From IMG/VR virus record IMGVR_UViG_3300042565_001021, positions 64,001 through 128,000 of that record: a DNA stretch of 64,000 nt; one strand, given 5' to 3'. The notes beneath the pieces are model-generated. The model was not told the origin of the DNA, searched no databases, and saw only the letters and a program-made list of their open reading frames with translations. Both the position numbers and the translations under genes were made by a program. This stretch comes from a virus. Every line of letters begins with the position of its first letter. Positions within the stretch are counted from its first letter, which is position 1. This document shows positions 1 to 64,000 of the stretch, in pieces.

Positions 1-280
1 TTTGCTCTACGAACCCGGCGTAAACGCTTTGCGTGTAACCGCTAAAACGTTCAACCACTTTGCCGCAGTTGTAAACGCTGCCGCTGTCACCGTGAATCTC
101 GTAGTAGTCACCCTTATCGACGATTTGCTTTATGCCGCTGTTCATCTGCCAGGAGTCGCTACCAGCGAACCCGCCATACCAGCCAGCTAAGACACGGTGG
201 TAATGGCCATTGTTAGCAGCCTCTACTTTCTTGCCAGAAAACTCAACGATTACCCAAACGTCTGGATTGTATTCGCTCAT
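1..280 (-). CDS. hypothetical phage protein (3' truncated by window edge)
   Basis: Manually translated open frame from ATG at 280: MSEYNPDVWVIVEF...VLAGWYGGFAGSDSWQMNSG...GDSGSVY; abuts upstream gene. Confidence 0.7.
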   Translation of the reverse strand, partial: MSEYNPDVWVIVEFSGKKVEAANNGHYHRVLAGWYGGFAGSDSWQMNSGIKQIVDKGDYYEIHGDSGSVYNCGKVVERFSGYTQSVYAGFVEQ

Positions 281-281
281 G

Positions 282-620
282 TTAGTGCTTCTTCTTTAAC
301 AGGTAAAATTCTTTCGCTTTAAGCAGCAAGTCTTTCATCCCTTCGTCGGTCGCTGCCATCCGGTTCATTTCTACAAACTGCGTGGGAGTGATCAAGTCTC
401 CGTCATATGGAATGCCCATATTAGAACCTCGTATCATCAATGCCATTTTAGCTTTAGTTAGATCGTCGGTCAAGCATTCTTTAAACCACGTGAAATCTCG
501 CTCTCTCCAGGAAATAGGACTGGAGCCAAATTCCAGAAAGTCATATTTCTTAAATAGCCAGAAGCCACGAGTTCTGCGAACTGCGTATACGCTGTCGATT
601 ACTACCAGCTCAACTTTCAT
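282..620 (-). CDS. hypothetical protein
   Basis: 112 aa ORF, ATGA overlap with neighbour. Confidence 0.6.
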   Translation of the reverse strand: MKVELVVIDSVYAVRRTRGFWLFKKYDFLEFGSSPISWRERDFTWFKECLTDDLTKAKMALMIRGSNMGIPYDGDLITPTQFVEMNRMAATDEGMKDLLLKAKEFYLLKKKH

Positions 621-865
621 TCTTTCACTCCGAAATGCTTACGCAATGCTTCAAGGTAGTTATCGGTGCCCATAACTTTATTACCGTTGTCAATGGCCGA
701 ATAAACGTTAGCGCATTCAATCACAATAAGCTCAGCGAACTGTTCGACCGCTGCGTCAAACTCGATAACGTCGTCGTCGTTAAGTTGATGACAGAACGCC
801 CTGTACCGGTCATACAGCTCGGCTAAGTCAGTTTTTACTGCTAGGTCAATCACTCGTTGGTTCAT
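617..865 (-). CDS. hypothetical protein, 'FAELIV.EC' small phage family
   Basis: VEQFAELIVIEC motif shared with 2848..3075 and 54387..54650. Confidence 0.7.
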   Translation of the reverse strand: MNQRVIDLAVKTDLAELYDRYRAFCHQLNDDDVIEFDAAVEQFAELIVIECANVYSAIDNGNKVMGTDNYLEALRKHFGVKE

Positions 866-1455
866 TCTTCTACTCCTTGTTCAATCCAGTGACAGTTAAA
901 CAGCCAGCGCACTTCATCAACCTTAGTCTGAGTCGAGCACGACTTTGCGATTGCACCCTTTACTAACTCGTAGGTGTTTTCCTTCTGATCAAACATCTTG
1001 TACAGGAAACGCTGATACTTTTCTTCCTGCTTCTGTACAAACTCAACCGCGTAGATCTTACGGTCAACATCGAGCTTTGCTTTTGCAGCAGCAATACGCA
1101 GATCAATTAAGGTCAGCGAAGTATCACGAACACCGTTCCAGAACTTGTTTTCAAATTCCTCAAAACGTGCCAAGTCCTTAGCGTCCAGGAAAGTACGCAC
1201 GTCGTCGGCCTGCTCGTTAGCGATGATCTCGATCACGTTCTTTTCGCGGCCGATCATGTCCTTGGCCTTGTGCTTGATCATATAGTCTTCGCTTTTACAC
1301 TTTACGCGATGGCCAGAATCCCATGCAACAACAAATCCCTCTTCGCCTATTAGGCCACGCACAAAGGAAATGAACTCCTGTGGATCTGCCACAGAGTTAT
1401 GCGATTTAACTGTAGGAATGTTAAACTCGCGAATCTTATCTTGAAGTATTGTCAT
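862..1455 (-). CDS. rnlA: RNA ligase 1 (T4 Rnl1-like), C-terminal half of split gene
   Basis: Motif IV EGFVV and motif V RVKCKS; NIPTVK continues directly from the GEYLPL end of 2260..2847. Confidence 0.85.
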   Translation of the reverse strand: MTILQDKIREFNIPTVKSHNSVADPQEFISFVRGLIGEEGFVVAWDSGHRVKCKSEDYMIKHKAKDMIGREKNVIEIIANEQADDVRTFLDAKDLARFEEFENKFWNGVRDTSLTLIDLRIAAAKAKLDVDRKIYAVEFVQKQEEKYQRFLYKMFDQKENTYELVKGAIAKSCSTQTKVDEVRWLFNCHWIEQGVEE

Positions 1456-1464
1456 AGTGTTACT

Positions 1465-1493
1465 ATTATACTACCAAAAAGAATAAATGTCAA
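1465..1493 (-). promoter_or_regulatory. sigma70 consensus promoter for Rnl1 C-half
   Basis: TTGACA-17 nt-TATAAT, ATG 9 nt downstream of the -10 box. Confidence 0.8.
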
Positions 1494-1507
1494 GAAATAT
1501 TTTATAG

Positions 1508-1596
1508 GATAAATAATAGTGCGGGCCGCGATACTTGTAATATCCGCCCGCTCTAGACGAACCAGGAGGCTCATATGTCCAGCAACGATATTTATC
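1508..1596 (+). promoter_or_regulatory. late promoter plus conserved structured leader of endonuclease gene (copy 1)
   Basis: TAAATA; stem GCGGGC-CGC-GATA/TATC-C-GCCCGC; AGGAGG SD. Confidence 0.75.
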
Positions 1597-2312
1597 AGCT
1601 GTATTACACATACCAACTAATTGATCCACGATCAAACTTACCATTTTACATTGGCTTCGCAAAAGATCCGCTGCGACCATATGATCATTTAGCGCAGTGT
1701 AAGAATTGGTTAGCAGGTAAGAAAGTTCCTCATCCAAACTATATCAAAATGGCCAAAATAAGAGACATTCTTAGTGAGGGTTACGAGTTCAAATTTGAAA
1801 TTATTTACAAAAGTTACGATCCAAATCAAGCATACGACAAAGAAACTGAGTTAATAACAAAGTATGGAAGACAAGACTTAAAGACAGGATTCTTATCTAA
1901 TATGAATGCTGGAGGCCGCGGCTGTCTAAATCCAAGTGACGAAGTAAGAAAGAAAATAAGTGACGGAAACTGCGGCACATTAGTTGAACGATGGGGCAAG
2001 GAACGAGCAGAGAAACAACTGGCGTTTCTTCGCAAACAACCCAAAGAAGTGATGGCAGAGCGCGGAATGAGAGGCGCTAAACACATCATTGACAACGGTT
2101 GGTCCAAAGAAACATTATCTAAAAGAAGTAAGTCAAGATTGCTAAACACGGTTAAACGCATCCAAAACCATTATCACCAGCCATACACCGAAGAGTTACG
2201 CATACAAGCAAGAAAAGACAAGGTTGCCTTTGTTGATAAGACAGCCTTGTCTAATTATGTCACAGAGGAAGATATTCGCCAGTTATCATATGACGGCAAG
2301 CCAACAGAGTAA
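1575..2312 (+). CDS. GIY-YIG family homing endonuclease
   Basis: YYTYQLIDPR...PFYIG, R..DH, AYDKETELI..YGR, LSNMNAGG; antisense insertion inside rnlA. Confidence 0.85.
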   Translation: MSSNDIYQLYYTYQLIDPRSNLPFYIGFAKDPLRPYDHLAQCKNWLAGKKVPHPNYIKMAKIRDILSEGYEFKFEIIYKSYDPNQAYDKETELITKYGRQDLKTGFLSNMNAGGRGCLNPSDEVRKKISDGNCGTLVERWGKERAEKQLAFLRKQPKEVMAERGMRGAKHIIDNGWSKETLSKRSKSRLLNTVKRIQNHYHQPYTEELRIQARKDKVAFVDKTALSNYVTEEDIRQLSYDGKPTE

Positions 2313-2847
2313 GCATGGGCTTATCGTAGTGAATCACAATCCGGTTATCAGGCGCTGTGTATTCAAATACCGGAGTGATTCCGTTTTCAATACACCAAGT
2401 CGAAAACGCCAGATACTCTGGATGAGCAGCAATAAACGGTTCCGCTTGAAGCGCAACATCAGTTAGTCCCATCTTCGTCCCAAAGCGAACCTTACCTTCA
2501 ACCATAAATGGTGACAGAAAAGAACCGTCAAGCTTGGTATAAACAGTATGCGGCTCAGAGAAATCAACATTCGCTAACTGCGTTTCTTCTTTCTCCATCA
2601 AGTTGAAAAATTTATGAAGAGGGCGACGAAGAATCTCACCAGTAGAAGAGCGGAAGATCATGCCGCGCAGTTCGCGCAGGATAGCGTGAGCTTCGTTTTC
2701 AACAGGAGGAAAGGTATCCGCCATCTGTACCACGTAGTTGATGACTGTGTAATCACCGTCCTTTACCGCGACAATGAACTCAGGCTTATCCGCAATCAGC
2801 GGCAATACCTGCGAAATGTTTGTGATCAACGGAAATTCATACTTCAT
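2260..2847 (-). CDS. rnlA: RNA ligase 1 (T4 Rnl1-like), N-terminal half of split gene
   Basis: ELRG, RPLHKFFN, motif I KLDGS, TPVFEY, DNRIVIHY. Confidence 0.88.
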   Translation of the reverse strand: MKYEFPLITNISQVLPLIADKPEFIVAVKDGDYTVINYVVQMADTFPPVENEAHAILRELRGMIFRSSTGEILRRPLHKFFNLMEKEETQLANVDFSEPHTVYTKLDGSFLSPFMVEGKVRFGTKMGLTDVALQAEPFIAAHPEYLAFSTWCIENGITPVFEYTAPDNRIVIHYDKPMLTLLACRHMITGEYLPL

Positions 2848-3075
2848 TTACTTTACTCCAAAGTGGTCTTTTATGTTTTTATCTACCCAGGCCAGCGTTC
2901 GTCCGACCTCGGTTCCTTCGTGCGGTGAAGGATTAGTGTACATCAAACATTCTTTCACAATCAGCTCTGCGAACTTTTCTGCGAACACACCCAATGATCC
3001 TTTACCGGACTCGTCGGCATGCTCGCTTGCGTATTGAAATGCTTCTGCTGCTAATGTGTCGATTCGATCGTTCAT
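2848..3075 (-). CDS. hypothetical protein, 'FAELIV.EC' family
   Basis: FAEKFAELIVKEC...HFGVK. Confidence 0.7.
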   Translation of the reverse strand: MNDRIDTLAAEAFQYASEHADESGKGSLGVFAEKFAELIVKECLMYTNPSPHEGTEVGRTLAWVDKNIKDHFGVK

Positions 3076-3278
3076 TTTAATCCTTTCTTTCTTCGTTCGG
3101 CCTGTAATCTCAGTGTTTCTGCTGTTTGTGCTTGATTAAATTTTTGTTGTGCGTCTGCCCAGGCGTCTATCGCTTTCTCATAATCAGGACCGTCGGACGG
3201 ACTGATTTTCTTTACTGCTTTATAAGCCAAGACAACTTCTTTGTAGGCTGCTGCTACCGCAGGATCTTCGAATTTCAT
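3072..3278 (-). CDS. hypothetical protein
   Basis: 68 aa ORF in operon. Confidence 0.55.
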   Translation of the reverse strand: MKFEDPAVAAAYKEVVLAYKAVKKISPSDGPDYEKAIDAWADAQQKFNQAQTAETLRLQAERRKKGLK

Positions 3279-3282
3279 AACC

Positions 3283-3448
3283 TTAACTCCATTTTAGCGC
3301 GAAAGCCGCAGCGTCTTTGTCATCGTCAAATGCTATCCAGTCTTCAAACCCTTGTCCAAATACAACCTTGCCTTTACAGTTGTCATTTTATCCAGTCGCA
3401 CATCGCATCAAAGTCGACCTTGCTGTAATCGTAATCGATGACGTACAC
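3283..3448 (-). pseudogene. frameshifted member of the 'L(K/R)W' small-protein family
   Basis: VYVIDYDYSKVDFDAMCDWI then +1 shift in A4 run (3386-3389) to NDNCKG...DKDAAAFALKWS*. Confidence 0.7.
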
Positions 3449-3449
3449 G

Positions 3450-3866
3450 TTAGCTCGCCTTACAGCCAAGTGCCTTCAATGCGTTGACGAATTCTCTGCG
3501 GTTAGCCTTGTTCATCACAGGAAGTTTCTCAACGTGTAACGAGGTCGCTCCGGTGACCCACCGGCAACGATCGCAGGCGTCTTTTGCGTCCTTCAGACCG
3601 TAGCCCGTGTATTGACGCACAGTTTTAATCACTTCAACATACATTGGCACATTTGCGTCAATCAGTCGCACATCGCCGAGATGCGTCCCGGTCATCATAG
3701 TAAAGAAAACCGCGCCCTTGAAATCCTGACCGACAGTGGTGGCAATCGTGCCCCACATTTCCATGCCGGCTTCGGGCCCCCAGAGCTCAGTAATTGTCCG
3801 CATGAAGTCTGTTCCGGACACAATCAGATCTTCTTGCTGCTCAGATGTTAGTGTATTGTAGTCCAA
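3450..3866 (-). CDS. protein with ribosomal bL12 (L7/L12) C-terminal-like domain
   Basis: VEVIKTVRQYTGYGLKDAKDACD resembles bL12 CTD VIKxVRxxTGLGLKEAKD. Confidence 0.75.
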   Translation of the reverse strand: MDYNTLTSEQQEDLIVSGTDFMRTITELWGPEAGMEMWGTIATTVGQDFKGAVFFTMMTGTHLGDVRLIDANVPMYVEVIKTVRQYTGYGLKDAKDACDRCRWVTGATSLHVEKLPVMNKANRREFVNALKALGCKAS

Positions 3867-3907
3867 TGTATCACTCCAGAATGCTATTTAATGCGACTAT
3901 TATAGCA

Positions 3908-4168
3908 TCATTTGTAACCAAAGTCAACCGAATATATTTGCCGGTACGGAAACACCCTAACAGTGGTGCCGAGCTTTAACGCTAAAAATGTACCTAATGC
4001 TTCATCTTCGCAGTATAGGTCAATATTGGTTCCGGTGGAGCGAACCTCCCATCCTGCTCCTCCAATGGCAATATTTCTATTAGATGGCAACCAGTATCGT
4101 TGCTCGGAGATGTTGTCGTTACACCAGCTAACTACATTCTGAACCTTGTTACCTATTATTACGCCCAT
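3908..4168 (-). CDS. 'L(K/R)W'-family-like small protein (degenerate)
   Basis: VVSWCNDNI...GW...EDEALGTFLALKL; start uncertain. Confidence 0.55.
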   Translation of the reverse strand: MGVIIGNKVQNVVSWCNDNISEQRYWLPSNRNIAIGGAGWEVRSTGTNIDLYCEDEALGTFLALKLGTTVRVFPYRQIYSVDFGYK

Positions 4169-4467
4169 TTTAGTTTCAATAGCGTCATTACCTCTTCGGA
4201 AACGTCGTACCACACACCTTTCACTTGCCGAACAATGAAGTAATCTTTATCTTCTACAAATGTTGCTCGTATCCATGTTAGCACTTTAGCATCGGCGGTA
4301 ATTGAATACATAGTCACACCGTCGACTACTGCCGATTCTAATACTGAATACATTTTTAATACCCCATACATCGGTTGAACTCCGACAATCTCGGCCGCAA
4401 TTAGATTAGGTACTATTCTTCGTATAAACGGAATCAGTACTTTTTGAAATTCTGTATGGTCTATCAT
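4159..4467 (-). CDS. 'L(K/R)W'-family protein with N-terminal gp23 Gol-like peptide
   Basis: VLIPFIRRIVPNLIAAEIVGVQPM followed by domain ending LLKLKWA. Confidence 0.8.
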   Translation of the reverse strand: MIDHTEFQKVLIPFIRRIVPNLIAAEIVGVQPMYGVLKMYSVLESAVVDGVTMYSITADAKVLTWIRATFVEDKDYFIVRQVKGVWYDVSEEVMTLLKLKWA

Positions 4468-4778
4468 AACCATTTTAATCTGAACATGAGCAGGTCTGCC
4501 TCATTGCGAAGAAAGATTCGGCAGTTTTTCTCACTGTGAGATATTCTCCAACGGTGCCTGCTGTGGTTACCGTCTGTCCCAAAGGCTTCTTTACACCAGG
4601 CTATTGCGTCGTGCCATTGCCTTAAAGGTATGTCAATTGCCCACTCGCCGTGGTAAGCTTTTCTTATCCAAATAGCATCAACAAGATACATCGAATCCAT
4701 CCCGTGGAGTACTTCGACGGTCCAGGTCCCTATAAGTTTTCGTGGACTGGCCTTAATCTGTGTCGTTGTTATTTCCAT
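4464..4778 (-). CDS. 'L(K/R)W'-family protein with N-terminal gp23-like peptide
   Basis: EITTTQIKASPRKLIGTWTVEVLHGMD followed by WCKEAFG...RW...NEADLLMFRLKWL. Confidence 0.8.
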   Translation of the reverse strand: MEITTTQIKASPRKLIGTWTVEVLHGMDSMYLVDAIWIRKAYHGEWAIDIPLRQWHDAIAWCKEAFGTDGNHSRHRWRISHSEKNCRIFLRNEADLLMFRLKWL

Positions 4779-4779
4779 T

Positions 4780-5022
4780 TTACTTCCATCGTAGTGTAAA
4801 GTATGACGCGTCGGTTTCGTTTTCAAAAGCAAAGATCGAGTGCAGATAGAAGCCACGCAGGTTTTTTATCCTTGACTTAACTTTTCCGGTCTTGTGTTTT
4901 TCTACCCAGCGGACTAAGCTGCGATGTCGTAATGATCCTTCTGAGACCGGATCTAAGTTTGTGCGGTGTTCGATGGTAGCCAGGTGCCATCCGTTTCGAA
5001 GCGACTTGCGCAGCGATGCCAT
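4780..5022 (-). CDS. 'L(K/R)W'-family small protein
   Basis: FAFENETDASYFTLRWK. Confidence 0.75.
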   Translation of the reverse strand: MASLRKSLRNGWHLATIEHRTNLDPVSEGSLRHRSLVRWVEKHKTGKVKSRIKNLRGFYLHSIFAFENETDASYFTLRWK

Positions 5023-5023
5023 T

Positions 5024-5323
5024 TTATTCTGCCTTTCTTTCCCTGATCAAGAATTCAAACAGAGTTCCAATGAAAGCTTCTACTGTAGCCGGACCTGTTA
5101 CTTTTACGTGTGAATAGTCGAGGTTGTGACGCCTGAGAACGTGAATGATATAACTTTCAAACGAGATCCAGTGTCGTACCCAATCTTCCATGTCTTTAAA
5201 TGTATCTGTTCCGTCAAAGTCAATGTAGTATCGATCTTCAATACATCGTCCCGTCACCTTTATCTTTAACGGTGAGCAGTATTCAACTAGCGGTTGAATA
5301 ATAGAACTTACAGTATCATCCAT
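5024..5323 (-). CDS. hypothetical protein
   Basis: 99 aa ORF in operon. Confidence 0.55.
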   Translation of the reverse strand: MDDTVSSIIQPLVEYCSPLKIKVTGRCIEDRYYIDFDGTDTFKDMEDWVRHWISFESYIIHVLRRHNLDYSHVKVTGPATVEAFIGTLFEFLIRERKAE

Positions 5324-5522
5324 TATGTTTCCATTTCAATGTAAAGAGCAATGCGTCTTGCTCGTTGCCAAATATGTATTCGTAAATGATGTCGTTAGTT
5401 ACGCTAACGTCGCTTACGTCAACTCCGTCTATAGTAATCAGATCAAGTTTAGAATCGTCAATGAATCTGCTCATTAAGTTAAGTTGTTCGTATGTTGGGT
5501 CTGCTATTAAAACCGTTTTCAT
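5316..5522 (-). CDS. 'L(K/R)W'-family small protein
   Basis: YIFGNEQDALLFTLKWK. Confidence 0.75.
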   Translation of the reverse strand: MKTVLIADPTYEQLNLMSRFIDDSKLDLITIDGVDVSDVSVTNDIIYEYIFGNEQDALLFTLKWKHNG

Positions 5523-5728
5523 TTCCATTTAAGCGAGATCCACGTGTAGGTCTCTTCCTCCATTTCGACCCAATATAGAATAGCCCCTGGACTAATAAAT
5601 ACCGGAATGCCGTATTCATTGATTAGCAGGTCTGTAAAGTCTCGAGAATTCAACGTGCCAAATTTGTGAGAAACCTTCGGAACAATCTCATTCATCAGTT
5701 TAGGAAATTGTCGTAGATCAACTTTCAT
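5519..5728 (-). CDS. 'L(K/R)W'-family small protein
   Basis: EEETYTWISLKWK. Confidence 0.7.
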   Translation of the reverse strand: MKVDLRQFPKLMNEIVPKVSHKFGTLNSRDFTDLLINEYGIPVFISPGAILYWVEMEEETYTWISLKWK

Positions 5729-5940
5729 AACCACTTCAGAGCAAATAGTGTTGCGTCTTTATCGTTTTCAAAAGTAAACTGTAGGTTCCCAAACATGCTG
5801 TACAGTTCCCACTTGAATGGGTTGTCTTCGTCTCGGGCATCTCTATGAAGCCAGCCGCCTTGACCAACGTTTTCTAGACACCATTGGATCATTTCTTCCT
5901 GTTTATGGTAATACTCTTTGTCAAGGTTAACGCTTTTCAT
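5725..5940 (-). CDS. 'L(K/R)W'-family small protein
   Basis: WCLENVG...FTFENDKDATLFALKWL. Confidence 0.8.
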   Translation of the reverse strand: MKSVNLDKEYYHKQEEMIQWCLENVGQGGWLHRDARDEDNPFKWELYSMFGNLQFTFENDKDATLFALKWL

Positions 5941-5941
5941 C

Positions 5942-6151
5942 TTAACTCCACTTCAACGAAAAGAAAGAGGCATCGTCGGCGTATTCAAACAGCACAGATA
6001 ACCCAAATACTACACTTGGTTGGAACTCTACTTCGCCCCTTGAATTTTTCTTACACCACTTAACCATCTCGGTTGTCTCGTCGAGGTACGGATTAGTAAG
6101 GTGTGGCAGTCGAACCACGGAAGAATTTGCGTACAATCGCCCCATGCCCAT
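5942..6151 (-). CDS. 'L(K/R)W'-family small protein
   Basis: WCKKN...FEYADDASFFSLKWS. Confidence 0.75.
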   Translation of the reverse strand: MGMGRLYANSSVVRLPHLTNPYLDETTEMVKWCKKNSRGEVEFQPSVVFGLSVLFEYADDASFFSLKWS

Positions 6152-6390
6152 TATACGCCCACCCTATTAACGATTCCGTAGATGTTAGCTAACATGAAGT
6201 AAGAGTTAACTATTAGCACCGAACGAAGCGATTCAGACGCTTCGGACTTTACGATGAGCCATATAGATGCGCCGCAGCCGACGCAGAAGAAGCAGTAACC
6301 TATCAACTGTATCTCAACCTGCGCAGTAGCCACTAACGCGGCGCCGACAATGTTACCGATCAGCGCCAACGCATCCATTAGCTTTTTCAC
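6151..6390 (-). CDS. small membrane protein
   Basis: About three hydrophobic segments. Confidence 0.65.
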   Translation of the reverse strand: MKKLMDALALIGNIVGAALVATAQVEIQLIGYCFFCVGCGASIWLIVKSEASESLRSVLIVNSYFMLANIYGIVNRVGV

Positions 6391-6629
6391 TCTTTGCCTT
6401 CCCTTGCTACAAACAGAACACAGCCAAAGTTCCAGCGTGTTAGTATCTTGTGTTCTTTGTCGGAGCCATCGACGATGACCTTCGAAATGTACCTGTCGTC
6501 TGACGACGCGGAGCTAGGTCGCTGCTTGCCCGAGATCAGCGTGTGTTTGCAGTAATTGACATTGCCGGCATCATATGGAAAGCCACTGCCGTCGCCGTCA
6601 CCCCAGAACTTACAACGAGAGCATTTCAT
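6387..6629 (-). CDS. Cys-rich small protein
   Basis: CSRCKFW...C...FGC. Confidence 0.65.
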   Translation of the reverse strand: MKCSRCKFWGDGDGSGFPYDAGNVNYCKHTLISGKQRPSSASSDDRYISKVIVDGSDKEHKILTRWNFGCVLFVAREGKE

Positions 6630-6913
6630 GTTTCTTGCCTTCCTTTAAATTTTAAGAAAAGTGCTGTTAAAAGAGGATCGTCTGACGGAAGATGAATCGT
6701 TATATACCGAGACCCAGTTGACTCTTGTACAAAGTCTCTTACGTCTTTATGAAACAATTTTACCAGCGTCTTTTCGTTACAGACCGCGAATACAAAATCT
6801 GCGCCCTGGGACGGATCGTCTAGTGCTGCCATTCTAATCCTTATGTGAGAAAGGTACTCGCTCAATGAGCAGTTTTCCCATGTACGTAGATTTATCTTAC
6901 GCTTCCGCGACAT
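6626..6913 (-). CDS. hypothetical protein
   Basis: 95 aa; ends LTALFLKF, possibly a distant 'LKW' relative. Confidence 0.5.
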   Translation of the reverse strand: MSRKRKINLRTWENCSLSEYLSHIRIRMAALDDPSQGADFVFAVCNEKTLVKLFHKDVRDFVQESTGSRYITIHLPSDDPLLTALFLKFKGRQET

Positions 6914-7355
6914 ATTCTTCGGTAGGTGTTACGATGATAATCTTGCTAAAGCCCTCAAGTCGCGTAGGGCGAACGTATTCCTTGCCGAGGTCCTTAGTAA
7001 CAGCAGCAGGGATCTCGAATGCCACAGCCACTACATCGTAGCCAGCAGCGATTAGCAGATCAATCTTTGGCCTACGAGTCGTTAGCGTTAAGTTAGCCCG
7101 ATCCCATATCAAATGCCGATACATGTCGATCATGCTCTTAACTCGATCGTTGAACCAATGGCTGGCTGCGTCGATGTTTGCCCTGATTACGTCGCCAAAG
7201 GTTTTCTCTTCTGCCTTTATTTCGCTCTCAACAAGAGCGTCGGGCGCAAGGTGTACAAACTTCTTCTGTAAAAGATAAGGAGCAGACCAGCTTAGCTGGG
7301 CTGTACACGGAATGCCTACTAACAGGTAGGCAACTGGTTTAATGGTAGTATCCAT
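6897..7355 (-). CDS. polynucleotide-kinase/AAA_33-like protein with degenerate P-loop
   Basis: YLLVGIPCTAQLSW, IWDRANL..TTR, PTRLEGF. Confidence 0.65.
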   Translation of the reverse strand: MDTTIKPVAYLLVGIPCTAQLSWSAPYLLQKKFVHLAPDALVESEIKAEEKTFGDVIRANIDAASHWFNDRVKSMIDMYRHLIWDRANLTLTTRRPKIDLLIAAGYDVVAVAFEIPAAVTKDLGKEYVRPTRLEGFSKIIIVTPTEEYVAEA

Positions 7356-7399
7356 ACTAACACTATACACTCTTTCGAGGAGTGTGTCAACCAGTATTT

Positions 7400-7801
7400 T
7401 TACGGGTTTTTATCGTTTTCGGGATCGGTACAAAGTGCTTCGAGTAGCTTGTAATGGTTGTAAGACTCTTTGAGCGCAGCAAACTTTTCGAGCTTCTTTG
7501 GGTCTGGTATTAGGATGGCCAACCGCTCTTGCATAACCTTCATAGTCAGCATCATCTCTTTTACGCTCACACCATCTACTTCAACATCATCAGCTTGCAT
7601 TGTTCCGTGCACTACCAGCCCTGGGTTAGTTGCTCCGGTGACGTTTACTGTCGATCCAGCCCAAGTCGGCATAGAACCGGTGGTAGTCAGAGTTGTGTAG
7701 GTATTGTTGTTGGCGCCATACGTTGGAGAAATGGTATAAACGGTTCCGGATGCAGCAGTTATTGAGCCCGTATTAGGCCATTGGATATTGTTAGATGACA
7801 T
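7400..7801 (-). CDS. hypothetical protein (Thr/Gly-rich N-terminus, helical C-terminus)
   Basis: ERLAILIPDPKKLEKFAALKESYNHYKLLEAL. Confidence 0.7.
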   Translation of the reverse strand: MSSNNIQWPNTGSITAASGTVYTISPTYGANNNTYTTLTTTGSMPTWAGSTVNVTGATNPGLVVHGTMQADDVEVDGVSVKEMMLTMKVMQERLAILIPDPKKLEKFAALKESYNHYKLLEALCTDPENDKNP

Positions 7802-7822
7802 AGTAAAATTACTTATGCCAGC

Positions 7823-8440
7823 TTAATGCCGCACCTCGTAAACTACTTCAAAATCTTCGCATTCCAAAAACATCTGGGGTGTTGGTTTTGGATTTTCGGA
7901 TACCATTTTTTCGAAAGATCTAAATCTGGTCTGATAATCATCAAGACCCCGTAAGGCACCGCGAATTAGCTCAACGCAACTGAGTGCCGAATCACTTGTT
8001 AAATCAAACAATGTATCGTATGGACGACCCAGATACCCTTTAGCCTGGTCCATAATCTGCGCCCAATGGTCGAGTGTGAGAGACTTTGGTTTTAGCAGGG
8101 CAACTGATCCACATTGGCCATTAAATACTTGGGCAAAGGTTGAGTAATGAACTCCTGAACGGGTAGCTTCGATCATTCGAAAGTCTGCGTCAGACCGAAC
8201 TTCGTCTTCTGTGTTCATTAGGACGTGACTGTAGTAGCCGCGCCTTCTAGTCTGTATCCAATGCGCTATAGCGATCGCGTAGGTCGAAAGGTGCCCGTTT
8301 TGTCTTGTGAGGACAATGTAGTAGCTATCAACTAACATTCCTCTAACTGTTTCAATTTCTGTTTCAGTAAGAACCTTATCGGTTTTCCACGAAATAGATC
8401 CTACCCAAGTTACGATTTTACTTATTAAAGATGAAAACAT
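7823..8440 (-). CDS. permuted papain-like (YiiX/YebB, NlpC/P60-related) protein
   Basis: YSHV...IEAT..GV...LGRPYD..F....LSCVELI; TAAATA upstream near 8462. Confidence 0.75.
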   Translation of the reverse strand: MFSSLISKIVTWVGSISWKTDKVLTETEIETVRGMLVDSYYIVLTRQNGHLSTYAIAIAHWIQTRRRGYYSHVLMNTEDEVRSDADFRMIEATRSGVHYSTFAQVFNGQCGSVALLKPKSLTLDHWAQIMDQAKGYLGRPYDTLFDLTSDSALSCVELIRGALRGLDDYQTRFRSFEKMVSENPKPTPQMFLECEDFEVVYEVRH

Positions 8441-8483
8441 AGTTACTTCTCCGTCTGTAACTATTTACCGAAAAGCTAGTCAA

Positions 8484-8517
8484 AAAAATAGAGCCACTTA
8501 ATTCGCGGCTCTATTTT
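8484..8517. terminator. rho-independent terminator
   Basis: AAAATAGAGCC...GGCTCTATTTT inverted repeat. Confidence 0.7.
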
Positions 8518-8518
8518 G

Positions 8519-9355
8519 TTACAGGATGAAATGCGCGTCTGGATTCCAGCCAGTCATTTCGGTACCGTAGCTGCTTTGGTAGCCACGTGGGTTACACAGA
8601 ACGCGGGTGTAATCGCCAACCATGTAATCCATAACCGAATGTACGTGCCCGTGGATCCAATACTTGATGCGCGGGTTGTCTAGAATGAAATCATCCAACC
8701 GGCTGTGGTAGCCACCGTTCATCAGGAACTGGTCTCTATACCTGTTATCAACGCTCTGTCCAGTTGGCGCGTGGTGCGTAATCATAACCACCGTCTTGTC
8801 GATGTTGTGCGGGTTGTCCAGAATAATCTTGAAGTACTGGAGCGAGCGAACATGCTCGTTAATCGCATCGTGCGGCGTAAAACGAACATACTCGGTTGGC
8901 GTCCGAATCTTCTTAATCACCTCGAAGTCGTTCATACCGTGCTTAACGGCATGCACGGTAAGCGGATCACCACGGTTCATATCGGTCCAAAGTGTAGCAC
9001 CGACGAACAGCACGTTGTCCAGTTCGAAGCAATCATTTTCCATGATGCGGAAATTGTCCGGCAGCTCCTTGCGCATACGAGCATGGGTCTTTTCAAACGC
9101 CATGCGGTAATGCTCGTGGTTGCCAGCAATCATAAGGACATGCTGATACTTCTTCTCGCACTCCTCAATGAAGAATTGGTTGATCCGGCCCTTGTTGCTG
9201 ATCTTAATTCCGGTGCCGTGCTGATCGGGCTCGTACTTCTTCATCTCCTTTGCTTCGCAAGTATCGCCTGCAAGGATAAGAATGTCGCCGCCAGGCAGCG
9301 TTGGGTTAGTCTTCCCAACGTCCAAATGTAGATCTGAGCAATAATTGATTTTCAT
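8519..9355 (-). CDS. calcineurin-like metallophosphoesterase
   Basis: SDLH, AGD, GNHE, THHAP, HGHVH, NPRGY. Confidence 0.9.
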   Translation of the reverse strand: MKINYCSDLHLDVGKTNPTLPGGDILILAGDTCEAKEMKKYEPDQHGTGIKISNKGRINQFFIEECEKKYQHVLMIAGNHEHYRMAFEKTHARMRKELPDNFRIMENDCFELDNVLFVGATLWTDMNRGDPLTVHAVKHGMNDFEVIKKIRTPTEYVRFTPHDAINEHVRSLQYFKIILDNPHNIDKTVVMITHHAPTGQSVDNRYRDQFLMNGGYHSRLDDFILDNPRIKYWIHGHVHSVMDYMVGDYTRVLCNPRGYQSSYGTEMTGWNPDAHFIL

Positions 9356-9393
9356 AGCCTTAATTATACTATCTTTTTTGGTTTTTGTCAACC

Positions 9394-9422
9394 AAAAATA
9401 AGGGCGTTGCCGCCCTTATTTT
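9394..9422 (-). terminator. rho-independent terminator
   Basis: AAAATAAGGGCG-ttgc-CGCCCTTATTTT. Confidence 0.7.
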
Positions 9423-9448
9423 AAGCTTCGATTGTTTAATCCTAAAGA

Positions 9449-9691
9449 TTATAGATCGTAGTGAGCGCGTGAACCGAGCTGATCGCGAGCAGTCATACGG
9501 AATGCGCCTGCTCCACGATAGTTCTTGCGGCTTAGAACATTGAGACCAACCTGACGTAGCTCATGAATGCGAGCACGTAGGTTCTTAATGCCAAACTGTG
9601 AACGTGCCTGAGCAACGGTTAATTCACGGCCTGTACCACGCAGATACTCTTGTAAAAACTCGTTTTGGGTCATGTTGTTATTTCTTACCAT
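9449..9691 (-). CDS. winged helix-turn-helix DNA-binding protein
   Basis: LTVAQARSQFGIKNLRARIHELRQVG. Confidence 0.7.
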   Translation of the reverse strand: MVRNNNMTQNEFLQEYLRGTGRELTVAQARSQFGIKNLRARIHELRQVGLNVLSRKNYRGAGAFRMTARDQLGSRAHYDL

Positions 9692-9884
9692 CTTTTAGTT
9701 CTCCTATATAGTTGCTGCTTATTCAGCAGCATTTATACATTATGCGCTATTGCCGTTGCATAGTGCAAAACATTTGGTTAAATCAGTTTGGTTAGATCGC
9801 CCAAATCATTTGTTAACTTTTTTCATTATAAGGCGTTATTTGTATGTAGGCCTACAAACTTACACTAACCTTAAGGAAACCAAA

Positions 9885-10157
9885 ATGAACAAGATTATGA
9901 TTGTTTTACTTGCTGCTGTTTCTATGTCCGCTTTTGCTGCTGATGCTGCTAAGGCACCTGCTGCTCCTGCTGTTGCTGCTGCTCCTGCTGTTGCTGCTGC
10001 TCCTGCTGTTGCTGCTGCTCCTGCTGCTAAGGCAGAAGCACCAAAGGCTAAGGCAAAGCCTGCTAAAAGCAAAAAGGCAGCAAAGAAGCCAGCAGCAAAA
10101 ACTCCTGCTCCTGCTCCTGCTCCTGCCGCAGCGCCCGCCGCTGTTCCTGCTAAGTAA
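9885..10157 (+). CDS. secreted Ala/Pro/Lys-rich low-complexity protein
   Basis: Sec signal MNKIMIVLLAAVSMSAFA; AAPAVA repeats; AAGGA SD. Confidence 0.75.
   Translation: MNKIMIVLLAAVSMSAFAADAAKAPAAPAVAAAPAVAAAPAVAAAPAAKAEAPKAKAKPAKSKKAAKKPAAKTPAPAPAPAAAPAAVPAK
9960..10026 (+). repeat. 18-bp coding tandem repeat
   Basis: GCTGCTCCTGCTGTTGCT about 3.7 copies. Confidence 0.9.
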
Positions 10158-10296
10158 TATTGAAGAAGAATTCTACGAAGACGATGACTTACTGCATGTC
10201 AATAACACACATCAAGCCAGAGTCAAGGATGACCTCAGCAACAAGGTTAAACTTAGATTGTTGATGGCACGTAGATTAGCATTACAGGCGTATGAC

Positions 10297-10326
10297 AAAA
10301 CATGGACCTAAGGGTCCATGTTTTTT
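10297..10326. terminator. bidirectional terminator between convergent genes
   Basis: AAAACATGGACC-taag-GGTCCATGTTTT. Confidence 0.75.
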
Positions 10327-10570
10327 ATCTGACGAATTTGCTTTGTAAGACAAGGAAAATAATTTCGGCTTCGGTTGGCTCGGCGTTAAGAAGTTTAATA
10401 AACCTTACCTTTTGCTTACAATTAGAATCTTCTTCAAAAATTAAATTAGAAGAATATTGAAGCATCAGAGGAATTCGATCACGATCTGTAAAACTATAAA
10501 TTCCGGCAGGATAAAAGTTATTGCCAAGAGGACCAGTATAAGTAGCCTGTACGGTTCTAACGTAGATCAT
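10325..10570 (-). CDS. hypothetical protein
   Basis: 81 aa, ATGA overlap. Confidence 0.55.
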   Translation of the reverse strand: MIYVRTVQATYTGPLGNNFYPAGIYSFTDRDRIPLMLQYSSNLIFEEDSNCKQKVRFIKLLNAEPTEAEIIFLVLQSKFVR

Positions 10571-10779
10571 ACCTTCGTTAGCGTAAATGTTCCGTCGCCG
10601 TTATCTGACCAGTTAATGTCGTCGCCTTCTTGCCAACCAACTCGTTCCATCATGTCGAGCGGAAAGATCAGATAGCATTCACCGTCGGCATCTTCTTGAA
10701 CTGTTGCTGTCCAAGTTTTTGGTCCGTCTTCGAGAATGTCCCACACCTTTTGTTGGTCGTTAAGCATTTGGTCGGCCAT
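10567..10779 (-). CDS. AbrB/MazE-like DNA-binding protein
   Basis: YLIFPLDMMERVGWQEGDDINW. Confidence 0.75.
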   Translation of the reverse strand: MADQMLNDQQKVWDILEDGPKTWTATVQEDADGECYLIFPLDMMERVGWQEGDDINWSDNGDGTFTLTKV

Positions 10780-11011
10780 TTTGCTCTTTCTTTAAAGCAT
10801 CCCAGGTTGCGCACTTAGAAATAACTTCTCCTAGTTCTGGTGCCATGTTGAGATTGAATACTTGTTGTTCAAATGGCTGCTTATATACCAGGGCATCTGA
10901 CCCAGGCATAAAGAACTTAACTACGCCAGTTAGATACATTGTGTTCCGTTTGAAGTCCATGCTCAATGATAGAACTTCTACTACAGACTTGAGCTCAAAA
11001 CTAACTTCCAT
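10760..11011 (-). CDS. hypothetical protein
   Basis: 83 aa ORF in operon. Confidence 0.55.
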   Translation of the reverse strand: MEVSFELKSVVEVLSLSMDFKRNTMYLTGVVKFFMPGSDALVYKQPFEQQVFNLNMAPELGEVISKCATWDALKKEQNGRPNA

Positions 11012-11152
11012 GTTATTTGTCCCATTCGATTTGGCAAAAGGTTACGGCAAGGGCCTGTAACATAAGACAAAGCGCAGTCGGAATCCATCCACCGTATGCT
11101 AACACTATCAAAGAAACAATAGCATTACATAGGTACGCATAATACAGAGGCC

Positions 11153-11431
11153 TCATTTCTTTATCTCCCATTCGTATGGTTCGCGTTCTTCTTCGTGGCT
11201 CTCGCTTAGGTCAATCCAGGTCCGTTCTCCTGCCGGATGACCCATCGTAAATTCAAGCAGCTTGTCTTCGCGGTAAGCGCGACGGATATATTCGTGGCCG
11301 CCATCTACGCTTAGGTTACCGCACTTGCATGTTCGGAAATCGTGACCATACAGTGATTCAATGATGTCTCCACACAGCAGACACTGAGCCTTGTTTACAG
11401 TAACGACAGTACGGTAGAACTTATTCTCCAT
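11153..11431 (-). CDS. Zn-binding hypothetical phage protein
   Basis: CLLCGDIIES..HDFRTCKCG..VDGG..Y.RR. Confidence 0.75.
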   Translation of the reverse strand: MENKFYRTVVTVNKAQCLLCGDIIESLYGHDFRTCKCGNLSVDGGHEYIRRAYREDKLLEFTMGHPAGERTWIDLSESHEEEREPYEWEIKK

Positions 11432-11433
11432 TT

Positions 11434-12786
11434 TTACATCCCCCTGAATACTTTACCGGAAATTCCCGTGGTACCGTCGGTTACAACAATACGGAACATT
11501 TCGAGATCTTCAAACTTGAAGGCTGTCGTAGTTACACGATCGCGCCGTTCTTGCCTGCCGTAGATCGAACCACTGTATGATGTAGTATGCTTGATCTTTA
11601 CCTTGTTGTCAACCAGCATATCTTCGATCTCGGCTAGGGTTGCGTCGTAATCATATTGGCAAGTTACGTCGTTATACTTCCCGTTGTCGCCACGCATCGC
11701 AATATACATCTTTCCATCGTGCCTAGCAATGATTGGGTCAGTGCTGTAAGAACCCACCCGTGGCCACATCGGTCCTACAATCTTCTCGCCGAGCGGTTCC
11801 AGCGTTGTGGTTATCTTGCTCATATCGATCTTAGTCGGAGACACAAGGATTACGTTGCCTACGTCGTCAATACCAACGTCCCGGCTAAGCTCAGCAGTTA
11901 CGGTCTTTGCTACCTCCAGCTTAGACAACGGGGTAGGAATCTTGTCAAGGATCGCTACCACCTTAGGTGAAGCGAGCGTAAAATACTGACCACCGTTAGC
12001 AGATTTGAACAAGTACTTGTCTGTCTGCTTGGTGTTGAATCTGTGAACTCCGGTGCCATAGGTGTAATAACGACTGCGACCGTCTTTAATCTCTTCTTCG
12101 TCAACCTCAAGGAAGAAGTACTTGCCCATGTAATAACATGTTTCGTATTTCCCGGCAATCTTGCTTGAGAGGAGCTCAATCTTGTCGCCTGGGTTGATAT
12201 CCTTTAGCGAAATCTTCGTGTTTACCTTCGTTGTCATTGCCGTGGCAGCGATAAACGGTTCAGAGGTCTCCGGTAGAAGGATGTTGTTTGCACCTTGCCG
12301 GCCCCAAACGCACTTGCCCTGGATAACGCCATTCACTATTGTGGAGCAGGAGAGCACACTCGCGAAGTTCTCGCTGCTGATCTCAAGATCGAAACCACGC
12401 GGGTCAGTAATGCGCCATTTCACATTACCGCCGCCGCCCCAGCCATAACGGCGAACTGACTTAGCAATCTGGAAGCCTTCGACTGGCACGTTGTCAAGGA
12501 TGCGCGGGTAGCAGTTAGCGATGAACAGCATACTGGCATCCCAATGCGTCACATTTGCTCCGTATCCACGATCGCCACCGCCTGTCACTGTGACATCATC
12601 GTCTTCGTTGATTTCTACTTTAACGCCGTGGCCATAAGCCCAGCTGTCTTGCGTTGATTTTCGTTTTTCAAACGCAGCGTCTTTCGTGTAAGGCGAAGCA
12701 AAGCCGAGTAGGCCATCTTCGTTGTTTGCGTCACCACGGTATTGAACGGTGGTGTAAAGCTTACGCGGAATAGTAGTTGTAACCAT
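11434..12786 (-). CDS. hypothetical phage protein
   Basis: 450 aa; WRITDPRGFDLEISSENF; GAGGA SD. Confidence 0.8.
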   Translation of the reverse strand: MVTTTIPRKLYTTVQYRGDANNEDGLLGFASPYTKDAAFEKRKSTQDSWAYGHGVKVEINEDDDVTVTGGGDRGYGANVTHWDASMLFIANCYPRILDNVPVEGFQIAKSVRRYGWGGGGNVKWRITDPRGFDLEISSENFASVLSCSTIVNGVIQGKCVWGRQGANNILLPETSEPFIAATAMTTKVNTKISLKDINPGDKIELLSSKIAGKYETCYYMGKYFFLEVDEEEIKDGRSRYYTYGTGVHRFNTKQTDKYLFKSANGGQYFTLASPKVVAILDKIPTPLSKLEVAKTVTAELSRDVGIDDVGNVILVSPTKIDMSKITTTLEPLGEKIVGPMWPRVGSYSTDPIIARHDGKMYIAMRGDNGKYNDVTCQYDYDATLAEIEDMLVDNKVKIKHTTSYSGSIYGRQERRDRVTTTAFKFEDLEMFRIVVTDGTTGISGKVFRGM

Positions 12787-12893
12787 ATTATCCTCTAATT
12801 AAAAGTATATTAAATATTAACACATTAATTTACAATAGTCACTCCCACGCTTGTTCTTTTGTAAGAGCTGGTCTTTCGTATGGTCTGGCCAAT

Positions 12894-13160
12894 TTACCAC
12901 TCTCCTGTTTTACGTGTGATTTTGTTGATCCGTTCTTGAAGGTCGATTACGTGAGCCCGTTGGGCGCGACATTCATCTTCAAGGTCAATGATTCTTTGCC
13001 GCAAGCGTTCAATCGTACCTGCTGCTTCGTCGCACGTATCCGAAATTCGGTCAGGCTTGCCATCCTTAGTGCGGCCGATCTTACGCCGGATCTCTGACCG
13101 CAGTTTTAGTTTTTCGAGGATGTCTTGCTCCTCGAATGGTTTTTCATTCTTTGCCGTCAT
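12894..13160 (-). CDS. hypothetical protein (coiled coil)
   Basis: RSEIRRKI...DRISDTCDEAA..IERL. Confidence 0.65.
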   Translation of the reverse strand: MTAKNEKPFEEQDILEKLKLRSEIRRKIGRTKDGKPDRISDTCDEAAGTIERLRQRIIDLEDECRAQRAHVIDLQERINKITRKTGEW

Positions 13161-13434
13161 ACACTTCCCAGTCGTGCTTCCTACAGTCCCAATGGCGGTG
13201 ATCGTAAATCTTAGCGTTCAACGTGTAGCCAAACAGATTGATTTCAAACGACGGGCCTGCGTGGTCACTGCCTTTCCAGTTGAGATCAACCGCAAGCTCG
13301 AGCACGTTGTAAGCGTAGCGAGAGAACTGAACCTCCCACGACTTGTTTTCGCAGATTGGTCCAGTAGTACAACCGAGATTCTCAAACTCGCCGTGCTTGA
13401 ACGGATTACGGATAGCAAACCAGATATTAATCAT
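13144..13434 (-). CDS. hypothetical protein
   Basis: KSWEVQ...DHAGP...IYDHRHWD. Confidence 0.7.
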   Translation of the reverse strand: MINIWFAIRNPFKHGEFENLGCTTGPICENKSWEVQFSRYAYNVLELAVDLNWKGSDHAGPSFEINLFGYTLNAKIYDHRHWDCRKHDWEVYDGKE

Positions 13435-13625
13435 CCTTGGAACCCCTTAATAATTAATTCGCGCACGTTTTTCTTCCTTTGTTCTGTAGTCGAACCGGTG
13501 GCGTTTGCCGACCAGCCTGTAGAATTTCTTGTCCATTTTCTTGCCCAGCCACAACAGTGACAGGACAGTAACAGCGCCGATAGCAATGTCAGTTAGTGTT
13601 CTTTCAGTTGTTTGCTTTTTAGCCA

Positions 13626-13850
13626 TTACAGCTTTTCTCCTGGAGTTATGTCAGCCCACTTCTTCCCGATGCGCCACGCTGACTCCGGAATAAACATTAT
13701 CGTTGAACCCAATCCTACTGCCATCGGGTTTGCCTTTTGCTCAGCGGCGTTGCTTACCTTTGCCGCTTCTTTTGCCTTTTGAAAAGTAGCAAGGTCCGGA
13801 AACCCAAACTCCTCAAAGTTCGTCCCGTCCAGTTTTCCTAAGTATTTCAC
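13626..13850 (-). CDS. hypothetical protein
   Basis: 74 aa, GTGA overlap with ligase stop. Confidence 0.55.
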   Translation of the reverse strand: MKYLGKLDGTNFEEFGFPDLATFQKAKEAAKVSNAAEQKANPMAVGLGSTIMFIPESAWRIGKKWADITPGEKL

Positions 13851-15256
13851 AGTTTCTCTCCCTTAGCAAAGCCGCGCCACGTCTTGAAGCGCGGGAACCT
13901 CATGCTCCAGTAATCGTTGTCGTCGGACTTAGTCAGCGCGTCTGCGCGGATCTCGCCAATGTCGCCAACGCAGCTCGGGCCGTTCGGCACTTCCGTTATC
14001 GTCTCCCACTTGCCCTTTACCTTCTTCTGCCAGGTAACCGGCTTGCCAGTGAAGTTCGCCCAAATCTGCGCACGTTGTTGAATGCTGTAACCACCACCGC
14101 AGGTGACCTTTACCTTCTTGCTGTCAACCACGCCTTCGAACACGATCGCGCCCATTGTGCCTTTGAACTTGCTGTCGGGCTTGCCTTCTTCGACATCGAC
14201 CGCAGTAAGCGACTCTTCGATGAACGGCTTCATCTTCATCCAGTTCAGCGAACGCTTACACTCGTACAGCGCCTCCGGATCCTTCAGCATAATGCCTTCG
14301 TACTTGCCCAGGAGCGCCAGTGCGTTGATTTCTAGCAACCGCGCCTTGCCTTCCTTAGTGTCCAGATCCACAAGTTCGGTGCCTACAACCGTTACGTTGG
14401 GCAGCTTGTCGCAGAATATGTTGGTGGACCAGTATATCAACGAAGCCGTGCGCGCCGCCTGCTTCTCGGTACTCTTGCCAGCTAAGAACTCGCTGAGTGG
14501 AAGGAAGTCAAACAAGTTGAGCACCGTGTCGTCTGCTTGGACGTCGGTCTTGCGCTTCGCTTGCTTCATCAAGTCCTGGAAGCTAGCGGACATCACTTCG
14601 CCGTCGAACACCATTGGATATCGGAGTTGCGACGCAATTGTCGCAAACTGCGATTTGATCTTTTCGAAGTTGAACAGCTCTTTGCCGTTGCGCGAATACT
14701 GGTTCACCTTGCCGTCGGGATAAACGATTGTGATGCAGCGCATGCCGTCAAGCTTGACGTCGATAATTTTCTTGCCGCACAGCAATTCCTCGGCTACGTT
14801 GCCTTCGTCGTCCACGCAGTCCTTAGCGAGCTGCACTTCGAACACCGGAATTGCGTATTTGGGGAAATCTTTTTCGCACACCTTGTTAACTGTGCTTTCG
14901 CTGAAGCCCGCCTTGAGGTCCTTTATAAGCACCAGGCGGTACCAGCCGTTCCATTCTTCGGTCGTTGCCAGTGCCATTGCTGCGCCAATTGCGTCCTGCG
15001 CAGCGTCACCAGTCAGCTTGCGCTCAGCAAGTTCCTGACACAGGTTGAAAAACATAGCAGGCGCAAGTCCAGGGCCGCTCTTCTTGCTTTCGGGCACCTT
15101 CTTCACTCCCAGTGTCAGCATCGGATCATACGCAATGCGAATGCCCCGGAACAGGTCATCATTGCCTGCTATGGCTTCTTGGAGCAGGAAGGTTTGTTTG
15201 GCCAGCTTTGAGTCGTTTGCTGTAATCTTCGCTAGCACAGTCCAGGGTTTGTTCAT
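13847..15256 (-). CDS. lig: ATP-dependent DNA ligase
   Basis: KLDGMR, FDGEV, EGIMLK, KRSLNWMKMK, SMRFPRF. Confidence 0.93.
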   Translation of the reverse strand: MNKPWTVLAKITANDSKLAKQTFLLQEAIAGNDDLFRGIRIAYDPMLTLGVKKVPESKKSGPGLAPAMFFNLCQELAERKLTGDAAQDAIGAAMALATTEEWNGWYRLVLIKDLKAGFSESTVNKVCEKDFPKYAIPVFEVQLAKDCVDDEGNVAEELLCGKKIIDVKLDGMRCITIVYPDGKVNQYSRNGKELFNFEKIKSQFATIASQLRYPMVFDGEVMSASFQDLMKQAKRKTDVQADDTVLNLFDFLPLSEFLAGKSTEKQAARTASLIYWSTNIFCDKLPNVTVVGTELVDLDTKEGKARLLEINALALLGKYEGIMLKDPEALYECKRSLNWMKMKPFIEESLTAVDVEEGKPDSKFKGTMGAIVFEGVVDSKKVKVTCGGGYSIQQRAQIWANFTGKPVTWQKKVKGKWETITEVPNGPSCVGDIGEIRADALTKSDDNDYWSMRFPRFKTWRGFAKGEKL

Positions 15257-15299
15257 GTCGTAGTCCTTATTTAATAAAGCTATTATACAGCCAAACGGC

Positions 15300-15620
15300 T
15301 CAAATGTCAACCACTGTTTTCTTCATTATTCCGCCATATTTTAGCAAGAATATCGTTTCGTCTGCTGGGTTATTCCAGCAGCCATGGAGGTTGATGTTAG
15401 ACTTTAAAACTTCTGTAACCAAATTGAAGCACGTCATGTGATCGTATACGTCTAGGTGCCTACACTTCCTAACCATAAACTTCTTGCGTATTAAGTTGTA
15501 GGCGATAATCGTATCGGCTCTTCCTATAATGTTTAGGTGGCGTATTACAGGAGTAGGCAGCGGATCACCTCTGGGATAAGAAGCAAAAACAAGATACTCC
15601 TCGTCACGCCAGACTAACAT
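15300..15620 (-). CDS. hypothetical protein
   Basis: 106 aa; ends DETIFLLKYG (distant 'LKW'-like end). Confidence 0.55.
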   Translation of the reverse strand: MLVWRDEEYLVFASYPRGDPLPTPVIRHLNIIGRADTIIAYNLIRKKFMVRKCRHLDVYDHMTCFNLVTEVLKSNINLHGCWNNPADETIFLLKYGGIMKKTVVDI

Positions 15621-15984
15621 GGTTATTCTCTTTCAGCAGGTCGAATACGTGCTGCTTGGCTGCGGTGATTGCAGCTTGCATGAATACTACGTGTAGCAAA
15701 AAGACTGTGCCAATTACAAACCAACCTTGCCAAACAAATATTAAAAGGCAGGCGGTGTCAAAAGTAACGTCGATTATCCGCCAATACTTAGGAGGTAATG
15801 TTTCTGGTTTAGCCGCCAACGCTTTCCACACTGCCGGGACCAACGCCGCGCAGGAGACAATAAACAAAAACCAAACGTAAAACATAACCAAGTTAGCTGC
15901 ACCTTGGACTTGTTCGGCGAACGCAAAATACATCGCAGTTGCGAACAAGCCGTTGGTGCCAGACCAGTAAAAGAATCGTTTCAT
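15604..15984 (-). CDS. membrane protein
   Basis: About four hydrophobic segments. Confidence 0.7.
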   Translation of the reverse strand: MKRFFYWSGTNGLFATAMYFAFAEQVQGAANLVMFYVWFLFIVSCAALVPAVWKALAAKPETLPPKYWRIIDVTFDTACLLIFVWQGWFVIGTVFLLHVVFMQAAITAAKQHVFDLLKENNHVSLA

Positions 15985-16138
15985 TTTGTTACTCCTGTAT
16001 CTTTTCGTCCTTGTTTCCGACCTGCGTCGTATGCTGACTTCACTATGCGTTGAAGCAAAGACAAGTCTGCCGGGTTGCTAAAAAATCTATTAGCGAGCTT
16101 GTGGTAAAGGACACTGCCAACCAACCAATCCGAAAAGT

Positions 16139-16465
16139 TCATATTGCCTCCACATGTTTGCACTTGCTGCGGAACGTAAATCCCTGGCAGGTACAGGTTT
16201 TGTTTACAGGATCAACGTAATACGTTTCGCCCTTGCTGCCTTTAACAGTTACGAGCGTAGGATCCGTCTCGACCACTCTCGCCTCGAAAAGGTTTTGCAC
16301 CTTCTCAAACTTGCGGCCGCGCTTGTCGATTTGCATCGGCTTGGTGAAGTAGGTAACCTCGCCTTTGAAGTTACAAAATGCGAAGCACTTGTCACCTTCA
16401 AGCAGATAAACGCCGGTCGGAGTAGCGTCTTTCCATTGCGTGATTTCGCGGAATGCTTCGGCCAT
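16139..16465 (-). CDS. SWIM zinc-finger protein
   Basis: GSKGETYYV...CTCQGFTFRSKCKH. Confidence 0.8.
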   Translation of the reverse strand: MAEAFREITQWKDATPTGVYLLEGDKCFAFCNFKGEVTYFTKPMQIDKRGRKFEKVQNLFEARVVETDPTLVTVKGSKGETYYVDPVNKTCTCQGFTFRSKCKHVEAI

Positions 16466-16466
16466 T

Positions 16467-16691
16467 TTATTTTGCCTTAAAGGAACTACACTTACCAGTT
16501 AAATTCAAGCAAACAAGATTCTTGCGATTCTTGTCGCACTCCAGATACGTCCAAAACTTCTCTGGATCCGGGACCTTAGGTAACAAACTAACATCACCTT
16601 TGTATGTTCCCGACCAGTCGCGAAAAGCATACCCGTCGGCATATTTCCGAACACCGAACTGGCAATCATCGCAGGATACCAGATTAGCCAT
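16467..16691 (-). CDS. Cys-rich small protein
   Basis: CDDC...C...N..GKC. Confidence 0.55.
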   Translation of the reverse strand: MANLVSCDDCQFGVRKYADGYAFRDWSGTYKGDVSLLPKVPDPEKFWTYLECDKNRKNLVCLNLTGKCSSFKAK

Positions 16692-16890
16692 TTTGGAAAA
16701 CTCCGTACTTGAGAAGCATCATCGCGTATGCTCCTGGGTTGTTAGGTTCTTTGTAGCAGTTGTGACTAATTAGATCGTAGCAGCTCGAGCAAAAGAATCC
16801 AGTAATGCCAAAGTAATCACGGCATGACCACCATTGGCTACCGCGTACATACCGGTTCGGCTTGCCGCAGTGGGTACAGGTCTCAGCCAT
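16684..16890 (-). CDS. Zn-ribbon small protein
   Basis: CTHCG...CSSCY. Confidence 0.6.
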   Translation of the reverse strand: MAETCTHCGKPNRYVRGSQWWSCRDYFGITGFFCSSCYDLISHNCYKEPNNPGAYAMMLLKYGVFQNG

Positions 16891-17070
16891 ATATGCCATA
16901 TCCTAAAAATCCAAACCCAGCAAAGCCGATGACCAAAAGCTTTTGCCGGAAGTATCGTGGCGTGCCGCGTGGCGCCGGAGTAATCTGGTTAACAATTTCG
17001 TCGCCTATTAGGAGCACAATAGAAAGTGTTACAAGGAAAGCGCCGAAGATAATAAGACCGGTTTTCATTT

Positions 17071-17310
17071 TTACACCTTTACTGGAGCAGTGGTTGTAGG
17101 AGTAAGCTCGACTTCGCCAACGAAGTAATCGCTCTGACTTCTCTTTTCGAGCCTCTTCAGTTCCTTTGCTTTCTTCTCTGCAAACGAAAACGTGGCCCAT
17201 GTCATGGCAAGTTCGGGCGCCGGATACCAACACCCGGTAGATTCGCGATATTCAGTAACTCCGGTTGGCCGCACGACGCGGTAAATGTAAAAACGGCGAT
17301 GTGTGTTCAT
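17071..17310 (-). CDS. hypothetical protein
   Basis: 79 aa, ATGA overlap. Confidence 0.5.
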   Translation of the reverse strand: MNTHRRFYIYRVVRPTGVTEYRESTGCWYPAPELAMTWATFSFAEKKAKELKRLEKRSQSDYFVGEVELTPTTTAPVKV

Positions 17311-17495
17311 TTTTTGCTCAATTGCCCTTCGCGGTAAGAAACCAGGATTACCAATGCGGTGAACACTGGGCTATATCCTATCCACAGTAAGCTCATTCTC
17401 TCAACTGCATCGGGTTGATCGACATACTGCGCAAAGATAGCGACAGCAAGTAACACCCACGGCATAAAAATTGCTGCTAGTGCAGGGGCTCTCAT
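17307..17495 (-). CDS. small membrane protein
   Basis: Two hydrophobic segments. Confidence 0.55.
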   Translation of the reverse strand: MRAPALAAIFMPWVLLAVAIFAQYVDQPDAVERMSLLWIGYSPVFTALVILVSYREGQLSKK

Positions 17496-17938
17496 GTTAA
17501 ATACGATGCAGCAAGGACCACTTTTCCGTGGGTGTTAGCGAACCAAATGAAGTTTGACATGTAGCTCGGGTTTATAGGAAACTGGTCAAATTTCAGTGCC
17601 ATCCTCAGTAGCGACACAGTGAACAGTTCTTCTGCTATGACGGGCGGCAACTTAGTTGCTTTCAACATCAGTTCCTCGCCCGGCATATTAAGCAATGCCC
17701 AGACAGCGGCGTTATTTTCTTCAGTGACCTCCGGAACGCGGAAGTTCTCTTTCAGATGCGCTAGGACGAGGTCAAACTTTTTTGTGGCCTCAGCCTTATC
17801 GGTTATCCCGCGGCAGTCCTCGTACAGTTCCAGGGCGCGGGCATACTTATCAACCTGCCCGATGTTTGCGAATGCTGCCGGAGTTGCCGCAGCAGCCGCG
17901 AGCGCAGCAAGTGATTTTAGAAATCCACGACGGTCCAT
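17492..17938 (-). CDS. Tat-signal (twin-arginine) exported protein
   Basis: MDRRGFLKSLAALAAAAATPAAFA. Confidence 0.75.
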   Translation of the reverse strand: MDRRGFLKSLAALAAAAATPAAFANIGQVDKYARALELYEDCRGITDKAEATKKFDLVLAHLKENFRVPEVTEENNAAVWALLNMPGEELMLKATKLPPVIAEELFTVSLLRMALKFDQFPINPSYMSNFIWFANTHGKVVLAASYLT

Positions 17939-17965
17939 GTTTGGCTCCTGTTGTGTTTTGGTAGC

Positions 17966-18376
17966 TTAGGCAACAGCGCCAGCAGCAACAGCCGACTTGG
18001 TCGACACTGTGGAAAGCTTGTATTTCTTTTTGGCGCCCCAGGTCTGCTCCACGATGAACGGATACTTGTGTGCCTTGGCATTGTAGCCAACCACCTTCAC
18101 GCGGCCCAGCGACGGCACCACGTAAATCTTGTTCTCGTCGAACGCATTGCCCAGGATGTACTTGTAACGGCCCAGCGCCGCTTCCTTGGGACTCACCGGA
18201 GCAGACGCGCCAGTGGCGCCGCGCGCCACCCCTTCGATCTTGCAGCGGGCGGTCGTAGCGTCGTAGCGGATAATGCCAACTGTGAAATCCACGCCAGTTT
18301 TGGCAGCAACAAGGGCCAGCGCAGCTTCCAGTTCTTTGCGCAGGTTAGCAACAGCAGGCTTGGAAAGTGTGGTCAT
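17966..18376 (-). CDS. early hypothetical protein
   Basis: Directly downstream of repeated early promoter, GGAG SD. Confidence 0.75.
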   Translation of the reverse strand: MTTLSKPAVANLRKELEAALALVAAKTGVDFTVGIIRYDATTARCKIEGVARGATGASAPVSPKEAALGRYKYILGNAFDENKIYVVPSLGRVKVVGYNAKAHKYPFIVEQTWGAKKKYKLSTVSTKSAVAAGAVA

Positions 18377-18393
18377 TTGCTTTACTCCGTGTT

Positions 18394-18442
18394 GTTATTC
18401 AATAAAGCTATTATACGCTCTTTTACCAAAAAGTCAACCAAA
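18394..18442 (-). promoter_or_regulatory. repeated early promoter cassette (class A)
   Basis: GGTTGACT-N16-TATAATAGCTTTATTGAATAAC, near-identical to 34860..34906, 53577..53624 and 53792..53837. Confidence 0.8.
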
Positions 18443-18478
18443 ATCTGCGAATTTTAGCCAAAAAATTAGGCCCAACTA

Positions 18479-18491
18479 AATCAATGACTTA
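18479..18491 (+). promoter_or_regulatory. IHF-like site
   Basis: AATCAATGACTTA matches WATCAANNNNTTR. Confidence 0.6.
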
Positions 18492-18520
18492 GCGGACCTA
18501 ATTCTGCGTGTGAAGCGAGG

Positions 18521-18979
18521 TTACTTTGCTGATTCTGCGGCGCGAGCTTGAAGTTCAGCCATAATGTCTTCGGCGCTCTTGGTTGTGGAAGCGGACTTGG
18601 AAGCCGGCTTCTTTGCTGCGGCCTTCGCAGTAGGCTTTGCTGTAACTTTGGCCTTTGCTGCTTTTGCTTTTGGTGCTACGGCCTTCTTCTCAGTTCCGGT
18701 CTTGAGGACCTTGGTCTTTGCGGCCTTTACAACTTTTGTGCCGCTGTACTTCTCATCTGCCTCATCCAGGGCAGCTTTGTATTCCGGGCTTTGGGCCAGG
18801 TCAGTAGTAAGCAAATACTTGACTACTTCGGGCTTGTCCATCTCTGACGGTAGCTCGACTAGGTTGATGTCCGTATGCCCGTTCTTGTCCAAAATCTTAA
18901 CACGGGTCATATCATTCGCAAAACGAACTTTCACTTCACCCTTGTGCTTCGAAACACCTGCTACTTTAAATCCTGCCAT
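18521..18979 (-). CDS. hypothetical protein with Lys/Ala-rich (histone-H1-like) tail
   Basis: KVRFANDMTRVKIL.K.GHTDI domain plus AK-rich region. Confidence 0.75.
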   Translation of the reverse strand: MAGFKVAGVSKHKGEVKVRFANDMTRVKILDKNGHTDINLVELPSEMDKPEVVKYLLTTDLAQSPEYKAALDEADEKYSGTKVVKAAKTKVLKTGTEKKAVAPKAKAAKAKVTAKPTAKAAAKKPASKSASTTKSAEDIMAELQARAAESAK

Positions 18980-19097
18980 TTGTGATTCTCCTTCTGTTGG
19001 TGGTTAGATACTGCTGTTTTCAAAACTTATAAAACTACTATACACGGTTTTGGATCGGATAGCAACCGAATTTTGGGGTCAATTTAACCAAAAACTT

Positions 19098-19667
19098 TCA
19101 ATTGAATCCGCCGAATGCTTTAACCGTTAGCACGACTATGATTGCTCCGAGCACCCACTTGTTAATCACAAGCATCGTTAAGAACTCGATGAAATTAACA
19201 CGCTCACCAACATGCAATTCTCTTCGACTAACTTCACTTCTCGAGTTCTTGCGTAGCGTGGTTCCTAACGACGAGTTTGGATTATCCCAAACATCTGCCA
19301 TGTGTCGGGCATCGTCGCCCCTGCTAACTAACTCCAGAGCAGCTTCAAACTTGATACCGTTTTGCTTTGCCAGATCAATTGCGCGAACTGCTTTGTTCAG
19401 GCTTGTTAGGAACAGAACCTCCTCTGCGACTTCAACCGGAAGACCTGCTCGAGTACCGTCACGCGAATCCATTACTAATGTGTTGAGGAAAGAATCGAGT
19501 TCTTGTGTTCCCCAGGTACCGCAGATCTTTGCTTGAAGGATTGGCATGCGCTCAAGCTCGGCAGTGACCAAAATCAATTCTGGGACCGTAGCTGGAACCT
19601 CGTCGAGATCAATCAGCTTGAACTCCGCAAAAGAAACTTTCTCTGGTGGAGTGTCTTTAAGACTCAT
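19098..19667 (-). CDS. hypothetical membrane-anchored protein, bacterial-like
   Basis: WGTQELDSFLNTLVMDSRDGTRAGLP.EVAEE..FL; C-terminal TM. Confidence 0.7.
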   Translation of the reverse strand: MSLKDTPPEKVSFAEFKLIDLDEVPATVPELILVTAELERMPILQAKICGTWGTQELDSFLNTLVMDSRDGTRAGLPVEVAEEVLFLTSLNKAVRAIDLAKQNGIKFEAALELVSRGDDARHMADVWDNPNSSLGTTLRKNSRSEVSRRELHVGERVNFIEFLTMLVINKWVLGAIIVVLTVKAFGGFN

Positions 19668-19963
19668 TCTTTTCCGCCGAGGGATTTCCACACTTGCGAC
19701 TTTTCATACGCGATCCTGCGCTTGCGGCGTTCCCACATGTCGTACAGAGTAACTACGCCTAAGAACCCGCCGGCGCCAACTGCTGCAAAAGCAATGATAC
19801 CGAGAAAGATAACTAAGCCGACGTAGAAAGGTAGCAACACTAGCCACCAAGACCACGTCGCAATTGTCCCAATCTCAAAAATTTTACATAAGACGAAGAT
19901 AATGCCGAGCAAGCCAAGCCAGCTGCCGATTCCTACGTTAACAGTTGCTTTTTCTTCGCTCAT
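19664..19963 (-). CDS. membrane protein
   Basis: IFVLCK...I.TWSWWLVLLP. Confidence 0.7.
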   Translation of the reverse strand: MSEEKATVNVGIGSWLGLLGIIFVLCKIFEIGTIATWSWWLVLLPFYVGLVIFLGIIAFAAVGAGGFLGVVTLYDMWERRKRRIAYEKSQVWKSLGGKE

Positions 19964-20335
19964 TTAATAAATGCACCCATGATATTCGTCTTCGATGACA
20001 GCACCAGTCTTCTTACACCATGCCATCATTTGCTTGATGCTGACAAAATCTTTTCCGCAAGCAAATAGTGCTCGGTCATTGTCCCAGCTACCACAGGTGA
20101 CATGACAAACTCGGCCACCTTCGCTATATTGATCGTCAGGATCAAACCAATCGCCTGCTTGCTGTTCAGCAAACGCCTCGTCGGTCAATCTCTCAGCAGC
20201 TAGCCCATTACCATCGGTAAAGTCTGGCGGATCACTGTTGATCCATTCCCATAGCGCAGGCCCAACGAGTTTGGTATAAGTGTCTCCTTGACCTTCAAGG
20301 ACAATAAGGTAGACCGGCTTCTCTTTTTTAGCCAT
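19964..20335 (-). CDS. hypothetical protein
   Basis: GQGDT..KLV...W.WI...GSWDNDRA. Confidence 0.65.
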   Translation of the reverse strand: MAKKEKPVYLIVLEGQGDTYTKLVGPALWEWINSDPPDFTDGNGLAAERLTDEAFAEQQAGDWFDPDDQYSEGGRVCHVTCGSWDNDRALFACGKDFVSIKQMMAWCKKTGAVIEDEYHGCIY

Positions 20336-20621
20336 TTTGTTTATCCTTTGCAAGAATACAAGTGCCACGAATATAAACGCCGCCTGCCCCGCTGCGAGTA
20401 TTAGCTGTAACACCTTGCGACCAGAGGATGAACTCTATTGCCTCAATCTCGCTTTGTGTCGGTTTGCTGCGCAAAGTGACGTACCTCTTCCCAACATCTT
20501 TGCCACCACGTTGCCCCACCGGACAGTCAGTATACGAATGCGAACCTACGCGAGACATGACGCGCTTAACTGCGGCACGAAACTGCTTGGTCGTTGCGTA
20601 TGGGCGATTAAGGATATCCAT
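20328..20621 (-). CDS. hypothetical protein
   Basis: ORF in operon. Confidence 0.55.
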   Translation of the reverse strand: MDILNRPYATTKQFRAAVKRVMSRVGSHSYTDCPVGQRGGKDVGKRYVTLRSKPTQSEIEAIEFILWSQGVTANTRSGAGGVYIRGTCILAKDKQNG

Positions 20622-20625
20622 TGTT

Positions 20626-20925
20626 TTACCTTGGAGGTTGACTGATGGAGTCTTTCTTCGTCTCAACTACAGAACAGTTAACGTAGGTGTCGCCAACTTT
20701 CGCAATGCCCACTCGAGAACAATCCTGGACGATGGTGCTGGCGCTAAAGTGCGAGCCAATGGTTGCGCCAATGACGCCGACGATGGCGATCTCCGCCGCA
20801 ATCGTAACGACGGAGATACACATGCGCTGGATTTTGTCAATGACGATTTTTGTTTTTGGCTCAGGCGGGTTTGGTAGCGCCGCGCTGGCCATTGTTGGTA
20901 GGGTGTCGCCGTCTTTATCACCCAT
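20626..20925 (-). CDS. hypothetical membrane protein
   Basis: Central TM segment. Confidence 0.55.
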   Translation of the reverse strand: MGDKDGDTLPTMASAALPNPPEPKTKIVIDKIQRMCISVVTIAAEIAIVGVIGATIGSHFSASTIVQDCSRVGIAKVGDTYVNCSVVETKKDSISQPPR

Positions 20926-21067
20926 TCTCAGTCACCCGCACTTTGAAGCCCAGGTCCTGCATTTCGTCAGCGAACGCTTGGCCAACAGCCTCGTCGTCGA
21001 AGTCTTGTTCGTCGATGATCACAGTGCCGGAATATACGAGTACAGTCATTTGTGTTTCTCCTTTTAG

Positions 21068-21265
21068 TTAACGTCCGTTTGCTTTTTTGAAAGCGTCAAT
21101 CCAATCTTGCGGGACGACCCATACTTGAAACTCGCTGCGCGGTACGCCCAGCACATCCATTAACCGCATCTTAAACGAACCCCAACCATGGCGATCCCAT
21201 CCTGGAATGTGCTTGACTGCGGCTACGGTTGCTCGAATGTGTTTCATGTCCGTCCTACGATTCAA
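21068..21265 (-). CDS. hypothetical early protein
   Basis: Follows class A promoter at about 21262..21302. Confidence 0.55.
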   Translation of the reverse strand: MNRRTDMKHIRATVAAVKHIPGWDRHGWGSFKMRLMDVLGVPRSEFQVWVVPQDWIDAFKKANGR

Positions 21266-21332
21266 TAAAGCAATTATACAGCCTTTTAAAGAAAAGTCAA
21301 CCGGAATCTTAGGTTAAACCTAAGTCATTGAT

Positions 21333-22559
21333 TTAATAGCGTAATCCAGCCATTTCTTCTATGTATTCGCGGAGTTCTTTGTCGATGGCTGGCTTGGCAA
21401 TGATGTTCCAAATGCGATCTTGCACTTCGTATCTCAAATCCATCGAGTCATACAGCGTATCTTTTTCTGCTATGTCTTCGAAGTCCATGTTCATGCTGCC
21501 CAACCAATCGCCTATTATAAACTGTACGTCGGTATCATCTAAGTCCTCGCCTGCTAAGAACATGTCAGAATCTAGGCCGGCTATAATCGCATCGGTTAGT
21601 CCTTGCCCGTCTCGAAGAAGTGCGTTATGTACTAGCGTAGATAACTTTCGAGGAATATGACCGTTGGATTGTTTTGCTAACGTGCGATAAATCGCATCGC
21701 TTACTTTCAACACTAAGTTCCTGTTACTAACTGACCGTAAAATTGTCTCAGCCATACTATGTTTAAGGTTCTCGAAGTCTTCGGCGAATTCTTCGGCACC
21801 AACTACAAACTCAACTACGTTGTTTGCTAATGCCTCGTTCATAAACAGATCAACCACTTGCGGGAACCTTCGTAGTAACGGGTCTAACTTAATAGGTATG
21901 TCCTGTATGTCCATAAACTGTCTGGCGCGGAAATGGAACTGGTACTTTTCTCCAGGACTAACAGGTGCCTTAGGTAAAAGGATGTATAAGTTTCCTTCCT
22001 TGTTGTAACGCTCAAACATGTTATTATTCTTTGCTGCCGTACACCAAGTTGTACCTTGCCCGTAATACTTCGCTGCTTCTACGTTCAGTATATGCAGGAT
22101 CCGTAAAGTGTCGTCGTCGAGCACTACGTTTACTTGTCCTTTATCTACTACGACATCTTGCGGTTCAGGATAAGTAGCAACGGTTTGCTCAAAGTCTTGC
22201 ATTGACCTGAACCGGTTGATATCTCTGTGCTCTGGCTTGAGTTGCTGCTTAGTCTTTAGCTTGTGGAACCGCTCTAACGCAGATGCGCCGCGTGATTCAA
22301 AGTCTTCGTACTTAGTAACGACGCCAAGTTGAGCAGCATAGGTTTTACATAACCACTGGGTGTATTCTTTGTGCGGGGTTGGATCCATTTCCTCGAAACC
22401 CCCAAGCAACCAGTTTATGTCGATTTCCGTTTTATTTAATTCGTCTTGTTGATCGTAAATTGATCGATCCTTTTTAGCAACCGCGAGAAGCTTTTCACCA
22501 AAGTTTTGTGCTGTGGTTTGACGATTGTACTCTACCAGGAATTCTACTGCTCTTACCAT
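21333..22559 (-). CDS. putative capsid-internal protein, PcfJ-like region
   Basis: Leader MVRAVEFLVE; DPT..KEYTQW, RDIN, AAKYYGQGTTWCTAA, EKYQFH. Confidence 0.75.
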   Translation of the reverse strand: MVRAVEFLVEYNRQTTAQNFGEKLLAVAKKDRSIYDQQDELNKTEIDINWLLGGFEEMDPTPHKEYTQWLCKTYAAQLGVVTKYEDFESRGASALERFHKLKTKQQLKPEHRDINRFRSMQDFEQTVATYPEPQDVVVDKGQVNVVLDDDTLRILHILNVEAAKYYGQGTTWCTAAKNNNMFERYNKEGNLYILLPKAPVSPGEKYQFHFRARQFMDIQDIPIKLDPLLRRFPQVVDLFMNEALANNVVEFVVGAEEFAEDFENLKHSMAETILRSVSNRNLVLKVSDAIYRTLAKQSNGHIPRKLSTLVHNALLRDGQGLTDAIIAGLDSDMFLAGEDLDDTDVQFIIGDWLGSMNMDFEDIAEKDTLYDSMDLRYEVQDRIWNIIAKPAIDKELREYIEEMAGLRY

Positions 22560-22978
22560 CGCGCCGCTGCCTTTACAAGTTCTATACTTAGTGGTTCTAC
22601 GCTTACTATTTGATCGGGAGTTACCCAGCCTTTCTTCTTTAGCCATTTGCCTTCGTTGCTTGCTTGTGACAACGGATCTGAATCATCTACTTCCCACGTA
22701 TTTATATCGTCGTTAAACGATACGATAGAGACAATGCCCGAGCCCATCTTCTTAGCTAATTCCCATTCCCACTTTGCTGCCCAGCGTGTTGCGTCCTTCT
22801 TGGATGTCATAGCAAAGATCTCGCCAATGTTGCCATACTGGCCGCCTGCTGCTTTAACAAAATTAGTAGGGTTAGCACCAGTAATCCCTTTAGCTTGGAT
22901 TTTTGAAACTGTTACAGTTCTAGTAACGTGATACAAAGTTGCCCCGGTTGATTCAGTTATAAACTCTTTAGCTTTCAT
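22553..22978 (-). CDS. putative capsid-internal protein, ART/Tpt1-like
   Basis: Leader MKAKEFITE; TLYHVT....I...GI. Confidence 0.65.
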   Translation of the reverse strand: MKAKEFITESTGATLYHVTRTVTVSKIQAKGITGANPTNFVKAAGGQYGNIGEIFAMTSKKDATRWAAKWEWELAKKMGSGIVSIVSFNDDINTWEVDDSDPLSQASNEGKWLKKKGWVTPDQIVSVEPLSIELVKAAARW

Positions 22979-23829
22979 TACCATCCTCCCGGCGGCTCTG
23001 CAGGCAACCCTGCCCCTTTAAGGTCAGAAGCAGAAACTTTTGCTCCACCAGGTGGTGAAACCGGTTTTGGTTCTTTAACTCCGTTCTTCGAATCTACAAA
23101 TCGTTTCCATAAGCTCTTCTCTATTGCTATACACTTCCCACTAAACCATACCTCGTTTTTCATAGGGTGGTTTAAAGCAAAAGACTTGATAGTTTTAATT
23201 TGCATGCCTGTCCTGTCAGGAGCCATGCCTCTGTTTAAGACATCAATGAAATCCTCTGACCCAACTTTTCCGTTTGACAGATACCGTAACTCTTTTTCTA
23301 CTCTTGGCATCTTTACTGCTTTGACAAACTCAGCGTATGAAGTGTCGGGTAAGTACAGATAGTTTCTACACATGTCAGCGATGCCTTCAAACGTGGTGTG
23401 AATGTTAGGTTCAAACTCTGGCAAATGCGCCTTCACTTCCCATATGTCTTTCTCTGGACAAATGCCTATCCTTGTTCCGTTGAACGGAAATAAAGCATAT
23501 AAAGATCCACCAAATGCGTTAGCATACGTCCGATCACTTGTAGCAATTAAGCTCTTGCTACGCTTTGGCCAAAGTGCGTAATTAGGACTATTGTCCATCA
23601 ATAGCGTATAGTGATTAGAAGTGTTCTGTGACTTGCGCTCGCTGTTTGTTGTATCAATGAACACTAACGGTTCTTGGTGGTCTTTCATTGAACGCCAGAT
23701 CGGATTCTCTAACATAGGCAGAGCTTCTGTACAGTGAGCGTTCAGCAGCTCCATAGCCTTCTCTAGCTGAAGGTTCTCAGCCTGGTATGGGGTAACCGCG
23801 GCTTCAACAGTAAATTCTTTTGCTCTCAT
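22978..23829 (-). CDS. putative capsid-internal protein, possible ART fold
   Basis: Leader MRAKEFTVE; IWRS, RSKSLIATS, NEVW; paralogue of 29280..29972. Confidence 0.65.
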   Translation of the reverse strand: MRAKEFTVEAAVTPYQAENLQLEKAMELLNAHCTEALPMLENPIWRSMKDHQEPLVFIDTTNSERKSQNTSNHYTLLMDNSPNYALWPKRSKSLIATSDRTYANAFGGSLYALFPFNGTRIGICPEKDIWEVKAHLPEFEPNIHTTFEGIADMCRNYLYLPDTSYAEFVKAVKMPRVEKELRYLSNGKVGSEDFIDVLNRGMAPDRTGMQIKTIKSFALNHPMKNEVWFSGKCIAIEKSLWKRFVDSKNGVKEPKPVSPPGGAKVSASDLKGAGLPAEPPGGW

Positions 23830-23831
23830 GA

Positions 23832-24461
23832 TTACTCGAATGTCACCCAAGGATCGGCAGCTATTATAGTCCCGTCTGCTCTCATTAACCAATTCTCAGA
23901 ATGTAGGTCAAGAATGATTTCTGTTAGGTTATGCGCATCAGCATACACTTGCGCAGCTTTATAAAGAAATGTTGTTGCTTCTAATATTCCGCTTACGGTG
24001 TTTGCACCAGTAAGCTTACTGTCAAGTAATACCTGTTCTAATCTATTAGATTCGTAACCTAAACCGTGTCCTTCGCACTTGACTGAGTTGGCGACATCCC
24101 ATAATACATTTGCGAGATAGTCGTTGTTAAGAGGATACAATCGTTCAATTCTGATTTGTAACACTTCCTCTGCGTCTACGTCTATACCATGTATAACCGG
24201 AAAATGTTTACTTTTGTACCCGTGGTCTACACAGAAGTGCACAAATGCCAAAGATGCTTTATGAACTCCTTTATCGGAGCCACCGAACCCGCCGCCTACG
24301 ACTTTAACGACAGTATCAGGGTCAGAAAAATGATTCCACACTGTGGCTGTGTATCCTTTGCCAACTTGGTTCCATCCAGACTGCTTACGAATTTCATCGT
24401 TAACGAATCCTGGGTCAAGCTCGTTTAGCTGTTCGTTCTCGAATAGTTCAGTTAGAAACAT
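23832..24461 (-). CDS. putative capsid-internal protein kinase-like enzyme
   Basis: Leader MFLTELFE; GKGYTATVW, VVKV, DLHSENWL, ADP. Confidence 0.78.
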   Translation of the reverse strand: MFLTELFENEQLNELDPGFVNDEIRKQSGWNQVGKGYTATVWNHFSDPDTVVKVVGGGFGGSDKGVHKASLAFVHFCVDHGYKSKHFPVIHGIDVDAEEVLQIRIERLYPLNNDYLANVLWDVANSVKCEGHGLGYESNRLEQVLLDSKLTGANTVSGILEATTFLYKAAQVYADAHNLTEIILDLHSENWLMRADGTIIAADPWVTFE

Positions 24462-24468
24462 AATATTC

Positions 24469-25017
24469 TCATAATGTGAACAGTGGACCTTGGATAAACC
24501 AGGTCTCTGTCCTTTCTTTAATCATTCCGTTGCGTAAAGCTTCGATGACGTCGGGTGTAAAGTCTCGATTCCGCCAACCTGATATTATCAGATGTGTTTC
24601 GACCGGAGCGTTACCTTCGAGCTCTAACTGGGCATTCATTCGGTGTCTACCTTCGTGCCCAGTTACCCAAGCCGGGAGAATAAACTTTCCGTTCTCCCAT
24701 TCTTCGTCTACGCTTATGTATAGTGTTGGTGCGCCGAAGCTTCCTCCGGTTCGAGCATGATTTTTCATTTTTTCAATGCTGCTTCTTGCTGAGTCGTCAA
24801 CGGTCAAGTTGCTTGCTAAATTTAAGAACTTGCTTGGCTTCATCATCACCCGCAGGCCCATGTAATCGATTTCTTGGTTGTTAGGCGTCTGGCCCCAACC
24901 TGATTGGTTATCAATGTTTAGCTCAGTAATTCTTGTCAACTCTTCAGACAACACCTTATCGACTTCTTTCTGAAGAATATCAAATACCGTTTCGTTAATG
25001 AATTCTTGTGCTCTCAT
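24469..25017 (-). CDS. putative capsid-internal ParB/Srx-like protein
   Basis: Leader MRAQEFINE; MKPSKFL, P.L, GHEGRHR. Confidence 0.7.
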   Translation of the reverse strand: MRAQEFINETVFDILQKEVDKVLSEELTRITELNIDNQSGWGQTPNNQEIDYMGLRVMMKPSKFLNLASNLTVDDSARSSIEKMKNHARTGGSFGAPTLYISVDEEWENGKFILPAWVTGHEGRHRMNAQLELEGNAPVETHLIISGWRNRDFTPDVIEALRNGMIKERTETWFIQGPLFTL

Positions 25018-25868
25018 TAGTCGTTCGCTCCTGGCGCCCACATATCTCCGTTAGGCTTAAAGCTAGTGCTGTTGCTGTTCGATCCGCTCTTATCAATTCC
25101 TGGGCGGGCTCCCCTCTCGTCGCTAGAGACGACCTTGTCACCGCTAACATCGCTGCTCCGTTCGTCTCGTTCGTCTGAGTAAAAATATCCTTGCTCGTCA
25201 CTGAATACCTGATCTGCTTCGGAATACCACGGGTCAGCAGCTATGATAGTTCCGTTTGGCCTCATTAACCAGTTGCCGCCGTGCAAATCTATCCAGCCTT
25301 CGTTTATATTGTGAGCTTCCAAATAAACTGGTAAGGCCTTGCTCAAATACTTAATAGCTTCGACTATCTCGTCGACGTTATTGTTCTCTTTCATGCCCTG
25401 TATTCCTGAATACTTCATTGCTGACAGCAATTCGATTTTCGATTTAGTTAATGCTGCGCCGCCGGTAACAGCATTAGCTAATCTGCTTAGACCGCTCCTT
25501 ACGTCACCGCTACTAATAGGAAGCAACTTCTCCATTCTGATCTGTAATACTTCGGCGTCGTCTATGTTTATTCCGTGAACGATAGGATAGTGCTTACTCG
25601 TGTGTCCGTGATCAACTAGAAAGTGAATAAACGCTAAAGTAATATTTCGATAGCCACCTTGCGCTTCGTAGTCTCCACCACCGACTACTTTAACTACGGT
25701 GTCTGGTTCTTGATAGTGTTGCCAAACTGACGCAGTAGCACCTTGTCCTAGCTTATCCCAGGCTCGTAAGTTTTTAAACTTACCTTGTGATTGCTGCTTG
25801 ATAACCTGGTTAACATAATCCGGGGCAAGTTCGGTTAGTTCAGTGTCAAATAATTCAGTTAGGAACAT
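25017..25868 (-). CDS. putative capsid-internal protein kinase-like enzyme
   Basis: Leader MFLTELFD; LGQGATASVW, VVKV, DLHGGNWL, ADP; TAAATA just upstream. Confidence 0.78.
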   Translation of the reverse strand: MFLTELFDTELTELAPDYVNQVIKQQSQGKFKNLRAWDKLGQGATASVWQHYQEPDTVVKVVGGGDYEAQGGYRNITLAFIHFLVDHGHTSKHYPIVHGINIDDAEVLQIRMEKLLPISSGDVRSGLSRLANAVTGGAALTKSKIELLSAMKYSGIQGMKENNNVDEIVEAIKYLSKALPVYLEAHNINEGWIDLHGGNWLMRPNGTIIAADPWYSEADQVFSDEQGYFYSDERDERSSDVSGDKVVSSDERGARPGIDKSGSNSNSTSFKPNGDMWAPGAND

Positions 25869-25877
25869 AGTTAGTAT

Positions 25878-26822
25878 TTACCTGTCGAACAATGCTGCGA
25901 TTTCTGCGGATTTCTTAGCTAACATCTCTTTAGTGTACTTTGCCTTCTCTATTGCCGCAGGGGTTTCTGCTTTGGCGAACTTACTGCTATTTATCGCTGT
26001 GTTGATTTTACCTAAGTAGATTTCTTTTACTCTCGGAATAAGTTCTTCTTTGCCTACGCTCTGTAAGATGCCTTTAATACTGTCGATCATATCGGCTACG
26101 CGGACTTCTCCGCCTACTAACCCGGGATACTGCTTAACTAACGGAGATGGTGTTCCTCCGAAAAACTTAACTATGTCAAGTGCCCAGGTCTTTGGGTTGT
26201 TAGTGACTGTCTTTAGGTCAACATCCTTAACTGTGCGGAACGGGACGAATGTGCCATTTTGGAATTTTGCTTGAACTCCGTGGCCGCCGCCGATGCTCAG
26301 ATTGAGGACTTCACCGAGCGACGAGTAAAGTGAGTTTGCTAACACACCTTTCATGTTCCACTCTGGCCGTAGTGCGTTAGTCCAGTCTTTATTCTCGTAG
26401 TAAGATGTGATTAGGTCGATCTGAACATAATCGTTTCCTATCTTTAGGATAACATTAACGCCGTTGTCTGAAGAAAAAGCAGAGGTTGAATCGCAAAACT
26501 CTTTAATAGCGTCGTTGTAGATCTTAAGGTTTGCGTTATTTGTGGTTCCTTCAATGCGTGGGATATGGAACTGGACATCAACGTCGCCATACTCTTTGTC
26601 TGGCTGTTGAACTAAGTCCCGTTCGTAGTATGTTGCGCTGCCACCCGGTGCCGATATCTCTGTTGGTCCTAATCCTTTTGTCTTTAGGAAGTTGTTCAAG
26701 GCGGGAATAAACTGAGTAGTTAATACCTTCATACATTGCTGAACGAGCCGTGGGGTAATAACTGTGTTTTGTGTTAGTGTCGATGCCCATCCACCTTCTA
26801 AAATAATTTCGTTAATTTTCAT
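25878..26822 (-). CDS. putative capsid-internal pol-beta-type nucleotidyltransferase
   Basis: Leader MKINEIILE; GGS...YGDVDV...VQIDLI. Confidence 0.7.
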   Translation of the reverse strand: MKINEIILEGGWASTLTQNTVITPRLVQQCMKVLTTQFIPALNNFLKTKGLGPTEISAPGGSATYYERDLVQQPDKEYGDVDVQFHIPRIEGTTNNANLKIYNDAIKEFCDSTSAFSSDNGVNVILKIGNDYVQIDLITSYYENKDWTNALRPEWNMKGVLANSLYSSLGEVLNLSIGGGHGVQAKFQNGTFVPFRTVKDVDLKTVTNNPKTWALDIVKFFGGTPSPLVKQYPGLVGGEVRVADMIDSIKGILQSVGKEELIPRVKEIYLGKINTAINSSKFAKAETPAAIEKAKYTKEMLAKKSAEIAALFDR

Positions 26823-27604
26823 AATATGTTCTTATCCCCAATAAACCAGGTTGTATTCATAAGATTTTCACTCATTTCCTTATTAGTTTTTAGATGTCGA
26901 GTCATCTTACTTTCAATGAATATTTCGCTTGGTCCTGCTTTTTCATATGCTGCTTCATTCCATTCTTTTTCTAAAGAGTTGATATCCGGGAAATCACCGG
27001 TTTGATCAGTTAATGTTAATCCTCTACCTTTAGCTAAGATAAGTTTCTTAAGCCATGTAAATCCTTCAGGAGTTAACCCTTCATTTTTTGAGATTTGTAT
27101 TTTTACTACAGCTTTAAGACGATGTGTTACGCAGCCAATTAATGCAGTAACATAACCGGGACCATTAACAAAGTTCCTAATTCCTTTTAACTCATTTCCT
27201 TTTAGTATTACTAGTGCATCAATACTGTCATCACCAATGAACGAGTAGACATCTTGATCATTTATATTACAGTGATATACATCTTTACCATCTAAACTAT
27301 TTACAATTTGAGATTTAGTAATTATTTGATTTTTCATATCTTGAGTTATATCTAATGCAGAATGGGCGTAGTCAATTTCAGTTAACCCTTCTTCGTTTGT
27401 CATCAACTTTTTAACACGCGGCTTGAATAGCTGGACATCTCCCTTATCGGTCTTTAACACTGGCTGATTGTGCTTATCCTTCTTAAAGCCTTTGATCTCG
27501 GCAGGGCTGTTCTTAAATTTACCCTTCATTACAACATCCCCGGTTTCCAATTCCGGAGGTTGGTAGGTTTCTGCACCTTCTACAATAAACTCGTTTGCTC
27601 TCAT
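26819..27604 (-). CDS. putative capsid-internal two-domain protein
   Basis: Leader MRANEFIVE; GKFKN small domain, internal LTE, GNAT-like remainder. Confidence 0.65.
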   Translation of the reverse strand: MRANEFIVEGAETYQPPELETGDVVMKGKFKNSPAEIKGFKKDKHNQPVLKTDKGDVQLFKPRVKKLMTNEEGLTEIDYAHSALDITQDMKNQIITKSQIVNSLDGKDVYHCNINDQDVYSFIGDDSIDALVILKGNELKGIRNFVNGPGYVTALIGCVTHRLKAVVKIQISKNEGLTPEGFTWLKKLILAKGRGLTLTDQTGDFPDINSLEKEWNEAAYEKAGPSEIFIESKMTRHLKTNKEMSENLMNTTWFIGDKNIL

Positions 27605-28011
27605 TCTTTGTTGCCACCTTTATATAGATCAGCAATACCTTTGCCAAAGTCATTTCCGTTGTATATACGCATAGACGATGGGATAATATCGTTGCCTAAC
27701 TCTTTAGCAAAGACATACATCTCTTTCGCAATACCTTGTCGGCGATACTCTGGCTTTACTTCGACGAATACTGCTTCTAAGTTGTTGTCTGTCACTTTGT
27801 ATGTTACGTTGCCTACTTTGTTGCCTTTAGCAGTGAAGGCGTCAATGTGAAAGTTTTCGCTTGTATTAATCTTCTTAGTTGGCGAATACGGTAGCGGGCC
27901 GTGGTATGCTTTAAGCATATACTTGCCGCCGAGTATCTCTTTCGTCTTTTCAAACCCGCGGCGGAATACTTGCGGGTTGATGCTGTCAGTTATGAACTCA
28001 GATGATTTCAT
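27601..28011 (-). CDS. putative capsid-internal GNAT acetyltransferase
   Basis: Leader MKSSEFITD; VEVKPEYRRQGIAKEMY. Confidence 0.78.
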   Translation of the reverse strand: MKSSEFITDSINPQVFRRGFEKTKEILGGKYMLKAYHGPLPYSPTKKINTSENFHIDAFTAKGNKVGNVTYKVTDNNLEAVFVEVKPEYRRQGIAKEMYVFAKELGNDIIPSSMRIYNGNDFGKGIADLYKGGNKE

Positions 28012-28448
28012 TGCACTCCTTTAATTACTAATCGCCAATCACTAAATTTTAATCGCAACACAGTTAAGAACTGATCTTTATCTGACTCAGTCTGAAATAG
28101 TAAAGTGTTACTAAGCTTATCCCCACTAACTCGCTCACCGTCCGGAAATCGATATATCTGTCCTAAGTATTCAAAATAAAACATGTCAGTTTGATGATCT
28201 TGTAATACTACTGGACCAGAAAAGTGTTTCACTGATAATAATTTACCAAGAGGAATAACAAGAAAACTAACTGGAGAAACCTTTGCCCCGATCTGCGGTG
28301 TAACTTGTTGCTGTTGAGCCAAGAAACTTTGAAGAATCTTAAAATCATCATTATCCTCAAATAACTCAGGACGATCTAATAGCATAATACGGACATCCTC
28401 GTATTGCTCATCTAACACATCAATATAAGAGAACTCAGAGGATTTCAT
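28008..28448 (-). CDS. putative capsid-internal protein
   Basis: Leader MKSSEF. Confidence 0.6.
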   Translation of the reverse strand: MKSSEFSYIDVLDEQYEDVRIMLLDRPELFEDNDDFKILQSFLAQQQQVTPQIGAKVSPVSFLVIPLGKLLSVKHFSGPVVLQDHQTDMFYFEYLGQIYRFPDGERVSGDKLSNTLLFQTESDKDQFLTVLRLKFSDWRLVIKGVQ

Positions 28449-28870
28449 ATTTGCTGTAACACCGGAATTGATGTTAACCCTAATTCAATAGCTCGTTGCA
28501 CACGGTGATTTCCGTCTATTATAAAACCATCTTTAGCTAATACCGGTGGAGTTTGAGTTAAACTTTGATAAGTAACATTTCTGGCGCGAGCCTGGTCCAT
28601 TTTAAATGGATCAGAGTTAATAATATCCGTCCCTGCTTCTTGATCGCTAAACGTTCTATATCGAGATGCTTCGTCAGAACTAATATTTGTTAATTTATAT
28701 TTGTGCTTAGAGATATACGTCCTATCACCTGCACCCAAATACATGTGCTCATCTAAATAATCTGCTACTACACTTCCGCGCACTATGTCACCAGGTTTGC
28801 CCCAAGCAAAGCCAACAACTCGCTTAATAAAGTCGATCAACCCCTCAGTTATGAATTCTGTCGACTTCAT
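28445..28870 (-). CDS. putative capsid-internal ParB/Srx-like protein
   Basis: Leader MKSTEFITE; PPVL....IIDGNHRV..A..LG...IPV. Confidence 0.75.
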   Translation of the reverse strand: MKSTEFITEGLIDFIKRVVGFAWGKPGDIVRGSVVADYLDEHMYLGAGDRTYISKHKYKLTNISSDEASRYRTFSDQEAGTDIINSDPFKMDQARARNVTYQSLTQTPPVLAKDGFIIDGNHRVQRAIELGLTSIPVLQQI

Positions 28871-29280
28871 TATCTCTTCCGTGTGCAAGCAGGGTGTGAA
28901 CCGTCACTCAATGATTTGCGGATTGCTTCGGAGTAGCGTGTCCATTTCGTTAGCTCTGCGTCGCTCAGTTCCATAAAGCGATTGTCCATCTCTACCCAGG
29001 CTTTTTCAATATCCGTTAATGGTTTGTTATACTGGTATTCGTGCTCGCGGATCTTATCTTCAGCGTTGATTGCTGCTGCGCGATGCTGTACAATACACTT
29101 CTTCGCTGCTTCGCTTGCTGCACCAGAATCAAAACGGTTCTTACCTTCAAAGCGTCCAATCTCTTTGCCATCAGCAGTAGCTACGAAGGTGTTCGTTAAA
29201 TCACCATCCTCGTCTTGGAGGCGGGTAATCTCATACTTTACCTTGCGAGCATCTTCTTTTAGGAATTCTTTGCTTAACAT
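28870..29280 (-). CDS. putative capsid-internal protein
   Basis: Leader MLSKEFLKE. Confidence 0.6.
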   Translation of the reverse strand: MLSKEFLKEDARKVKYEITRLQDEDGDLTNTFVATADGKEIGRFEGKNRFDSGAASEAAKKCIVQHRAAAINAEDKIREHEYQYNKPLTDIEKAWVEMDNRFMELSDAELTKWTRYSEAIRKSLSDGSHPACTRKR

Positions 29281-29972
29281 TAAACGGTTTCTCCCCAGGC
29301 AGTCATTAAGTTAACCACCATGCTGTCATTGTTTGGTCCATACAAAGGGAGTAAATAAAAAGACTCAGCGTGTAGCATAACTTCGTTTTTACTTCTGACT
29401 GCTTCTTTAACTGCGCCGACTTGATAGTCCCCGTCATCAAGCATCCATTTAATGGCCCCTATTAGGTTACGGTTGTTAGTATCTCCAACCCAATAACTCT
29501 TGCTAAATCCCGCTGCGGCAACTACCTCGCTAGGATAATGGTTAAACAAGAACATGTCGAGATGCTCAGTAAGGTCAGATATCTCGGGCGACCAACAAGC
29601 AGTAAATTCTCCTCTTGGAATGACTAATAAAGGATTGCCGTAGTCTCTAGCCATACCTTGAGATCCGGTCGCAAACAAAGCATTACTTCTGAACTTTATG
29701 CCAGTCGTTTCCTCGAAATATGCGTCGGCAATCTGATGAATAGCAAGGGGAGTATCTTTTGGCTTTCTGTTGACCGGGCACATGAGCACAGTGACTTGGT
29801 CAACACCCCTTCTTCCGTGATATAAGTCGTGCCTGTATAAGTCAAAGTCGATGGACTTTAGGTAAGGTTGACACTCGCTTTTTAGTACCTCAGCAAAACG
29901 GCGGAATTCCGGGGAGATAACAATTTCTTTCCCGGCTACAGTTACTTCAGTTATAAATTCAGAGCTTTTCAC
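29280..29972 (-). CDS. putative capsid-internal protein, possible ART fold
   Basis: Leader MKSSEFITE; LYHG, RSNALFATG, NEVM. Confidence 0.65.
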   Translation of the reverse strand: MKSSEFITEVTVAGKEIVISPEFRRFAEVLKSECQPYLKSIDFDLYRHDLYHGRRGVDQVTVLMCPVNRKPKDTPLAIHQIADAYFEETTGIKFRSNALFATGSQGMARDYGNPLLVIPRGEFTACWSPEISDLTEHLDMFLFNHYPSEVVAAAGFSKSYWVGDTNNRNLIGAIKWMLDDGDYQVGAVKEAVRSKNEVMLHAESFYLLPLYGPNNDSMVVNLMTAWGETV

Positions 29973-30004
29973 TACTCGACATCCTTGGACATCGAGTATT
30001 TATC
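29973..30004 (-). promoter_or_regulatory. late promoter overlapping an RBS-enclosing hairpin
   Basis: TAAATA; TACTCGA...TCGAGTA inverted repeat around AAGGA, just before GTG. Confidence 0.6.
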
Positions 30005-30007
30005 TGT

Positions 30008-30595
30008 TTAGCGTCGAGTAATGATTTCGTCCACTAAGCCAAAGTCCAGGGCTTCTTGTGCGGACATGAAATTATCACGCTCCATGGCAGCAGCAAATTC
30101 GTCAAACGTCTTGCCTTTGCTATTGTGATCAACGTAGATCTGCGTAAGAACCTTCTTCATTTTGAGGATTTCTTCGACCTGAATAAGCATGTCCGTTGCT
30201 TGACCACGTGCACCACCGCTAGGTTGGTGAATCATGTGTCGTGCATACGGGAGGATCATGCGCTTACCTTTCGCGCCTGCTTGAGCAAGCAACGAACCCA
30301 TGCTACAGGCCTGACCCATTACGATAGTGCGAACGTCACACTTTACGAATTGCATGGTATCGTAGATGGCCATACCTGCCGTTACGATGCCGCCCGGGGA
30401 GTTGATGTAAAAGATAATCTCTTTGTCTGCATCTTCTGCTTCAAGGAACAACATTTGCGCTACGACTACGCTAGACGACACCTCGTTTACGTCATCGTGA
30501 AGCATAACGATACGGTCTTTAAGCAAGCGACTGTAGATATCGTAGCTACGTTCGCCTTTAGCGGTTTGCTCGACTACCATTGGAATAAGGGACAC
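30008..30595 (-). CDS. clpP: ATP-dependent Clp protease proteolytic subunit
   Basis: [35 protein letters not shown]. Confidence 0.95.
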
Positions 30596-30662
30596 GGGTT
30601 ACCTTTCAAATTGTTAAGTTATATACTAACATAACTGAATAGCAAAGGTCAATCTGTTTGGC

Positions 30663-30748
30663 ATAAATAAAAGTGCAGTTCGCGATGTTGAAGCATCCAA
30701 CTGCCCTAGACTAACCAGGAGGCTATATGTCCAGCAATAATACTTATT
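30663..30748 (+). promoter_or_regulatory. late promoter plus conserved structured leader (copy 2)
   Basis: TAAATA; GCAGTT-CGC-GATG/CATC-C-AACTGC; AGGAGG. Confidence 0.75.
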
Positions 30749-31275
30749 ACGTTTACGCATATCTGCGCAATAAAGACTCAAAAACTGCTAAAGCAGGAAC
30801 ACCTTATTATATTGGCAAAGGATCAGGACGACGCGCCTGGGTAACCCATAAACATAAGACCCCGGTGCCGAAAGATAAAACGTTTATTGTTCTACTTGAA
30901 CAGAATTTAACTGAAGTCGGAGCATTAGCCTTAGAGAGGAGAATGATTGCTTGGCATGGAAGAAAAGATTTAGGAACAGGCATTCTATTAAATAGAACAG
31001 ACGGAGGAGACGGTTGTAGCGGAGTTATTATGTCTGAATTAACTAAAGAAAAACGTAATGCTGCGCAAAGAGGAAAGAAGTTGTCAGAAGAACATAAGAG
31101 AAAAATATCTGTCGGTTCAAAATCAAGACCGCCTATATCCGAAGAAACGAGAGAAAAATTTAGGCTACGAAACAAAAACCGGGCGCCGATGACAGCTGAA
31201 GAGAGGGTAAAATTATCAATTGCAGTAACGCAGTCATGGGCAAGAAGAAAATTACTTAAATCTTCTGCCGCTTAA
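30727..31275 (+). CDS. GIY-YIG homing endonuclease with NUMOD3-like repeats
   Basis: YYVYAYLR...PYYIGKG, LLNRTDGGDG, LSEEHKRKIS. Confidence 0.85.
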   Translation: MSSNNTYYVYAYLRNKDSKTAKAGTPYYIGKGSGRRAWVTHKHKTPVPKDKTFIVLLEQNLTEVGALALERRMIAWHGRKDLGTGILLNRTDGGDGCSGVIMSELTKEKRNAAQRGKKLSEEHKRKISVGSKSRPPISEETREKFRLRNKNRAPMTAEERVKLSIAVTQSWARRKLLKSSAA

Positions 31276-31720
31276 TCCATTTGATTTCATCATATGTTGT
31301 TTTCAACGGAATACCAAAGCTTGCTAATTTCTTTCGAAATATGAAAAACGAAGGACCATGACTTAAGAGCGGAGCCCTACCTGAAGTTATTCTATCGGCG
31401 CCAAGGACCGACCATTGGTATTGATGGCACATTTCATGCGCTAGGATCATTATCATCCATTGAATACAGAAGAACCTGTAATTTAGCTTTATCTTCGTGT
31501 AATGCTTCGGCTCAGAAAAGCCTATACACATTCCCCACACGTTTAGGTTGCGTAGGTTGATGCTTGGGTGTTTTAACTTACCGTCGAATATATGGGTATT
31601 TAATAGATCGTATGCTTGGTGCACATCTTCTATTTTAGGCTGATACTTCTTCTTCCGCTGATAACGCTTACTAGGCAACGGAATCTTCATTAGTTCGATA
31701 AGGGAAGTAGAAGGAAGCAC
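31256..31720 (-). CDS. SprT-like zinc metalloprotease
   Basis: LNTHIFDGKL..P, LAHEMCHQYQ, SHGPSF. Confidence 0.8.
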   Translation of the reverse strand: MLPSTSLIELMKIPLPSKRYQRKKKYQPKIEDVHQAYDLLNTHIFDGKLKHPSINLRNLNVWGMCIGFSEPKHYTKIKLNYRFFCIQWMIMILAHEMCHQYQWSVLGADRITSGRAPLLSHGPSFFIFRKKLASFGIPLKTTYDEIKWIKRQKI

Positions 31721-31758
31721 ATGTTATTTAGTGCTTCGCTTCTACTATTTTGGAGTGG

Positions 31759-32211
31759 TTAATTCCAGATTTTTACTTGGTGCTTACACAGCAGACCGGT
31801 TGTGTCCGGAGTAACGTCAATCAATAACCCGGCCTCTTGGATTACATACGTTCCGTTGGACAGCTCAAGAAACTTGTACTTATCCAGCATATACCAGCCT
31901 GCGTCGTACCGCCCTTCGACAGGCGTATGCGCTGCAATATTGACGAAGTAGTTATTGGTCTTCTTGTCGTGGCAGGCGTCGGTAATTTCCCAGGTCCGAA
32001 GGAGAGCGTCGATGCATCGTCCGGTAACATCTTCGTAACTTGCGGCTGGTGCTGTGGCTACTTGTTCAACGGTTGCGACCTTTGGATCTTCTTTCTGAAG
32101 TTCAGACGCAAGCCAAAACCCTCCAGCAGTCACTGCGGCCGATACTGCAAAGACCGCAACTATTGTCAGTCCAATTCGGATTTTTCGGAAGTGTTCAGGG
32201 GGTATCATCAT
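31759..32211 (-). CDS. membrane-anchored hypothetical protein
   Basis: N-terminal TM. Confidence 0.6.
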   Translation of the reverse strand: MMIPPEHFRKIRIGLTIVAVFAVSAAVTAGGFWLASELQKEDPKVATVEQVATAPAASYEDVTGRCIDALLRTWEITDACHDKKTNNYFVNIAAHTPVEGRYDAGWYMLDKYKFLELSNGTYVIQEAGLLIDVTPDTTGLLCKHQVKIWN

Positions 32212-32318
32212 TTGGTGGTTTCCTTTTGACAGCTTCTGCTACAAGAGAGACAACCGTCGGCGCCATAAGAAGCACACCGATCAGTATCCCGAGAAGCATA
32301 GCATTTTGTTCAGTGAGT

Positions 32319-32537
32319 TCACACATCGTCGTCACTTCTTTCCACAATGAAGTTTGCGGTGGTTTGGACGATGTAATCAACTTCTTCGAACTCCACGTCT
32401 GGACGCTTGGAAAGCACGAATGCCTTCCTGGCATCACGAGTGGCGCGATCAAGGAAGACTTCGCACGGAGTGTAAAACACGCTCCAGCCCTCCCTGCTAC
32501 CGTCGTCCTCGTCGTAATACAACAGGAAGACGTCCAT
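32319..32537 (-). CDS. hypothetical protein
   Basis: ORF in operon. Confidence 0.55.
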   Translation of the reverse strand: MDVFLLYYDEDDGSREGWSVFYTPCEVFLDRATRDARKAFVLSKRPDVEFEEVDYIVQTTANFIVERSDDDV

Positions 32538-32540
32538 TGA

Positions 32541-32738
32541 TTACCCCTTTACCTTGTAAGGCACGGAGGTCTTCACGACCTGCTTGATGGCTTCAAGCGC
32601 CATCTCGTACGAGGCAGCGGGCACCTCGGCAATCACATACGACGCAGCTTTCTGCGTGTTGTATTGCAGTTCATAAACGGCCTTGGTAGCGGCCACCGTT
32701 ACTGCTTCGTTCAAAACTACTGCTTGGGCTTTTGCCAT
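32541..32738 (-). CDS. hypothetical protein
   Basis: AAGGAG SD. Confidence 0.6.
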   Translation of the reverse strand: MAKAQAVVLNEAVTVAATKAVYELQYNTQKAASYVIAEVPAASYEMALEAIKQVVKTSVPYKVKG

Positions 32739-32775
32739 TTTTACTACTCCTTATTGTGCTACGGTTGAAAAACTT

Positions 32776-33036
32776 TTAGCCTTGATCCTTTTGTGCGTTA
32801 GGTTTAAGTTGCGGCTCCATTTTGATGTCGAGCTCGCGGATAGTTTCGCTTGGAAGCCAAATGCCACTCGGCACTTTTACCTGACACCCTTGCATCGGTC
32901 CCCAGCGCACAGGCAGTCCGCTGTCTTCCCACTTGCTTTGGCATTCCCACTTGGCCATTCCGTACACAAACAGGATCATAGCAGGCAGTAGAAGAATTAA
33001 AAGAATGAGCCACACGTCGCCTTTTTGCTTTTTCAT
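32776..33036 (-). CDS. hypothetical membrane protein
   Basis: TM then C...W...GC.V. Confidence 0.6.
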   Translation of the reverse strand: MKKQKGDVWLILLILLLPAMILFVYGMAKWECQSKWEDSGLPVRWGPMQGCQVKVPSGIWLPSETIRELDIKMEPQLKPNAQKDQG

Positions 33037-33353
33037 TTGTCCTCCACTGTGGTTAAAACTGCTCTGTCGTCTTCGACAGTTATTTCGTAGGTGTAGTCAC
33101 CTTCGTCGCTCGGATGGCACAGGTAAATGTCGCCAGCGCCTTCTTTGAAGTTAGCAATCACTTGCGCGGCCAAGCAGTCCAGACCGTTAGCAAACTCGCC
33201 ATCGGGCATCGTCATAGGAATTCCTTGGCCGATTGTGAAATACTTGAGATAATTTTCTAGTGTTTCTTTGAAGTCGGCTCCGTCGCAATGCTTGTAGAAA
33301 GCATACAGCGGTTTTCCTGCTTCGACAAAGCGGACCACGCAGCAGGTGCTCAT
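33033..33353 (-). CDS. hypothetical protein
   Basis: YKHCDG...ANGLDCLAAQVIA.FK. Confidence 0.65.
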   Translation of the reverse strand: MSTCCVVRFVEAGKPLYAFYKHCDGADFKETLENYLKYFTIGQGIPMTMPDGEFANGLDCLAAQVIANFKEGAGDIYLCHPSDEGDYTYEITVEDDRAVLTTVEDK

Positions 33354-33697
33354 GCTATTCGATCCCTCGTTGTGCGTTGTGCTTCTGACGTGCGCGAGTC
33401 GCAAACTTGCCGCGCTTGACTTTGTGCTGGCCAGCGCCGCAGGTCTTTGCGTTCTTTGCGACGAAATTGCGTTGCTTAATCATTTTTGTCTTCTTCACTT
33501 TAGTCTTTGTCGGGGACGGTTTCCGCCATAACTCTTGCCTACTGCCCAGGTGCGTATACTGTACGCTGAGGTCCTGCGTCGCTGTCGATCCCGTACAGGA
33601 TGTTAAGAACCCCGTAATCAGTGTTGATGTCGTCAACGTTCTCAATGACGTCGTAGCGAGCATCGTGCGGCTTTGAGATTCTAACTGTGGTCGCCAA

Positions 33698-33907
33698 TTA
33701 CTTCACCTTTACCACGTAACCGTTTTCGATAGTGGCCTCGGCGTACCAGCTGTGGGCCTGCGGATAGTGCGGCCCTTCCAGGCATACTGTGCCTTGCTTG
33801 GGTTCGTTGCCGCCGAATGGCCCTGGTTGATAGATGCGGACCTTCTCGCCTGCGGCAACAGCTTCCTTCAGCGCCTTCTTCGTTTTGAAATTCGTTGTCG
33901 TGTACAT
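33698..33907 (-). CDS. hypothetical protein
   Basis: NFKTKKALKEAV...EGPHYP..HSWYA. Confidence 0.7.
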   Translation of the reverse strand: MYTTTNFKTKKALKEAVAAGEKVRIYQPGPFGGNEPKQGTVCLEGPHYPQAHSWYAEATIENGYVVKVK

Positions 33908-33909
33908 AT

Positions 33910-34200
33910 TTACATGCTCCAGTAAAGGTTGGTCGAAGGATCGCAAGGACCGCCTTGATCAGACCTGCGGATGAGCACCGGCTTGCCGCTCATCATGTTT
34001 GTCACTGTGACCAGCGGATCGTGTTTCATCGAAAAGTCTTCGTAGGTCATCACAACCCACTGCGCGGTGTTGCCGTATTCCTTGTTCAAACGTGCCGCTA
34101 CGCCTTTCGCGCCGCGTTCGGTGTCGTAGGAGGCCGAACCGTATTTGCCGGGCTTGCGGTAAAGTCGCTCAGTTCCGACATTCATTATCACGTAACTCAT
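33910..34200 (-). CDS. early hypothetical protein
   Basis: NMMSGK...CDPSTNLYWSM; follows class B promoter. Confidence 0.7.
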   Translation of the reverse strand: MSYVIMNVGTERLYRKPGKYGSASYDTERGAKGVAARLNKEYGNTAQWVVMTYEDFSMKHDPLVTVTNMMSGKPVLIRRSDQGGPCDPSTNLYWSM

Positions 34201-34215
34201 TTGTTGCTCCGTTTT

Positions 34216-34262
34216 GTTAGCGTATGAGCGTATTATACAGCCATTTCGCTCAAAGGTCAACC
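34216..34262 (-). promoter_or_regulatory. repeated early promoter cassette (class B)
   Basis: GGTTGACC...TGTATAATACGCTCATACGCTAAC, also at 53108..53153. Confidence 0.75.
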
Positions 34263-34263
34263 A

Positions 34264-34452
34264 TTATTTGCAAGTAGCAACCTTGCCGTCGGGCATGTAT
34301 TTTACAGTGACACCAGACGTGAATTGGAGATACAGAACGCCATCCACGCATGTCTGCGTTCCGCCGCCAGTTATAGCGGAGATATTGCGATCAACGACGC
34401 CGCAGGCAGACAGTGACAGGACAGCAGCAAGGATAAGGAGTGTGGTTTTCAT
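34264..34452 (-). CDS. small lipoprotein
   Basis: Lipobox LSAC. Confidence 0.7.
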   Translation of the reverse strand: MKTTLLILAAVLSLSACGVVDRNISAITGGGTQTCVDGVLYLQFTSGVTVKYMPDGKVATCK

Positions 34453-34464
34453 TTTGTTTCCTTT

Positions 34465-34842
34465 TTAGAGGTACATCATTTCTTCGGAGTTGCGCTTGGC
34501 AGTGGCCGCAGCGTCAAAGTCCCAGTTCCTCCAGCAAAACGCATTCAGGTCCAGCCTGTGCGTCCGTGCCATCCTGGAGCCCGGGTACGCAACAATGGTC
34601 ACGCACTTCTCAGTGATTTTGGTGATCGTCCCGGTGTAGGACAAGTTGTAGGAATCGTATTCGGCTTCGTCGCCGACGCGCAGGGTGACGCCTTGCTTGA
34701 TGCTGCCGTCTTTTTGCGCTTTGTGGATTGTGATGCTGTCGTAACCGCCTTTGACGAACTTGCCAAAGTAAGCCTGGTATTCGGTGGGGGAAGCAGGATA
34801 AATCGTGCCGTGGAATTTGCGGGCTTTGGACATGACGATCAT
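34465..34842 (-). CDS. early hypothetical protein
   Basis: VGDEAEYDSYNLSYTGTITKITEK; follows class A promoter. Confidence 0.7.
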   Translation of the reverse strand: MIVMSKARKFHGTIYPASPTEYQAYFGKFVKGGYDSITIHKAQKDGSIKQGVTLRVGDEAEYDSYNLSYTGTITKITEKCVTIVAYPGSRMARTHRLDLNAFCWRNWDFDAAATAKRNSEEMMYL

Positions 34843-34859
34843 TTGCTTTTCTCCGTTAC

Positions 34860-34934
34860 GTTATTCAATAAAGCTATTATACGCTCTTTTTAGGAAAAGT
34901 CAACCGAAATCTTAGGCGTTGTAAGTCATTGATT
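34860..34934 (-). promoter_or_regulatory. class A early promoter with upstream IHF-like site
   Basis: TTGACT...TATAATAGCTTTATTGAATAAC; TAAGTCATTGATT at 34922-34934. Confidence 0.75.
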
Positions 34935-35123
34935 ACCTTCGGGTTTTATGTCTTTAAGATTGACCCATTTGTCACCTATTAGTATCTCAATGTCTCCGTT
35001 TTGGTACAAACGGAACACTCCGAGGTCAGTGACGCGCTCAGTATATGGCGGCGGAGTAGTCTGGTCTGGCATTGAAATATTTACGCCAGATTGCTGTAGA
35101 AAAAAGCTGAGCGTTAACTCAAA

Positions 35124-35149
35124 AGAAAAGCCCGTCAACCGGGCTTTCC
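35124..35149 (-). terminator. rho-independent terminator
   Basis: AAAGCCCG...CGGGCTTT. Confidence 0.65.
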
Positions 35150-35171
35150 TGTATTACTGCCTGTTAAAGCA

Positions 35172-35657
35172 TTAGGCTCCGCTGTAATCGATCGGAGGAG
35201 TAGCTGGTCCAGGAACCATAACAACAGTCTTAACGACCTTTGTTCCAGTTGAGTTAAACTTCTTGCCTGGTGGCACAAGAGCTTCGTCGAACGGGTAGAA
35301 CGTCGAAGTTGCGTTATCTGTTGCTGCGCCTTCTTGTGTTCCGTTGTTGTAAGTCTTGCCGTCTTCCTTAAACATAACCTTTAGGTCATAAGCAGGATCG
35401 GTATTTGCGATGTCTCCGGTGTCGCCAACGCGGGACGGTGCTGCTGCCGCTGAGTCTAAAGCTACAACCTTAACGATTGTGGAATCGCCCAAATCTACAG
35501 TTGCACCTGCTGCAACAGTTACTTCGTCGAATGGGTAAAAAGTTGATGTCGCGTTATCGACTGCTGTCCCTTCTTGAGTACCGTTGTTGTAGGTCTTGCC
35601 TTCGATCTTGAACATTACCTTTTCTGGTCCTGCGCTTCCATTTGTGTATGAGCTCAT
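35172..35657 (-). CDS. late protein with internal duplication
   Basis: KVMFK..GKTYNNGTQEG.A.DNATSTFYPFDE twice; TAAATA near 35698; AGGAG SD. Confidence 0.75.
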   Translation of the reverse strand: MSSYTNGSAGPEKVMFKIEGKTYNNGTQEGTAVDNATSTFYPFDEVTVAAGATVDLGDSTIVKVVALDSAAAAPSRVGDTGDIANTDPAYDLKVMFKEDGKTYNNGTQEGAATDNATSTFYPFDEALVPPGKKFNSTGTKVVKTVVMVPGPATPPIDYSGA

Positions 35658-35766
35658 TTCTTAATTCTCCTATAGTTGTCTATTACGACATACAATTATT
35701 TAGTCTAAGTTAACAACAACTATTATTTTTCTACCTTTTTTGAGGAGAAATATGCGTATATTTTGA

Positions 35767-35961
35767 TTACAGCCATTTTAGCTTAAACATTAGGAATTCT
35801 GCTTCGGTTTTGAACGCAAAGTTTCGCATACCAACTCGCTTCCCAGATTGAGTAGCCGTACACCATTGTTCCATGTCATTCAATGTTGGCATTTGTGTAT
35901 CGGAAGTGTCTATTTTAACCATGATGTAGTTTTCGGTGTATGCTACTTCTTTAATTTTCAT
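35767..35961 (-). CDS. 'L(K/R)W'-family small protein
   Basis: WC...GKR...FAFKTEAEFLMFKLKWL. Confidence 0.75.
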   Translation of the reverse strand: MKIKEVAYTENYIMVKIDTSDTQMPTLNDMEQWCTATQSGKRVGMRNFAFKTEAEFLMFKLKWL

Positions 35962-36337
35962 TTTTGCCCGACCAAATTAAAGCAAACCATACAGCATCTT
36001 TTTCTTGCGTGAAGCTAAACGTAACAGGTGCCCATCCTACAGCCTTCCATGAGCGTTTGCTTTTGATGTTATGATAACACCAGTCAACCCGTGGGTCCAC
36101 ATCAGTTACATACTTTACCATTTTTGGCACTGTAATATGGTACTTCATTTTCTGCTCGGCCCAGGTCAGAGCAAACAAAACCGCGTCTGCTTCTTTATAG
36201 AACCAGAATCGCACTGGTTGATAACACGAGTAATCCCACTCGGCATAGTTCATTCGTTCAAGACACCAATGGATGCGCGGGTCCTGAGCTTCTAATCGAG
36301 TATCTGGCAAATCTATCATGTGGGAACACCTCTTCAT
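35951..36337 (-). CDS. 'L(K/R)W'-family tandem two-domain protein
   Basis: DPR..WC...EADAVLFALTW then DPR..WC...EKDAVWFALIW. Confidence 0.75.
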   Translation of the reverse strand: MKRCSHMIDLPDTRLEAQDPRIHWCLERMNYAEWDYSCYQPVRFWFYKEADAVLFALTWAEQKMKYHITVPKMVKYVTDVDPRVDWCYHNIKSKRSWKAVGWAPVTFSFTQEKDAVWFALIWSGKNEN

Positions 36338-36759
36338 GATCCACCCCACCGCAGCGCGAACCACATGAAATCTTTTTCGTCTTTGAACGCGAAGAACACG
36401 TAATCGAGGCCGCCGATATCGTTGAGGCAGTAACCGTTATATTCTGTTTTAATCACCCGGTGGACGTCATAGCGGTACTTGTGCTTTATATTTTCTTTAC
36501 ACCAGTTATCCATTTCATCTAATGCTTGTAACCAGTCGCCGTACTTTGTCCAAATGTCTCCGAGCGGATCTTCAAACGTGCGAACGTAAGGATACCCCTC
36601 ATACCAATTTGTAATTTGGGTTGCTCGGTAAATGACATCGGGGTCAAACCTACGTGCGTATTCCTCTTCGGACTCGCACCCGTTCTTTTTTAGAAACCTT
36701 TTTCGTTTCTTCTCGTGATATTTTTTCGAGAGAGTTTCAAAGTAACCTTTTAAGACCAT
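36334..36759 (-). CDS. 'L(K/R)W'-family protein with N-terminal extension
   Basis: WCKENI...FAFKDEKDFMWFALRW. Confidence 0.75.
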   Translation of the reverse strand: MVLKGYFETLSKKYHEKKRKRFLKKNGCESEEEYARRFDPDVIYRATQITNWYEGYPYVRTFEDPLGDIWTKYGDWLQALDEMDNWCKENIKHKYRYDVHRVIKTEYNGYCLNDIGGLDYVFFAFKDEKDFMWFALRWGGS

Positions 36760-36998
36760 TTTAGAGAAAACATGATTAGTTGCTGCTCGTCAACGAAACG
36801 AATCATAGCCTTTTTATTCAACTTAACGATTTCTGCTCCGCCGTATTCTTCAAATAGCCAATCTCGAAAAGCTTTTCCTTCACCGTAATTAGAAGGAATA
36901 TAGTACCTACCTATACCTAATCCGTGCGGCGGATCTATGTTGCGACTCTCGTACCAATGGAGCAGCACCTTTGCGCCGATAGGGTTATACGGTATCAT
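36750..36998 (-). CDS. 'L(K/R)W'-family small protein
   Basis: FVDEQQLIMFSLKWS. Confidence 0.7.
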   Translation of the reverse strand: MIPYNPIGAKVLLHWYESRNIDPPHGLGIGRYYIPSNYGEGKAFRDWLFEEYGGAEIVKLNKKAMIRFVDEQQLIMFSLKWS

Positions 36999-37006
36999 TG
37001 AATATT

Positions 37007-37222
37007 TTACGACCATCGCAGTAGAAACAGCATACGTTCTTTGTCATCACGAAATCTAAATGCGTTAAACGAGAGTCTTACTCCGCAGTCGTTTTCTTTA
37101 CACCAAATTTCAAGCTCGTCAAGCATAGTGCTCATTCGCACAGCTCTATCGCCTGCTACAGCAAACACAGAGATCTCAGAAACTCCGAGAGTGACAAACT
37201 CTAATTTTTTGCCGAACGACAT
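37007..37222 (-). CDS. 'L(K/R)W'-family small protein
   Basis: WCKENDCGVR...FRFRDDKERMLFLLRWS. Confidence 0.75.
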   Translation of the reverse strand: MSFGKKLEFVTLGVSEISVFAVAGDRAVRMSTMLDELEIWCKENDCGVRLSFNAFRFRDDKERMLFLLRWS

Positions 37223-37223
37223 T

Positions 37224-37511
37224 TTAGTGTAGCGTGTGAGTTTTATACCCTTGAATCAGCACCTGGAGTCTCAGAAGCTCAGCTGTTACCTCGGGCGCAA
37301 GAGAAGCAATGGTTGCCTCGTGGATCCGAATCGCTTTCATGTTCTCGTCAAACTCGAGAAATGCCCCGCAGTAAAAGCACAGCGAAACATCGCCTGGTGC
37401 TGGGCCGCCCTGGCCTTCTTGCGAAGGAGAAGCAGCATCCAGCATTGATTCACAGCAAGGGCAAGTGACCTCTGGCAATAATGTTACTTCTGGTTCAAAA
37501 GACGAAGTCAT
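37224..37511 (-). CDS. Zn-ribbon hypothetical protein
   Basis: CPCC...P.PGD.SLCFYCG. Confidence 0.65.
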   Translation of the reverse strand: MTSSFEPEVTLLPEVTCPCCESMLDAASPSQEGQGGPAPGDVSLCFYCGAFLEFDENMKAIRIHEATIASLAPEVTAELLRLQVLIQGYKTHTLH

Positions 37512-38616
37512 GGTATTTGCTCTTTTGCTTGGTAAAGGTAACAGTTGCGCCTTTGTCGTTGGAGTAAGTAAACGCTCCGGTTGCTGCGTCGATCTTCTTC
37601 AGATTCAGGTAAGTGAATTGGAAGTTTGCGCCTTCTGCGGGCAGCTTCGGATCTGTTGTAGATTTAGCAACAGCGGTGGCACCTTGAACCGATGGAGCAT
37701 CTTCGTCGTCATCAGTACCGTAGTAGTTGATGTGGAAGCGATCCTTGGATAGCGGGTTGCTTTCCATAGTCTTCGGGTGGTAAATCCCTTCCGGTACATC
37801 GATACCGTTGATCTTCATTGTGATGTCGTAAACGCCGCCGTCGTCGGACTGTGGCTTTGCGTTCAGCATCTTCATTGCTTCTTGTGCTGTTTCACCGTAG
37901 CGGTTCATTTCTTCAACAAGCGACTTCAGCATGTCGAAGTTGAATGCGCTGAACATAGAGCTAATGCGGCAGATGTTTTCGATCTGCTCTTTGTTCTTGA
38001 GGTTCTCTTCGCAGTATTCGGTAATGAATTCAGTTTCGAGTCCGTGGAAATCAAGCATGTAAAAGATTCGACCTGGACGGTTGCGCATGTGGGAATCAAT
38101 GCGCCACTTGTCGTTACAGGTGAGCACGAACAGTTTTTTACTTGGGAATACGCCGTCGAGCAGTGTCAGGATAGCGGATTGTTCGTCGGCGTCGTAGACC
38201 TTTTCGAACTCGTCGAACAGGATCATACAAGGCTGTTGAATGCTTTGGATTAGTGTGTTGAACTTTTCGCCGTTCCATGCGGTGTTGATGATAATAGTTG
38301 GCATGTCTTGCGCAGCACAAGCGATAGAAAGAGACTTTGCGAGCAGCGTCTTGCCGGAACCTTTTTCGCCTGTTAGCAGAACACCGGTCGTCGCTGGCCG
38401 GTCGTTGAATGTGTTCATGATGCGTTCTGTGTGACGCAGGGTGTCGCCGTACACTTTGTGCTTCAGTTCGAAGTCGTCAATGGACTCGAAGTAGAAGTTT
38501 TCGTACTGGTCCATTTTAATTGTGTAGTTGCCGGGAGGCAGGGCCGGAGTTAGGTTTAGAACCTCGTCGTCATAAGGAACAAAAGTGTTTCCGGATTTCC
38601 TAAATTGGGTAGCCAT
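37495..38616 (-). CDS. AAA family ATPase
   Basis: GEKGSGKT, LFDEFEK, LLDG, NRPGR. Confidence 0.9.
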   Translation of the reverse strand: MATQFRKSGNTFVPYDDEVLNLTPALPPGNYTIKMDQYENFYFESIDDFELKHKVYGDTLRHTERIMNTFNDRPATTGVLLTGEKGSGKTLLAKSLSIACAAQDMPTIIINTAWNGEKFNTLIQSIQQPCMILFDEFEKVYDADEQSAILTLLDGVFPSKKLFVLTCNDKWRIDSHMRNRPGRIFYMLDFHGLETEFITEYCEENLKNKEQIENICRISSMFSAFNFDMLKSLVEEMNRYGETAQEAMKMLNAKPQSDDGGVYDITMKINGIDVPEGIYHPKTMESNPLSKDRFHINYYGTDDDEDAPSVQGATAVAKSTTDPKLPAEGANFQFTYLNLKKIDAATGAFTYSNDKGATVTFTKQKSKYHDFVF

Positions 38617-38680
38617 TTGTCGCTTTCTTTAAATGATAAAACATTATATGCTACTTTGTGTTTTTGAGCAAGTATTTTGG

Positions 38681-38938
38681 TTATCGCGGTCCGGTGCTTC
38701 CCGTTCCTGTATCAAATGGCCATCTGGCTCGGGGAGCTTTATCTAACAAGTGCCCAGCAAGTAACAGGAACCAAGCTAAATCTTTTTCATTCGCAAAATA
38801 AAACTCGTCGTTGTTTGTCCTTGACCAACGGACATATTCTAAGCCAAAATGATCCTGGCAGATTTTAGTCACTTCGAAAAAGTGCGCCCCGTAAGTGTTT
38901 GGCGCTTTGAACCAGTGTTCGAAAATTACTTCTTTCAT
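38681..38938 (-). CDS. 'L(K/R)W'-family small protein
   Basis: CQDHFG...RW...FYFANEKDLAWFLL. Confidence 0.7.
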   Translation of the reverse strand: MKEVIFEHWFKAPNTYGAHFFEVTKICQDHFGLEYVRWSRTNNDEFYFANEKDLAWFLLLAGHLLDKAPRARWPFDTGTGSTGPR

Positions 38939-39252
38939 TTCTTTAGCGGAATGTAAGGAGCGTAGAATGCTGCTCCCTCATAACCAACCATTAAAGAAGA
39001 CGTGTTGGACAGATGGCTACCTGTCAGGGCAAACCAGGTTATGTCCTTCTTGTAGCGAAACTGGAGAACACCACCAAATGTTAGCCTCCAGTTGCCGTGG
39101 TTGTCTCTTGTCTTTTTAGTAGCGTGGTTGTAGGATGTGCTGTGCTCTGGTCCAAAATGCTGAGTACATAACTGCCGTACTTCCTCACGCTTGTACGAGT
39201 ACCTGCCTTCAGCTTCGTACCATGATACTTTAGTTTTAGTTTTCTTGCTCAT
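38935..39252 (-). CDS. 'L(K/R)W'-family protein with C-terminal gp23-like peptide
   Basis: CTQHFG...W...FRYKKDITWFAL then LMVGYEGAAFYAPYIPL. Confidence 0.78.
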   Translation of the reverse strand: MSKKTKTKVSWYEAEGRYSYKREEVRQLCTQHFGPEHSTSYNHATKKTRDNHGNWRLTFGGVLQFRYKKDITWFALTGSHLSNTSSLMVGYEGAAFYAPYIPLKK

Positions 39253-39473
39253 TATGACCACCTCAGCAAAAACATTTCACGATCCTCGTCGCGCTCAAAG
39301 TATATCTGACCAAAAATGTTGTCAAAGAAATAACTTCCTATGCCTTCATATTCTTCTAACCAGTCCAACTGCCGCAAGACATTCTCGTCTTTTCTCGGAT
39401 CCCATAATGCTGCCCCGCTGTTAATAACAGGTTGCCAGTCGGTGCCTATCATTCCGTTTAGTTCTCGTCTCAT
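39252..39473 (-). CDS. 'L(K/R)W'-family small protein
   Basis: YFERDEDREMFLLRWS. Confidence 0.75.
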   Translation of the reverse strand: MRRELNGMIGTDWQPVINSGAALWDPRKDENVLRQLDWLEEYEGIGSYFFDNIFGQIYFERDEDREMFLLRWS

Positions 39474-39715
39474 GACCATTTCAGTAAAAACATTTCACGA
39501 TCTTCGTCGCGTTCAAAGTAATACAGCTTGAAATGCGGATCGGAATAGTATTTTCCTAACCCTTCATACTCAGCTAGCCATATTTCAATCTGAATACCTT
39601 CAAACGAAATTCCGCTAAGATAGTCAAAGTCAATTAGCTCTCTTTCGAGATTCACGCACTGCCACTCGGTGCCAATCATCCCGTTAGTTTCGCGTTCCAC
39701 TGCTACTCCAACCAT
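39470..39715 (-). CDS. 'L(K/R)W'-family small protein
   Basis: YFERDEDREMFLLKWS; close paralogue of the adjacent gene. Confidence 0.75.
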   Translation of the reverse strand: MVGVAVERETNGMIGTEWQCVNLERELIDFDYLSGISFEGIQIEIWLAEYEGLGKYYSDPHFKLYYFERDEDREMFLLKWS

Positions 39716-39927
39716 AGTAATGAAAACATCATAGCATCCTTTTCGTCAGCAAAGTAATAAGTGGTTATCCAGTCCTCTTTGTTGCGTGACGCCGATTCAT
39801 TGACGACAAACTTACCCCTGCCCACTACGTTACAAGCCCAGGCATATCTATCTTTAGGAGCACCTGGACCAGATCGTTTGCCAGAGTTCCCTTGAAGTTT
39901 TACCGGGTAAGGAAATTCAACTTTCAT
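39703..39927 (-). CDS. 'L(K/R)W'-family small protein
   Basis: YYFADEKDAMMFSLLW. Confidence 0.75.
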   Translation of the reverse strand: MKVEFPYPVKLQGNSGKRSGPGAPKDRYAWACNVVGRGKFVVNESASRNKEDWITTYYFADEKDAMMFSLLWLE

Positions 39928-40136
39928 GTATTTCCCCATTTAAGAGCAAACATAACAGCGTCTTTCTCTTGTTGGAACAAGTATTCGCTGCGACAAAACC
40001 CTCCGGAAACACAGTCCCACTCTACTTCTTTTTTACCTAAGTGTTTCCTAGCCCAGGCAATCCGCTCCGATCCAATCCGCCCGTTTTTAACTATAATAGA
40101 GAACGGATAATAAGTTTTTTGTTTAAGAGTTGTCAT
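39924..40136 (-). CDS. 'L(K/R)W'-family small protein
   Basis: YLFQQEKDAVMFALKW. Confidence 0.75.
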   Translation of the reverse strand: MTTLKQKTYYPFSIIVKNGRIGSERIAWARKHLGKKEVEWDCVSGGFCRSEYLFQQEKDAVMFALKWGNT

Positions 40137-40327
40137 TATGCCCACCTCAACGCAAACAGCACGGCATCTTGTTCGTTGTAGAATACAAATGTTTTGTTAG
40201 CATCAAAATACCACGTAGACGGCGACGGCCGTCCAAACTGATCAAACGCCCAAGCCCAGCATTCTAAAATACCGTCTCTCTCGCGATACATGCGGCGTTT
40301 CTCATCGCTTATAGTAAATTTATTCAT
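40136..40327 (-). CDS. 'L(K/R)W'-family small protein
   Basis: FVFYNEQDAVLFALRW. Confidence 0.75.
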   Translation of the reverse strand: MNKFTISDEKRRMYRERDGILECWAWAFDQFGRPSPSTWYFDANKTFVFYNEQDAVLFALRWA

Positions 40328-40533
40328 TTTACCCACCTTAACGCAAACAGCATGGCGTCTTTCTCATCTCTAAACGCATAAAGTCCAGAATAACAACACT
40401 TCCATCGTTCGGGCACGTCGCCGAACATTTCCATCGTCCACTTTATTCTTTCTTGGTCTGGATTCGTATCGCAGTGAACAGCGTAAGGAAACTTAAAACT
40501 GTCTGGAAGAAGGTCGAGTTCGTCAGTTTTCAT
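40324..40533 (-). CDS. 'L(K/R)W'-family small protein
   Basis: YAFRDEKDAMLFALRW. Confidence 0.75.
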   Translation of the reverse strand: MKTDELDLLPDSFKFPYAVHCDTNPDQERIKWTMEMFGDVPERWKCCYSGLYAFRDEKDAMLFALRWVK

Positions 40534-40754
40534 TTAACCCACCTCAGAGCGAACAGAACAGCGTCTGATTCTTTTTCAAAGGAAAACGTAAGTGGCCCGT
40601 ATCCTGTGTCTTCGTCTTCATGGGTGCTAGTCATTCGTCCGGTTATGTTCTTTGCTACCCAGCAAGCAGACCCTTGCATAACGCATTCGGTCCAGTTGTC
40701 AACAATGACGTTATACGGATACGGTGCCCATGGCAATTTTCTGTTCACAGCCAT
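40530..40754 (-). CDS. 'L(K/R)W'-family small protein
   Basis: FSFEKESDAVLFALRW. Confidence 0.75.
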   Translation of the reverse strand: MAVNRKLPWAPYPYNVIVDNWTECVMQGSACWVAKNITGRMTSTHEDEDTGYGPLTFSFEKESDAVLFALRWVK

Positions 40755-41281
40755 TTTGCGAACAGCTCCTTAAATTCTTCTTCGGTTAGGTCACCTACGT
40801 CCTTGCCTTCCGGCAGGAACACGCATTCAGCACCGTACTTAGCAAGCTTCTTACCTGCTGCGTCGCCCTGAACACAAGCTACCTTCCGCTGCGGCATCCC
40901 CATCAGCCAACCAGTTAGATGCTTTGGGTTGTTGCCCATTACAGCAACAGCAGGCAGACCGTGCCAGTGTAGCCGAGCAGCGTCAAACACGCCTTCGGTC
41001 AGGAACAGAAACTTGTCCGTCCAGCGTACAGTTTCGAGACCCCACACAGCCAGGTGAGCGTCTTTGCTTGCGCAAGGCTTGGTTACCCAGCTAAAGTATT
41101 TCTGTAGCTTTGGGTCGCCTACTTCCTTCTTAGGCTGTGACGGAGAATACGTCTGAAACCCAACTGCCTGCCCAGATAAATTCCATAACATCACAGTCAT
41201 CATTTTATCTGTCACCGTAAGGCTACTATACCGCTGCGGGTCAAAATAACGACTACGTAGATGAGTTAGCATTTTATCCAT
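40745..41281 (-). CDS. small Toprim-domain (primase-like) protein
   Basis: LWNLSGQAVGFQ, LTEGVFDA, GDAAG, KDVGD. Confidence 0.75.
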   Translation of the reverse strand: MDKMLTHLRSRYFDPQRYSSLTVTDKMMTVMLWNLSGQAVGFQTYSPSQPKKEVGDPKLQKYFSWVTKPCASKDAHLAVWGLETVRWTDKFLFLTEGVFDAARLHWHGLPAVAVMGNNPKHLTGWLMGMPQRKVACVQGDAAGKKLAKYGAECVFLPEGKDVGDLTEEEFKELFAKWL

Positions 41282-41325
41282 GTTTGTATTATACATGAAA
41301 ATTTACTAAATGTCAACCAAAAAAG

Positions 41326-41403
41326 ATAAATAAGTGTGGACCACGGAGTTCGCCGCTCCCGCCCACTCTAACGCTATAAGGAGCAATCAGCATGTATATT
41401 TAT
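41326..41403 (+). promoter_or_regulatory. late promoter plus conserved structured leader (copy 3)
   Basis: TAAATA; GTGGAC-CAC-GGAG/CTCC-C-GCCCAC; AAGGAG. Confidence 0.7.
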
Positions 41404-42009
41404 ACTTCAGAACAAGTAAGACCATATGTTTATATGGGAATTCATAAAGTAACCGGTGAGATTTACATAGGTTATCGTGAAGCAAACTCAACTCCGTCAC
41501 ACCTTGATATCTTCGAATATCGGACTTCGTCTAAGATAGTTAAACCGAAGTTTGATGATTATACCTGGTATATAGTAGCAGAGTTCATAACAGGTGATGC
41601 GGCTTATGACTTTGAACAACAATTGATATTTGAAAATTGGGATAGTCCTCTTCTGTTAAACAGAAGCTGTCAATTTGGTCATCAGAAAAGATTTAAGTGT
41701 TCAAATAAAGGAAGAAAACAATCAGACAGTCATATCGCAAAGCTGACTGAGATTCGTAAAAATAGGACACTTCCGGCTGATTTCGGCGCAAAGGTCTCGG
41801 CTGGTCTCAAAGGAAAACCGAAATCCGAAGAGCATAAGATAAAAACAGGTAATGCCTTTCGAGGGATCCCTCGAACTGAAGAAACTAAGCAAAAAATTAA
41901 AGAGAAAAGAGCTCTTCAGGTAATAACACATGAATCAAGAATTAAAGCCGCAGCGACCCGAGCAAGAAACTTAGCATTGAAAAGTCAACCAAAAGAAATG
42001 GGCCCATAA
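41392..42009 (+). CDS. GIY-YIG (Seg-like) homing endonuclease with NUMOD3-like repeats
   Basis: PYVY...TGEIYIGYR, Y.TSS, AYDFEQ, LLN, KSEEHK. Confidence 0.82.
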   Translation: MYIYTSEQVRPYVYMGIHKVTGEIYIGYREANSTPSHLDIFEYRTSSKIVKPKFDDYTWYIVAEFITGDAAYDFEQQLIFENWDSPLLLNRSCQFGHQKRFKCSNKGRKQSDSHIAKLTEIRKNRTLPADFGAKVSAGLKGKPKSEEHKIKTGNAFRGIPRTEETKQKIKEKRALQVITHESRIKAAATRARNLALKSQPKEMGP

Positions 42010-42043
42010 AGAGCCCATTGCTTGGGAGGTGCGTTGTTGCTTA

Positions 42044-42262
42044 TTAGGCTGCGATTTTCCAGTTCTTCTGAACTTCGGCTGTGATCTTATCAAAGCCCGA
42101 AGCGTAAATGTCAGCTAGGTTACACTGAAGGTTGATTGCTTGCGCAAGTGCGTCCTTCACTTCAACGTTAGGAACATAGCTAAGGCCTAGCGTTGCGACA
42201 CGGCGGGATTGCTCGATCATTTCTGCTGCGGTCATAGTTGCGATTTTTGTAATATCAAACAT
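42044..42262 (-). CDS. small helical protein, possibly phasin-like
   Basis: Amphipathic Ala/Gln-rich 72 aa; AAGGAG SD. Confidence 0.55.
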   Translation of the reverse strand: MFDITKIATMTAAEMIEQSRRVATLGLSYVPNVEVKDALAQAINLQCNLADIYASGFDKITAEVQKNWKIAA

Positions 42263-42280
42263 TTGTAAATCTCCTTTTAG

Positions 42281-42370
42281 TTAGATGTAGTAGCATTCTG
42301 CGAACCTACGGGTGGATCGACTATCAAACTTTGACAGCCAAACCAAAAGCTTCTCAATACGGTTATACAT
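42281..42370 (-). CDS. 29-aa small ORF
   Basis: MYNRIEKLLVWLSKFDSRSTRRFAECYYI with AGGAG SD. Confidence 0.5.
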   Translation of the reverse strand: MYNRIEKLLVWLSKFDSRSTRRFAECYYI

Positions 42371-42382
42371 TTTGTAACTCCT

Positions 42383-42428
42383 ATGCTGTGGTGCACAATA
42401 TTATTTAGCTTTTTGTGCACCACAGCAT
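42383..42428. promoter_or_regulatory. 16-bp perfect inverted repeat enclosing a late promoter
   Basis: ATGCTGTGGTGCACAA...TTGTGCACCACAGCAT with TAAATA (minus strand) in the spacer. Confidence 0.7.
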
Positions 42429-42458
42429 ATTTTTGCTACCGTTTTTGAAGGATTTTGA

Positions 42459-43472
42459 TTAGCTAACCAGCGGGCCGTCGACCCACCTTGCCCCCCCGAG
42501 CGAAACCCAAAAGATCGGGTGCCCAATTTGCGGGTTGCTGTTGAACAGGATTAGCCCAGGTTTTTCGTTATGTGTTGGGCGGGTTGCTGTGCTACCGATT
42601 TGAGTGTCCCCTACATTGAGGCGATCCACGGTTACTGAGCCATCTATTTCTAAGGTCAAGTTTTCTTTGTTATTTGCGCTTAAAACTACTCGTTGCTCGC
42701 GTAAAGAGCCTACAACCGAGACGTCTTTTCGCAGTTTTCGCACCGTAACTTCACAGCCGTCGTCCCAGACTGATAGAGCACAAGACGGTTCTTCTGTGTT
42801 AATTCCAACTCGTCCATTCTGGACATAAAGAGAGTTATTTGCTAAAGACGTTGCTCCGCGCACAATTAATTCGCGTAGCTCTCCTAAACGTTGTAAGTTT
42901 GAATCGGTAATAGAACGGCCGATCCTGTTTCCAACTATAACTTCTTTACCGTTTAATGTAAGTTTAGAAGTGTCGATTCCTTCTTTTTGGACCTGATCAA
43001 ATAACAGGTTAGCATACTGTAAGAAGAACTCTTTATCCATCGATAACTTTAGCAAGCCCGCGGCGTGTTGGACTAGGTCTTTGTAAAACGGTGAGTCAGA
43101 TGGGATTTCGCCAGTTAGGATTAAGTCTCCATCGACTGTTAGGTTGCCCTTAACTTCGACACTAGATACTACCAGGTTATTTTCTACTACTGTGTTATCG
43201 TCGAGAATAGTTATACGGCAGTCAGTGGCATCGTCTTGAATTCCTGTACTACCAAAGTTCTTAATAATCCCGCCAATGATACGATCGCCGGATAGCATCA
43301 CTGAGTCTAGTTTAACGAGCCTTGAAACTTCTTTTACAACAGTTTCGTTCAGATCAATTTGACCAAGCTTACGCATCACGTCAGCTTGTACTTGTTTTGC
43401 TATTTGTTCTTGTAGCTTAGTTACAAACGATCCGGTTAGTTCGGCGGCGATTTCGTCTATTTTAGAACTCAC
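42459..43472 (-). CDS. putative structural (tail/baseplate-associated) protein
   Basis: beta-rich VKGNLTVDGDL, GRVGINTEEP, N..P..G.P..WV. Confidence 0.6.
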   Translation of the reverse strand: MSSKIDEIAAELTGSFVTKLQEQIAKQVQADVMRKLGQIDLNETVVKEVSRLVKLDSVMLSGDRIIGGIIKNFGSTGIQDDATDCRITILDDNTVVENNLVVSSVEVKGNLTVDGDLILTGEIPSDSPFYKDLVQHAAGLLKLSMDKEFFLQYANLLFDQVQKEGIDTSKLTLNGKEVIVGNRIGRSITDSNLQRLGELRELIVRGATSLANNSLYVQNGRVGINTEEPSCALSVWDDGCEVTVRKLRKDVSVVGSLREQRVVLSANNKENLTLEIDGSVTVDRLNVGDTQIGSTATRPTHNEKPGLILFNSNPQIGHPIFWVSLGGARWVDGPLVS

Positions 43473-43786
43473 TGCGCTGTATCCTTGATTCTACTTTCTA
43501 TAATTTCGTAAAAGGAATCTAGCTCGCCACCAAACTTTCCTTTAAGGTGCGCAATGCCTTCTGCGACAGTAACGTAATCTTGTCTATTCCAAGCGTCAAC
43601 TAGTGCCTGATGAATGCGAGAATAACGCTCTATGTCAGGCATCTCTCCTAACGCAATAGCTTCTGCTGGTACTACGCAGAATGCTGTTACTGGATCTCTA
43701 TCCTCGACTTGGAAGGTTTCAAGTTCTAAAACACTGTGTCGGTTTCTTAGCTCTTCAGCTACATCTCTACCAAATATAATATGCAT
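43469..43786 (-). CDS. hypothetical phage protein
   Basis: IIFG...VLELETF...LKGKFGGELDSFY. Confidence 0.75.
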   Translation of the reverse strand: MHIIFGRDVAEELRNRHSVLELETFQVEDRDPVTAFCVVPAEAIALGEMPDIERYSRIHQALVDAWNRQDYVTVAEGIAHLKGKFGGELDSFYEIIESRIKDTAQ

Positions 43787-43798
43787 ACAACTATTTAT

Positions 43799-44386
43799 TC
43801 ACTGTTTCAGCTGCTGAAATTTTTCCATAAACAGTTTGTAAGAGGTAAGGGAATCGAGCGGAGCATTAAAGCTCTGTAGTCGCTCTAAGGAAACTTCGGG
43901 CATGTCTGGCCAATGCTTGCCACGACTTGGCATGAACGCATGGGCTTCAATCTTTTGTGCTATCTTGTCGGCTTTCTTAATAAGAGCCTCTTCTTCGGGC
44001 GTTGGAGGTTCTAAGGTCATAGCCTTGTAAACGGCAGTCATCAGCCCGGCTTCAATCTGCTTAATAATAGGTCGAAGCTTAGGAATGCGTTTCACTGGGC
44101 TTGGCCAGTCCCCAGTGTAAATCTCTGCTGCGTCGTGTAACAATGCCAGCAATATAACTCGGGCTGAATCTTTAGTCAATCCGTAATACCGGTCATGCTC
44201 AAGTAACGCGGCAACCTCGTCGGCAACAAACATTGAGTGTTGGGCAACATTATACGCGACTACAGTGATTGTATGACCACAGAACCGAGGCATGCGCGAT
44301 AGTCCCCAGGCGATATCCTCGATATTAATTGTGCTTGGGTCAGGGTTCTCTAAGTCGACGAGTTGCCCCGTTACTGTTTCAAGCAT
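43799..44386 (-). CDS. HD-domain phosphohydrolase (YfbR-like 5'-deoxynucleotidase)
   Basis: IEDIA..LS...RF.GH, VAQHS, LLHDAAE.Y.GD..SP.K. Confidence 0.85.
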   Translation of the reverse strand: MLETVTGQLVDLENPDPSTINIEDIAWGLSRMPRFCGHTITVVAYNVAQHSMFVADEVAALLEHDRYYGLTKDSARVILLALLHDAAEIYTGDWPSPVKRIPKLRPIIKQIEAGLMTAVYKAMTLEPPTPEEEALIKKADKIAQKIEAHAFMPSRGKHWPDMPEVSLERLQSFNAPLDSLTSYKLFMEKFQQLKQ

Positions 44387-44387
44387 A

Positions 44388-44876
44388 TCATCTAGCCAAG
44401 CCGCAAGATTTTATCATAGTGATTAGCTGATGTGTCGGAGTGTCTGCTCCATACGTAATAACTTCGTATTTGCCTTCTTCGTTATAGTAGAAGGCATCCT
44501 CAGGACTAAAGCCTGCCTCGGCTAAATCTGTTTTAACCGCAGTTTTGTAATCCATTGCTCCCCAAATGCGCTCCGGCAGGACGATCCCGCAACAAGTGAC
44601 CAACCCATTTAACGAGTCGGCGTCTTCAGCAAACGACCCTGTTGGGAATTCTCTCTCGAGGGTTAGCCTGGCAAGTTTCTCTAGGATGTCTACGCTTGCG
44701 CCACCGTTTAAGATGATAAGTGTCTTGTCTTTAGTTGCCCATTCGTGTAACATAGTTTTCTGCGTATCAGTCTGCCAATTGTCAGTAAACATGTTAGCGA
44801 CTAAGTGAGCAGTCTGTACGCCTTGTTGAATAGACGACAGGTAAAAGTTTACGAACGAGTATAGTCGGTAGTTCAT
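44388..44876 (-). CDS. PTH2-like (peptidyl-tRNA hydrolase fold) phage protein
   Basis: YLSSIQQGVQTAH, W....KTLIILNGG, F.ED..LNG. Confidence 0.55.
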   Translation of the reverse strand: MNYRLYSFVNFYLSSIQQGVQTAHLVANMFTDNWQTDTQKTMLHEWATKDKTLIILNGGASVDILEKLARLTLEREFPTGSFAEDADSLNGLVTCCGIVLPERIWGAMDYKTAVKTDLAEAGFSPEDAFYYNEEGKYEVITYGADTPTHQLITMIKSCGLAR

Positions 44877-45406
44877 TTCTTCTTTACCCCGCATTGTTTG
44901 TAGATTGCCTGAACGCCTTTTGCTTGCGAATAGGCATCAGCTAACGCATTGTGCGCTTGAGAGTTGCTTGTCTTGAAGGAATAGTCGCCCATGTCGCCTA
45001 CTGTGCGGCTGTCACGGATTCTCCAGTATTCCCACGGACACGGCTTGCCAAGCTGCTTATACATGTGCTGAAGAATAAGGATGTCGAACAAAGGTCCTTG
45101 TGCCCAAATCTTGTCAGCACCTACAATGTAGCGGCTAATCTGATTAGTGAACTCATCCATACTGATCCGGCCGTCCTCCCCCATGGCTTCATCTTGTGCG
45201 GCTTGTGGCTGTCGCATCCACCAGTCCATTGTGCTCGGATCAACGACCCGGCCGCGTTCAGTTTGCTCTTCTACGTCGACGCGGATATATAACGGCATGT
45301 TCGGTTCCGCATCGCTGTACGGATCAAACTTTACCGCACCGAAGGTGAGAACTACTGCGTCCTCACCTGTTGCGCAGGTTTCAAGGTCTAACATGAGTTG
45401 AGCCAT
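44873..45406 (-). CDS. DEDDh 3'-5' exonuclease
   Basis: MLDLET, W.QG..FD..IL, RDSRT, HNALADA. Confidence 0.85.
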   Translation of the reverse strand: MAQLMLDLETCATGEDAVVLTFGAVKFDPYSDAEPNMPLYIRVDVEEQTERGRVVDPSTMDWWMRQPQAAQDEAMGEDGRISMDEFTNQISRYIVGADKIWAQGPLFDILILQHMYKQLGKPCPWEYWRIRDSRTVGDMGDYSFKTSNSQAHNALADAYSQAKGVQAIYKQCGVKKK

Positions 45407-45407
45407 C

Positions 45408-45719
45408 TTAGATTACCGGCTCCAATCTCACCAAAAGTGGAAATCCATTGTTGCGAGCAAGCATCGTTACTTCAACGCCTTTTTGCTCTGCTAGCTCATA
45501 CGGCAGAACAGCAACTACAGCAGATCCGTCAACGTGGATCTTTTCGCAAATATCAGCGGCTGACTCTGGAGAATGATCGAATACCTCGACCAGGCTCATA
45601 ACTACGAATTCCATTGTCGTAGTTTCGTCGTTGATGTAGATGACGTTAAACAAGGGAGGCGGCTTTAAATCTAGCTTCGGCTTAATTTTTTCTTTAATTC
45701 CAATGTCGGCGTGTGCCAT
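45408..45719 (-). CDS. clpS: ClpS adaptor
   Basis: VIYINDETTTMEFVV..L..VF, IH.DGSAVV, AEQK, FPL. Confidence 0.9.
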   Translation of the reverse strand: MAHADIGIKEKIKPKLDLKPPPLFNVIYINDETTTMEFVVMSLVEVFDHSPESAADICEKIHVDGSAVVAVLPYELAEQKGVEVTMLARNNGFPLLVRLEPVI

Positions 45720-45750
45720 TTTGTGTTACCTGTTTTGTGAGGTGAAGGTA

Positions 45751-45990
45751 TTACAGTATGCTACAGATAAGGCGTAAAGCTTTGACTGCGGTTTCAAGGA
45801 GCCGCTTCTGCGCGTCTGTCTCGGCTGCGTCTTGGAGCTTTTTTAAGTCTAGCAGTTGATCGCTTAGGTTCTTGAATTCTTCTTCGTTAATCTGATTAGA
45901 GTTCAGTAGCGTCTTGTATCTGCTAACTCGAGCAGCGAGCTCTGCCACTTGTCTGTCTTCGTGGTTTAGAAGTTCGTTAAGGTTCATCAT
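45751..45990 (-). CDS. hypothetical helical protein
   Basis: Coupled downstream of lipoprotein gene. Confidence 0.6.
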   Translation of the reverse strand: MMNLNELLNHEDRQVAELAARVSRYKTLLNSNQINEEEFKNLSDQLLDLKKLQDAAETDAQKRLLETAVKALRLICSIL

Positions 45991-45991
45991 T

Positions 45992-46378
45992 TTAATTGTG
46001 ACTCCTTGCTCCGAGAGCATATAGAATAGTGCTGGCTGCGGTTCTCATGTTCTCAGCTGACTCTTTACAATAAACTACGCTGCCGCCTACCTTAAATCGC
46101 AACACCAAGCCTGCCATAGTCGAAGCGAACTCTTTTGATACTTCGTCTGGACGATGACCTGCGTAGATAACCGCAGTGTTCGACAGTTGCCGCATTACTT
46201 CGTGCTCTGCTCGTTCCTTGTTAGTATCTCCGCAAGCACCGTTGAGCTTAACTGCGCGATCAGACATAGACACATAGGTCATGTATTCTTGGTTGTCGAA
46301 CCTAGCAGTAAATGCTCCACACCCTGCCAGGGCAGTAACTACGGCCATAGCCGTAAGTAACTTGATATATGGTTTCAC
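45992..46378 (-). CDS. lipoprotein
   Basis: Lipobox LAGC. Confidence 0.7.
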   Translation of the reverse strand: MKPYIKLLTAMAVVTALAGCGAFTARFDNQEYMTYVSMSDRAVKLNGACGDTNKERAEHEVMRQLSNTAVIYAGHRPDEVSKEFASTMAGLVLRFKVGGSVVYCKESAENMRTAASTILYALGARSHN

Positions 46379-46453
46379 CTAATTCTCCTTATATAACATA
46401 CTACGGGATTTGCCGTAGTAAGTCAATCTTTTTGGTTAATATTTCTGTTTTGG

Positions 46454-47041
46454 TTATATCTCTTCAAACAAGGTCTCAGCATACCAAACCCACCCTTGGC
46501 CACGATTATTTACATCTTCTGAAAAGTAATTCTTACCTGGACCCAACTTAGTTGATTCGAACATGTAACATAAGTCTGGATCATTGATCGGCTCTACTAG
46601 CTTGGTCTTTTCTCCAGTTATCTTATTCAATACAGACGGAGTAGCCATTCCATATTTTCCTAACGAATTGATTAACTCTTGCCCTCCGGCGAAAATAGCT
46701 CCATCTGCTATAACTGGATCCTTAGCAAATTCTTTAACTGCGTAGAGTAACCATTTAATCGCTGAAGTTTTTCTAAAGGTTGGAACTATGTAAATTAGAT
46801 CAATATGAGAATAAATGTTGCCTAGTAGCCTGTCTCGACTAATCTTAACAAACCCTATTAACAATGCCTGATCTTTTTTAAGAATCAAGTATTTGTCTTT
46901 TTCCCAAAGCGATAATGTTTCTGAGACCTCAGTTATTTTTACAGCATCGTCTATCTCGGCATTGATGAACTGATGATCTACTTTATCATCTGGAAATTCC
47001 CCGAACTGCGTTGCTTCGGGCGTAAACTCATTCGACTTCAT
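46454..47041 (-). CDS. putative capsid-internal GNAT-like protein
   Basis: Leader MKSNEFTPE; IDLIYIVPTFRK. Confidence 0.65.
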   Translation of the reverse strand: MKSNEFTPEATQFGEFPDDKVDHQFINAEIDDAVKITEVSETLSLWEKDKYLILKKDQALLIGFVKISRDRLLGNIYSHIDLIYIVPTFRKTSAIKWLLYAVKEFAKDPVIADGAIFAGGQELINSLGKYGMATPSVLNKITGEKTKLVEPINDPDLCYMFESTKLGPGKNYFSEDVNNRGQGWVWYAETLFEEI

Positions 47042-47286
47042 TAATATTTCTGTTTTGGTAAAGAATCGCCTGCCAACTTACGTTCCCAACGCTTCTTAGC
47101 TTGGCTAGCAGCCCGCTTTCTTTTGGTCGTCGGTTTTTCGTAAGACTCGCGCTCGCGCAGTTCAATCATTAAACCGCTGTCTTGTATCTTGTTTCTAAAC
47201 TTGCGCATTGCTGCTTCAAACTTGCCTTCAGCGACATACACCTTCGATCCTGGCGCCATCGGCGGCACATAGTTATTTTGAGACAT
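47041..47286 (-). CDS. rpsU: ribosomal protein bS21
   Basis: FEAAMRKFR.K....G...ELRERESYEKPTTKRKR. Confidence 0.9.
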   Translation of the reverse strand: MSQNNYVPPMAPGSKVYVAEGKFEAAMRKFRNKIQDSGLMIELRERESYEKPTTKRKRAASQAKKRWERKLAGDSLPKQKY

Positions 47287-47656
47287 TCTTATCCTTTAAG
47301 GTAAATTGCGCGAAAAAATCTATCGGCTTTTCAATTTTGTTATTATTCATTATAAACTTCTTTTGACCATAATAAAAGTTTTTTGGGTTAACTACTAGCC
47401 GGTCTTTTATCTCGCTGCAAACAGTATTTACGGTGTTCACTATAACCGTGTTAGATTTCTCAACCACTTTGTTTAGCCATTCTTCGTCGTTCATCTCTGC
47501 CCGATAAAGATACACGTTGAACTGGCGTTCCGAATACTGTAAGAAAAGTGCTAAGTCGTCAACTTCTTCCAATGTAGGGTCGATGACGACTACACTATAC
47601 GCTCGTCCTTTTACAACATCAGGTGGAGTAACTAATTTACTTAGGCGTTTGTTCAT
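47273..47656 (-). CDS. hypothetical protein
   Basis: LVTPPD...FNVYLY....DEEWL. Confidence 0.65.
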   Translation of the reverse strand: MNKRLSKLVTPPDVVKGRAYSVVVIDPTLEEVDDLALFLQYSERQFNVYLYRAEMNDEEWLNKVVEKSNTVIVNTVNTVCSEIKDRLVVNPKNFYYGQKKFIMNNNKIEKPIDFFAQFTLKDKNVSK

Positions 47657-49229
47657 TTAAATACGCTGCGATCTGATCTTGTTCAGTTTGACTAAGATCG
47701 TCAATGTCGTACTCTCCGCTTTCGACTTTAGAAAGCAAAAGCTTGATATACTCTTTATCGTAAGCATAAGTGTCAGTAACGTTTTTATCAACCTGGAACC
47801 AGTTTTCACCGCTCCATTTAAATAATGTGCTAGGAACCATATCAACACGCAAGAACAAGTCTCCGGCCTCAGGATCTTTCGGGAATGTTACTCCAAAGTG
47901 GGCATTACCTCCCTTAGGGAAATTTTCAGGTAATCCTTCTAACGGTGGAAGAACTATTTTATGCTTTGCTGGAAACTGCGGCAGTGGCTGAGGATCCGCA
48001 CTTACAGTAAGGCTGGTCACCTCGGGCGTTTGTTCGTCTGTCGGGAGCGTTTCCAGCAAATTCGCTGCGTTGTTTTGAATAATAGCCGAAATCTCTTTAC
48101 TTTCTCCAGGTTGTTCAAGGATAAGCTCTACTGCTTTTTCTAAATCTCCGTTAAGACGCGCAATTTCTGCGTCACGAGCTGCTATTGCTTCCTCGGCCTT
48201 TTGCTGCTCTACTGCCTGTTCAGCAGCAATCTGAATAATCTCTGCTTGCCGGGCCTGCTCTGCCTCTGCGGCACACTCGGCTCGGGTTGCTGCGATTGCT
48301 TCTTCAACAAGCTTTAGCATCTCATCTTCGGATGGGGAAGGAATAGGTTCCGGTGGTAGCATGAGAGCAACAGGAACAGAATCCGCCTGAGCCTGTAATG
48401 CTGCTAGCTCTGCTGCCTCTTTTGTTTCTTCGATCTGCTCAATTATTTCGTCGTGCTTCTTTTTACGCCTATCAAGCTTAGACCAGTCAATAGACGAGGT
48501 TGCTGCTAGGATTAGAACAATGGCAAGTGGATCAAACACAAACACAATGATTATGATTACCCACCGAACGGCCGATTCTAATAGATTATGATCAGGGTTG
48601 TCGCCGTAAATTAGCGCAGCCACGTACCTAATAGGCCCGACCTCCGCTTCTACTTTACGGAACTGACTTGCGACTGGCGCTCGTTCTTCTTGTAGTTTCG
48701 TGATTGTCTTTTGCGCGGCATCAATGTCTTTCTGTAATGCTGCGCGTTCTTTAGCTTGCGACCTGCGCAAGTTAGCTGACCTAGTAGCACCGGTGTCATC
48801 GGTCGTTCTGGCCATTGTTTGATCAACTGCGCTGTCAAGCTGAACTAGTGCCTTACGCGCCGAGGCGATGTTGTCTTTTTGTGTTAGTATCTTCTCATCG
48901 TATAACGCAACTTGGGCCTGTATGTCACCAGACGGCACAGCTTGTTCTAAGTGGGCTTTTGAAAGGAATCCGAAGATACCCATTGAGGTAATGAACATCA
49001 ACACGCCAACAGCAACCGTTAGATAGGATTTGATTTTCCAATCGGCACGTGACCAGTTGTAGTGTAACCAAACTGTAGAAACAACTTTGCCGAGTTCTAA
49101 TGCTATTCCCATAACGATAATAGGAATAACAGCCGCGGCAAAGATTGCTGTGAGACCGACTACTGAATACCAAGCGGCAATGAAAGATATCGAAAGAGCC
49201 GTTAAAAGAGTTATAAGACCTAGAATCAA
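47637..49229 (-). CDS. multi-pass membrane coiled-coil protein
   Basis: AAWYSVVGL, LELGK, ITSMGIFGFLSKAH, EAEVGPI.Y, FDPLA; probable TTG start after GGAG. Confidence 0.8.
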   Translation of the reverse strand: MILGLITLLTALSISFIAAWYSVVGLTAIFAAAVIPIIVMGIALELGKVVSTVWLHYNWSRADWKIKSYLTVAVGVLMFITSMGIFGFLSKAHLEQAVPSGDIQAQVALYDEKILTQKDNIASARKALVQLDSAVDQTMARTTDDTGATRSANLRRSQAKERAALQKDIDAAQKTITKLQEERAPVASQFRKVEAEVGPIRYVAALIYGDNPDHNLLESAVRWVIIIIVFVFDPLAIVLILAATSSIDWSKLDRRKKKHDEIIEQIEETKEAAELAALQAQADSVPVALMLPPEPIPSPSEDEMLKLVEEAIAATRAECAAEAEQARQAEIIQIAAEQAVEQQKAEEAIAARDAEIARLNGDLEKAVELILEQPGESKEISAIIQNNAANLLETLPTDEQTPEVTSLTVSADPQPLPQFPAKHKIVLPPLEGLPENFPKGGNAHFGVTFPKDPEAGDLFLRVDMVPSTLFKWSGENWFQVDKNVTDTYAYDKEYIKLLLSKVESGEYDIDDLSQTEQDQIAAYLNEQTPK

Positions 49230-49248
49230 AAGTAATGCTCCAAAAAAG

Positions 49249-49334
49249 ATAAATAATAGTGCAGTTCGCGATACGCAAATATCCAACTGCCTTAGTCATC
49301 CTTGGGAGGATATATGACCAACACTACTATTTAT
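49249..49334 (+). promoter_or_regulatory. late promoter plus conserved structured leader (copy 4)
   Basis: TAAATA; GCAGTT-CGC-GATA/TATC-C-AACTGC; GGAGG. Confidence 0.75.
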
Positions 49335-49880
49335 GATAACACTACTGCCACAAAAACACAAGAGTTTAAGCCAACTTACCTATACATAAAACAGCATAAT
49401 GTTACCGGATTGAAGTATTTCGGTAAAACCATTAGTAGCGATCCTGTTAAATATAAAGGTTCTGGGTTAATGTGGAAAAGACACCTTAAGAAACACGGAA
49501 ATAACGTTACAACTACTTGGTTGAGGTTGTTTACTGATCAAAAAGAGTTAACTGAATTTGCTCTCGACTTTTCAAAAGAAAATAACATTATCGAATCCAA
49601 GGAATGGGCAAACTTATTATTTGAAGATGGAGTTGCCGGCGGGTTTGGTGGTCATACTATTAAAGGTAGAAAGTTAGGTCCTATGTCTGAAGAACATAAA
49701 AGAGCACTATCTATTGCTAATCGTGGAAAAGGTCGCCCACCTATTTCAGAAGAAACCAGAGTTAAAATGTCAGCAGCAAGAAAAGGGAAGCCGGCTGCAA
49801 ATGCCGGAAAGAAGCACTCCGAAGAAGCCAGGCGCAAAATATCTGAGGCCAGAAAAAGATACCTTAGTAAGGTCTTATAA
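49314..49880 (+). CDS. GIY-YIG (Seg-like) homing endonuclease with NUMOD3-like repeats
   Basis: YLYIKQH..TGLKYFGKT, YKGSG, WANL..E.G, HSEEARRKIS. Confidence 0.85.
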   Translation: MTNTTIYDNTTATKTQEFKPTYLYIKQHNVTGLKYFGKTISSDPVKYKGSGLMWKRHLKKHGNNVTTTWLRLFTDQKELTEFALDFSKENNIIESKEWANLLFEDGVAGGFGGHTIKGRKLGPMSEEHKRALSIANRGKGRPPISEETRVKMSAARKGKPAANAGKKHSEEARRKISEARKRYLSKVL

Positions 49881-49916
49881 TTTCCGGGGGCGACCGTAAC
49901 TCAAATATTACGGCGA

Positions 49917-50270
49917 TTATACCTGCCAAGGTCTACCAAGAGTAGGAGCAACCAAACCGGTGTTTAGCACGTTGAGTGGGCGGTGGTCGTAGTTGGTTGG
50001 CCAAACTGGTTCGGCCGCAGCAGTTGTTCCGGCGACCGTGCACTTGTAGTAATGACCGTTTGATGGTACTCGGACATACTCGTTTAACAGGTATGCTGTA
50101 GAGACTTTCCAATCTCTAAAAGTAGTAGGGACGAATACTTGAAACTGCCAGGTTGTGCCTCCGCTAACTACCATAGGTAGGGCTGCTGATCGTGCGGCAT
50201 CAGCCAAAGCCAACTTAGCTGTCCTGCGGTCTGCTTTGTCGACGAGATGAGAAATTCCGTTGCTTGACAT
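49917..50270 (-). CDS. late small protein with CBM5/12-like module
   Basis: WKVSTAY...V....GHYYKCTVAGTT...EP.WP; TAAATA near 50290. Confidence 0.6.
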   Translation of the reverse strand: MSSNGISHLVDKADRRTAKLALADAARSAALPMVVSGGTTWQFQVFVPTTFRDWKVSTAYLLNEYVRVPSNGHYYKCTVAGTTAAAEPVWPTNYDHRPLNVLNTGLVAPTLGRPWQV

Positions 50271-50592
50271 ACTGTAAGTCTCCTTACAGTATTTATCCTG
50301 ACGGAAGAGTTACTGCTTAGTTCGCGCGGAGTTGTTCGATTTCGACATAGGCGCACTTGCGCACGTTAACCGCTTCGATTACAGCGTCGTCGAACGGATT
50401 GTCGTATATGGAGATCAAGTCCTGATACAGTTCCATGATCTCAGCCTCATCAACGTTGGCGTCAGTGATCTGGTGTATGAGTTTGTGTGCCATTTTGGAT
50501 CTCCGGTTGTTTTCTTACTATGAATACATTATACTACCATTTGCCAAAAAGGTCAACTGGTATTTTACGCTAGTATTTAGCTGAAAATCCCT

Positions 50593-50898
50593 TTATTTGC
50601 GCTGAGTTAGCACGATCATCATCTGTAACTTGCTGGCTTTATCGAGCATTCCATTAATGTAGTCGCCCCATTCTCTTTCTAGGCGCTTACGCTTTTCCTT
50701 TACAGCAGGAGGTCCAGGACGATGTAACATGTTACAATACCTTGTCCAATGATGTAGGTGCTCGACGTCAATGCGAAACAGAATGGCTTGAACCTTTCTG
50801 TAATCTTCGTATGCGTCTTGATCGTAAATTGGACCAGCAAGTGAGAACATTGTTTTCACGTGCGGCCATTCTCGAGGATGATTGATGTAACGTTCCAC
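50593..50898 (-). CDS. hypothetical protein
   Basis: ORF in operon. Confidence 0.5.
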   Translation of the reverse strand: MERYINHPREWPHVKTMFSLAGPIYDQDAYEDYRKVQAILFRIDVEHLHHWTRYCNMLHRPGPPAVKEKRKRLEREWGDYINGMLDKASKLQMMIVLTQRK

Positions 50899-50900
50899 GT

Positions 50901-51227
50901 TTACTTGATCTTGTTAGCCAGGATACCGAACGTCAAGTACTTCTCAACGTCATCTTTGAAATACGGAAATATCGAGAACAGCTGGAATGCGTCGACCTCG
51001 GTATACTTGCCACGATTCGCAGCATCCTTCGACCGCATTACCTTGTCTTGCTCGTTTTGTCCGGCCCACCCTTTGCCGTACCGCTTGAACTGGAGCGTCT
51101 TACCGCGAGCACCCCAACCTGCGTAATAAACGCCGTCGACCTCGAACGCAGTCCACACCTTGTCGTGCTTGCTGCCGTCGCGATCAGTCTTGTTACACCA
51201 GCCAATGAATCGATAGTTGATTTCCAT
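50901..51227 (-). CDS. WGR-domain-like protein
   Basis: HDKVW...YAGWGARGKTLQ. Confidence 0.65.
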   Translation of the reverse strand: MEINYRFIGWCNKTDRDGSKHDKVWTAFEVDGVYYAGWGARGKTLQFKRYGKGWAGQNEQDKVMRSKDAANRGKYTEVDAFQLFSIFPYFKDDVEKYLTFGILANKIK

Positions 51228-51430
51228 GTTACTTTCTTTTAAAAGTTATTGTTGACGAGGTCCTGGATATTCCGCAATGCTAGCGAAGCGTCGCTGCTGT
51301 TGCGTGACATCCTGCCCCATTCGCACCAAGCGTTAATTCGAACGTTGATGTTCTCTTCGGTGTCCTCGGCTATTTCACGCAGCCCAAGGAAAATCGCTTT
51401 TTGTTCGGTCATTCCCATGTTAGTTCATCC

Positions 51431-51643
51431 TCACTTCGGGGCCTTATACGGAGTAAAGTCCCCGAATTCTTTATCGAGCGCACCATTAACGTAGCCGCGC
51501 AGTCCGTAGGTCATGTTAAGTGACTTGTACCACTTCTCCTCTTTACACCGAGCCGCCCACCACTTGTCATAGGCTGCTTGACTGTCGTAGAGCTTGTGTT
51601 TGCTCTTTGAGCCGTAAAAGTAAATTTCGATCTTGTAGCTCAT
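51431..51643 (-). CDS. hypothetical protein
   Basis: ORF in operon. Confidence 0.5.
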   Translation of the reverse strand: MSYKIEIYFYGSKSKHKLYDSQAAYDKWWAARCKEEKWYKSLNMTYGLRGYVNGALDKEFGDFTPYKAPK

Positions 51644-51797
51644 TCTGGGACGCACCTAGCAGTAGGAACAGCAAGGAGGCGTTTTGCTTCTTCACACGCT
51701 GCCGGCGAGCTAAACTCTCCAACGTTTACCCATCCTGTGTGAACAGAATACCGCTCAGCAGCAAGAACCTGCCAAATAAACAGAATCGTAATCGTTG

Positions 51798-52133
51798 TCA
51801 TAGTTTCACTCCGAGTGCCTTGATTTCATCCGGGTCAAGCTTGGAAAGTGCCCGCGCCTTTAATTCTTCCTTGCGACGTTTGGCTTCTTCTCGTTGTGCG
51901 TGTCGTTCTGCGCGGGCTTGGGCCTCGGCCGCAGCTTTCGCATCGGCTTCTTTATGCTTCTTCCACCAGTTGCGCACTTCCTCGTCGCCGAGCAGAATAA
52001 AGTCTTCAACTCCTTGGCGTTCGAGCTCTTGCATTGCTTTACAGGCAATACGAGCAAGGCGATCGATTTGTTCTTGGTCAGCAGCCGATCGTTGGCTACT
52101 AGGAAAGTCATCTTCGTAACTTCTGCAAGGCAT
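51798..52133 (-). CDS. hypothetical protein
   Basis: MPC...WWKKHKEAD...ALSKL..DE..ALG. Confidence 0.7.
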   Translation of the reverse strand: MPCRSYEDDFPSSQRSAADQEQIDRLARIACKAMQELERQGVEDFILLGDEEVRNWWKKHKEADAKAAAEAQARAERHAQREEAKRRKEELKARALSKLDPDEIKALGVKL

Positions 52134-52381
52134 GATGTTTTTCGATTCTGTTTTGTTAGCGTGTTTTACATTATACGCTGAAGTTGGTTAAAGGTCAACC
52201 AAATTCATTTCATCAACCCACACGGGTCAGAAATCTTTGCGTTGGAAGCCGCAGTCTTCGCCCAGTTCTGCACAAACGCCTGGGCGTCGGCGAGCTCTTT
52301 GGTTTCTTGCGCAGTAAGCTTCCAGACTTTCTTGCGTTCGGTAAGCTTCAGGCAGGTTGCAGCAGCGGTCATAATGTCCAT

Positions 52382-52579
52382 TTAATGGCCTTTCCTTTCG
52401 GCTAGCACTTTCTTGAATGCCTTATTCGTCAGGTTAAACACTTTCTGGGAATCTGTTTCGTAAATGAACGCAACTAGGTCAAAGTCCATCCCGTAGAACG
52501 GGCTATTCATCGAACCGGACATGTGGTTATGGTAGGCGTCTTCCGCCATCCGTTCAATTACGTGGCTTATGAGTTTCAT
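52382..52579 (-). CDS. hypothetical protein
   Basis: ORF in operon. Confidence 0.5.
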   Translation of the reverse strand: MKLISHVIERMAEDAYHNHMSGSMNSPFYGMDFDLVAFIYETDSQKVFNLTNKAFKKVLAERKGH

Positions 52580-52580
52580 T

Positions 52581-53090
52581 TTATCCCTCGTTCTGCATTG
52601 CGTTGATCATGTGCTGACGCGCAGGATTCTCCATCGCGCAGCGGGCCACGAACTTGTTCAGCTCGTCGGTGCGCGTCTGTTCGGCGTCGCCCTCGGCTTC
52701 CATGCGCTGCATTTCGCGCTCCGCGTTCATCGCCTCCGCGGCGTTGCCGACATCAACCGCAGGAGCAGCGACCGGAGCAGCCTTAGCTTTCGCTTCAGCA
52801 GCCAGGGCCAGTTGCTTCCAGTACACGCCGATGCGCATGTTACCGCACTTCATCGGCTTGCGCCAGTAAGCGATCTGCTTGGCAGTCAAGTAGCCTTTGC
52901 GCAGGTAGAACTGCGCCATCGAAGTGCCCATCCGCGCATGGCACGGGCGGAAACCTTCGCCGTTCAAGTATTTGGTGTTTTCTTGCGCCTGCTCGTCACG
53001 CGTCTGATGCTCGTTCAGGACGACCAGCGCCCTTGCTACGGCCTTGTCGTTCTCGCGCAGTAGCTTGCACAAGGTGTCTTTGTTAAGCAT
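52581..53090 (-). CDS. early hypothetical protein
   Basis: RALV...QT.DEQ....T...NG.GF...LT.KQ...Y..QL; follows class B promoter. Confidence 0.75.
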   Translation of the reverse strand: MLNKDTLCKLLRENDKAVARALVVLNEHQTRDEQAQENTKYLNGEGFRPCHARMGTSMAQFYLRKGYLTAKQIAYWRKPMKCGNMRIGVYWKQLALAAEAKAKAAPVAAPAVDVGNAAEAMNAEREMQRMEAEGDAEQTRTDELNKFVARCAMENPARQHMINAMQNEG

Positions 53091-53576
53091 TTTGTTGCTC
53101 CGTATCGTTAGCGTATGAGCGTATTATACAGCCATTTTGCCAAAAGGTCAACCTTTTTCTTCCTCGAACATTTCGACTGGAAACAGGTATCCGTGCACCG
53201 GTACATGGCGGACACGCTTGGCGCTAAAGTAGCAAACCTCCGGGAAGTACGAGCGAAAGACGGACTGCATGATGTAGGTCGCTTCGACGCCGTAGCGCCG
53301 CAGAATCTCGGCGCGTTTGAAATATTCTTTGTCCCACCATGCGCCCGTGCGTGGCACTTGCATGTCACGCAGGATTTGCGGCTTCGGAGTGTACTTGAAC
53401 ATTCTTAGCAGCGGGCAGTGAGTTGCTTGGGCGCTGCGAAAGTGGTGTTGCAAACGGTAACCTTCACGCCTTCAGCGTTGAAGTAGGAAGTGTATTTCGG
53501 GGCCTTTGCGGCTTTGGTAGCGCCCGGCTTTGTTAACTTCACTTCGCGCATCTTGGGCATTTTGTTGCTCCGTTGT

Positions 53577-53837
53577 GTTATTCAATAAAGCTATTATACA
53601 GCCTTTTACCAAAAAGTCAACCAAAACTTGCGCAGTGTCAGAAGTGAATTCTCTTTAAAATCAACAACTTGTAAGTCATTGATTCTACACAGGGTAGCGA
53701 GTGCGGCGGAATAGGCGACGTAAGTCATTGATTTATATAGGCCAGATTTTTGTAAGTCATTGATTTATAAAGGCCATTTATCTCACGTTTTGGTTGACTT
53801 TTTGGCAAAAGAGCGTATAATAGCTTTATTGAATAAC
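53577..53837. promoter_or_regulatory. divergent pair of class A early promoters flanking four IHF-like sites
   Basis: Inverted promoter copies at 53577-53624 (-) and 53792-53837 (+); TAAGTCATTGATT at 53672, 53721, 53753 and AATCAACAACTTG at 53659. Confidence 0.8.
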
Positions 53838-53855
53838 GCAACGGAGTAAAAGCAA

Positions 53856-54170
53856 ATGGCAAGAGCACGTAAAGCCCGCAGCGACAGAAACCACATGCTG
53901 TATGTCTTGACTAACGTGGTTACTGGCGAGCAGTATGTGGGCCTCACAGTAGGCGACACGCAAAAGGCGCTTAAGGTTCGCGTTCAAAAACACATCCGCC
54001 GCGCACTGACAGAAGGCCGTAACTGGACACTGTGCAAAGCGATCCGCGAACACGGTGCTAAAAACTTTGAAATGGGCATCCTGCAAGTCGTGCGTGGTAA
54101 ATTACTAGCGCATCGTACAGAGCTCGAGATGATCCGCGTTAACAACCCTGCGCTGAACACCGCCAAGTAA
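53856..54170 (+). CDS. stand-alone small GIY-YIG nuclease
   Basis: LYVLTNVVTGEQYVGLT...R..KH...E......P.LN. Confidence 0.8.
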   Translation: MARARKARSDRNHMLYVLTNVVTGEQYVGLTVGDTQKALKVRVQKHIRRALTEGRNWTLCKAIREHGAKNFEMGILQVVRGKLLAHRTELEMIRVNNPALNTAK

Positions 54171-54181
54171 GGAGCAGCAAA

Positions 54182-54376
54182 ATGACAGACGTTACCAAAA
54201 TCGACTACCGCAGCTTGAGAATGCTGGGTACGGCACACCTGCGCAGCAACCTCGAAAACCTCGAAGCTGTGCTGGCCGAGGGCGAAAAGGTTGACATGCA
54301 ACTGGTACGCGAAACGCGCCTCGAGCTGCAACGGCGCAGAGACTACCCGCAGTTCAGAGCCCCGACACGTTTTTAA
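54182..54376 (+). CDS. hypothetical protein
   Basis: AAGGAG SD. Confidence 0.6.
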   Translation: MTDVTKIDYRSLRMLGTAHLRSNLENLEAVLAEGEKVDMQLVRETRLELQRRRDYPQFRAPTRF

Positions 54377-54386
54377 GGAGTTATCA

Positions 54387-54650
54387 ATGAATACTGCTAT
54401 ACGAGAGCTGGTTGTCAAGGCATTGCAAGAAGTTCCGTACGAAAAAATTCAACCGCCGCTTTCATCCTCGGTTGAATACGACGAAATTTACATACCGCTC
54501 GTATTCGCAGAAAAGTTCGCTGAGCTTATTGCCAGAGAATGTTTAGCTGTATGCGACAGCGTTGAAGCTGACGAAGAACTGCCCGGGTTGGGCAACGGTG
54601 CATTAGTTTGTGGCATCGAAATTCGAGCAAAGTTTGGGATTAAAGAATGA
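54387..54650 (+). CDS. hypothetical protein, 'FAELIV.EC' family
   Basis: FAEKFAELIAREC...KFGIKE. Confidence 0.7.
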   Translation: MNTAIRELVVKALQEVPYEKIQPPLSSSVEYDEIYIPLVFAEKFAELIARECLAVCDSVEADEELPGLGNGALVCGIEIRAKFGIKE

Positions 54651-54996
54651 ACGACACCAACAAGCCTCAAAAGGCAGAGAACGGCAAAAAGGTCGCAGTC
54701 CAAAAGTATGCGACTGATACCTGTAACCATTCGTTCAAGCTTGTTTATACAGCTCCGCACGGACGCTGGTCCGCTTACAAGTGCGAAGTGTGCGGTTTGC
54801 AAAAAATATTCGATACAGTGAGTTAAGAAAAATGACCACGTTGCGTGAAATCATCGAAGGGTTTGAATACGACTTGTCGGAATATGAAAGCCCGGGTGGT
54901 TACCAGGACGCGGAATACTATGTGCGTTGCCGGGCAAAGGCAGACCTGCTCGAAGACGTTATCCGCACGTTGAAGGATTTCGAAAAGGAACAGAAA

Positions 54997-55355
54997 TGAC
55001 AGTTCAAGACACAACCAGCCCGGCATATATGTATGCTCGGCGCAAAGAAAAGGAAGCAAAAATGACAACCAAGAGATACACAAACGACGCAAGCCACAGC
55101 CGGTTCTACGTGTTTCGGCACAAGACGGTCGACGGGGTGCAAACGATGGAACACGCTCACAACGACGGCGATCCCGAACATGACTTTGTTTGGAAGAACG
55201 GCTTCTTCACCGCAGAATTGTTTGACGAAGTTACTGCTGATCAAGTTGCTTTCAATGCTGCCCGCGTTGGCCGGGAATTGAAGGACGGCTTCACTTACTG
55301 TATAGGTAAGGTGTTCGTTGAAGTAGACGGGCATTTCCAGATCCAGGTGTTCTAA
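54997..55355 (+). CDS. hypothetical protein
   Basis: ORF in + strand operon; start uncertain. Confidence 0.5.
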
Positions 55356-55517
55356 CATGAATATCTGGATCGTAGTAGCCGGCGTATGCATATTTATCAT
55401 CTCTGTCTTTATCTTTGGCTTCATTGTTGGGCGCGAGTACGAAAAAGATAAGCAGCCACCAGTAGCAAGCAAAAACGACAGAGATGACTTTAGTCAGTTT
55501 CCACCGAGGAGAAACCA

Positions 55518-55934
55518 TTGAAAAAGCCAATCGGCGGATGCCGTACTGATGGACACAGCGGCTTGTGGTCAAACGTGGCTGCTAACGTAACTATTACACG
55601 ACTCGAAATACCGTACCTAGACGGAGAGTCGCTGTTAGATTCCCGTTTTGGCGAGCTGCGGGTGTATTTTGACGAGTCCTGGGATACGCACAACGACGGC
55701 CTGATCTACACTGACAAAACCTGGATAGCTGACTTCCGTGCTCTGCTCGTTAAGAAAGGCTTCTCAGCACGGGCCGCAGAGGCAATCGAATACAGCGAAG
55801 CAGGAATGCAAGGAGACGAATACGTTAGCTTAGACATTGGTGATCCGTTCATTATCGAATGCGATACATTTATCAACTTTACTAACGGCAACAAACCCAA
55901 AGGTGTTACTGTTGAGGTAACGGCGTTCGACTAA
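55518..55934 (+). CDS. hypothetical protein
   Basis: G.WS...FGELRVYFD..W.....GLIYTD...YSEAGMQGD.YVSLD. Confidence 0.7.
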   Translation: MKKPIGGCRTDGHSGLWSNVAANVTITRLEIPYLDGESLLDSRFGELRVYFDESWDTHNDGLIYTDKTWIADFRALLVKKGFSARAAEAIEYSEAGMQGDEYVSLDIGDPFIIECDTFINFTNGNKPKGVTVEVTAFD

Positions 55935-55955
55935 GCATCCAGAGATAAATAATGA

Positions 55956-56729
55956 ATGCGAGCAAACGAATTCATCATTGAAGGTCCTGTAGCACCAGTT
56001 TCCCAGGACAAAGAACAAATATTTAAACAGGTCTGGAATCACGAATTTGAAGAGCCAGGCAACCTGTGGGACGATCACGGCTACGATCGCCCTGAGGATA
56101 TAGAAAACCCATTTACGATAGACAATAAGCTTAGGCACGTCGGTACTGGTGCCGAAGCGGCAGTAGTTCGCTACGACGACGCAAACTCAGTATTTAAAAT
56201 CATTGGTACTTATCAACAGCTTGGGCAAAATGCTCATCTCCAGTACCTGTTAGCAACTAAAAAGTATGCTGGGTCAAATCCTTACCTCCCAAGAATCCTA
56301 AGCTTTAACGAAGTCCCGCAGATTTCAGGTAAGAACAAAAGCGTAAAAGGGTATGCTGTCAGGATGGAACGTTTATTTCCTTTTGACACCTCTTACAAAG
56401 GTGCGGCTACTCCAGAAATGGAGATTATGCTACAGAAAATATTCGGACCCGACTTTGTATCATACATGGAAAACACTAACCATTTTACCCGATACATCAA
56501 ATACGCCATTAACGGAAAATTAGCTTACTTAGTAATTGATCCGCAGTTCAAACAAGCAGCAGAACTTATTATCGCAGTAGCAAAGCAGATGGATTCGCAA
56601 TACGATGTTGATACTCTAATAGACTTACACATCGGAAACATAATGATTCGCCCGACTAAGTTTGGACCACAGCTTGTATTGTCTGATCCGTTATATAACG
56701 GCGGCGAACACCTAAGAACATCATCATGA
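55956..56729 (+). CDS. putative capsid-internal protein kinase-like enzyme
   Basis: TAAATA upstream; leader MRANEFIIE; VGTGAEAAV, VFK, NPYLPRI, DLHIGNIM, SDP. Confidence 0.78.
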   Translation: MRANEFIIEGPVAPVSQDKEQIFKQVWNHEFEEPGNLWDDHGYDRPEDIENPFTIDNKLRHVGTGAEAAVVRYDDANSVFKIIGTYQQLGQNAHLQYLLATKKYAGSNPYLPRILSFNEVPQISGKNKSVKGYAVRMERLFPFDTSYKGAATPEMEIMLQKIFGPDFVSYMENTNHFTRYIKYAINGKLAYLVIDPQFKQAAELIIAVAKQMDSQYDVDTLIDLHIGNIMIRPTKFGPQLVLSDPLYNGGEHLRTSS

Positions 56730-57907
56730 ATCTAAATCAAATCAGACCACAATTTGTTATCGTGATAGGAGGCGCGGGATCAGGCAAAAATTACTTTATT
56801 TCAAATGATCCTACCTACTCAAAGTTTTTACTCGTTGATGTAGATGCTATAAAAGGCGAGCTCGGTGTTGGCCCAGCTATTTCCGCAATTAAGCCAATGC
56901 TCGAAAAAGCCTTTGCCGAAAAGAAGAACGTAGCTCACCCAACAACTGGCACGAACCTAAAGGCACAGCAGAACAAGTTAGCTCTCGCACAAAGGAACGG
57001 ATACTCAACGACCATAGTATTAGTTGATACTCCAATTGACCAAGCAATAGCGCAAGTGCGGAAACGCTACAGAGAAGGCGGACACGACGTCGCGCTTGAC
57101 AAGATTGTTAGTTCAAACAAGTTAGCCCGAGAGAACTTCGAAGCTCTTAAAGGGTTAGCTGATAACGCAATTGTAACAGGTAACGAGACTAACGAAGCTG
57201 CTCTTCCGTATGCTGACCCGGCAGAGCAGGCCAAATACCAACGGGTGTGGCATGCCGACCGAATTTCGGACCCAGCTGATTTTTCATCCTCTTACTACAA
57301 TAAATCTAATCCGTTTCTGACTCCGGCGCACAGAAAGATTCACGACGACGGATACGAGCTACTAGGGTCGGGGGTAGAAGCAGTAGTTGTTCGCAAACCA
57401 GGTGACAACTCGGTTGTTAAGATATTCGGAACGGAGAAAGCAATTAGAGACTGCGCAGCTATGCAATACCTTTTACTGAGCCGAAAATACTCTAACGTTA
57501 ATCCTTACTTCCCTAAGATAACTTCAGTTCAACAAGTCAAAGCACCTGCAGCAGGTAACATAATGTTCGCTATTCATATGGAACATCTGACAGAGTCAAT
57601 GAGTGCAAACGGGTTTGATATAGAGGTAATTTTTAAAACAATCTTTACAGACCAATACTTAGAGCGATTTACAGGCGTTGCTTCTAAGGGTATCGCAACT
57701 CAATTAGCGTATGCTGTTAGTTCAGCTGTAGACGGGACCATACATCCTACTAAAATAAAAGACCGGAATTTCCTTAATGCTGCTGCGCTAATCAACAAAG
57801 TTTATAGAAAGAGTGACGCCGGAATCGACTTACACAGTGGTAACATTATGATTCGTTACTCTGACGTTGGTCCGCAGTTGGTAATTACCGATCCAGTAAT
57901 TGATTAG
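56726..57907 (+). CDS. zeta-toxin-like P-loop kinase fused to protein kinase-like domain
   Basis: GGAGSGKN, R...GGH.V; then LGSGVEAVV, VVK, NPYFPKI, DLHSGNIM, TDP. Confidence 0.75.
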   Translation: MNLNQIRPQFVIVIGGAGSGKNYFISNDPTYSKFLLVDVDAIKGELGVGPAISAIKPMLEKAFAEKKNVAHPTTGTNLKAQQNKLALAQRNGYSTTIVLVDTPIDQAIAQVRKRYREGGHDVALDKIVSSNKLARENFEALKGLADNAIVTGNETNEAALPYADPAEQAKYQRVWHADRISDPADFSSSYYNKSNPFLTPAHRKIHDDGYELLGSGVEAVVVRKPGDNSVVKIFGTEKAIRDCAAMQYLLLSRKYSNVNPYFPKITSVQQVKAPAAGNIMFAIHMEHLTESMSANGFDIEVIFKTIFTDQYLERFTGVASKGIATQLAYAVSSAVDGTIHPTKIKDRNFLNAAALINKVYRKSDAGIDLHSGNIMIRYSDVGPQLVITDPVID

Positions 57908-58131
57908 TGAATGGTGTGTTCGTAGATTTGGTTTGGGTGTTCGATACCAAACACCTTACAAATCTCTTTTACGGATTCCGGAAGTTCCATACAATGTTCA
58001 GGCATAAAGACGGACTTTAAGTTTCCGTCTGCGTCAAGAATGAACCCGTAGTCCTCAGAAGTAATCTCATCATCGTCTATTAGGTCTGCGTCGACTTCTT
58101 CAAACTCTACTGTTGCTGATTTGTTGGACAT
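57904..58131 (-). CDS. acidic hypothetical protein
   Basis: EDYGFILDADGNLKSVFMP. Confidence 0.65.
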   Translation of the reverse strand: MSNKSATVEFEEVDADLIDDDEITSEDYGFILDADGNLKSVFMPEHCMELPESVKEICKVFGIEHPNQIYEHTIH

Positions 58132-58774
58132 TGACTACTCCTTCGATAGTGATGAACCGCTTATAGTACTTTAGGACGTTCTCAAGAAGGTGCCTAACTA
58201 CTATGTGATTTGCTCCGAACGCTTCTACGTAAGACTTGTATAAAGCGGTCTTTACTACATTCTTTCCGGATATCTTCTCCGGACATTCCTTTAAGAAAAT
58301 CTCTGCTGCGATGCTGTATCCGTATGCTTCTATTTCGTCTGTGCTACCTAAATACTCTTGATTCTCGCGCAAGGCTTTGTCTTCTTTAGCACTAACAAAA
58401 AAGGTAGGTCCAAGATCAAAGTCTCTTGCCCTGTACTGCTCTTGGTGTACTAGTTCGTGTCCGATACATTCAACTACGCAAAGAGAAATAGACGGCCAGT
58501 CAATATCTTGGAATCGAATAGTTTTTTGTTTAGGTGAATATGTTACATAGATGCTAACTGATGGCAAACCTGCTTGATCCTCAAACGGATCATACAATCC
58601 GCCTATTACAATATCGTTCTTATCTACTTTGCTATCTCGTTTAGTAAACAAACGAATCTCGTCGGTGCCTACTACTTTGCGCATCTTTTTTGTTAACTCA
58701 GTGACAGCCATCCTGCTCGTCGTTAACGAACCTAATTCCAACATCTTAGCGTAGCTGTCACGAATTGGTATCAC
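58100..58774 (-). CDS. HExxH metalloprotease-like protein
   Basis: GHELVHQEQ...YL...DEIEAY. Confidence 0.7.
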   Translation of the reverse strand: MIPIRDSYAKMLELGSLTTSRMAVTELTKKMRKVVGTDEIRLFTKRDSKVDKNDIVIGGLYDPFEDQAGLPSVSIYVTYSPKQKTIRFQDIDWPSISLCVVECIGHELVHQEQYRARDFDLGPTFFVSAKEDKALRENQEYLGSTDEIEAYGYSIAAEIFLKECPEKISGKNVVKTALYKSYVEAFGANHIVVRHLLENVLKYYKRFITIEGVVNVQQISNSRV

Positions 58775-58782
58775 ATAATTAC

Positions 58783-59418
58783 TTATCTCTTTCTGTAAAA
58801 GATGTGGTCGTCAATTTGCGTAACGAAATGAAGTTGCTTACCCCAGGACGGAGAGACGTACGATGCGTGATAATTAGTAGCACCTTCAGTGATATCTACT
58901 ATCATTTCTTTCTTAGAAAGAAGTTCGGTTGCTGCTTTCACGCTTTGCGTCCAGGTAACGCTGTTCTTGTCAATACCTTTTCTGTTATCTTCGCAGAGCC
59001 ACGAGAACTGGCACACAGTCGTCTTCAGACTGTTTACCCCTTCATAAATAACACCACAGACGGTATTTGGGTAACCAGGTGCTTTCGCCCGGTTTAAGAC
59101 TACTTGGCCTACTGCCAGTTTCCCGACATAGCTTTGATTACCTGCCTCGTAGTAAATGTTCTCAGACATACACTTCAAGTCATCTTTCGGAACTTCGATT
59201 ACTTTCGGCTTGTTATCTGAAAACTGCTTTGTTACTGAGTCAATTTTGCTCTGTAACGATACTGATTCTAATAGTCGATTAAACGAGTAGCTAGTGCTTT
59301 GCGTAGTAGTCTCGATATAAGTTTTAATAGTGGCCTGCTTAGCCGACATCGAGAAAAATACAACTAACCAAACGAGTATTGCAAACGACAACTTTCCTTG
59401 GAATATACTTCGTTCCAT
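58783..59418 (-). CDS. cell wall hydrolase (SleB/Hydrolase_2)
   Basis: CMSENIYYEA, AVGQVVLNR, CQFSW, TEGATNYHA.YV.P.W, HIFY. Confidence 0.9.
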   Translation of the reverse strand: MERSIFQGKLSFAILVWLVVFFSMSAKQATIKTYIETTTQSTSYSFNRLLESVSLQSKIDSVTKQFSDNKPKVIEVPKDDLKCMSENIYYEAGNQSYVGKLAVGQVVLNRAKAPGYPNTVCGVIYEGVNSLKTTVCQFSWLCEDNRKGIDKNSVTWTQSVKAATELLSKKEMIVDITEGATNYHASYVSPSWGKQLHFVTQIDDHIFYRKR

Positions 59419-59537
59419 GTTGGGTCTCCTTTTTGCGCTTCGTTTCAGGTATTTTAACCTGTTTGTTATTTACTTCATACAATCATATATTATAGTAGCA
59501 CATAACTACTAAATTACCTAGTATTTTGGCTAGGTAA

Positions 59538-60485
59538 CTACGACAACAACGGTGGTAAATTCTCTCCGTTTGCACCTCCGTGGCTATAAGGCGGGCCACC
59601 TGTGTAGGTCCACATTGTTTTCGCCCCACCTCTTGGCGCAGTTTTGTAAGATACGTGTACCCAGCCTACTCCGGATGATCCTGACCGTTCGTAAATTACT
59701 TGCGTAAATGGCAATCCGGAATCTACTATCCATTTGAACATTTCGATTGTTCCGTTTACGCTTCCTGCTACTTGTATATCGGCAGCAAGCCCAAGTCCGT
59801 GGTCGGTATTGCCTTTTCCTCCAGACACTGGTCGCCAGCCACTTGTGATCGAAAACTTATGTGCGGTGTATATCGGGTCTAATATCGCTGTGCACAACGA
59901 TGCCCAATTACAACAAATCTGCTTGGCTGTTAAACCGCGTTGAGCTACTGGAATACCTTTACAGTCAGCTAGTTTAAAATACTTACTAACCGGTATCCTT
60001 GTTTCCTGAGCAGTAATAACATCTGGAAACTGTTCGCACCCTACAGGGTCAGGAACAGGAGCAACTGGTGCGCCTGCTTGCGGTTCGGTACTCATCGCCG
60101 GTGATGCTACTTCTTCAGCGGCCGAAGCTTTAACTTGCGCTTCTGGCGTGTTATCGTACACGGTGGCCCCTCCTACTAGGTAAACTCCTGGTTCTACTAC
60201 TGCGAATACTGGAAATGGACTGTCTCCAACAAACACATTAGGTGAACCAGTAGTTGGGTGACCACAAGTTGCTACGTCACCCAATCGACTAGTTGGAATG
60301 CCATTTGTTATGACCACCGGAGATCCAGTAGCCATAACTGGAGATTGATGTTTTCCTTTTCCGTGCGGAGCAACTGGGTCTCCGATGCGAGCCTGCTGGG
60401 CTCCATTAGTGGTAACGTTCGACGATCCAACTAGGATTACACCACCAGCAACATCTATTCCTCTACGCGCAGCTCCTCTTGACAT
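59538..60485 (-). CDS. PAAR domain fused to peptidase M15 domain
   Basis: ARIGD..H...H...GS..V..NG...RLGD..CGH..GS.NVF; then SKYF.L, ITSGWR, H..G.AADI, WVHVS. Confidence 0.8.
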   Translation of the reverse strand: MSRGAARRGIDVAGGVILVGSSNVTTNGAQQARIGDPVAPHGKGKHQSPVMATGSPVVITNGIPTSRLGDVATCGHPTTGSPNVFVGDSPFPVFAVVEPGVYLVGGATVYDNTPEAQVKASAAEEVASPAMSTEPQAGAPVAPVPDPVGCEQFPDVITAQETRIPVSKYFKLADCKGIPVAQRGLTAKQICCNWASLCTAILDPIYTAHKFSITSGWRPVSGGKGNTDHGLGLAADIQVAGSVNGTIEMFKWIVDSGLPFTQVIYERSGSSGVGWVHVSYKTAPRGGAKTMWTYTGGPPYSHGGANGENLPPLLS

Positions 60486-60487
60486 GA

Positions 60488-61111
60488 TCAAGAGTAATCG
60501 TCGTAACTACTAACAGTCCCGCCGCTACTTACAATGTTTCCAATGTTACTATAATGTGAAGAGTCATATGGGAGAGGAGTAGGATCTGTCATTTCTGCCT
60601 CTACATCTGCTAGCTCTCCGGACTTTCGTAGTGCGTTTATCGTAGCAGCACGATCAAGAGCATAGATGTCACTGTTACTGCTTACTGTAACAATTCCATA
60701 ATCTTCGTTTGACGCTCTGTCTCGTATATCTTGTATATCTTTGCTTATCACTATTTGAGTACCGTGGATCAATGCTACGTTACTATTAAGCGACACAAAA
60801 TCACTGTGGATCAATGCTACGTTACTATTGAGTTGGGCGTCGGATAGTTCTTTAATTTTAGCAGACACTGACGCCGCAGCATTTTGATACGAAATAGCAT
60901 ATTCAAACTCACTACTAATAGAAGAACTAACTTCGCCAACATTGCCAATGTTAGCAAGGTTCCCTGTTACGTTAGCTAAAAACTGAAATTCGGATGAAAA
61001 CGTGTCCGGACCTATAACTGAGAAGGACGACGGGTTTCTGGCTATAGTGAATGTGCCAAACTCTGAAGTTATCGTTGCTATGTTTCCAAACTCGATATTT
61101 ACTAACGGCAT
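60488..61111 (-). CDS. hypothetical late protein
   Basis: TAAATA upstream; LNSNVALIH repeated (24-bp direct repeat at 60764 and 60806). Confidence 0.6.
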   Translation of the reverse strand: MPLVNIEFGNIATITSEFGTFTIARNPSSFSVIGPDTFSSEFQFLANVTGNLANIGNVGEVSSSISSEFEYAISYQNAAASVSAKIKELSDAQLNSNVALIHSDFVSLNSNVALIHGTQIVISKDIQDIRDRASNEDYGIVTVSSNSDIYALDRAATINALRKSGELADVEAEMTDPTPLPYDSSHYSNIGNIVSSGGTVSSYDDYS

Positions 61112-61136
61112 TAATAGATTCCTCTAGACACTATAT

Positions 61137-61451
61137 TTATACGATAATGCCTGGCTTACGAACCGTTTGAATACCAGTTGTCTTCTCACGGTAATGGTCA
61201 GCTAACTGATCAACTGTTTCGCCGTGGAGCATAACATGCTTCTTGTCAAGACGAATGTTTTTTCCTGCCTCAACTGAGAACAAGGCCGGCATTAAAACTA
61301 TTCCGTTCTGTGACGGAACAATAGCTAACGGTGTAGTGATGGTAAAGCTATCCTCGTCGTCGCTAACCACCCTGGCTACAATCTCGTCTCCGTTTAAAAT
61401 TTTAAATGAGACTATCTTCTCTGCTTCATACTTTTGTTTTTCTACTAACAT
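61137..61451 (-). CDS. Sm-like-fold phage protein
   Basis: SFKILNGDEIVARV...P...Y...TTGI. Confidence 0.7.
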   Translation of the reverse strand: MLVEKQKYEAEKIVSFKILNGDEIVARVVSDDEDSFTITTPLAIVPSQNGIVLMPALFSVEAGKNIRLDKKHVMLHGETVDQLADHYREKTTGIQTVRKPGIIV

Positions 61452-62047
61452 GGTTTTCCTTTATTTGGGTTATACCATAAGCCGGTATATGGCATTAAAA
61501 GTGAATCTTCATTCATTAAGTTCTGCGACGGATAATGATCATGTCTTTCTAGTATCCACATATATCTGTACAAGCTCGGGTCAGATTCATCTTCAGGGTA
61601 CATATCGACCCGAGTGACTGCTGGGTCAATGATACGTTCTGTCTTAGTATCAAACACCATTGGTTTCATGCCTAAGGCGGGCAACGTCTTAGTCCATAAT
61701 ACTCGACCTGCCCAAGATTGTTCGTTGTCACTTTGAATTGATTTAACGAATTTTTCCTTTACGTGCTTGTACAATTTTCCTGCCAGTTGCAATCCTTTAT
61801 ACGGGGAATAAGAAGCTACGTTCTTTGCCTGCCATACTTTACCGTTAATATGGGTAACAAAGGTCGCAATCGCAGCAATCTTCTTTTCGTCGTCAACTAA
61901 GATCAACGTTCTAACATTACCTTGTTCAGCATAGTACAAGATAAACTGTTCAAAGGATCCACGAGGAGAAGAGACAGCAAGACGCTTTTCAGCTTCGCTG
62001 TACGGAAATTCTAGATCTCCTACCATCTCTATCTCGTCGATCTTCAT
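61445..62047 (-). CDS. putative capsid-internal GNAT-like protein
   Basis: Leader MKIDEIE; PYKGLQLAGKLY, IQSDNEQSWAGRVLW. Confidence 0.65.
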   Translation of the reverse strand: MKIDEIEMVGDLEFPYSEAEKRLAVSSPRGSFEQFILYYAEQGNVRTLILVDDEKKIAAIATFVTHINGKVWQAKNVASYSPYKGLQLAGKLYKHVKEKFVKSIQSDNEQSWAGRVLWTKTLPALGMKPMVFDTKTERIIDPAVTRVDMYPEDESDPSLYRYMWILERHDHYPSQNLMNEDSLLMPYTGLWYNPNKGKPC

Positions 62048-62049
62048 TG

Positions 62050-63933
62050 TTAACCTATCTCGCAGATCCCAGACGTACATGCGAGCATCTGAGCACCTTC
62101 GACGTTATCTGTTGCTTCGAGAAATGCGTCCCAAACAATGTTTGGCATCTTAGCAGCCATTTCGTTGTATTGTTCTTCGTTGATCTCTTGGTACGGTGCT
62201 TGACGGTAGCTGTGATCAGAATGTGGTAGGAAGCTAACTCCGCCGATATCGTTAAAATTCTCGTAAACCCAGCTACCAACTTCTAACCATTCTGTTTCAC
62301 GCACATATACAGTGATAGACGGGTTATGCTCGCACCAGTGTTTCTTGAAGACCAAATAGTGCTCTAACTGCTCGATTGCGGTCATATCATTGCGGAAAAC
62401 GGCGTGATCTGGAGCCTTTTGTGGGAAAGAAAAGACCCAAGTAGAATCTGGCTTGGTCACATCATCTTCACACGGAACACCTGCGTCTTTTAGAAATTGT
62501 CCAAGCGGATCCTTCTTGTCTTGACGAACTGTGCGAACATAGTATTGTGAATAGCGGGTGTGGATTCCTGACGACGAATCAACTAATTGCGAGACTGTGC
62601 CGCTTGGTTTGATAGTTGTGATTGCTGCTGATTGATTAATGCTTAGCTTTTCTGCCCATTCTTTATTTGTGTCGATTGCTGTTTGACGTAAAATATCACA
62701 CCATTCAGCTAATAGCTCAGAACCTTTGCGCCCAGACATAATCTGGTGATCCATAATACCAGTAAGCGACACGCCCAACAATCTTTCTTCTTCGCAATTT
62801 TTTTTCCAGATGTTGCGTATATATTTGAAATCTACTAGAGTAGCTTGGAATGTGCCAAGGATTGTAGCATAGCGGACTTTGTCAATTAGACGCTCTAATG
62901 TATCGCCGTCGCGAATGATAACTTCGCTTAGATTACAGAACTCGTTTGGCCGAAGTAAGATCTCACCACAAGGATTAGTACCAAACTCAATGCCGTCTGT
63001 TTCGCGCCGGCCTGTTGCTTTTGCTTGCTTGTTAGCAGACACACGATTAAAGATACCGCGTTCGCCGGACTTGCTGTCGTAAAGTGACAGCCATTCCTTC
63101 ATAAACACGCCGATCTCTGGTTTCTCTGTATAGGCTACGCTGTTGTTCGCAAGAGCGCGGTGTTGGTAATCAACCCACCACTGTCCGTTCTTAGCGTTCT
63201 GCATACGTGTGTCGGAGAGATTTGAGAGGGAGATGAGAGCAGAACGACGGACGCCGCCTACGACAACTATCTCTCCGACTTTACACATTAGGTCGTGACA
63301 CTCTAACGAGTTTAGCTTACGACCTGCTGCATTCTTAAATGTTGCTACTGTAAATTCTAATAGCTCGTTAAGCGGTGCTGGGCCTGAACTACGACCACCA
63401 AATGTCTTCAAACGTGCGCCAGCTGGACGAAGCTTAGTAAGATCCCACTTAGGAACCTTGCCTTGATACAGCAAAGTAATCAGTTCGTGTAAGCACGTTG
63501 CCCAACCGAGCTTGCTGTCTTTGACGAAGATTGTTGTGTCTGTGTCGTAGAACTCGTCACTAATAACAGGTAGCTGATTAACATACTGTCGCTCAACGCT
63601 GAACCCCAACCCTGTGCCGTTCATGAGAATGTATAGTGCTTCACTGAACGACTTGATGTTATCTACTGCGATGTATGAGCAGTTATATCCTGAGATGTTA
63701 TCGCGCTCTAACGCTGGACCTGCTGTCATCAATGATCGCATTGATGGCATTACTTCCATGTCTAAAATGTGTGATCTAATTCCGTTGTTTAAAACTGCTG
63801 CGTATTCTGGAAACTTGCCTGTGTAAAAATCTATTAACCTCTGTACTGTTTCGTCCCAATTTTCTCTGCGACTCTTGTCATCTATAAATCGTGCGTACCT
63901 ACTCTTGTGAATGTAAAGCCGATAGTTATCCAT
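62050..63933 (-). CDS. nrdJ: class II (B12-dependent) ribonucleotide reductase
   Basis: SRYAR, MPSMR, YNC, GGVRRSALISL, TNPCGEI, TIKPSGT, C-terminal AC.SG.CE. Confidence 0.93.
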   Translation of the reverse strand: MDNYRLYIHKSRYARFIDDKSRRENWDETVQRLIDFYTGKFPEYAAVLNNGIRSHILDMEVMPSMRSLMTAGPALERDNISGYNCSYIAVDNIKSFSEALYILMNGTGLGFSVERQYVNQLPVISDEFYDTDTTIFVKDSKLGWATCLHELITLLYQGKVPKWDLTKLRPAGARLKTFGGRSSGPAPLNELLEFTVATFKNAAGRKLNSLECHDLMCKVGEIVVVGGVRRSALISLSNLSDTRMQNAKNGQWWVDYQHRALANNSVAYTEKPEIGVFMKEWLSLYDSKSGERGIFNRVSANKQAKATGRRETDGIEFGTNPCGEILLRPNEFCNLSEVIIRDGDTLERLIDKVRYATILGTFQATLVDFKYIRNIWKKNCEEERLLGVSLTGIMDHQIMSGRKGSELLAEWCDILRQTAIDTNKEWAEKLSINQSAAITTIKPSGTVSQLVDSSSGIHTRYSQYYVRTVRQDKKDPLGQFLKDAGVPCEDDVTKPDSTWVFSFPQKAPDHAVFRNDMTAIEQLEHYLVFKKHWCEHNPSITVYVRETEWLEVGSWVYENFNDIGGVSFLPHSDHSYRQAPYQEINEEQYNEMAAKMPNIVWDAFLEATDNVEGAQMLACTSGICEIG

Positions 63934-64000
63934 TTTTCTCTCTTATAAAAACGTTGTTTAGTATTTACTGCTGGTACGGATCCGACAACGAATTCTCCGC

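Follow-up and report, generated by a model that had tools for sequence, protein, structure and literature searches.

Gene content of the locus

The window analysed here, a stretch of 64,000 nt, corresponds to positions 64,001 to 128,000 of the IMG/VR record IMGVR_UViG_3300042565_001021, a 155-kb record (~44% complete) of an uncultured T4-like phage. Examination of the window reveals that rnlA, the gene for the RNA-repair ligase Rnl1, is present as two separate genes with an endonuclease cassette between them. The N-terminal half (N-half; 2260..2847, minus strand) codes for 195 aa comprising most of the nucleotidyltransferase domain and ends in ...ITGEYLPL followed by TGA. An upstream ORF directly precedes it, and a Shine-Dalgarno (SD) sequence, GGAG, lies 9 nt before its ATG. 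The C-terminal half (C-half; 862..1455, minus strand) codes for 197 aa, namely a helix, motifs IV and V, and the all-helical Rnl1-specific C-terminal domain; it begins with MTILQDKIREFNIPTVK, and its stop codon is overlapped by the start codon of the following gene (ATGA). Between the halves is an insert of ~805 nt (1456..2262, no strand assigned) that is missing in intact homologues and whose limits were deduced from protein colinearity: native rnlA ends with the Leu195 codon at one boundary and starts again ~1-3 codons past the new ATG at the other. On the opposite strand, and antisense to rnlA, is a free-standing GIY-YIG endonuclease gene (1575..2312, plus strand; 245 aa). Its ORF overlaps the 3' end of the N-half by 53 nt (2260-2312), so that rnlA sequence, read antisense, makes up its last 16 codons. 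Thus, it is because an antisense selfish endonuclease cassette sits inside rnlA that the latter is in two genes. This layout bears out the original prediction, which had described an N-half containing KLDGS and ending at GEYLPL, a C-half containing EGFV and KCK, and an opposite-strand GIY-YIG ORF filling the insert.

Neither a second copy of rnlA nor an Rnl2-type ligase was found in the 155-kb, ~44% complete record. A search of the same incomplete record for a Pnkp partner recovered generic AAA_33 matches only, one of which is a 157-aa P-loop ORF (6897-7370); a metallophosphoesterase is encoded at 8519-9391. Elsewhere in the window, a primase at 40745-42009 is perhaps a second split gene, its N-terminal part not having been found in the 155-kb record. 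The rnlA region gave no megablast match among GenBank phages, and its nearest cultured relatives, Caulobacter phage Cr30 and Synechococcus phage B23, carry intact rnlA genes with at most 49% amino acid identity.

Conserved residues and the position of the break

Profile searches unify each half with a different part of the same enzyme. The N-half matches PF09511 (RNA_lig_T4_1; E 1.8e-20, 74 bits against a cut-off of 28.3) and positions 30-194 of phrog_562, and the C-half matches PF20819 (T4_Rnl1_C; 31.4 bits against a cut-off of 27) and positions 208-363 of phrog_562. Together they amount to 392 aa, as against 380-409 aa in intact homologues. When concatenated, as the original prediction had proposed, they are colinear with these homologues, with 1-3 residues added and none lost at the junction.

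The motifs KLDGS, FEYTAP, EGFVV and VKCKS align to K99, E159, E227/G228 and K240/K242, respectively, of T4 Rnl1. The N-half carries K105 (motif I, KLDGS), R61, K79/F80, K125 and motif III (FEYTAP, corresponding to FEFVAP in T4), while the C-half carries E39-G40 (motif IV, EGFVV) and K52 and K54 (motif V, VKCKS); the adenylylation motifs are thus divided between the two polypeptides, with I and III on one and IV and V on the other. K105, D107, G108 and S109 are invariant in the alignment of the N-half, as are E39, G40, K52 and K54 in that of the C-half, and the essential residues of Rnl1 are all present, with little or no variation in the alignments. An intact homologue was modelled with AF2 (pLDDT 92.6); the model has T4 Rnl1 as its best PDB match (5TT6/2C5U), is all-helical past residue 251 and puts the break in the loop that joins strand 178-186/192 to helix 195-205. 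The split site is thus predicted to be a surface loop that follows motif IIIa and precedes motif IV, near residue 192-195 of T4 Rnl1.

An intact ligase could conceivably be restored from such a gene if the halves were rejoined by RNA splicing, by protein trans-splicing as in the split-intein 'fractured genes', or by translational bypassing, of which gene 60 of T4 is an example. Indeed, group I introns often house endonuclease genes, as do the gaps between the halves of split inteins (PMC2677866, PMC3984707). However, consistent with the original prediction that no splicing is involved, an Rfam search of both strands detected no group I or II intron or ribozyme at E values up to 10, and the endonuclease is encoded on the opposite strand. 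Pfam finds no Hint domain and, given that the halves sum to the intact length, there is no room for intein halves; furthermore, the 800-nt gap far exceeds known bypassing, and in all eight lineages with this arrangement (see below) a separate promoter and ATG serve the C-half. Hence, we consider rejoining by any of these routes very improbable. Two sub-threshold chance matches (Thr_leader and DUF805b) were all that Rfam returned, and an intron was accordingly rejected.

Promoter and start of the C-half

The C-half is faced by a sigma-70-type promoter (1465..1493, minus strand) that matches the consensus at 12/12 positions, with TTGACA as the -35 element (1493..1488), a spacer of 17 nt and TATAAT as the -10 element (1470..1465). 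About 0.01 such perfect matches are expected per 64 kb, and the four matches of at least 11/12 in the first 12 kb all lie on the gene strand. Between the -10 element and the ATG of the C-half (1455) there are 9 nt, AGTAACACT, with no purine-rich SD sequence; the perfect promoter at this distance and the missing SD had both been claimed in the original prediction and can be read directly from the sequence. The spacing suggests that transcription would start ~3 nt before the AUG, so that the mRNA of the C-half would be nearly leaderless. As the C-half has no SD, its expression would depend on leaderless initiation, a point that counts against the view that both halves are used as chains of one enzyme. 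A sigma-70-like promoter precedes the C-half in 8/8 of the split loci.

The endonuclease and its leader

The product of the antisense gene matches phrog_314 ('homing endonuclease', E 2.4e-12), and a profile of it with three relatives recovers the solved GIY-YIG protein 9u75_A (E 1e-14). In the alignment of these four proteins Y10, Y11, Y13, Y25, G27, R34, E90 and N109 are invariant; as a single sequence it scores 24.8 in Pfam, under the cut-off of 27. The gene is preceded by a leader (1509..1574, plus strand) composed of the motif ATAAATAATAGTG (1509-1521), whose core resembles the T4 late promoter and which occurs 9 times against 1.96 expected, a hairpin GCGGGC...GCCCGC (1521-1551), and the SD sequence AGGAGG (1564-1569), 5 nt before the endonuclease ATG. 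This leader is conserved in three more cassettes within the window. Across 7 cassettes 8/10 pairs of the hairpin covary, and it is this covariation that supports it, since the fold energy by itself is not significant (z -1.1).

Recurrence of the split and selection on the halves

Examination of 80 related IMG/VR loci showed that most have one contiguous rnlA ORF, with 33 distinct full-length genes confirmed open. The same split is seen in at least eight lineages (the window, L013/14, L006, L031, L009-11, L020/21, L022 and L050), which derive from independent metagenome assemblies in ENA, JGI and IMG/VR. All eight inserts are in the same loop of ~5 residues, with the endonuclease always antisense and belonging to either the GIY-YIG or the HNH type. 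When a DNA-binding domain shared by the two endonuclease types at this site was sought, hhalign gave a probability of 0.5% (E 0.11). On the rnlA tree the split state needs 4 gains or losses, at least 3 of which are forced by well-supported branches. The endonucleases of L006 and L031 are 58% identical, yet they reside in distant rnlA clades; like the repeated changes on the tree, this points indirectly to homing. The blastp match between the endonucleases of L022 and L031 lies partly in the tail, where similarity is forced because the tail is antisense to conserved rnlA.

A sceptical interpretation of the arrangement is that the split killed the ligase and that the ORFs are decaying remnants of a gene needed only against particular host anticodon nucleases. 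T4 rnlA is, after all, non-essential on most hosts. Moreover, in a few relatives (L043, L080/81) rnlA is broken otherwise, by an in-frame stop or frameshift; the gene can therefore be lost, which also weighs against a functional two-chain ligase, and the C-half of the window lacks an SD. The evidence for selection points the other way. The ancestor of the window and L013 was already split, because the two share the cassette frame, which is 73-81% identical at the DNA level, and the same junction peptides; between them dN/dS is 0.066 for the N-half (dS 1.08) and 0.117 for the C-half. All other pairs are saturated at synonymous sites (pS at least 0.7), with pN of 0.2-0.5; despite this saturation, 16/16 half-ORFs are open and full length in the eight lineages. 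Split tips on the rnlA tree are no longer than their intact sisters, and the relaxed selection on either half that the original prediction had named as telling against it was thus sought and not seen. Purifying selection acts on both halves in the split state. Together with the invariant catalytic residues and the promoter retained in every split locus, these observations make decay unlikely.

Alternatively, the halves could have been kept for separate roles other than ligation, such as tRNA binding by the C-terminal domain of the C-half or tail-fibre attachment. The T4 protein, gp63, has a reported role in tail-fibre attachment. This second activity of gp63 is independent of ligation (PMC3322345), and separate promoters would allow the two halves to be regulated separately. 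Against this, residues used only in adenylylation and ligation (K105, E162, E39/G40 and K52/K54) are invariant in all split lineages; motifs IV and V would be useless without motif I, which is on the other chain; and the two halves are always found together. We therefore regard separate roles as a minor possibility, if one somewhat less remote than decay.

A probable two-chain RNA ligase 1 and a possible model for the cassette

In light of the recurrent split, its position in a loop, the retention of all catalytic residues and the selection on both halves, the enzyme probably works as two chains without splicing, as the original prediction held. We propose, with a probability of roughly 0.7, that a cassette inserted in rnlA, that the halves form an active two-chain ligase and that the endonuclease spreads the cassette. 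The mobile cassette would have landed antisense in a loop of the nucleotidyltransferase domain of a T4-type RNA ligase 1, with its edge supplying the stop codon of the N-half. On it, the endonuclease gene would have a late-type promoter, a 5' hairpin and an SD of its own, and back-to-back with this leader an outward consensus sigma-70 promoter would lie just ahead of a new ATG. Expression of the N-half would then depend on the early operon upstream, and the cassette promoter would transcribe the C-half as a leaderless or near-leaderless mRNA. The chains may associate by native intradomain contacts and restore an active ligase, two β-strands of the C-half, which bear motifs IV and V, completing the sheet that the N-half builds. 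The late-expressed endonuclease could cut the uninterrupted rnlA of co-infecting relatives, with recombinational repair then spreading the whole cassette. Two further features count against a two-chain enzyme: the break is inside a single catalytic domain rather than between domains, and there are no insert-derived tails, just the 1-3 extra residues. In addition, with a record ~44% complete, the rest of the genome may hold an intact rnlA paralogue.

More tentatively, and with slightly less than even odds, the endonucleases of this phage group may travel as a pre-packaged gene-splitting module that leaves working two-chain enzymes at surface loops. In such a module, one edge would bring a stop codon, the antisense endonuclease would have a late-type promoter and a 5' hairpin with covarying pairs, and back-to-back with these a consensus early promoter would point outward, 6-9 nt ahead of an ATG, so that its mRNA would be leaderless. 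It may have landed repeatedly in coding sequence, in rnlA at two sites and perhaps in primase, and GIY-YIG and HNH nuclease heads may have been exchanged at the same rnlA site. This anatomy (antisense endonuclease, outward consensus promoter and leaderless start) suggests how mobile endonucleases might limit the damage when they insert into a gene.

Far from being an isolated case, the arrangement is widespread among environmental T4-like phages, in which selection maintains it and horizontal transfer probably spreads it. In the annotation of phage metagenomes, a half-length 'RNA ligase' call is thus not necessarily a pseudogene. If the pair is active, it would show where nature has split Rnl1, an enzyme in wide laboratory use, and so offer a design point for split versions; its assembly would rest on native intradomain contacts alone, with almost no added tail.

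Comparison with known systems

The two halves belong to the same family as T4 RNA ligase 1 (gp63, RnlA; PDB 2C5U, 5TT6, 9DO4), with which they share the fold, both Pfam domains and all nucleotidyltransferase motifs; however, the T4 enzyme is one chain of 374 aa, whereas here it is cut at ~192-195 inside the adenylyltransferase domain. We found nothing relevant in the literature on a split rnlA. In the 'fractured genes' (Dassa et al. 2009, PMC2677866) a free-standing endonuclease gene, flanked by split inteins, likewise separates two pieces of a host gene, but rnlA has no intein halves and protein trans-splicing is therefore impossible.

Endonuclease-associated splitting of enzyme genes in the T4 family is also known from T4 gene 39/60, split by mobA, and from gene 43A/43B of Aeromonas phage 25, with a seg-like gene (PMC2988022). 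There the subunits reassemble, but the genes are different ones and the endonuclease is oriented as its neighbours; in T4 itself, segD is the only antisense endonuclease gene (PMC2988022). The closest parallel, rightly cited in the original prediction, is the 'genes-in-pieces' ribonucleotide reductase of Aeromonas phage Aeh1, nrdA-a / mobE / nrdA-b (Friedrich et al. 2007, as cited in PMC2988022; Crona et al. 2011, PMC3045599). In both cases a T4-like phage has a free-standing homing endonuclease gene within the gene for a conserved enzyme, and there are two separately translated polypeptides, no intron or intein, and active-site residues on both chains. The target here is RNA ligase 1 rather than NrdA, the endonuclease is antisense and, depending on the lineage, of the GIY-YIG or HNH type, and the 3' half owes its consensus early promoter and predicted (near-)leaderless start to the cassette. 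Furthermore, the insert-derived tails of Aeh1 NrdA are essential for assembly and its activity has been demonstrated, whereas the split rnlA has just 1-3 extra junction residues and its product is a predicted two-chain enzyme. Thus, rnlA adds a new case to the endonuclease-split 'genes-in-pieces' already known, and RNA ligase 1 would join NrdA, topoisomerase and DNA polymerase on the short list of enzymes that survive fragmentation by selfish endonucleases.

A ligase gene divided at one point within its adenylyltransferase domain

The window derives from a 155-kb IMG/VR virus record (CheckV completeness about 44%) and has nearly all of its long ORFs on the minus strand. Among these are the two halves of rnlA, the gene for RNA ligase 1 (Rnl1). 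The N-half of 195 aa (2847..2260, minus) has hits to PF09511, the nucleotidyltransferase family of T4 RNA ligase (E 1.8e-20), and to positions 30-194 of the 377 of phrog_562. The C-half of 197 aa (1455..862, minus) scores 31.4 bits (cut-off 27) with PF20819, the C-terminal domain specific to Rnl1, and aligns with phrog_562 positions 208-363. Between them lies a 245-aa ORF on the plus strand (1575..2312) that matches phrog_314 'homing endonuclease' (E 2.4e-12). A four-sequence profile of this ORF and its relatives finds a GIY-YIG protein of solved structure (E 1e-14), in agreement with the original prediction of an opposite-strand GIY-YIG ORF in the insert, and the relatives show no variation at the Tyr, Arg, Glu and Asn positions of the GIY-YIG domain.

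Alignment to the intact ligases of Caulobacter phage Cr30, Synechococcus phage B23 and uncultured relatives shows the halves to be colinear with them: the C-half start (MTILQDKIREF...) takes up exactly where the N-half end (...TGEYLPL, then stop) leaves off, with 1-3 residues added and none missing. In T4 Rnl1 (PDB 2C5U), N-half residue 193 corresponds to residue 191 and C-half residue 26 to residue 215; the break therefore falls at about T4 residue 192-195, inside the adenylyltransferase domain. The first chain has motifs I (KLDGS) and III (FEYTAP); motif IV (EGFVV), motif V (VKCKS) and the helical C-domain belong to the second. Both the predicted N-half stop at GEYLPL and the predicted C-half motifs are seen in the ORFs and alignments. 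An AlphaFold2 model (pLDDT 92.6) of the intact relative L005, whose best PDB matches are T4 Rnl1 (5TT6, 2C5U, 9DO4), places the break in the loop joining a β-hairpin (178-186/192) and helix 195-205. Mutagenesis by the Shuman laboratory reportedly established R54, K75, F77, K99, G102, K119, E159, E227, G228, K240 and K242 as essential in T4 Rnl1; the window has a counterpart of each of the 11, with little or no variation at these positions across the alignments.

Recurrence of the split

Protein look-ups and IMG/VR scans recovered the same architecture in eight lineages including the window, drawn from independent ENA, JGI and IMG/VR assemblies: the N-half measures ~195-209 aa, the C-half ~186-201 aa, and the endonuclease between them is antisense. 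The endonuclease is of the GIY-YIG class in the window and the related loci L013/L014, L006 and L031, and of the HNH class in L009/L010/L011, L020/L021, L022 and L050. The break lies in one ~5-residue loop after GEY in 8/8 lineages, and in every one the endonuclease ORF overlaps the N-half 3' end by 11-63 nt and the C-half has a sigma-70-like promoter upstream. Of the 80 related IMG/VR loci retrieved, most have an uninterrupted rnlA. Differently interrupted versions, with an in-frame stop (L043:1321-2538, stop at 1705-1707) or a frameshift near codon 120 (L080/L081:2804-4058), could be pseudogenes, cases of recoding or artefacts of assembly.

In a maximum-likelihood tree of 43 ligases, a single well-supported clade of 22 members contains all the split forms, with intact forms scattered among them; 4 changes of split state are required, and branches with good support force at least 3 of these. 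The L006 and L031 endonucleases are 58% identical, and their ligases belong to different sub-clades among intact sisters, a pattern that homing into new alleles would produce.

Selection and the absence of a rejoining mechanism

Three alternatives were weighed: that the split rnlA is no longer functional, that its halves have independent functions, or that they are rejoined into one product. Window and L013 share 79-81% DNA identity over the N-half together with the last two-fifths of the endonuclease gene (window 2160-2860, L013:2509-3209) and 73% across the intergenic promoters and C-half; the nuclease-domain segment alone fails to align (window 1595-1956). This common cassette frame, with identical junction peptides, indicates that their ancestor was already split. 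The unalignable segment suggests replacement of the nuclease head within a fixed cassette; the L013 nuclease domain shares 65% identity with its counterpart in the upstream L006 endonuclease. Between window and L013, dN/dS is 0.066 for the N-half (dS 1.08) and 0.117 for the C-half (dS 2.2, near saturation). In other split pairs synonymous sites are saturated, yet amino-acid identity is 35-69% and frames are open. Terminal branches of L006 (0.50; intact sisters 0.29-0.57) and L031 (0.15; intact sisters 0.14-0.54) are no longer than those of the sisters and hence give no sign of relaxed constraint; relaxed selection on either half had been named as evidence against a split but working ligase.

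Another such result, a group I intron on the minus strand, was likewise absent: Rfam searches of both strands (E up to 10) found no group I/II intron or other ribozyme, and the endonuclease is antisense to rnlA. Split inteins are excluded because no Hint/intein domain was found at the locus and the halves (195 + 197 aa) already sum to intact length (homologues 380-409 aa). The 800-nt gap greatly exceeds any known translational bypassing. No second rnlA copy was found in the 155-kb record (about 44% complete). Together, the selection data, the ligase-only catalytic residues kept on both chains and the absence of any splicing element disfavor all three alternatives. The split itself is real and well supported, and the sequence evidence supports the original interpretation of an RNA ligase 1 in pieces, made by a free-standing homing endonuclease with putative specific cleavage and probably kept functional as two chains that are predicted to associate into an active ligase.

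Expression signals of the cassette

Read directly, the minus strand upstream of the window C-half is TTGACA-17 nt-TATAAT-AGTAACACT-ATG and has no Shine-Dalgarno (SD) sequence, confirming the predicted promoter 9 nt before the ATG. With the usual spacing, the transcript would begin ~3 nt ahead of the AUG and so be nearly leaderless; the cassette promoter is predicted to drive the C-half by leaderless initiation. L013 has the same promoter, 9-nt distance and lack of SD. An SD is present in L009 (TTGACA-17-TATAAT, -10 to ATG 29 nt), L020 (TTGACA-16-TATTAT, 21 nt), L022 (TTGACT-16-TATTAT, 18 nt) and L050 (TTGACA-17-TATACT, 27 nt); in L006 and L031 the sites are weaker, fall within the endonuclease gene and lie 56 nt from the ATG. 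Within the first 12 kb, four sequences match the promoter at 11/12 or better; all are on the gene strand and are probably early promoters of the phage.

On the opposite strand, 15 bases from the -35 of the C-half promoter, begins the endonuclease leader: ATAAATAATAGTG, with a core similar to the T4 late promoter TATAAATA, then a hairpin, then AGGAGG at 5 nt from the ATG. This motif is over-represented in the window (9 matches, 1.96 expected), and a leader of the same kind stands before three further antisense GIY-YIG genes there. The hairpin is not significant by folding energy alone; compensatory changes occur at 8/10 of its pairs across seven cassettes.

Other cassettes and neighboring genes

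A candidate second split gene occupies window 40745-42009. Its antisense GIY-YIG gene (41392..42009, plus; phrog_314 E 5e-14) has the ATAAATA-hairpin-SD leader seen at rnlA and stands back-to-back with a 12/12 TTGACA-17-TATAAT promoter (41316..41288, minus), with 6 nt between its -10 and an ATG (41281..41279) that would be a truly leaderless start. For the ORF from this ATG, the match to the DNA primase family phrog_849 is confined to positions 141-334 of 435; the N-terminal part was not found in the 155-kb record (about 44% complete). Two further antisense GIY-YIG genes with the conserved leader lie between minus-strand genes, at 30727..31275 (plus; window 30596-31275) and 49302..49880 (plus; window 49235-49880), and the former has a TTGACC-18-TAGTAT promoter with an extended -10 facing a ClpP-like ORF (30008..30595, minus). 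An antisense gene with an outward promoter looks like the rule for endonucleases of this phage.

In L006 (IMGVR_UViG_3300045971_000356), rnlA is interrupted twice, mid-gene and near the 5' end (L006:1967-2760). Ahead of the second antisense GIY-YIG gene (2065..2631) stands what is left of the original N-terminus, a dead 33-aa piece (MKYQFPHIHNLDQ...GRH, then stop); after the gene come TTGACT-17-TATAAT, 7 nt and the ATG of a replacement 5' end, a recoded copy of the same ~31 codons at 55% DNA identity. It seems that this cassette carries a copy of the rnlA 5' end with it.

Consensus promoters also precede an AAA_33 P-loop ORF (window 6897-7370; 157 aa, 27.9 bits; phrog_2071 'ATPase') and a metallophosphoesterase ORF (window 8519-9391; 290 aa; phrog_1649 E 6e-55), both 4-7 kb from rnlA. 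We speculate that these could be a kinase and a phosphatase serving as RNA end-healing partners of the ligase; neither a T4-type Pnkp nor Rnl2 was found in the 155-kb record (about 44% complete).

Comparison with known split genes

The closest precedent, Aeh1 nrdA split by mobE, which the original prediction had invoked, is borne out by the literature (PMC2988022, PMC3045599); other examples are T4 gene 39/60 with mobA and phage 25 gene 43. A literature search covering few subscription journals found no paper on a split rnlA, which is a widespread addition to the endonuclease-split genes. It differs from these cases in being a new target, in a site that hosts two nuclease classes (GIY-YIG and HNH), in the antisense orientation of the endonuclease, which among T4 endonuclease genes is seen in segD alone (PMC2988022), and in a cassette that supplies an outward promoter with a predicted near-leaderless start. 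Furthermore, whereas the tails are essential in Aeh1 nrdA, the rnlA split has almost no junction tails.

Follow-up and report, generated by a model that had tools for sequence, protein, structure and literature searches.

The late promoters of T4-type phages, which carry gp55, consist of a TATAAATA-like -10 box without a -35 element and lie upstream of late genes. Hairpins of the T-even endonuclease genes lie on the mRNA and form only on early or middle read-through transcripts, with the late promoter placed inside the hairpin (PMC2988022). Dassa et al. (2009) describe hairpins 5' of free-standing endonuclease genes among the 'fractured genes' of the GOS metagenomes: conserved 5' hairpins occur at 15 of 16 loci, ten of them with TATAAATA, and two conserved motifs can pair with each other (PMC2677866). 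CfrI of cyanophage S-PM2 (Millard et al. 2010, cited in PMC2984593) is, as summarized in the citing article, antisense to a homing endonuclease gene, with which it is co-expressed as an RNA. PeSLs, in which a stem-loop terminator is followed by a sigma-70-like early promoter, are repeated in the plastic regions of T4-like genomes (PMC2839356, PMC4122927). RNA-OUT of IS10/Tn10 is a stem-loop antisense RNA of ~69 nt, complementary to the translation initiation region of RNA-IN; it blocks ribosome binding, and the control grows with copy number (PMC5006887).

The element described here is a portable cassette of 76-90 bp at the 5' end of free-standing homing endonuclease genes, and its hosts are uncultured T4-like giant phages. 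It forms a family whose covarying RNA fold lies not on the strand of the endonuclease gene but on the opposite one.

A cassette family at the start of endonuclease genes

The window, a stretch of 64,000 nt from a viral IMG/VR record, holds four copies of the cassette, with ATAAATA starting at 1509, 30663, 41326 and 49249. The earlier note had recognized all four as look-alikes but placed the start of the first at 1508. The pattern ATAAATA-N1-4-GTG-N5-CNCG matches the window four times, always on the + strand (0.00 expected, 100 shuffles). Four is the count for the window; the 155-kb source record holds nine copies, found in a search with CM R1 and sharing one orientation. Across the family search CM R1 gave 92 hits in 81 loci, and five large IMG/VR records carry between 1 and 12 copies each. 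Three of these five encode a full T4-type gp23 and a gp55-like late sigma, and among these three is a complete genome of 328 kb. The source record, which is 44% complete, gave no match to gp55, and no carrier of the cassette was found among cultured phages. A comparison with Rfam release 15 gave no match (cmscan, E up to 1, 24 kb around eight copies).

Copy 1 (1509-1595; CM R1 53.6 bits, E 2e-9) opens with an outer late-promoter box ATAAATA at 1509-1515 on the + strand. This is followed by a hairpin, P2, at 1521-1551, by a second hairpin, P1, at 1553-1582, which encloses the Shine-Dalgarno sequence (SD, 1564-1569) and the ATG (1575-1577), and by an inner ATAAATA box on the - strand at 1589-1595. 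The gene (1575-2312, +) encodes a GIY-YIG-like protein of 245 aa (PHROG 314, E 2.4e-12), whose Pfam matches, LEM-3 GIY-YIG and GIY-YIG, are both below threshold. Copy 2 (30663-30747; 58.1 bits) has its + box at 30663-30669, P2 at 30675-30704, P1 at 30706-30734 with the ATG at 30727-30729, and its inner box at 30741-30747 (-). Its gene (30727-31275, +, 182 aa) matches PHROG 15526 (E 1.6e-21) and PHROG 314 (E 6.5e-9), has a GIY-YIG-type N-terminus (YVYAY...YYIGKG) and gives no Pfam match. Copy 3, of canonical form (41326-41403; 61.5 bits), has its + box at 41326-41332, P2 at 41336-41366, P1 at 41368-41390, the ATG at 41392-41394 and the inner box at 41397-41403 (-), and heads a gene of 205 aa (41392-42009, +; PHROG 314, E 5.1e-14). 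Copy 4 (49249-49334; 62 bits) has its + box at 49249-49255, P2 at 49261-49290, P1 at 49292-49321 with the ATG at 49314-49316, and the inner box at 49328-49334 (-). The 188-aa product of its gene (49314-49880, +) carries the DNA-binding motif NUMOD3 (E 1e-13) and matches PHROG 314 (E 7.8e-14).

The earlier note took all four genes for GIY-YIG enzymes; all four ORFs match PHROG 314 'homing endonuclease', but a Pfam GIY-YIG match is found for copy 1 only, and below threshold. Across the family the cassette heads GIY-YIG and HNH enzymes, a DUF7487 protein and other nucleases. The claim that the element is better conserved than its cargo is borne out, and since the same cassette stands before unrelated nuclease families, modular exchange at or near it is indicated. 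Insertion antisense to the surrounding genes, also proposed earlier, is a tendency: in 36 of 55 cases both neighbours run opposite to the endonuclease gene, but some are co-oriented. At one locus (L096) the cassette-headed gene splits the terminase large subunit gene.

The conserved fold is on the opposite strand

Covariation was assessed on 83 distinct cassette copies, for two hairpins with 18 base pairs. Both sides change in 14 of the 18 pairs, with 270 compensatory cells, a value reached in 0 of 500 shuffles, and the compensatory changes first noticed among the window copies are therefore confirmed. On the strand opposite the endonuclease gene 98.9% of 1458 cells are paired (98-100% per helix), against 88.8% for a gene-strand model and alignment fitted separately. 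RNAalifold independently recovers the same two opposite-strand hairpins and adds one covarying pair (GC 66, GU 16, AU 9). The anatomy originally given for P2 was found as described: outer and inner stems of 6 and 4 bp, separated by a C(G/A)C / C internal loop and capped by a loop of 6-7 nt; the extra pair explains the 'C(G/A)C' loop. In the outer stem all 20 G·U cells fall on the opposite strand and none on the gene strand. These data point to selection on a predicted, structured antisense RNA that would be able to pair with the region where translation of the mRNA starts.

The minimum free energy is lower on the opposite strand in 64 of 68 elements. The RNA predicted from the - strand of copy 1 (1509-1583) folds at -29.1 kcal/mol (z -3.17), and the same stretch read as + strand at -19.2 kcal/mol (z -0.83). 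The corresponding values are -22.9 (z -2.84) and -15.5 kcal/mol (z -1.19) for copy 2 (30663-30735, -), -18.5 (z -0.37, weak alone) and -14.3 kcal/mol for copy 3 (41326-41391, -), and -19.4 (z -2.21) and -15.1 kcal/mol (z -1.45) for copy 4 (49249-49322, -). The single-sequence z-scores of these predicted antisense RNAs are modest.

Two inward-facing late-promoter boxes

The cassette is bracketed by two inward-facing boxes of the T4 late type, (N)ATAAATA, about 65-75 bp apart, each followed by a spacer of 4-6 nt (mostly 5) and then by a hairpin with G at its base. In the source record 40 of 58 occurrences of ATAAATA lie within 90 nt upstream of a gene start on the same strand, tail-fibre genes included, and the motif thus appears to behave as a late promoter there. 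The outer box ends 5-6 nt ahead of the first base of P2, so that both hairpins lie downstream of the predicted transcript start. The inner box falls within codons 2-4 and faces back out of the gene; at the level of sequence it is a putative promoter, located near the start of the gene it would regulate and directed outward. It corresponds to the TATTTAT seen earlier downstream of copies 1, 3 and 4 (TACTTAT in copy 2), then taken as a pairing partner of ATAAATA but better interpreted as a late promoter of its own that runs backwards. The inner box of copy 2 is accordingly degenerate, ATAAGTA, which counts against the model of antisense control.

Both boxes are under selection at the nucleotide level. 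TAAATA of the inner box is 93-96% conserved per position (the fuller form is (A/G)TAAATA) and, measured from the start codon, occupies all three reading frames (in 53, 10 and 8 cases), in which it encodes xIY, (I/V/L)F or YL. Proteins of the MxIY class, a start also found in HNH enzymes, use nine different codons at position 2, yet these end in T in 46 of 46 cases (32% elsewhere), and Ile is ATT in 43 of 43 (39% elsewhere). Box and fold are also kept at loci where the flanking genes run the same way as the endonuclease gene, and where no other opposite-strand transcription is therefore expected.

A model of antisense control

The reading that we favour, and hold to be fairly probable, is that the cassette encodes a cis-antisense RNA of 57-75 nt, lying over the 5' UTR and ribosome site and ending in a hairpin and U-tract, which restrains the nuclease. 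The outer box would drive the endonuclease mRNA, with its 5' end at the base of P2, and the inner box an RNA of that length from the opposite strand, starting at the base of P1. The loop of P1 in the antisense RNA would carry the anti-Shine-Dalgarno sequence CUCC, its complementarity to the SD following from the geometry of the cassette. The RNA would then run through P2 and stop at the U-rich tract ACU(U/A)UUAUUUAU, which, as the complement of the outer promoter box, would overlap the gene's own promoter. For copy 1, the predicted RNA would start ~6 nt past the - strand box, fold into two hairpins and end in the U-tract ACUAUUAUUUAU.

Such an RNA would be complementary, without a mismatch, to the full length of the 5' UTR, and the RNAs of copies 1, 2 and 4 would cover the start codon too. 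Its pairing with the mRNA could block ribosome binding, trigger cleavage of the duplex, or both, and the outcome would be a damped output of a potentially harmful nuclease, much as RNA-OUT of IS10 acts on transposase. As both promoters are of the late class, sense and antisense RNAs would be made simultaneously, which suggests damping and not a temporal switch. We infer that the boxes fire, that P2 and the U-tract terminate and that the RNA represses; the cassette plausibly limits endonuclease expression, and the benefit of such damping is a matter for conjecture.

By analogy with the multicopy inhibition of IS10, the cassette could also be a brake that senses copy number or co-infection, its antisense RNAs acting in trans through the shared P1/anti-SD segment, and a handle for recombination, although we regard this extension as quite unlikely. 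Were it true, total nuclease output would be capped as endonuclease genes accumulate (up to 12 cassettes per genome) or, alternatively, the endonucleases of a co-infecting rival would be silenced, and cross-talk between copies would be governed by their covarying P2 stems. Unrelated nuclease ORFs (GIY-YIG, HNH, the DUF7487 protein) would in addition be captured by recombination at the 80-bp cassette.

Other explanations

P2 (6 + 4-5 bp with an internal loop) is followed on the opposite strand by AC and then by UUUUAUUUAU or UAUUAUUUAU, a U-tract interrupted by A. The cassette might therefore be only a terminator or insulator, with P2 and the U-tract as a PeSL-like intrinsic terminator that stops early and middle transcripts of the surrounding genes from running antisense through the endonuclease gene, and with no discrete small RNA from an internal promoter. 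The frequent antisense orientation of the gene to both neighbours would suit this purpose, as would the PeSL cassettes of like build known in T4-like phages (PMC2839356, PMC4122927). In 31 of 79 elements, moreover, the 80 nt past the U-tract contain a sigma-70 promoter (10 or more of 12 positions matching), compared with 3 of 79 in the reverse-complement control. Two in the window are perfect (12/12 matches, - strand): TTGACA-17-TATAAT at 1465-1493, directly past the U-tract of copy 1, serves the left neighbour gene at 862-1455, and that at 41288-41316, directly past the U-tract of copy 3, serves the left neighbour at 40745-41296. These promoters lie outside the conserved cassette and are absent in most copies; they are an associated and not a defining feature. 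A simple terminator consensus scan of the window loci did not call P2, probably owing to its internal loop. Termination leaves unexplained the covarying, conserved P1, as well as the presence of TAAATA in three frames with forced codon choice and at a fixed spacing of 5 nt from P1. The whole cassette is kept even with co-oriented neighbours, and the gene of copy 3 already has a separate strong terminator at its 3' end (41997-42019). We therefore consider termination as the sole function rather unlikely; P2 may terminate both kinds of transcript, however, and the terminator and antisense readings are compatible.

The earlier note read the cassette as a structured mRNA 5' leader whose hairpins would sequester the ribosome-binding site, like those of I-TevI (the example given in the note), segB and Aeh1 mobE; in a variant, a 5'-terminal hairpin would merely stabilize the mRNA. 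On the gene strand the mirror image of P2 does reach 96-97% pairing, and the late mRNA would begin with it; T-even endonuclease genes are known to combine late promoters with hairpins that mask the ribosome-binding site (PMC2988022), and similar metagenomic hairpins were so interpreted by Dassa et al. (PMC2677866). The helix around the SD, however, is only 79.1% paired on the gene strand but 98.8% on the opposite strand. The pairing around SD and start codon was correctly seen, with its A-C mismatch, but this invariant A·C (a pair that fails to form in 80 of 81 sequences) and the other unpaired cells of the helix, 14 and 35 at two more pairs, are G·U on the opposite strand. G·U cells number 158 there and are nearly absent, at 10, from the gene strand, and it was on these counts and on the overall pairing that the sense-strand assignment was rejected. 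The logic of I-TevI, in which late transcripts lack one arm of the hairpin, is moreover inapplicable to an outer promoter upstream of both hairpins. A sense-strand leader is thus improbable.

The cassette might instead act as DNA, with no RNA role: its arms would be the 7-bp inverted repeat ATAAATA...TATTTAT, and it would be a protein operator or else a recombination or cassette-end site that mediates the shuffling of nuclease ORFs. This would suit the exchange of cargo and the proposal that conserved PeSL motifs are recombination sites (PMC2839356), but is highly improbable. Recognition of double-stranded DNA would not account for a G·U/A·C asymmetry on one side only, nor for compensation that preserves Watson-Crick and wobble pairing in a single strand, and unrelated nucleases are unlikely to share one operator. 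Recombination at the cassette may occur as a by-product.

Comparison with known systems

The antisense reading has a close parallel in IS10: both concern a mobile gene for a DNA-cutting enzyme, with an outward promoter inside its 5' end and a facing promoter for the mRNA. The cassette differs in that both promoters are of the phage late (gp55) type, and in that its predicted RNA comprises two hairpins and a U-tract overlapping the sense promoter and covers the whole 5' UTR. It also heads homing endonucleases of several unrelated families, and is known from sequence alone. With I-TevI, I-TevII, I-TevIII, segB and Aeh1 mobE it shares a late promoter directly upstream, RNA structure around the SD and the presumed purpose of restraining a nuclease (PMC2988022), but its promoter lies ahead of the two hairpins, and selection acts on a fold of the opposite strand.

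The hairpins of Dassa et al. come likewise from T4-like metagenomic loci, and the cassette-headed gene at L096 also splits a gene. They are read as sense-strand translational hairpins, and the accessible part of that account describes no second promoter, strand asymmetry or antisense RNA. Likened by description, the two are probably the same or related elements, so that the term 'undescribed' in the earlier note holds for Rfam but less well for hairpins published with TATAAATA and two complementary motifs (PMC2677866). CfrI too is antisense to a homing endonuclease gene in a T4-like phage; as summarized in the citing article, it is ~225 nt long, spans the endonuclease gene and psbA and is found at a single locus, whereas the present element is an 80-bp cassette that is portable and has covarying hairpins. 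On the opposite strand about 39% of the cassettes, copies 1 and 3 among them, show a stem-loop and a sigma-70-like promoter in the PeSL order, but PeSLs are without the P1 hairpin, the late-promoter boxes or a fixed link to an endonuclease start codon, whereas the early promoter is outside the conserved part of the cassette and missing in most copies.

Layout of the cassette in the window

The four copies reported in the earlier note are all present, with ATAAATA beginning at positions 1509, 30663, 41326 and 49249. A pattern describing the 5' half has four matches in the window, all on the + strand, and none in 100 shuffles. Read on the + strand, each copy runs from this outer box through 3-5 nt ending in GT, a first hairpin (P2), a single base, a second hairpin (P1) and the start codon to an inner box, TATTTAT, which is replaced by TACTTAT in copy 2. 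In this view P2 is built of a 6-bp stem, a C(G/A)C / C internal loop, a 4-bp stem and a 6-7 nt loop, and P1 is the second pairing, around the Shine-Dalgarno (SD) sequence.

Behind each window copy is an ORF on the + strand, while the rest of the region is coded on the - strand. The four ORFs each have a PHROG 314 'homing endonuclease' match; that of copy 4 has a NUMOD3 motif and that of copy 1 gives GIY-YIG matches below threshold. A strong terminator-like hairpin on the - strand (41997-42019; 9 bp, 5 G-C, then TCTTTTGG) coincides with the 3' end of endonuclease gene 3, so that transcripts running leftward from the right-hand neighbour may stop before this gene. Elsewhere in the window, two near-identical short hairpins, CGCGACGA(A/G)GATCGTG then AAATGTTTTT, are found 218 nt apart on the - strand (39278-39293 and 39496-39511), within an array of small - strand genes.

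Distribution and carriers

Nine copies of the cassette, sharing one orientation, occur in the 155-kb source record, an IMG/VR virus record of which the window is bases 64001-128000; with E up to 1 the covariance model recovers no minus-strand copy at record position 136355. A pattern scan of IMG/VR gave at least 118 loci, about 75 of which are clear homologues. R1, a covariance model built from five homologous loci, found 92 matches in 81 loci and, on five large records, 1-12 copies per record. An Rfam scan with E up to 1, the check suggested in the earlier note, returned zero matches. No match came from 50,697 cultured phage records, whether 8 kb of the window was compared by megablast or two cassettes by blastn (E up to 10), and these searches revealed no carrier that is annotated or open to experiment.

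Because the source record is only 44% complete, T4-likeness was shown on relatives. In three of the five large records a major capsid gene of T4 type is present in full, along with a gp55-like late sigma factor; one of the three is a 328-kb genome that is complete and has terminal repeats. This identifies the carriers as uncultured T4-like giant phages. The gp55-like homologues of three cassette-bearing relatives (G001:66034-66258, G002:39557-39829 and G005:62665-62898) are contained in open frames 311-322 aa long; the T4 protein has 185 aa. In the 155-kb, partial source record a search with T4 gp55 found nothing, and the sole match to Pfam Gp23 (major capsid) is a 30-residue fragment of the N-terminus (window 4363-4452, - strand), inside a 113-aa open frame. 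For taxonomy, a tblastn search with the ligase was uninformative, identity to SPO1-like phages being no more than about 32%.

Cargo and genomic context

The ORFs behind the cassette include GIY-YIG (PF01541), HNH (PF01844, PF13392) and DUF7487 members, plus ORFs without assignment; the cassette is a portable head and not the leader of a single gene family. One HNH ORF outside the window (47444-48228 of the source record, behind a cassette at 47385) is broken into overlapping frames of 86 and 176 aa, and is probably a frameshifted endonuclease gene whose cassette is intact. An HNH-like ORF, also outside the window (2776-3530 of the record), has an ATAAATA box 22 nt upstream and no cassette, so the module is not used by every endonuclease gene of the phage.

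Where both flanks are available (55 cases), the endonuclease gene is antisense to both neighbours in 36 and co-oriented with them in 6. One co-oriented endonuclease gene with a cassette at its head interrupts the T4-type gene for the terminase large subunit at an IMG/VR locus (L096:3694-6388), leaving separate Terminase_6N and Terminase_6C ORFs whose ends overlap; Dassa et al. (2009) described such 'fractured genes'.

Strand of the fold

The present analysis establishes that the fold lies on the strand opposite the endonuclease gene. The earlier note had placed it on the gene strand, and this is not borne out, since both the pairing and an asymmetry in G·U pairs favour the opposite strand. On that strand, standard pairs fill 98.9% of the 1458 cells of alignment A4, both sides change in 14 of 18 pairs and 270 cells are compensatory; neither shuffles nor slid controls come close. 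RNAalifold independently gives the same two hairpins and adds one pair (G-C 66, G·U 16, A-U 9), which explains the 'C(G/A)C' loop. The G·U cells number 158 on the opposite strand and 10 on the gene strand, the figures being 20 versus 0 in the P2 outer stem and 130 versus 3 in P1. The A-C mismatches described in the earlier note are present, but read from the opposite strand they are G·U pairs.

As a fair test, the same loci were realigned to R2, a mirror-image model on the gene strand. Only 88.8% of cells are then paired, falling to 79.1% in the SD-enclosing helix, where one pair is unpaired in 80 of 81 sequences. For 64 of 68 elements, and for each of the four window copies, the opposite strand has the lower MFE. 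Fold z-scores of single sequences carry little weight, and the strand argument was built on covariation. An alignment of 70 copies with MAFFT (A2) put the P1 bulge and the loops in the wrong place and was dropped; anchor parsing and covariance-model alignments (A4, A6) were used in its place.

Promoter boxes

ATAAATA behaves as a late promoter of the source phage: of the 58 occurrences in the record, 40 precede a gene start on the same strand by no more than 90 nt, tail-fibre genes included. The accepted late box of T4-like cyanophages is NATAAATA (PMC2984593). In T4 itself, the gp55/gp33/gp45 machinery recognises TATAAATA. Outside the window, tandem late-promoter boxes (ATAAATAGATAAATA) are seen at 23169/23177 and 53746/53754 of the source record, upstream of two large - strand genes, one with an 807-aa product matching a tail-fibre PHROG and the other with a 316-aa product lacking a PHROG match.

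The downstream TATTTAT is an ATAAATA box on the opposite strand, conserved at 93-96% per position. Counted from the start codon, it falls in each of the three frames (53, 10 and 8 cases), where it encodes xIY, (I/V/L)F or YL. In the MxIY class, nine different codons are used at position 2, ending in T in 46 of 46 cases against 32% elsewhere, and the Ile codon is ATT in 43 of 43 against 39% elsewhere in the same ORFs. The MxIY start is also common to unrelated HNH enzymes. The three frames, the codon choice and this shared start show that selection on the inner box acts on nucleotides and not on protein. From both boxes, a spacer of about 5 nt leads to a G at the hairpin base, as would be expected of a late start in T4.

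A proposed antisense RNA

We propose that the inner box starts an RNA of 57-75 nt on the opposite strand. Its order would be G, P1, one base, P2, then AC and a U-rich tail that would be the complement of the outer box, with the anti-SD CUCC at the 5' side of the P1 loop. Such an RNA would be complementary to the entire 5' UTR of the endonuclease mRNA and, in copies 1, 2 and 4, over the start codon as well. As A·C mismatches weaken the mirror image of P1, the SD on the mRNA would be exposed unless the antisense RNA pairs there, and this pairing would block the ribosome and/or form a duplex for cleavage. We infer that the promoter fires, that termination follows and that the antisense RNA represses; a simple terminator scan of the window stretches did not call P2. 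Judged from sequence, the full model seems to us reasonably probable.

The cassette might instead be a pure terminator or insulator acting on surrounding transcripts. The orientation bias fits this, as do the sigma-70 promoters: beyond the U-tract, on the strand of the proposed RNA, a strong one is found in 31 of 79 elements versus 3 of 79 in the control, and within the scanned stretches perfect ones (TTGACA-17-TATAAT, 12/12) occur solely on the - strand directly beyond copy 1 (1465-1493) and copy 3 (41288-41316). However, P1 and the inner box would be left unexplained and the cassette is kept in co-oriented contexts, making this reading unlikely. The interpretation in the earlier note is supported in part, but its sense-strand leader masking the ribosome-binding site is contradicted by the strand asymmetry and by the promoter position, and we consider it improbable. 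A DNA-level site, which cannot produce a one-sided wobble asymmetry, deserves very little credence.

If the antisense-RNA model is true, IS10-like control would have been added to phage endonuclease genes by a widespread, compact module of two facing promoters, and T4-like phages would possess a rare conserved small RNA family. The model would account for the first four codons (MxIY) common to unrelated nucleases, and one 7-bp box would work as a promoter when read on one strand and as the tail of a terminator when read on the other.

Comparison with known systems

Among the selfish elements of T4-like phages, homing endonucleases are the principal ones. To our knowledge, only a few T-even cases show how they are kept from harming the carrier, and these all involve sense-strand hairpins or autorepression. 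The control proposed here would be of a known kind and new in form, and is well supported computationally; no description of the antisense reading was found in the literature searched.

Dassa et al. (2009; PMC2677866) reported that metagenomic endonuclease genes are preceded by conserved hairpins with TATAAATA, which they took to be on the sense strand; going by that description, theirs is probably the same or a related element. The T-even hairpins (PMC2988022) differ from it in strand and in promoter placement. A precedent for the proposed RNA is CfrI of S-PM2, cited in PMC2984593, an antisense RNA that lies across from an endonuclease gene of that phage. The terminator-then-promoter arrangement of PeSL (PMC2839356, PMC4122927) resembles the U-tract followed by a sigma-70 promoter. 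Nearest in logic to the cassette is the RNA-OUT/RNA-IN system of IS10 (PMC5006887).

What the first reader, a model, noticed from the sequence alone, without database searches (positions are those of the whole stretch)
4159..39252. Candidate capsid-mimic (decoy) system: three array members display different conserved blocks of the gp23 major capsid protein
Seen: three genes of the 'L(K/R)W' family carry terminal add-ons of 17-29 aa. From recalled T4 gp23 sequence, these match three highly conserved gp23-family blocks: the Gol region, the 'AKSRQLKA..HGMD' block, and the 'VGYKG..YAPY' block. Two of the grafts lack an internal segment, so they look like trimmed modules rather than a broken capsid gene. 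Known: several defences sense major capsid proteins (Lit through the Gol peptide bound to EF-Tu; CapRel). Inference: the small scaffold presents capsid epitopes to titrate or block capsid-sensing immunity, or to poison capsid assembly of competing phages. I know of no description of such a system.
Basis: partly seen in the sequence, partly recalled or inferred. Interest (0 to 1): 0.92.

Follow-up and report, generated by a model that had tools for sequence, protein, structure and literature searches.

The report
Small phage proteins displaying capsid-protein peptides
An uncultured giant T4-like lake phage keeps three small, probably early genes that each attach a short copy of a different conserved stretch of the major capsid protein to one small scaffold domain; hundreds of related uncultured phage sequences share the design under protein-level selection, I found no published description, and its function is untested.

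Summary
Three genes in arrays of about 21 small 'F.L(K/R)W'-ending paralogs carry terminal tails homologous to gp23-type major capsid protein (MCP). ORF1 carries the Gol block and passes Pfam Gp23 directly. ORF2 carries the 'AK.RKL..WT.E..HGMD' block and ORF3 the 'VGYKG..FYAPYIPL' block. Both are validated through 76-80% identical relatives whose fuller tails pass Pfam Gp23; the window copies have 6-residue in-frame deletions.

The tails lie inside translationally coupled ORFs, outside the folded domain (AlphaFold2: flexible). They are better conserved than the scaffold, while their synonymous sites are scrambled. They differ from the resident MCP gene in three complete relatives, so they are neither a broken capsid gene nor gene conversion.

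A profile of the ORF1 group finds 749 clusters of small proteins. Cultured phages show one Gol site per genome. Other architectures occur, including a spine-helix graft. All segments map to the N-arm or P domain. MCP was the only clear donor.

Strong sigma-70-type promoters precede two arrays. The function is untested. My best guess (about 0.4) is mimicry of nascent MCP toward a host sensor or factor; the rivals are MCP folding or assembly control, EF-Tu modulation, and competitor poisoning.

This scan has noted similar arrays on other DNA. I found no published description.

The parts
4159..4473 (-). ORF1 (104 aa; the database gene call starts at the second ATG, 102 aa): N-terminal Gol-type MCP tail plus a divergent LKW-type scaffold ending LLKLKWA
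   Evidence: Pfam Gp23 at 32.5 bits. Orthologs keep both parts. The start overlaps the stop of ORF2 (AAATGGTTATGA).
4369..4443 (-). Graft 1: 'KVLIPFIRRIVPNLIAAEIVGVQPM', equivalent to T4 gp23 residues 94-117 (Gol region; N-arm and first P-domain strand)
   Evidence: Mean pairwise identity is 0.67 in the graft against 0.38 in the rest of the protein.
4464..4778 (-). ORF2 (104 aa): N-terminal MCP block-2 tail plus LKW domain
   Evidence: LKW HMM E 3.8e-11. Relatives P0006-P0008. AlphaFold2 pLDDT 83.5 with residues 1-30 as a coil tail.
4695..4769 (-). Graft 2: 'TTTQIKASPRKLIGTWTVEVLHGMD', equivalent to T4 gp23 about 257-285 (the strand after the insertion-domain linker, then His282-Gly-Met284-Asp); 6 residues deleted relative to P0006
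38935..39252 (-). ORF3 (105 aa): LKW-type domain whose K-W is replaced by T-G, then a linker and a C-terminal MCP block-3 tail
   Evidence: LKW HMM E 3.2e-9. P0004 is 80% identical. L025 of genome G003 has the same design. The stop overlaps the next gene's ATG.
38944..38991 (-). Graft 3: 'MVGYEGAAFYAPYIPL', equivalent to T4 gp23 about 436-456 (P-domain beta-sheet, includes the A455 position); 6 residues deleted relative to P0004
4159..6151 (-). LKW array 1 (8 genes including ORF1 and ORF2), with genes overlapping by 4-10 nt
35767..37222 (-). LKW array 2 (5 genes, one a tandem of two domains)
38681..40754 (-). LKW array 3 (9 genes including ORF3)
7362..7390 (-). Sigma-70-type promoter-like site TTGACA-17-TATAGT (11 of 12) upstream of the unit that contains array 1
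41288..41316 (-). Perfect sigma-70 consensus TTGACA-17-TATAAT (12 of 12) at the head of the unit that contains arrays 3 and 2
35124..35150 (-). Strong intrinsic-terminator-like hairpin (11 pairs plus a T run) closing that unit

Best explanation
Each of the three genes encodes a small two-part protein. One part is a folded domain of about 70 residues with beta-beta-alpha-beta-beta-alpha topology (the 'LKW' scaffold, one of about 21 paralogs here). The other part is a flexible terminal tail that copies one linear, conserved N-arm or P-domain segment of a gp23-type major capsid protein. Shown: the tails are translated, are old, are maintained by selection on the amino-acid sequence, and are common in this clade of uncultured freshwater T4-like jumbo phages. 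Inferred: the genes are transcribed early by host RNA polymerase, before MCP is made. The tails act by molecular mimicry of nascent or unfolded MCP. They occupy a factor that recognises these linear segments before they are buried in the capsid. The most likely target is a host sensor or co-factor of capsid-triggered abortive infection, of the Gol/EF-Tu/Lit kind or another MCP sensor. The scaffold would prevent the productive, suicidal outcome, so the protein would be an antagonist and not a plain decoy. My odds: about 0.85 that these are functional peptide-display modules, and about 0.4 that their role is to blunt MCP-triggered immunity.
For: Homology of all three tails to gp23. ORFs are intact and starts and stops are coupled to neighbours. 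The tails are outside the confident fold. In the ORF1 group 11 of 25 graft positions are invariant, and graft identity is 0.67 against 0.38 for the rest. The block-3 motif 'AAFYAPY(I/V)PL' is identical between ORF3 and G003's L025, although these proteins are only 38% identical overall. Of the 13-19 identical graft residues between phages, usually only 2-10 use the same codon. Fragment against resident MCP shows nucleotide identity 0.55-0.71, which indicates protein-level selection and no gene conversion. All 3 complete relatives have a full MCP plus one or more extra fragment genes. There are 749 clusters at E<=1e-3, and apart from one repeat artefact (P0011) all of the top 150 are 57-233 aa. 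MCP is the only clear donor among 305 proteins of G001. Near-perfect and perfect sigma-70 promoters stand upstream of arrays 1 and 3/2. The arrays of fast-diverging small paralogs look like accessory-gene arsenals. The Gol region is a documented immune cofactor that binds EF-Tu as a linear peptide (PMC3014915), and MCPs are direct triggers of other systems (PMC9712102, listed). RNA-library contigs cover ORF2 and most of array 1 (weak, because DNA carry-over is not excluded).
Against: No functional test exists. Isolated Gol peptide activates Lit, so a mimic could be harmful unless the scaffold blocks activation. The near-universal presence and strong conservation across phages that presumably infect different hosts fit a conserved partner (own MCP or assembly machinery, EF-Tu, chaperonin) at least as well as sporadically distributed immune sensors. 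Block 2 erodes in more distant relatives: P0008 lost HGMD. Early timing rests only on consensus promoter matches. No RNA contig covered ORF1, and absence of cover is not evidence.
Confidence: 0.4

Rival explanations
1. Regulators or helpers of the phage's own MCP folding or assembly. By offering single P-domain strands, the spine helix or the N-arm in trans, they would bind unfolded MCP (strand complementation), or its chaperonin, scaffold or portal partner, and so time or proof-read head assembly.
For: Every graft type seen maps to the N-arm or P domain, and none maps to the equally conserved A-domain block 'TRRGA.NW.VVSP'. In T4 the gp31-bypass mutations lie in the same elements (A455 in the P-domain sheet; G292, V306 and V307 in the spine helix), and Met98, His282 and Met284 anchor the portal whisker (PMC9546572). 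The contig encodes a GroES-like co-chaperonin at G000:49176-49562 (my reading of the translation; not run against a family library). The gene type is present in all complete relatives. G002's and G003's fragments match their own MCP block (17/25 each) better than the other two MCPs (10-17/25); G001's does not.
Against: Sigma-70 promoters and the position in early-type accessory arrays, not in the head module. Only 3 of about 21 scaffold paralogs carry grafts. The scaffolds and the positions of the graft (N- or C-terminal) vary freely.
Confidence: 0.25
2. EF-Tu-directed modulators (this applies to the Gol-type tail only). The tail docks the scaffold on EF-Tu domains II/III, as the T4 Gol peptide does, to tune or shut off host translation or to shield EF-Tu.
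For: Gol binds EF-Tu:GDP and inhibits its GTPase, and Kleanthous and colleagues proposed that the interaction is general to T4-like phages (PMC3014915). EF-Tu is conserved enough to explain the uniform conservation of the tail. A protein with a bL12 C-terminal-domain segment, the ribosomal factor-binding element, lies 300 nt downstream (PF00542 at 28.1 bits).
Against: This does not explain blocks 2 and 3 or the spine-helix grafts. The bL12-like gene is not linked to the Gol gene in G001 or G003. EF-Tu is very abundant and hard to titrate (general knowledge).
Confidence: 0.15
3. Weapons against co-infecting relatives: dominant-negative capsid peptides, made early, that poison the assembly of competing gp23-type capsids.
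For: The grafts are the blocks most conserved across gp23-type MCPs, so they would be broadly active. They are expressed early. Fragments differ from the resident MCP at some positions, for example IAQ(D/E)I against IAN/TE.
Against: The phage's own MCP keeps the same blocks, so self-poisoning would be expected. No evidence of binding.
Confidence: 0.1
4. Neutral relics: pieces of an MCP gene captured by illegitimate recombination in recombination-prone arrays and slowly decaying.
For: Indels in the middle of blocks 2 and 3, and graded erosion of block 2 in P0007 and P0008. Many homing endonucleases in the genome.
Against: The grafts are always in frame, in sense orientation and terminal. Amino acids are conserved while codons are randomised. 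There are hundreds of divergent carriers. Independent architectures occur. The donor is restricted to one protein and to its P domain and N-arm.
Confidence: 0.05

Closest known systems
Gol region of T4 gp23 in the Gol / EF-Tu / Lit (prophage e14) exclusion system
   Same: Graft 1 is the same segment (T4 94-117 of the 93-122 Gol region) with the RR..PNLIA....GVQPM core. Gol acts as a linear peptide outside the capsid context.
   Different: In T4 the peptide is part of the full MCP and is a liability to the phage. Here it is a separate, conserved small gene fused to an unrelated scaffold, probably expressed early, and it is accompanied by other MCP segments. No Lit homolog or EF-Tu binding was tested.
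Direct sensing of major capsid proteins by abortive-infection systems (CapRel SJ46, PMC9712102; Avs-type STAND receptors for core phage proteins, bioRxiv 10.64898/2026.01.04.697583)
   Same: These establish that conserved capsid and core proteins are immune triggers, which is the premise of a mimic or antagonist.
   Different: No phage-encoded capsid-peptide antagonist of these systems was found in the literature searches. The known escapes I know of are point mutations (from memory).
Phage anti-defence mimics and sponges (from memory: Ocr DNA mimic, Tad/Acb-type sponges)
   Same: Small, early, fast-evolving accessory proteins that work by mimicry or sequestration.
   Different: Those mimic DNA or bind signalling nucleotides. 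Here the mimicked object is the phage's own structural protein, as short linear peptides on a paralogous scaffold.
T4 capsid-targeting sequence (CTS) of internal proteins
   Same: A short terminal peptide appended to diverse small proteins. This phage also has an operon of proteins with CTS-like N-termini (M-K-S-S-E-F-I-T-E type, window 21333-30002).
   Different: The CTS is not derived from MCP, and as I recall it binds the scaffolding core. The LKW grafts are MCP copies and occur on only 3 of about 21 paralogs.
PHROG 12830 and PHROG 13936 (short families; 12830 is labelled 'major head protein')
   Same: They hit the graft segments. They probably collect similar small fragment-bearing proteins.
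   Different: They are annotated only by similarity to the MCP. They are not recognised as a separate class, and no function is given.

Membership tests
Gp23 major capsid protein (Pfam PF07068) | Local sequence match to the profile above the gathering score | tested here: met
   ORF1 scores 32.5 bits against 24.4. Close relatives of ORF2 and ORF3 (P0006 at 27.4, P0004 at 27.3) also pass. The window's ORF2 and ORF3 themselves gave no Gp23 match up to E 10.
Gp23 major capsid protein (Pfam PF07068) | Full-length HK97-fold capsid protein covering most of the 376-position profile | tested here: not met
   Only 16-30 residues match per protein (profile 3-32, about 135-176, about 297-333). Full MCPs of 392-407 aa exist elsewhere in the relatives. 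These proteins are therefore not capsid proteins.
LKW small-protein family (defined here) | Match to the 44-position C-terminal domain HMM (W-helix ... F.F..E.DA..F.L(K/R)W) | tested here: met
   ORF2 E 3.8e-11 and ORF3 E 3.2e-9. ORF1 is not found by the HMM, but the profile-profile comparison gives probability 61% and E 8e-5, and the predicted topology is the same. For ORF1 the result is inconclusive to weakly met.
Functional Gol peptide (cofactor of Lit, EF-Tu binder) | Sequence correspondence to the 29-residue Gol region of T4 gp23 | tested here: met
   The tail aligns to T4 residues 94-117.
Functional Gol peptide (cofactor of Lit, EF-Tu binder) | Binding to EF-Tu domains II/III and licensing of Lit cleavage | not testable with these tools
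   This is a biochemical property (PMC3014915). The host is unknown.
Anti-defence decoy or antagonist | Inhibits a defined defence system | not testable with these tools
   No assay is available, and no PADLOC or anti-defence family search was run.
Pseudogene or recombination relic of the capsid gene | Disrupted frame, no selection on the protein, or near-identity to the resident MCP gene (recent copy) | tested here: not met
   The ORFs are intact and coupled. Amino acids are conserved while codons are scrambled, and nucleotide identity to the own MCP is 0.55-0.71.

The most novel reading that the evidence does not exclude
These phages maintain a 'self-epitope library': a hypervariable family of small early scaffold proteins that display linear copies of the most conserved segments of their own core proteins. 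The capsid N-arm and P-domain segments are certain; a DNA-polymerase motif B in relatives is possible. The library would blind or mis-direct host pattern-recognition immunity that senses nascent core proteins. That would be a counter-defence principle not yet described for any virus of bacteria.
Probability: 0.3. Interest if true: 0.92.

Novelty: categorically new. Interest (0 to 1): 0.82.

Why it matters
If the tails work by mimicry, they mark the linear capsid segments that host factors read on nascent MCP. That would make the old question of why the Gol region binds EF-Tu, and how capsid-sensing immunity is countered, directly testable with small, easily expressed proteins. If they act on the phage's own head assembly instead, they would be a new class of trans-acting capsid-folding factors. 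In either case, short 'major head protein' hits in metagenome annotation (for example PHROG 12830) should not be read as capsid genes. The scaffold family, with dozens of paralogs per genome, is also a large uncharacterised accessory arsenal of freshwater jumbo phages.

Tried and rejected
1. Complex prediction on ORF2 + ORF3 + ORF1, testing whether the three tails rebuild a P-domain-like sheet: score 0.00, no verdict. This is no evidence either way.
2. Fold searches with the ORF2 model. Foldseek against PDB gave nothing at E<=1e-3. BFVD returned only uncharacterised proteins of uncultured phages. VIA-align wide reached Z<=5.4, showing generic two-layer alpha/beta arrangements such as eIF1/SUI1, DCoH and YbjN. 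No fold assignment was made.
4. The search for related loci with ORF2 and ORF3 found no close relative in IMG/VR.
5. megablast of the array against cultured phages: no match.
6. Survey for grafts from other proteins (portal, terminase, tail). All 305 G001 proteins of 150 aa or more were compared with the small-protein set. Only MCP stood above the reversed-sequence control, which itself reaches E 3e-6.
7. A DNA-polymerase motif-B-like peptide after an LKW-like domain in G003 and G005 is suggestive (pairwise E 3e-4) but not significant genome-wide.
8. Late-promoter motif TATAAATA: 3 matches against 2.5 expected, so not informative.
9. RNA-library contigs gave no cover of ORF1. No conclusion is drawn from this.
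10. Linkage of the Gol gene with the bL12-like gene is not conserved in G001 or G003.
11. P0011 (1194 aa, 19 'Gol-like' stretches) is a repeat artefact and was ignored.
12. Literature searches for a phage-encoded capsid or Gol decoy found nothing relevant.


Full report
**Setting.** The window is bases 64001-128000 of a 155 kb IMG/VR viral contig. CheckV estimates it at about 44% complete, so this is a jumbo phage. The same DNA is found in lake-water metagenomes from many studies. The contig holds no full gp23-type capsid gene: the only Pfam Gp23 match is the 30-residue stretch in ORF1. On the minus strand lie three arrays of small overlapping genes whose products end in F.F..E.DA..F.L(K/R)W. 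The arrays are at 4159-6151, 35767-37222 and 38681-40754. An HMM iterated from them finds 20 ORFs in the contig, all inside the window, and 26 more in a complete relative.

- ORF1 (4159-4473, minus strand) begins at the stop of the upstream gene (AAATGGTTATGA). Its residues 11-35 read KVLIPFIRRIVPNLIAAEIVGVQPM. This passes Pfam Gp23 (E 8.3e-8; 32.5 bits against 24.4) and PHROG 138. By tblastn it matches the capsid gene of about 2000 cultured T4-like phages.
- ORF2 really starts at the ATG at 4778, directly after the upstream stop. It opens with MEITTTQIKASPRKLIGTWTVEVLHGMD.
- ORF3 (38935-39252) ends with ...SSLMVGYEGAAFYAPYIPLKK, and its stop overlaps the next gene's ATG.

On their own the tails of ORF2 and ORF3 are weak. 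Against a profile of three related MCPs they rank 5th and 3rd of 2533 frames of the contig, at E 2.5 and 0.49. Closer relatives settle the matter:
- P0006 is 76% identical to ORF2 and has TIKASPRKLNGTWTVETMQPMQVQHGMDS.
- P0004 is 80% identical to ORF3 and has MVGYKGVSRYDAASFYAPYIP.
- Both pass the Pfam Gp23 gathering score, at 27.4 and 27.3 bits.

The window's versions are the same segments with 6-residue in-frame deletions.

**They are not a broken capsid gene.** I checked three complete relatives: G001 (374 kb), G002 (360 kb) and G003 (462 kb).
- Each has a normal 392-407 aa gp23-type MCP, plus at least one separate small ORF with a Gp23 fragment.
- In G001 the fragment gene sits inside a row of about 35 LKW genes.
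- Fragment and resident MCP share 13-17 of 25 residues but only 2-10 identical codons, with nucleotide identity 0.55-0.71. This excludes recent copying or gene conversion.
- Between phages, 13-19 identical residues rest on mostly different codons. Conservation is therefore at the protein level.
- In the ORF1 ortholog group (seven sequences, scaffolds 26-41% identical) 11 of the 25 graft positions are invariant. Mean pairwise identity is 0.67 in the graft against 0.38 elsewhere.
- ORF3 and G003's L025 protein are 38% identical overall but share AAFYAPY(I/V)PL exactly.
- Block 2 is less constrained: the HGMD part is lost in the 51% relative P0008.

**The design is widespread and modular.**
- A profile of the ORF1 group, searched against 1.84 billion cluster representatives, gives 749 hits at E<=1e-3 and 61 at E<=1e-10. 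Setting aside one repeat artefact (P0011, 1194 aa), the top 150 are all proteins of 57-233 aa. Most match over the whole length, that is tail plus scaffold.
- Other architectures exist. An LKW-like domain is followed by a C-terminal Gol block that extends further into MCP (G003, G004, G005; up to 55.7 bits).
- Gol blocks also occur on other scaffolds (L002, L008, L014, P0052, P0112).
- In L006 a block-3 ORF is immediately followed by a block-1 ORF (24.7 bits).
- In L007 an LKW member has an N-terminal tail matching the MCP spine helix (Pfam E 0.13).
- In cultured phages the Gol block occurs once per genome: 1996 places in 1995 records, and 2110 in 2108. The phenomenon is not seen in the isolate collection.
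- All 305 proteins of 150 aa or more from G001 were compared with the pooled small proteins. Only the MCP gave clear matches above a reversed-sequence control. I found no portal, terminase or tail grafts.

**Structure.**
- AlphaFold2 on ORF2 with 46 family rows gives pLDDT 83.5. Residues 31-104 form a confident beta-beta-alpha-beta-beta-alpha domain, and residues 1-30 (the graft) are an unstructured tail.
- ORF1 gives the same topology at lower confidence, with a low-confidence Gol segment.
- A profile-profile comparison links the ORF1 scaffold to the family (probability 61%, E 8e-5).
- No solved fold matched convincingly.

**Where the segments sit in the capsid protein.** I aligned a related MCP to T4 gp23 and took the domain assignments from PMC9546572.
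- Graft 1 corresponds to T4 94-117. This is the end of the N-arm, which is disordered in the unexpanded head, and it includes the Met98 position.
- Graft 2 corresponds to about 257-285 and includes His282 and Met284 of the P domain.
- The spine-helix graft corresponds to about 286-310.
- Graft 3 corresponds to about 436-456, in the P-domain sheet, and includes the A455 position.
- No graft comes from the equally conserved A-domain block.
- In T4 these same elements carry the gp31-bypass mutations and the portal-whisker contact.

**Expression.**
- A 12-of-12 sigma-70 consensus promoter at 41316-41288 and a strong terminator at 35150-35124 bracket a 6.2 kb minus-strand unit that holds arrays 3 and 2.
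- An 11-of-12 site at 7390-7362 precedes array 1.
- This suggests early transcription by host polymerase. It is an inference from consensus matches only.
- Contigs from two metatranscriptome libraries cover ORF2 and most of array 1, but they cannot prove transcription.

**Mechanism.** What is shown is a conserved, translated peptide-display design. What it does is inferred.

My preferred reading (about 0.4) is mimicry of nascent MCP toward a host factor that reads these linear segments, blunting capsid-triggered abortive infection. The arguments for it are:
- the genes look early and accessory;
- the Gol peptide is a documented linear cofactor that binds EF-Tu and licenses Lit (PMC3014915);
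- MCPs directly trigger other systems (PMC9712102).

The main objection is that isolated Gol activates Lit, so an antagonist mode must be assumed.

The strongest rival (0.25) is control of the phage's own MCP folding or assembly. It is favoured by the P-domain and N-arm restriction, the T4 genetics, a GroES-like gene in the contig (my reading of the translation) and the near-core distribution. An EF-Tu-modulator role for the Gol tail (0.15), poisoning of competitors (0.1) and neutral relics (0.05) follow.

**Novelty.** I found no published description. Earlier notes of this scan report similar capsid-fragment mini-gene arrays on at least eight other genomes. These are unchecked AI notes. They agree with what I found but are not independent evidence.

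Noticed in passing
window 3450-3866 (-): A 138-aa phage protein holds a 25-residue segment of the ribosomal bL12 C-terminal (factor-binding) domain (PF00542, 28.1 bits against 25.9). It lies 300 nt downstream of the Gol-tail gene and behind its own sigma-70-like promoter (3927-3899). Similar genes exist in G001 and G003 but are not linked to the Gol gene there.
   Followed up: partly
window 21333-30002 (-): A run of about 12 proteins starts with T4 capsid-targeting-sequence-like N-termini (MKSSEFITE, MRAKEFTVE, MRANEFIVE, MFLTELFE...). These may be packaged internal proteins. An earlier first-reader note of this scan also flagged them.
   Followed up: no
G000:C1:50661-50999 (-), outside the window (13 kb upstream): A 112-aa ORF between DNA-polymerase-like and replication genes matches the MCP block 2 plus spine helix (custom MCP profile E 2.7e-4, rank 2 of 2533 frames). 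It has no LKW ending. It could be another capsid-derived segment or a chance helical match.
   Followed up: partly
L024 594-1214 (+), L019 1898-2488 (-), L018 564-1406 (+): The gene directly upstream of the LKW-Gol fusion in G003, G004 and G005 has an LKW-like domain followed by 'LQKLFKKIALNSQYG' or 'LKKMALNSSYG'. This resembles family-B DNA polymerase motif B (Kx3NSxYG) of G001's 890-aa polymerase (11 of 18 identical; pairwise E 3e-4). It is not significant genome-wide, and the G004 copy is degenerate.
   Followed up: partly
L007 7701-7988 (+): An LKW family member has an N-terminal tail 'MIEEEMAATLAKEIQKEIDESIL' that matches the MCP spine helix (custom profile E 0.005; Pfam Gp23 E 0.13). This is a fourth kind of capsid graft.
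   Followed up: partly
L006 2161-2403 and 2372-2680 (+): Two adjacent small ORFs. The first ends with MCP block 3 through 'TRY' (Pfam Gp23 24.7 bits). The second starts with the Gol block. This gives a C-terminal piece followed by an N-terminal piece of MCP as neighbours.
   Followed up: partly
window 1575-2312 (+), 30727-31275 (+), 41392-42009 (+): Three GIY-YIG-type homing endonuclease genes lie on the opposite strand to their neighbours. One splits an RNA ligase (862-2847), as earlier notes of the scan describe.
   Followed up: no
window 30008-30595 (-): A ClpP-family protease gene lies far from any head gene in this contig. In G004 (L021) a ClpP-like gene sits next to a 205-aa Gp23-like ORF.
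   Followed up: no
window 38681-38938 (-): The paralog next to ORF3 also lacks the K-W ending ('WFLLLAGHLL') and carries a 20-residue C-terminal extension 'DKAPRARWPFDTGTGSTGPR' with no match found.
   Followed up: partly
window 9750-10157 (+): A small secreted-looking protein with a signal peptide and Ala/Pro-rich repeats (AAPAVAAAPAV...), encoded on the strand opposite to nearly all other genes.
   Followed up: no
window 35951-36364 (-): One array member is a tandem of two LKW domains in a single ORF (HMM hits at residues 55-92 and 117-156 of the frame).
   Followed up: no
G003:C1:259851-259982 (-): A 128-aa frame matches positions 1-42 of the MCP profile (the N-terminal propeptide) at E 0.0016. 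It may be a vertex-protein or scaffold relative, or another graft.
   Followed up: no
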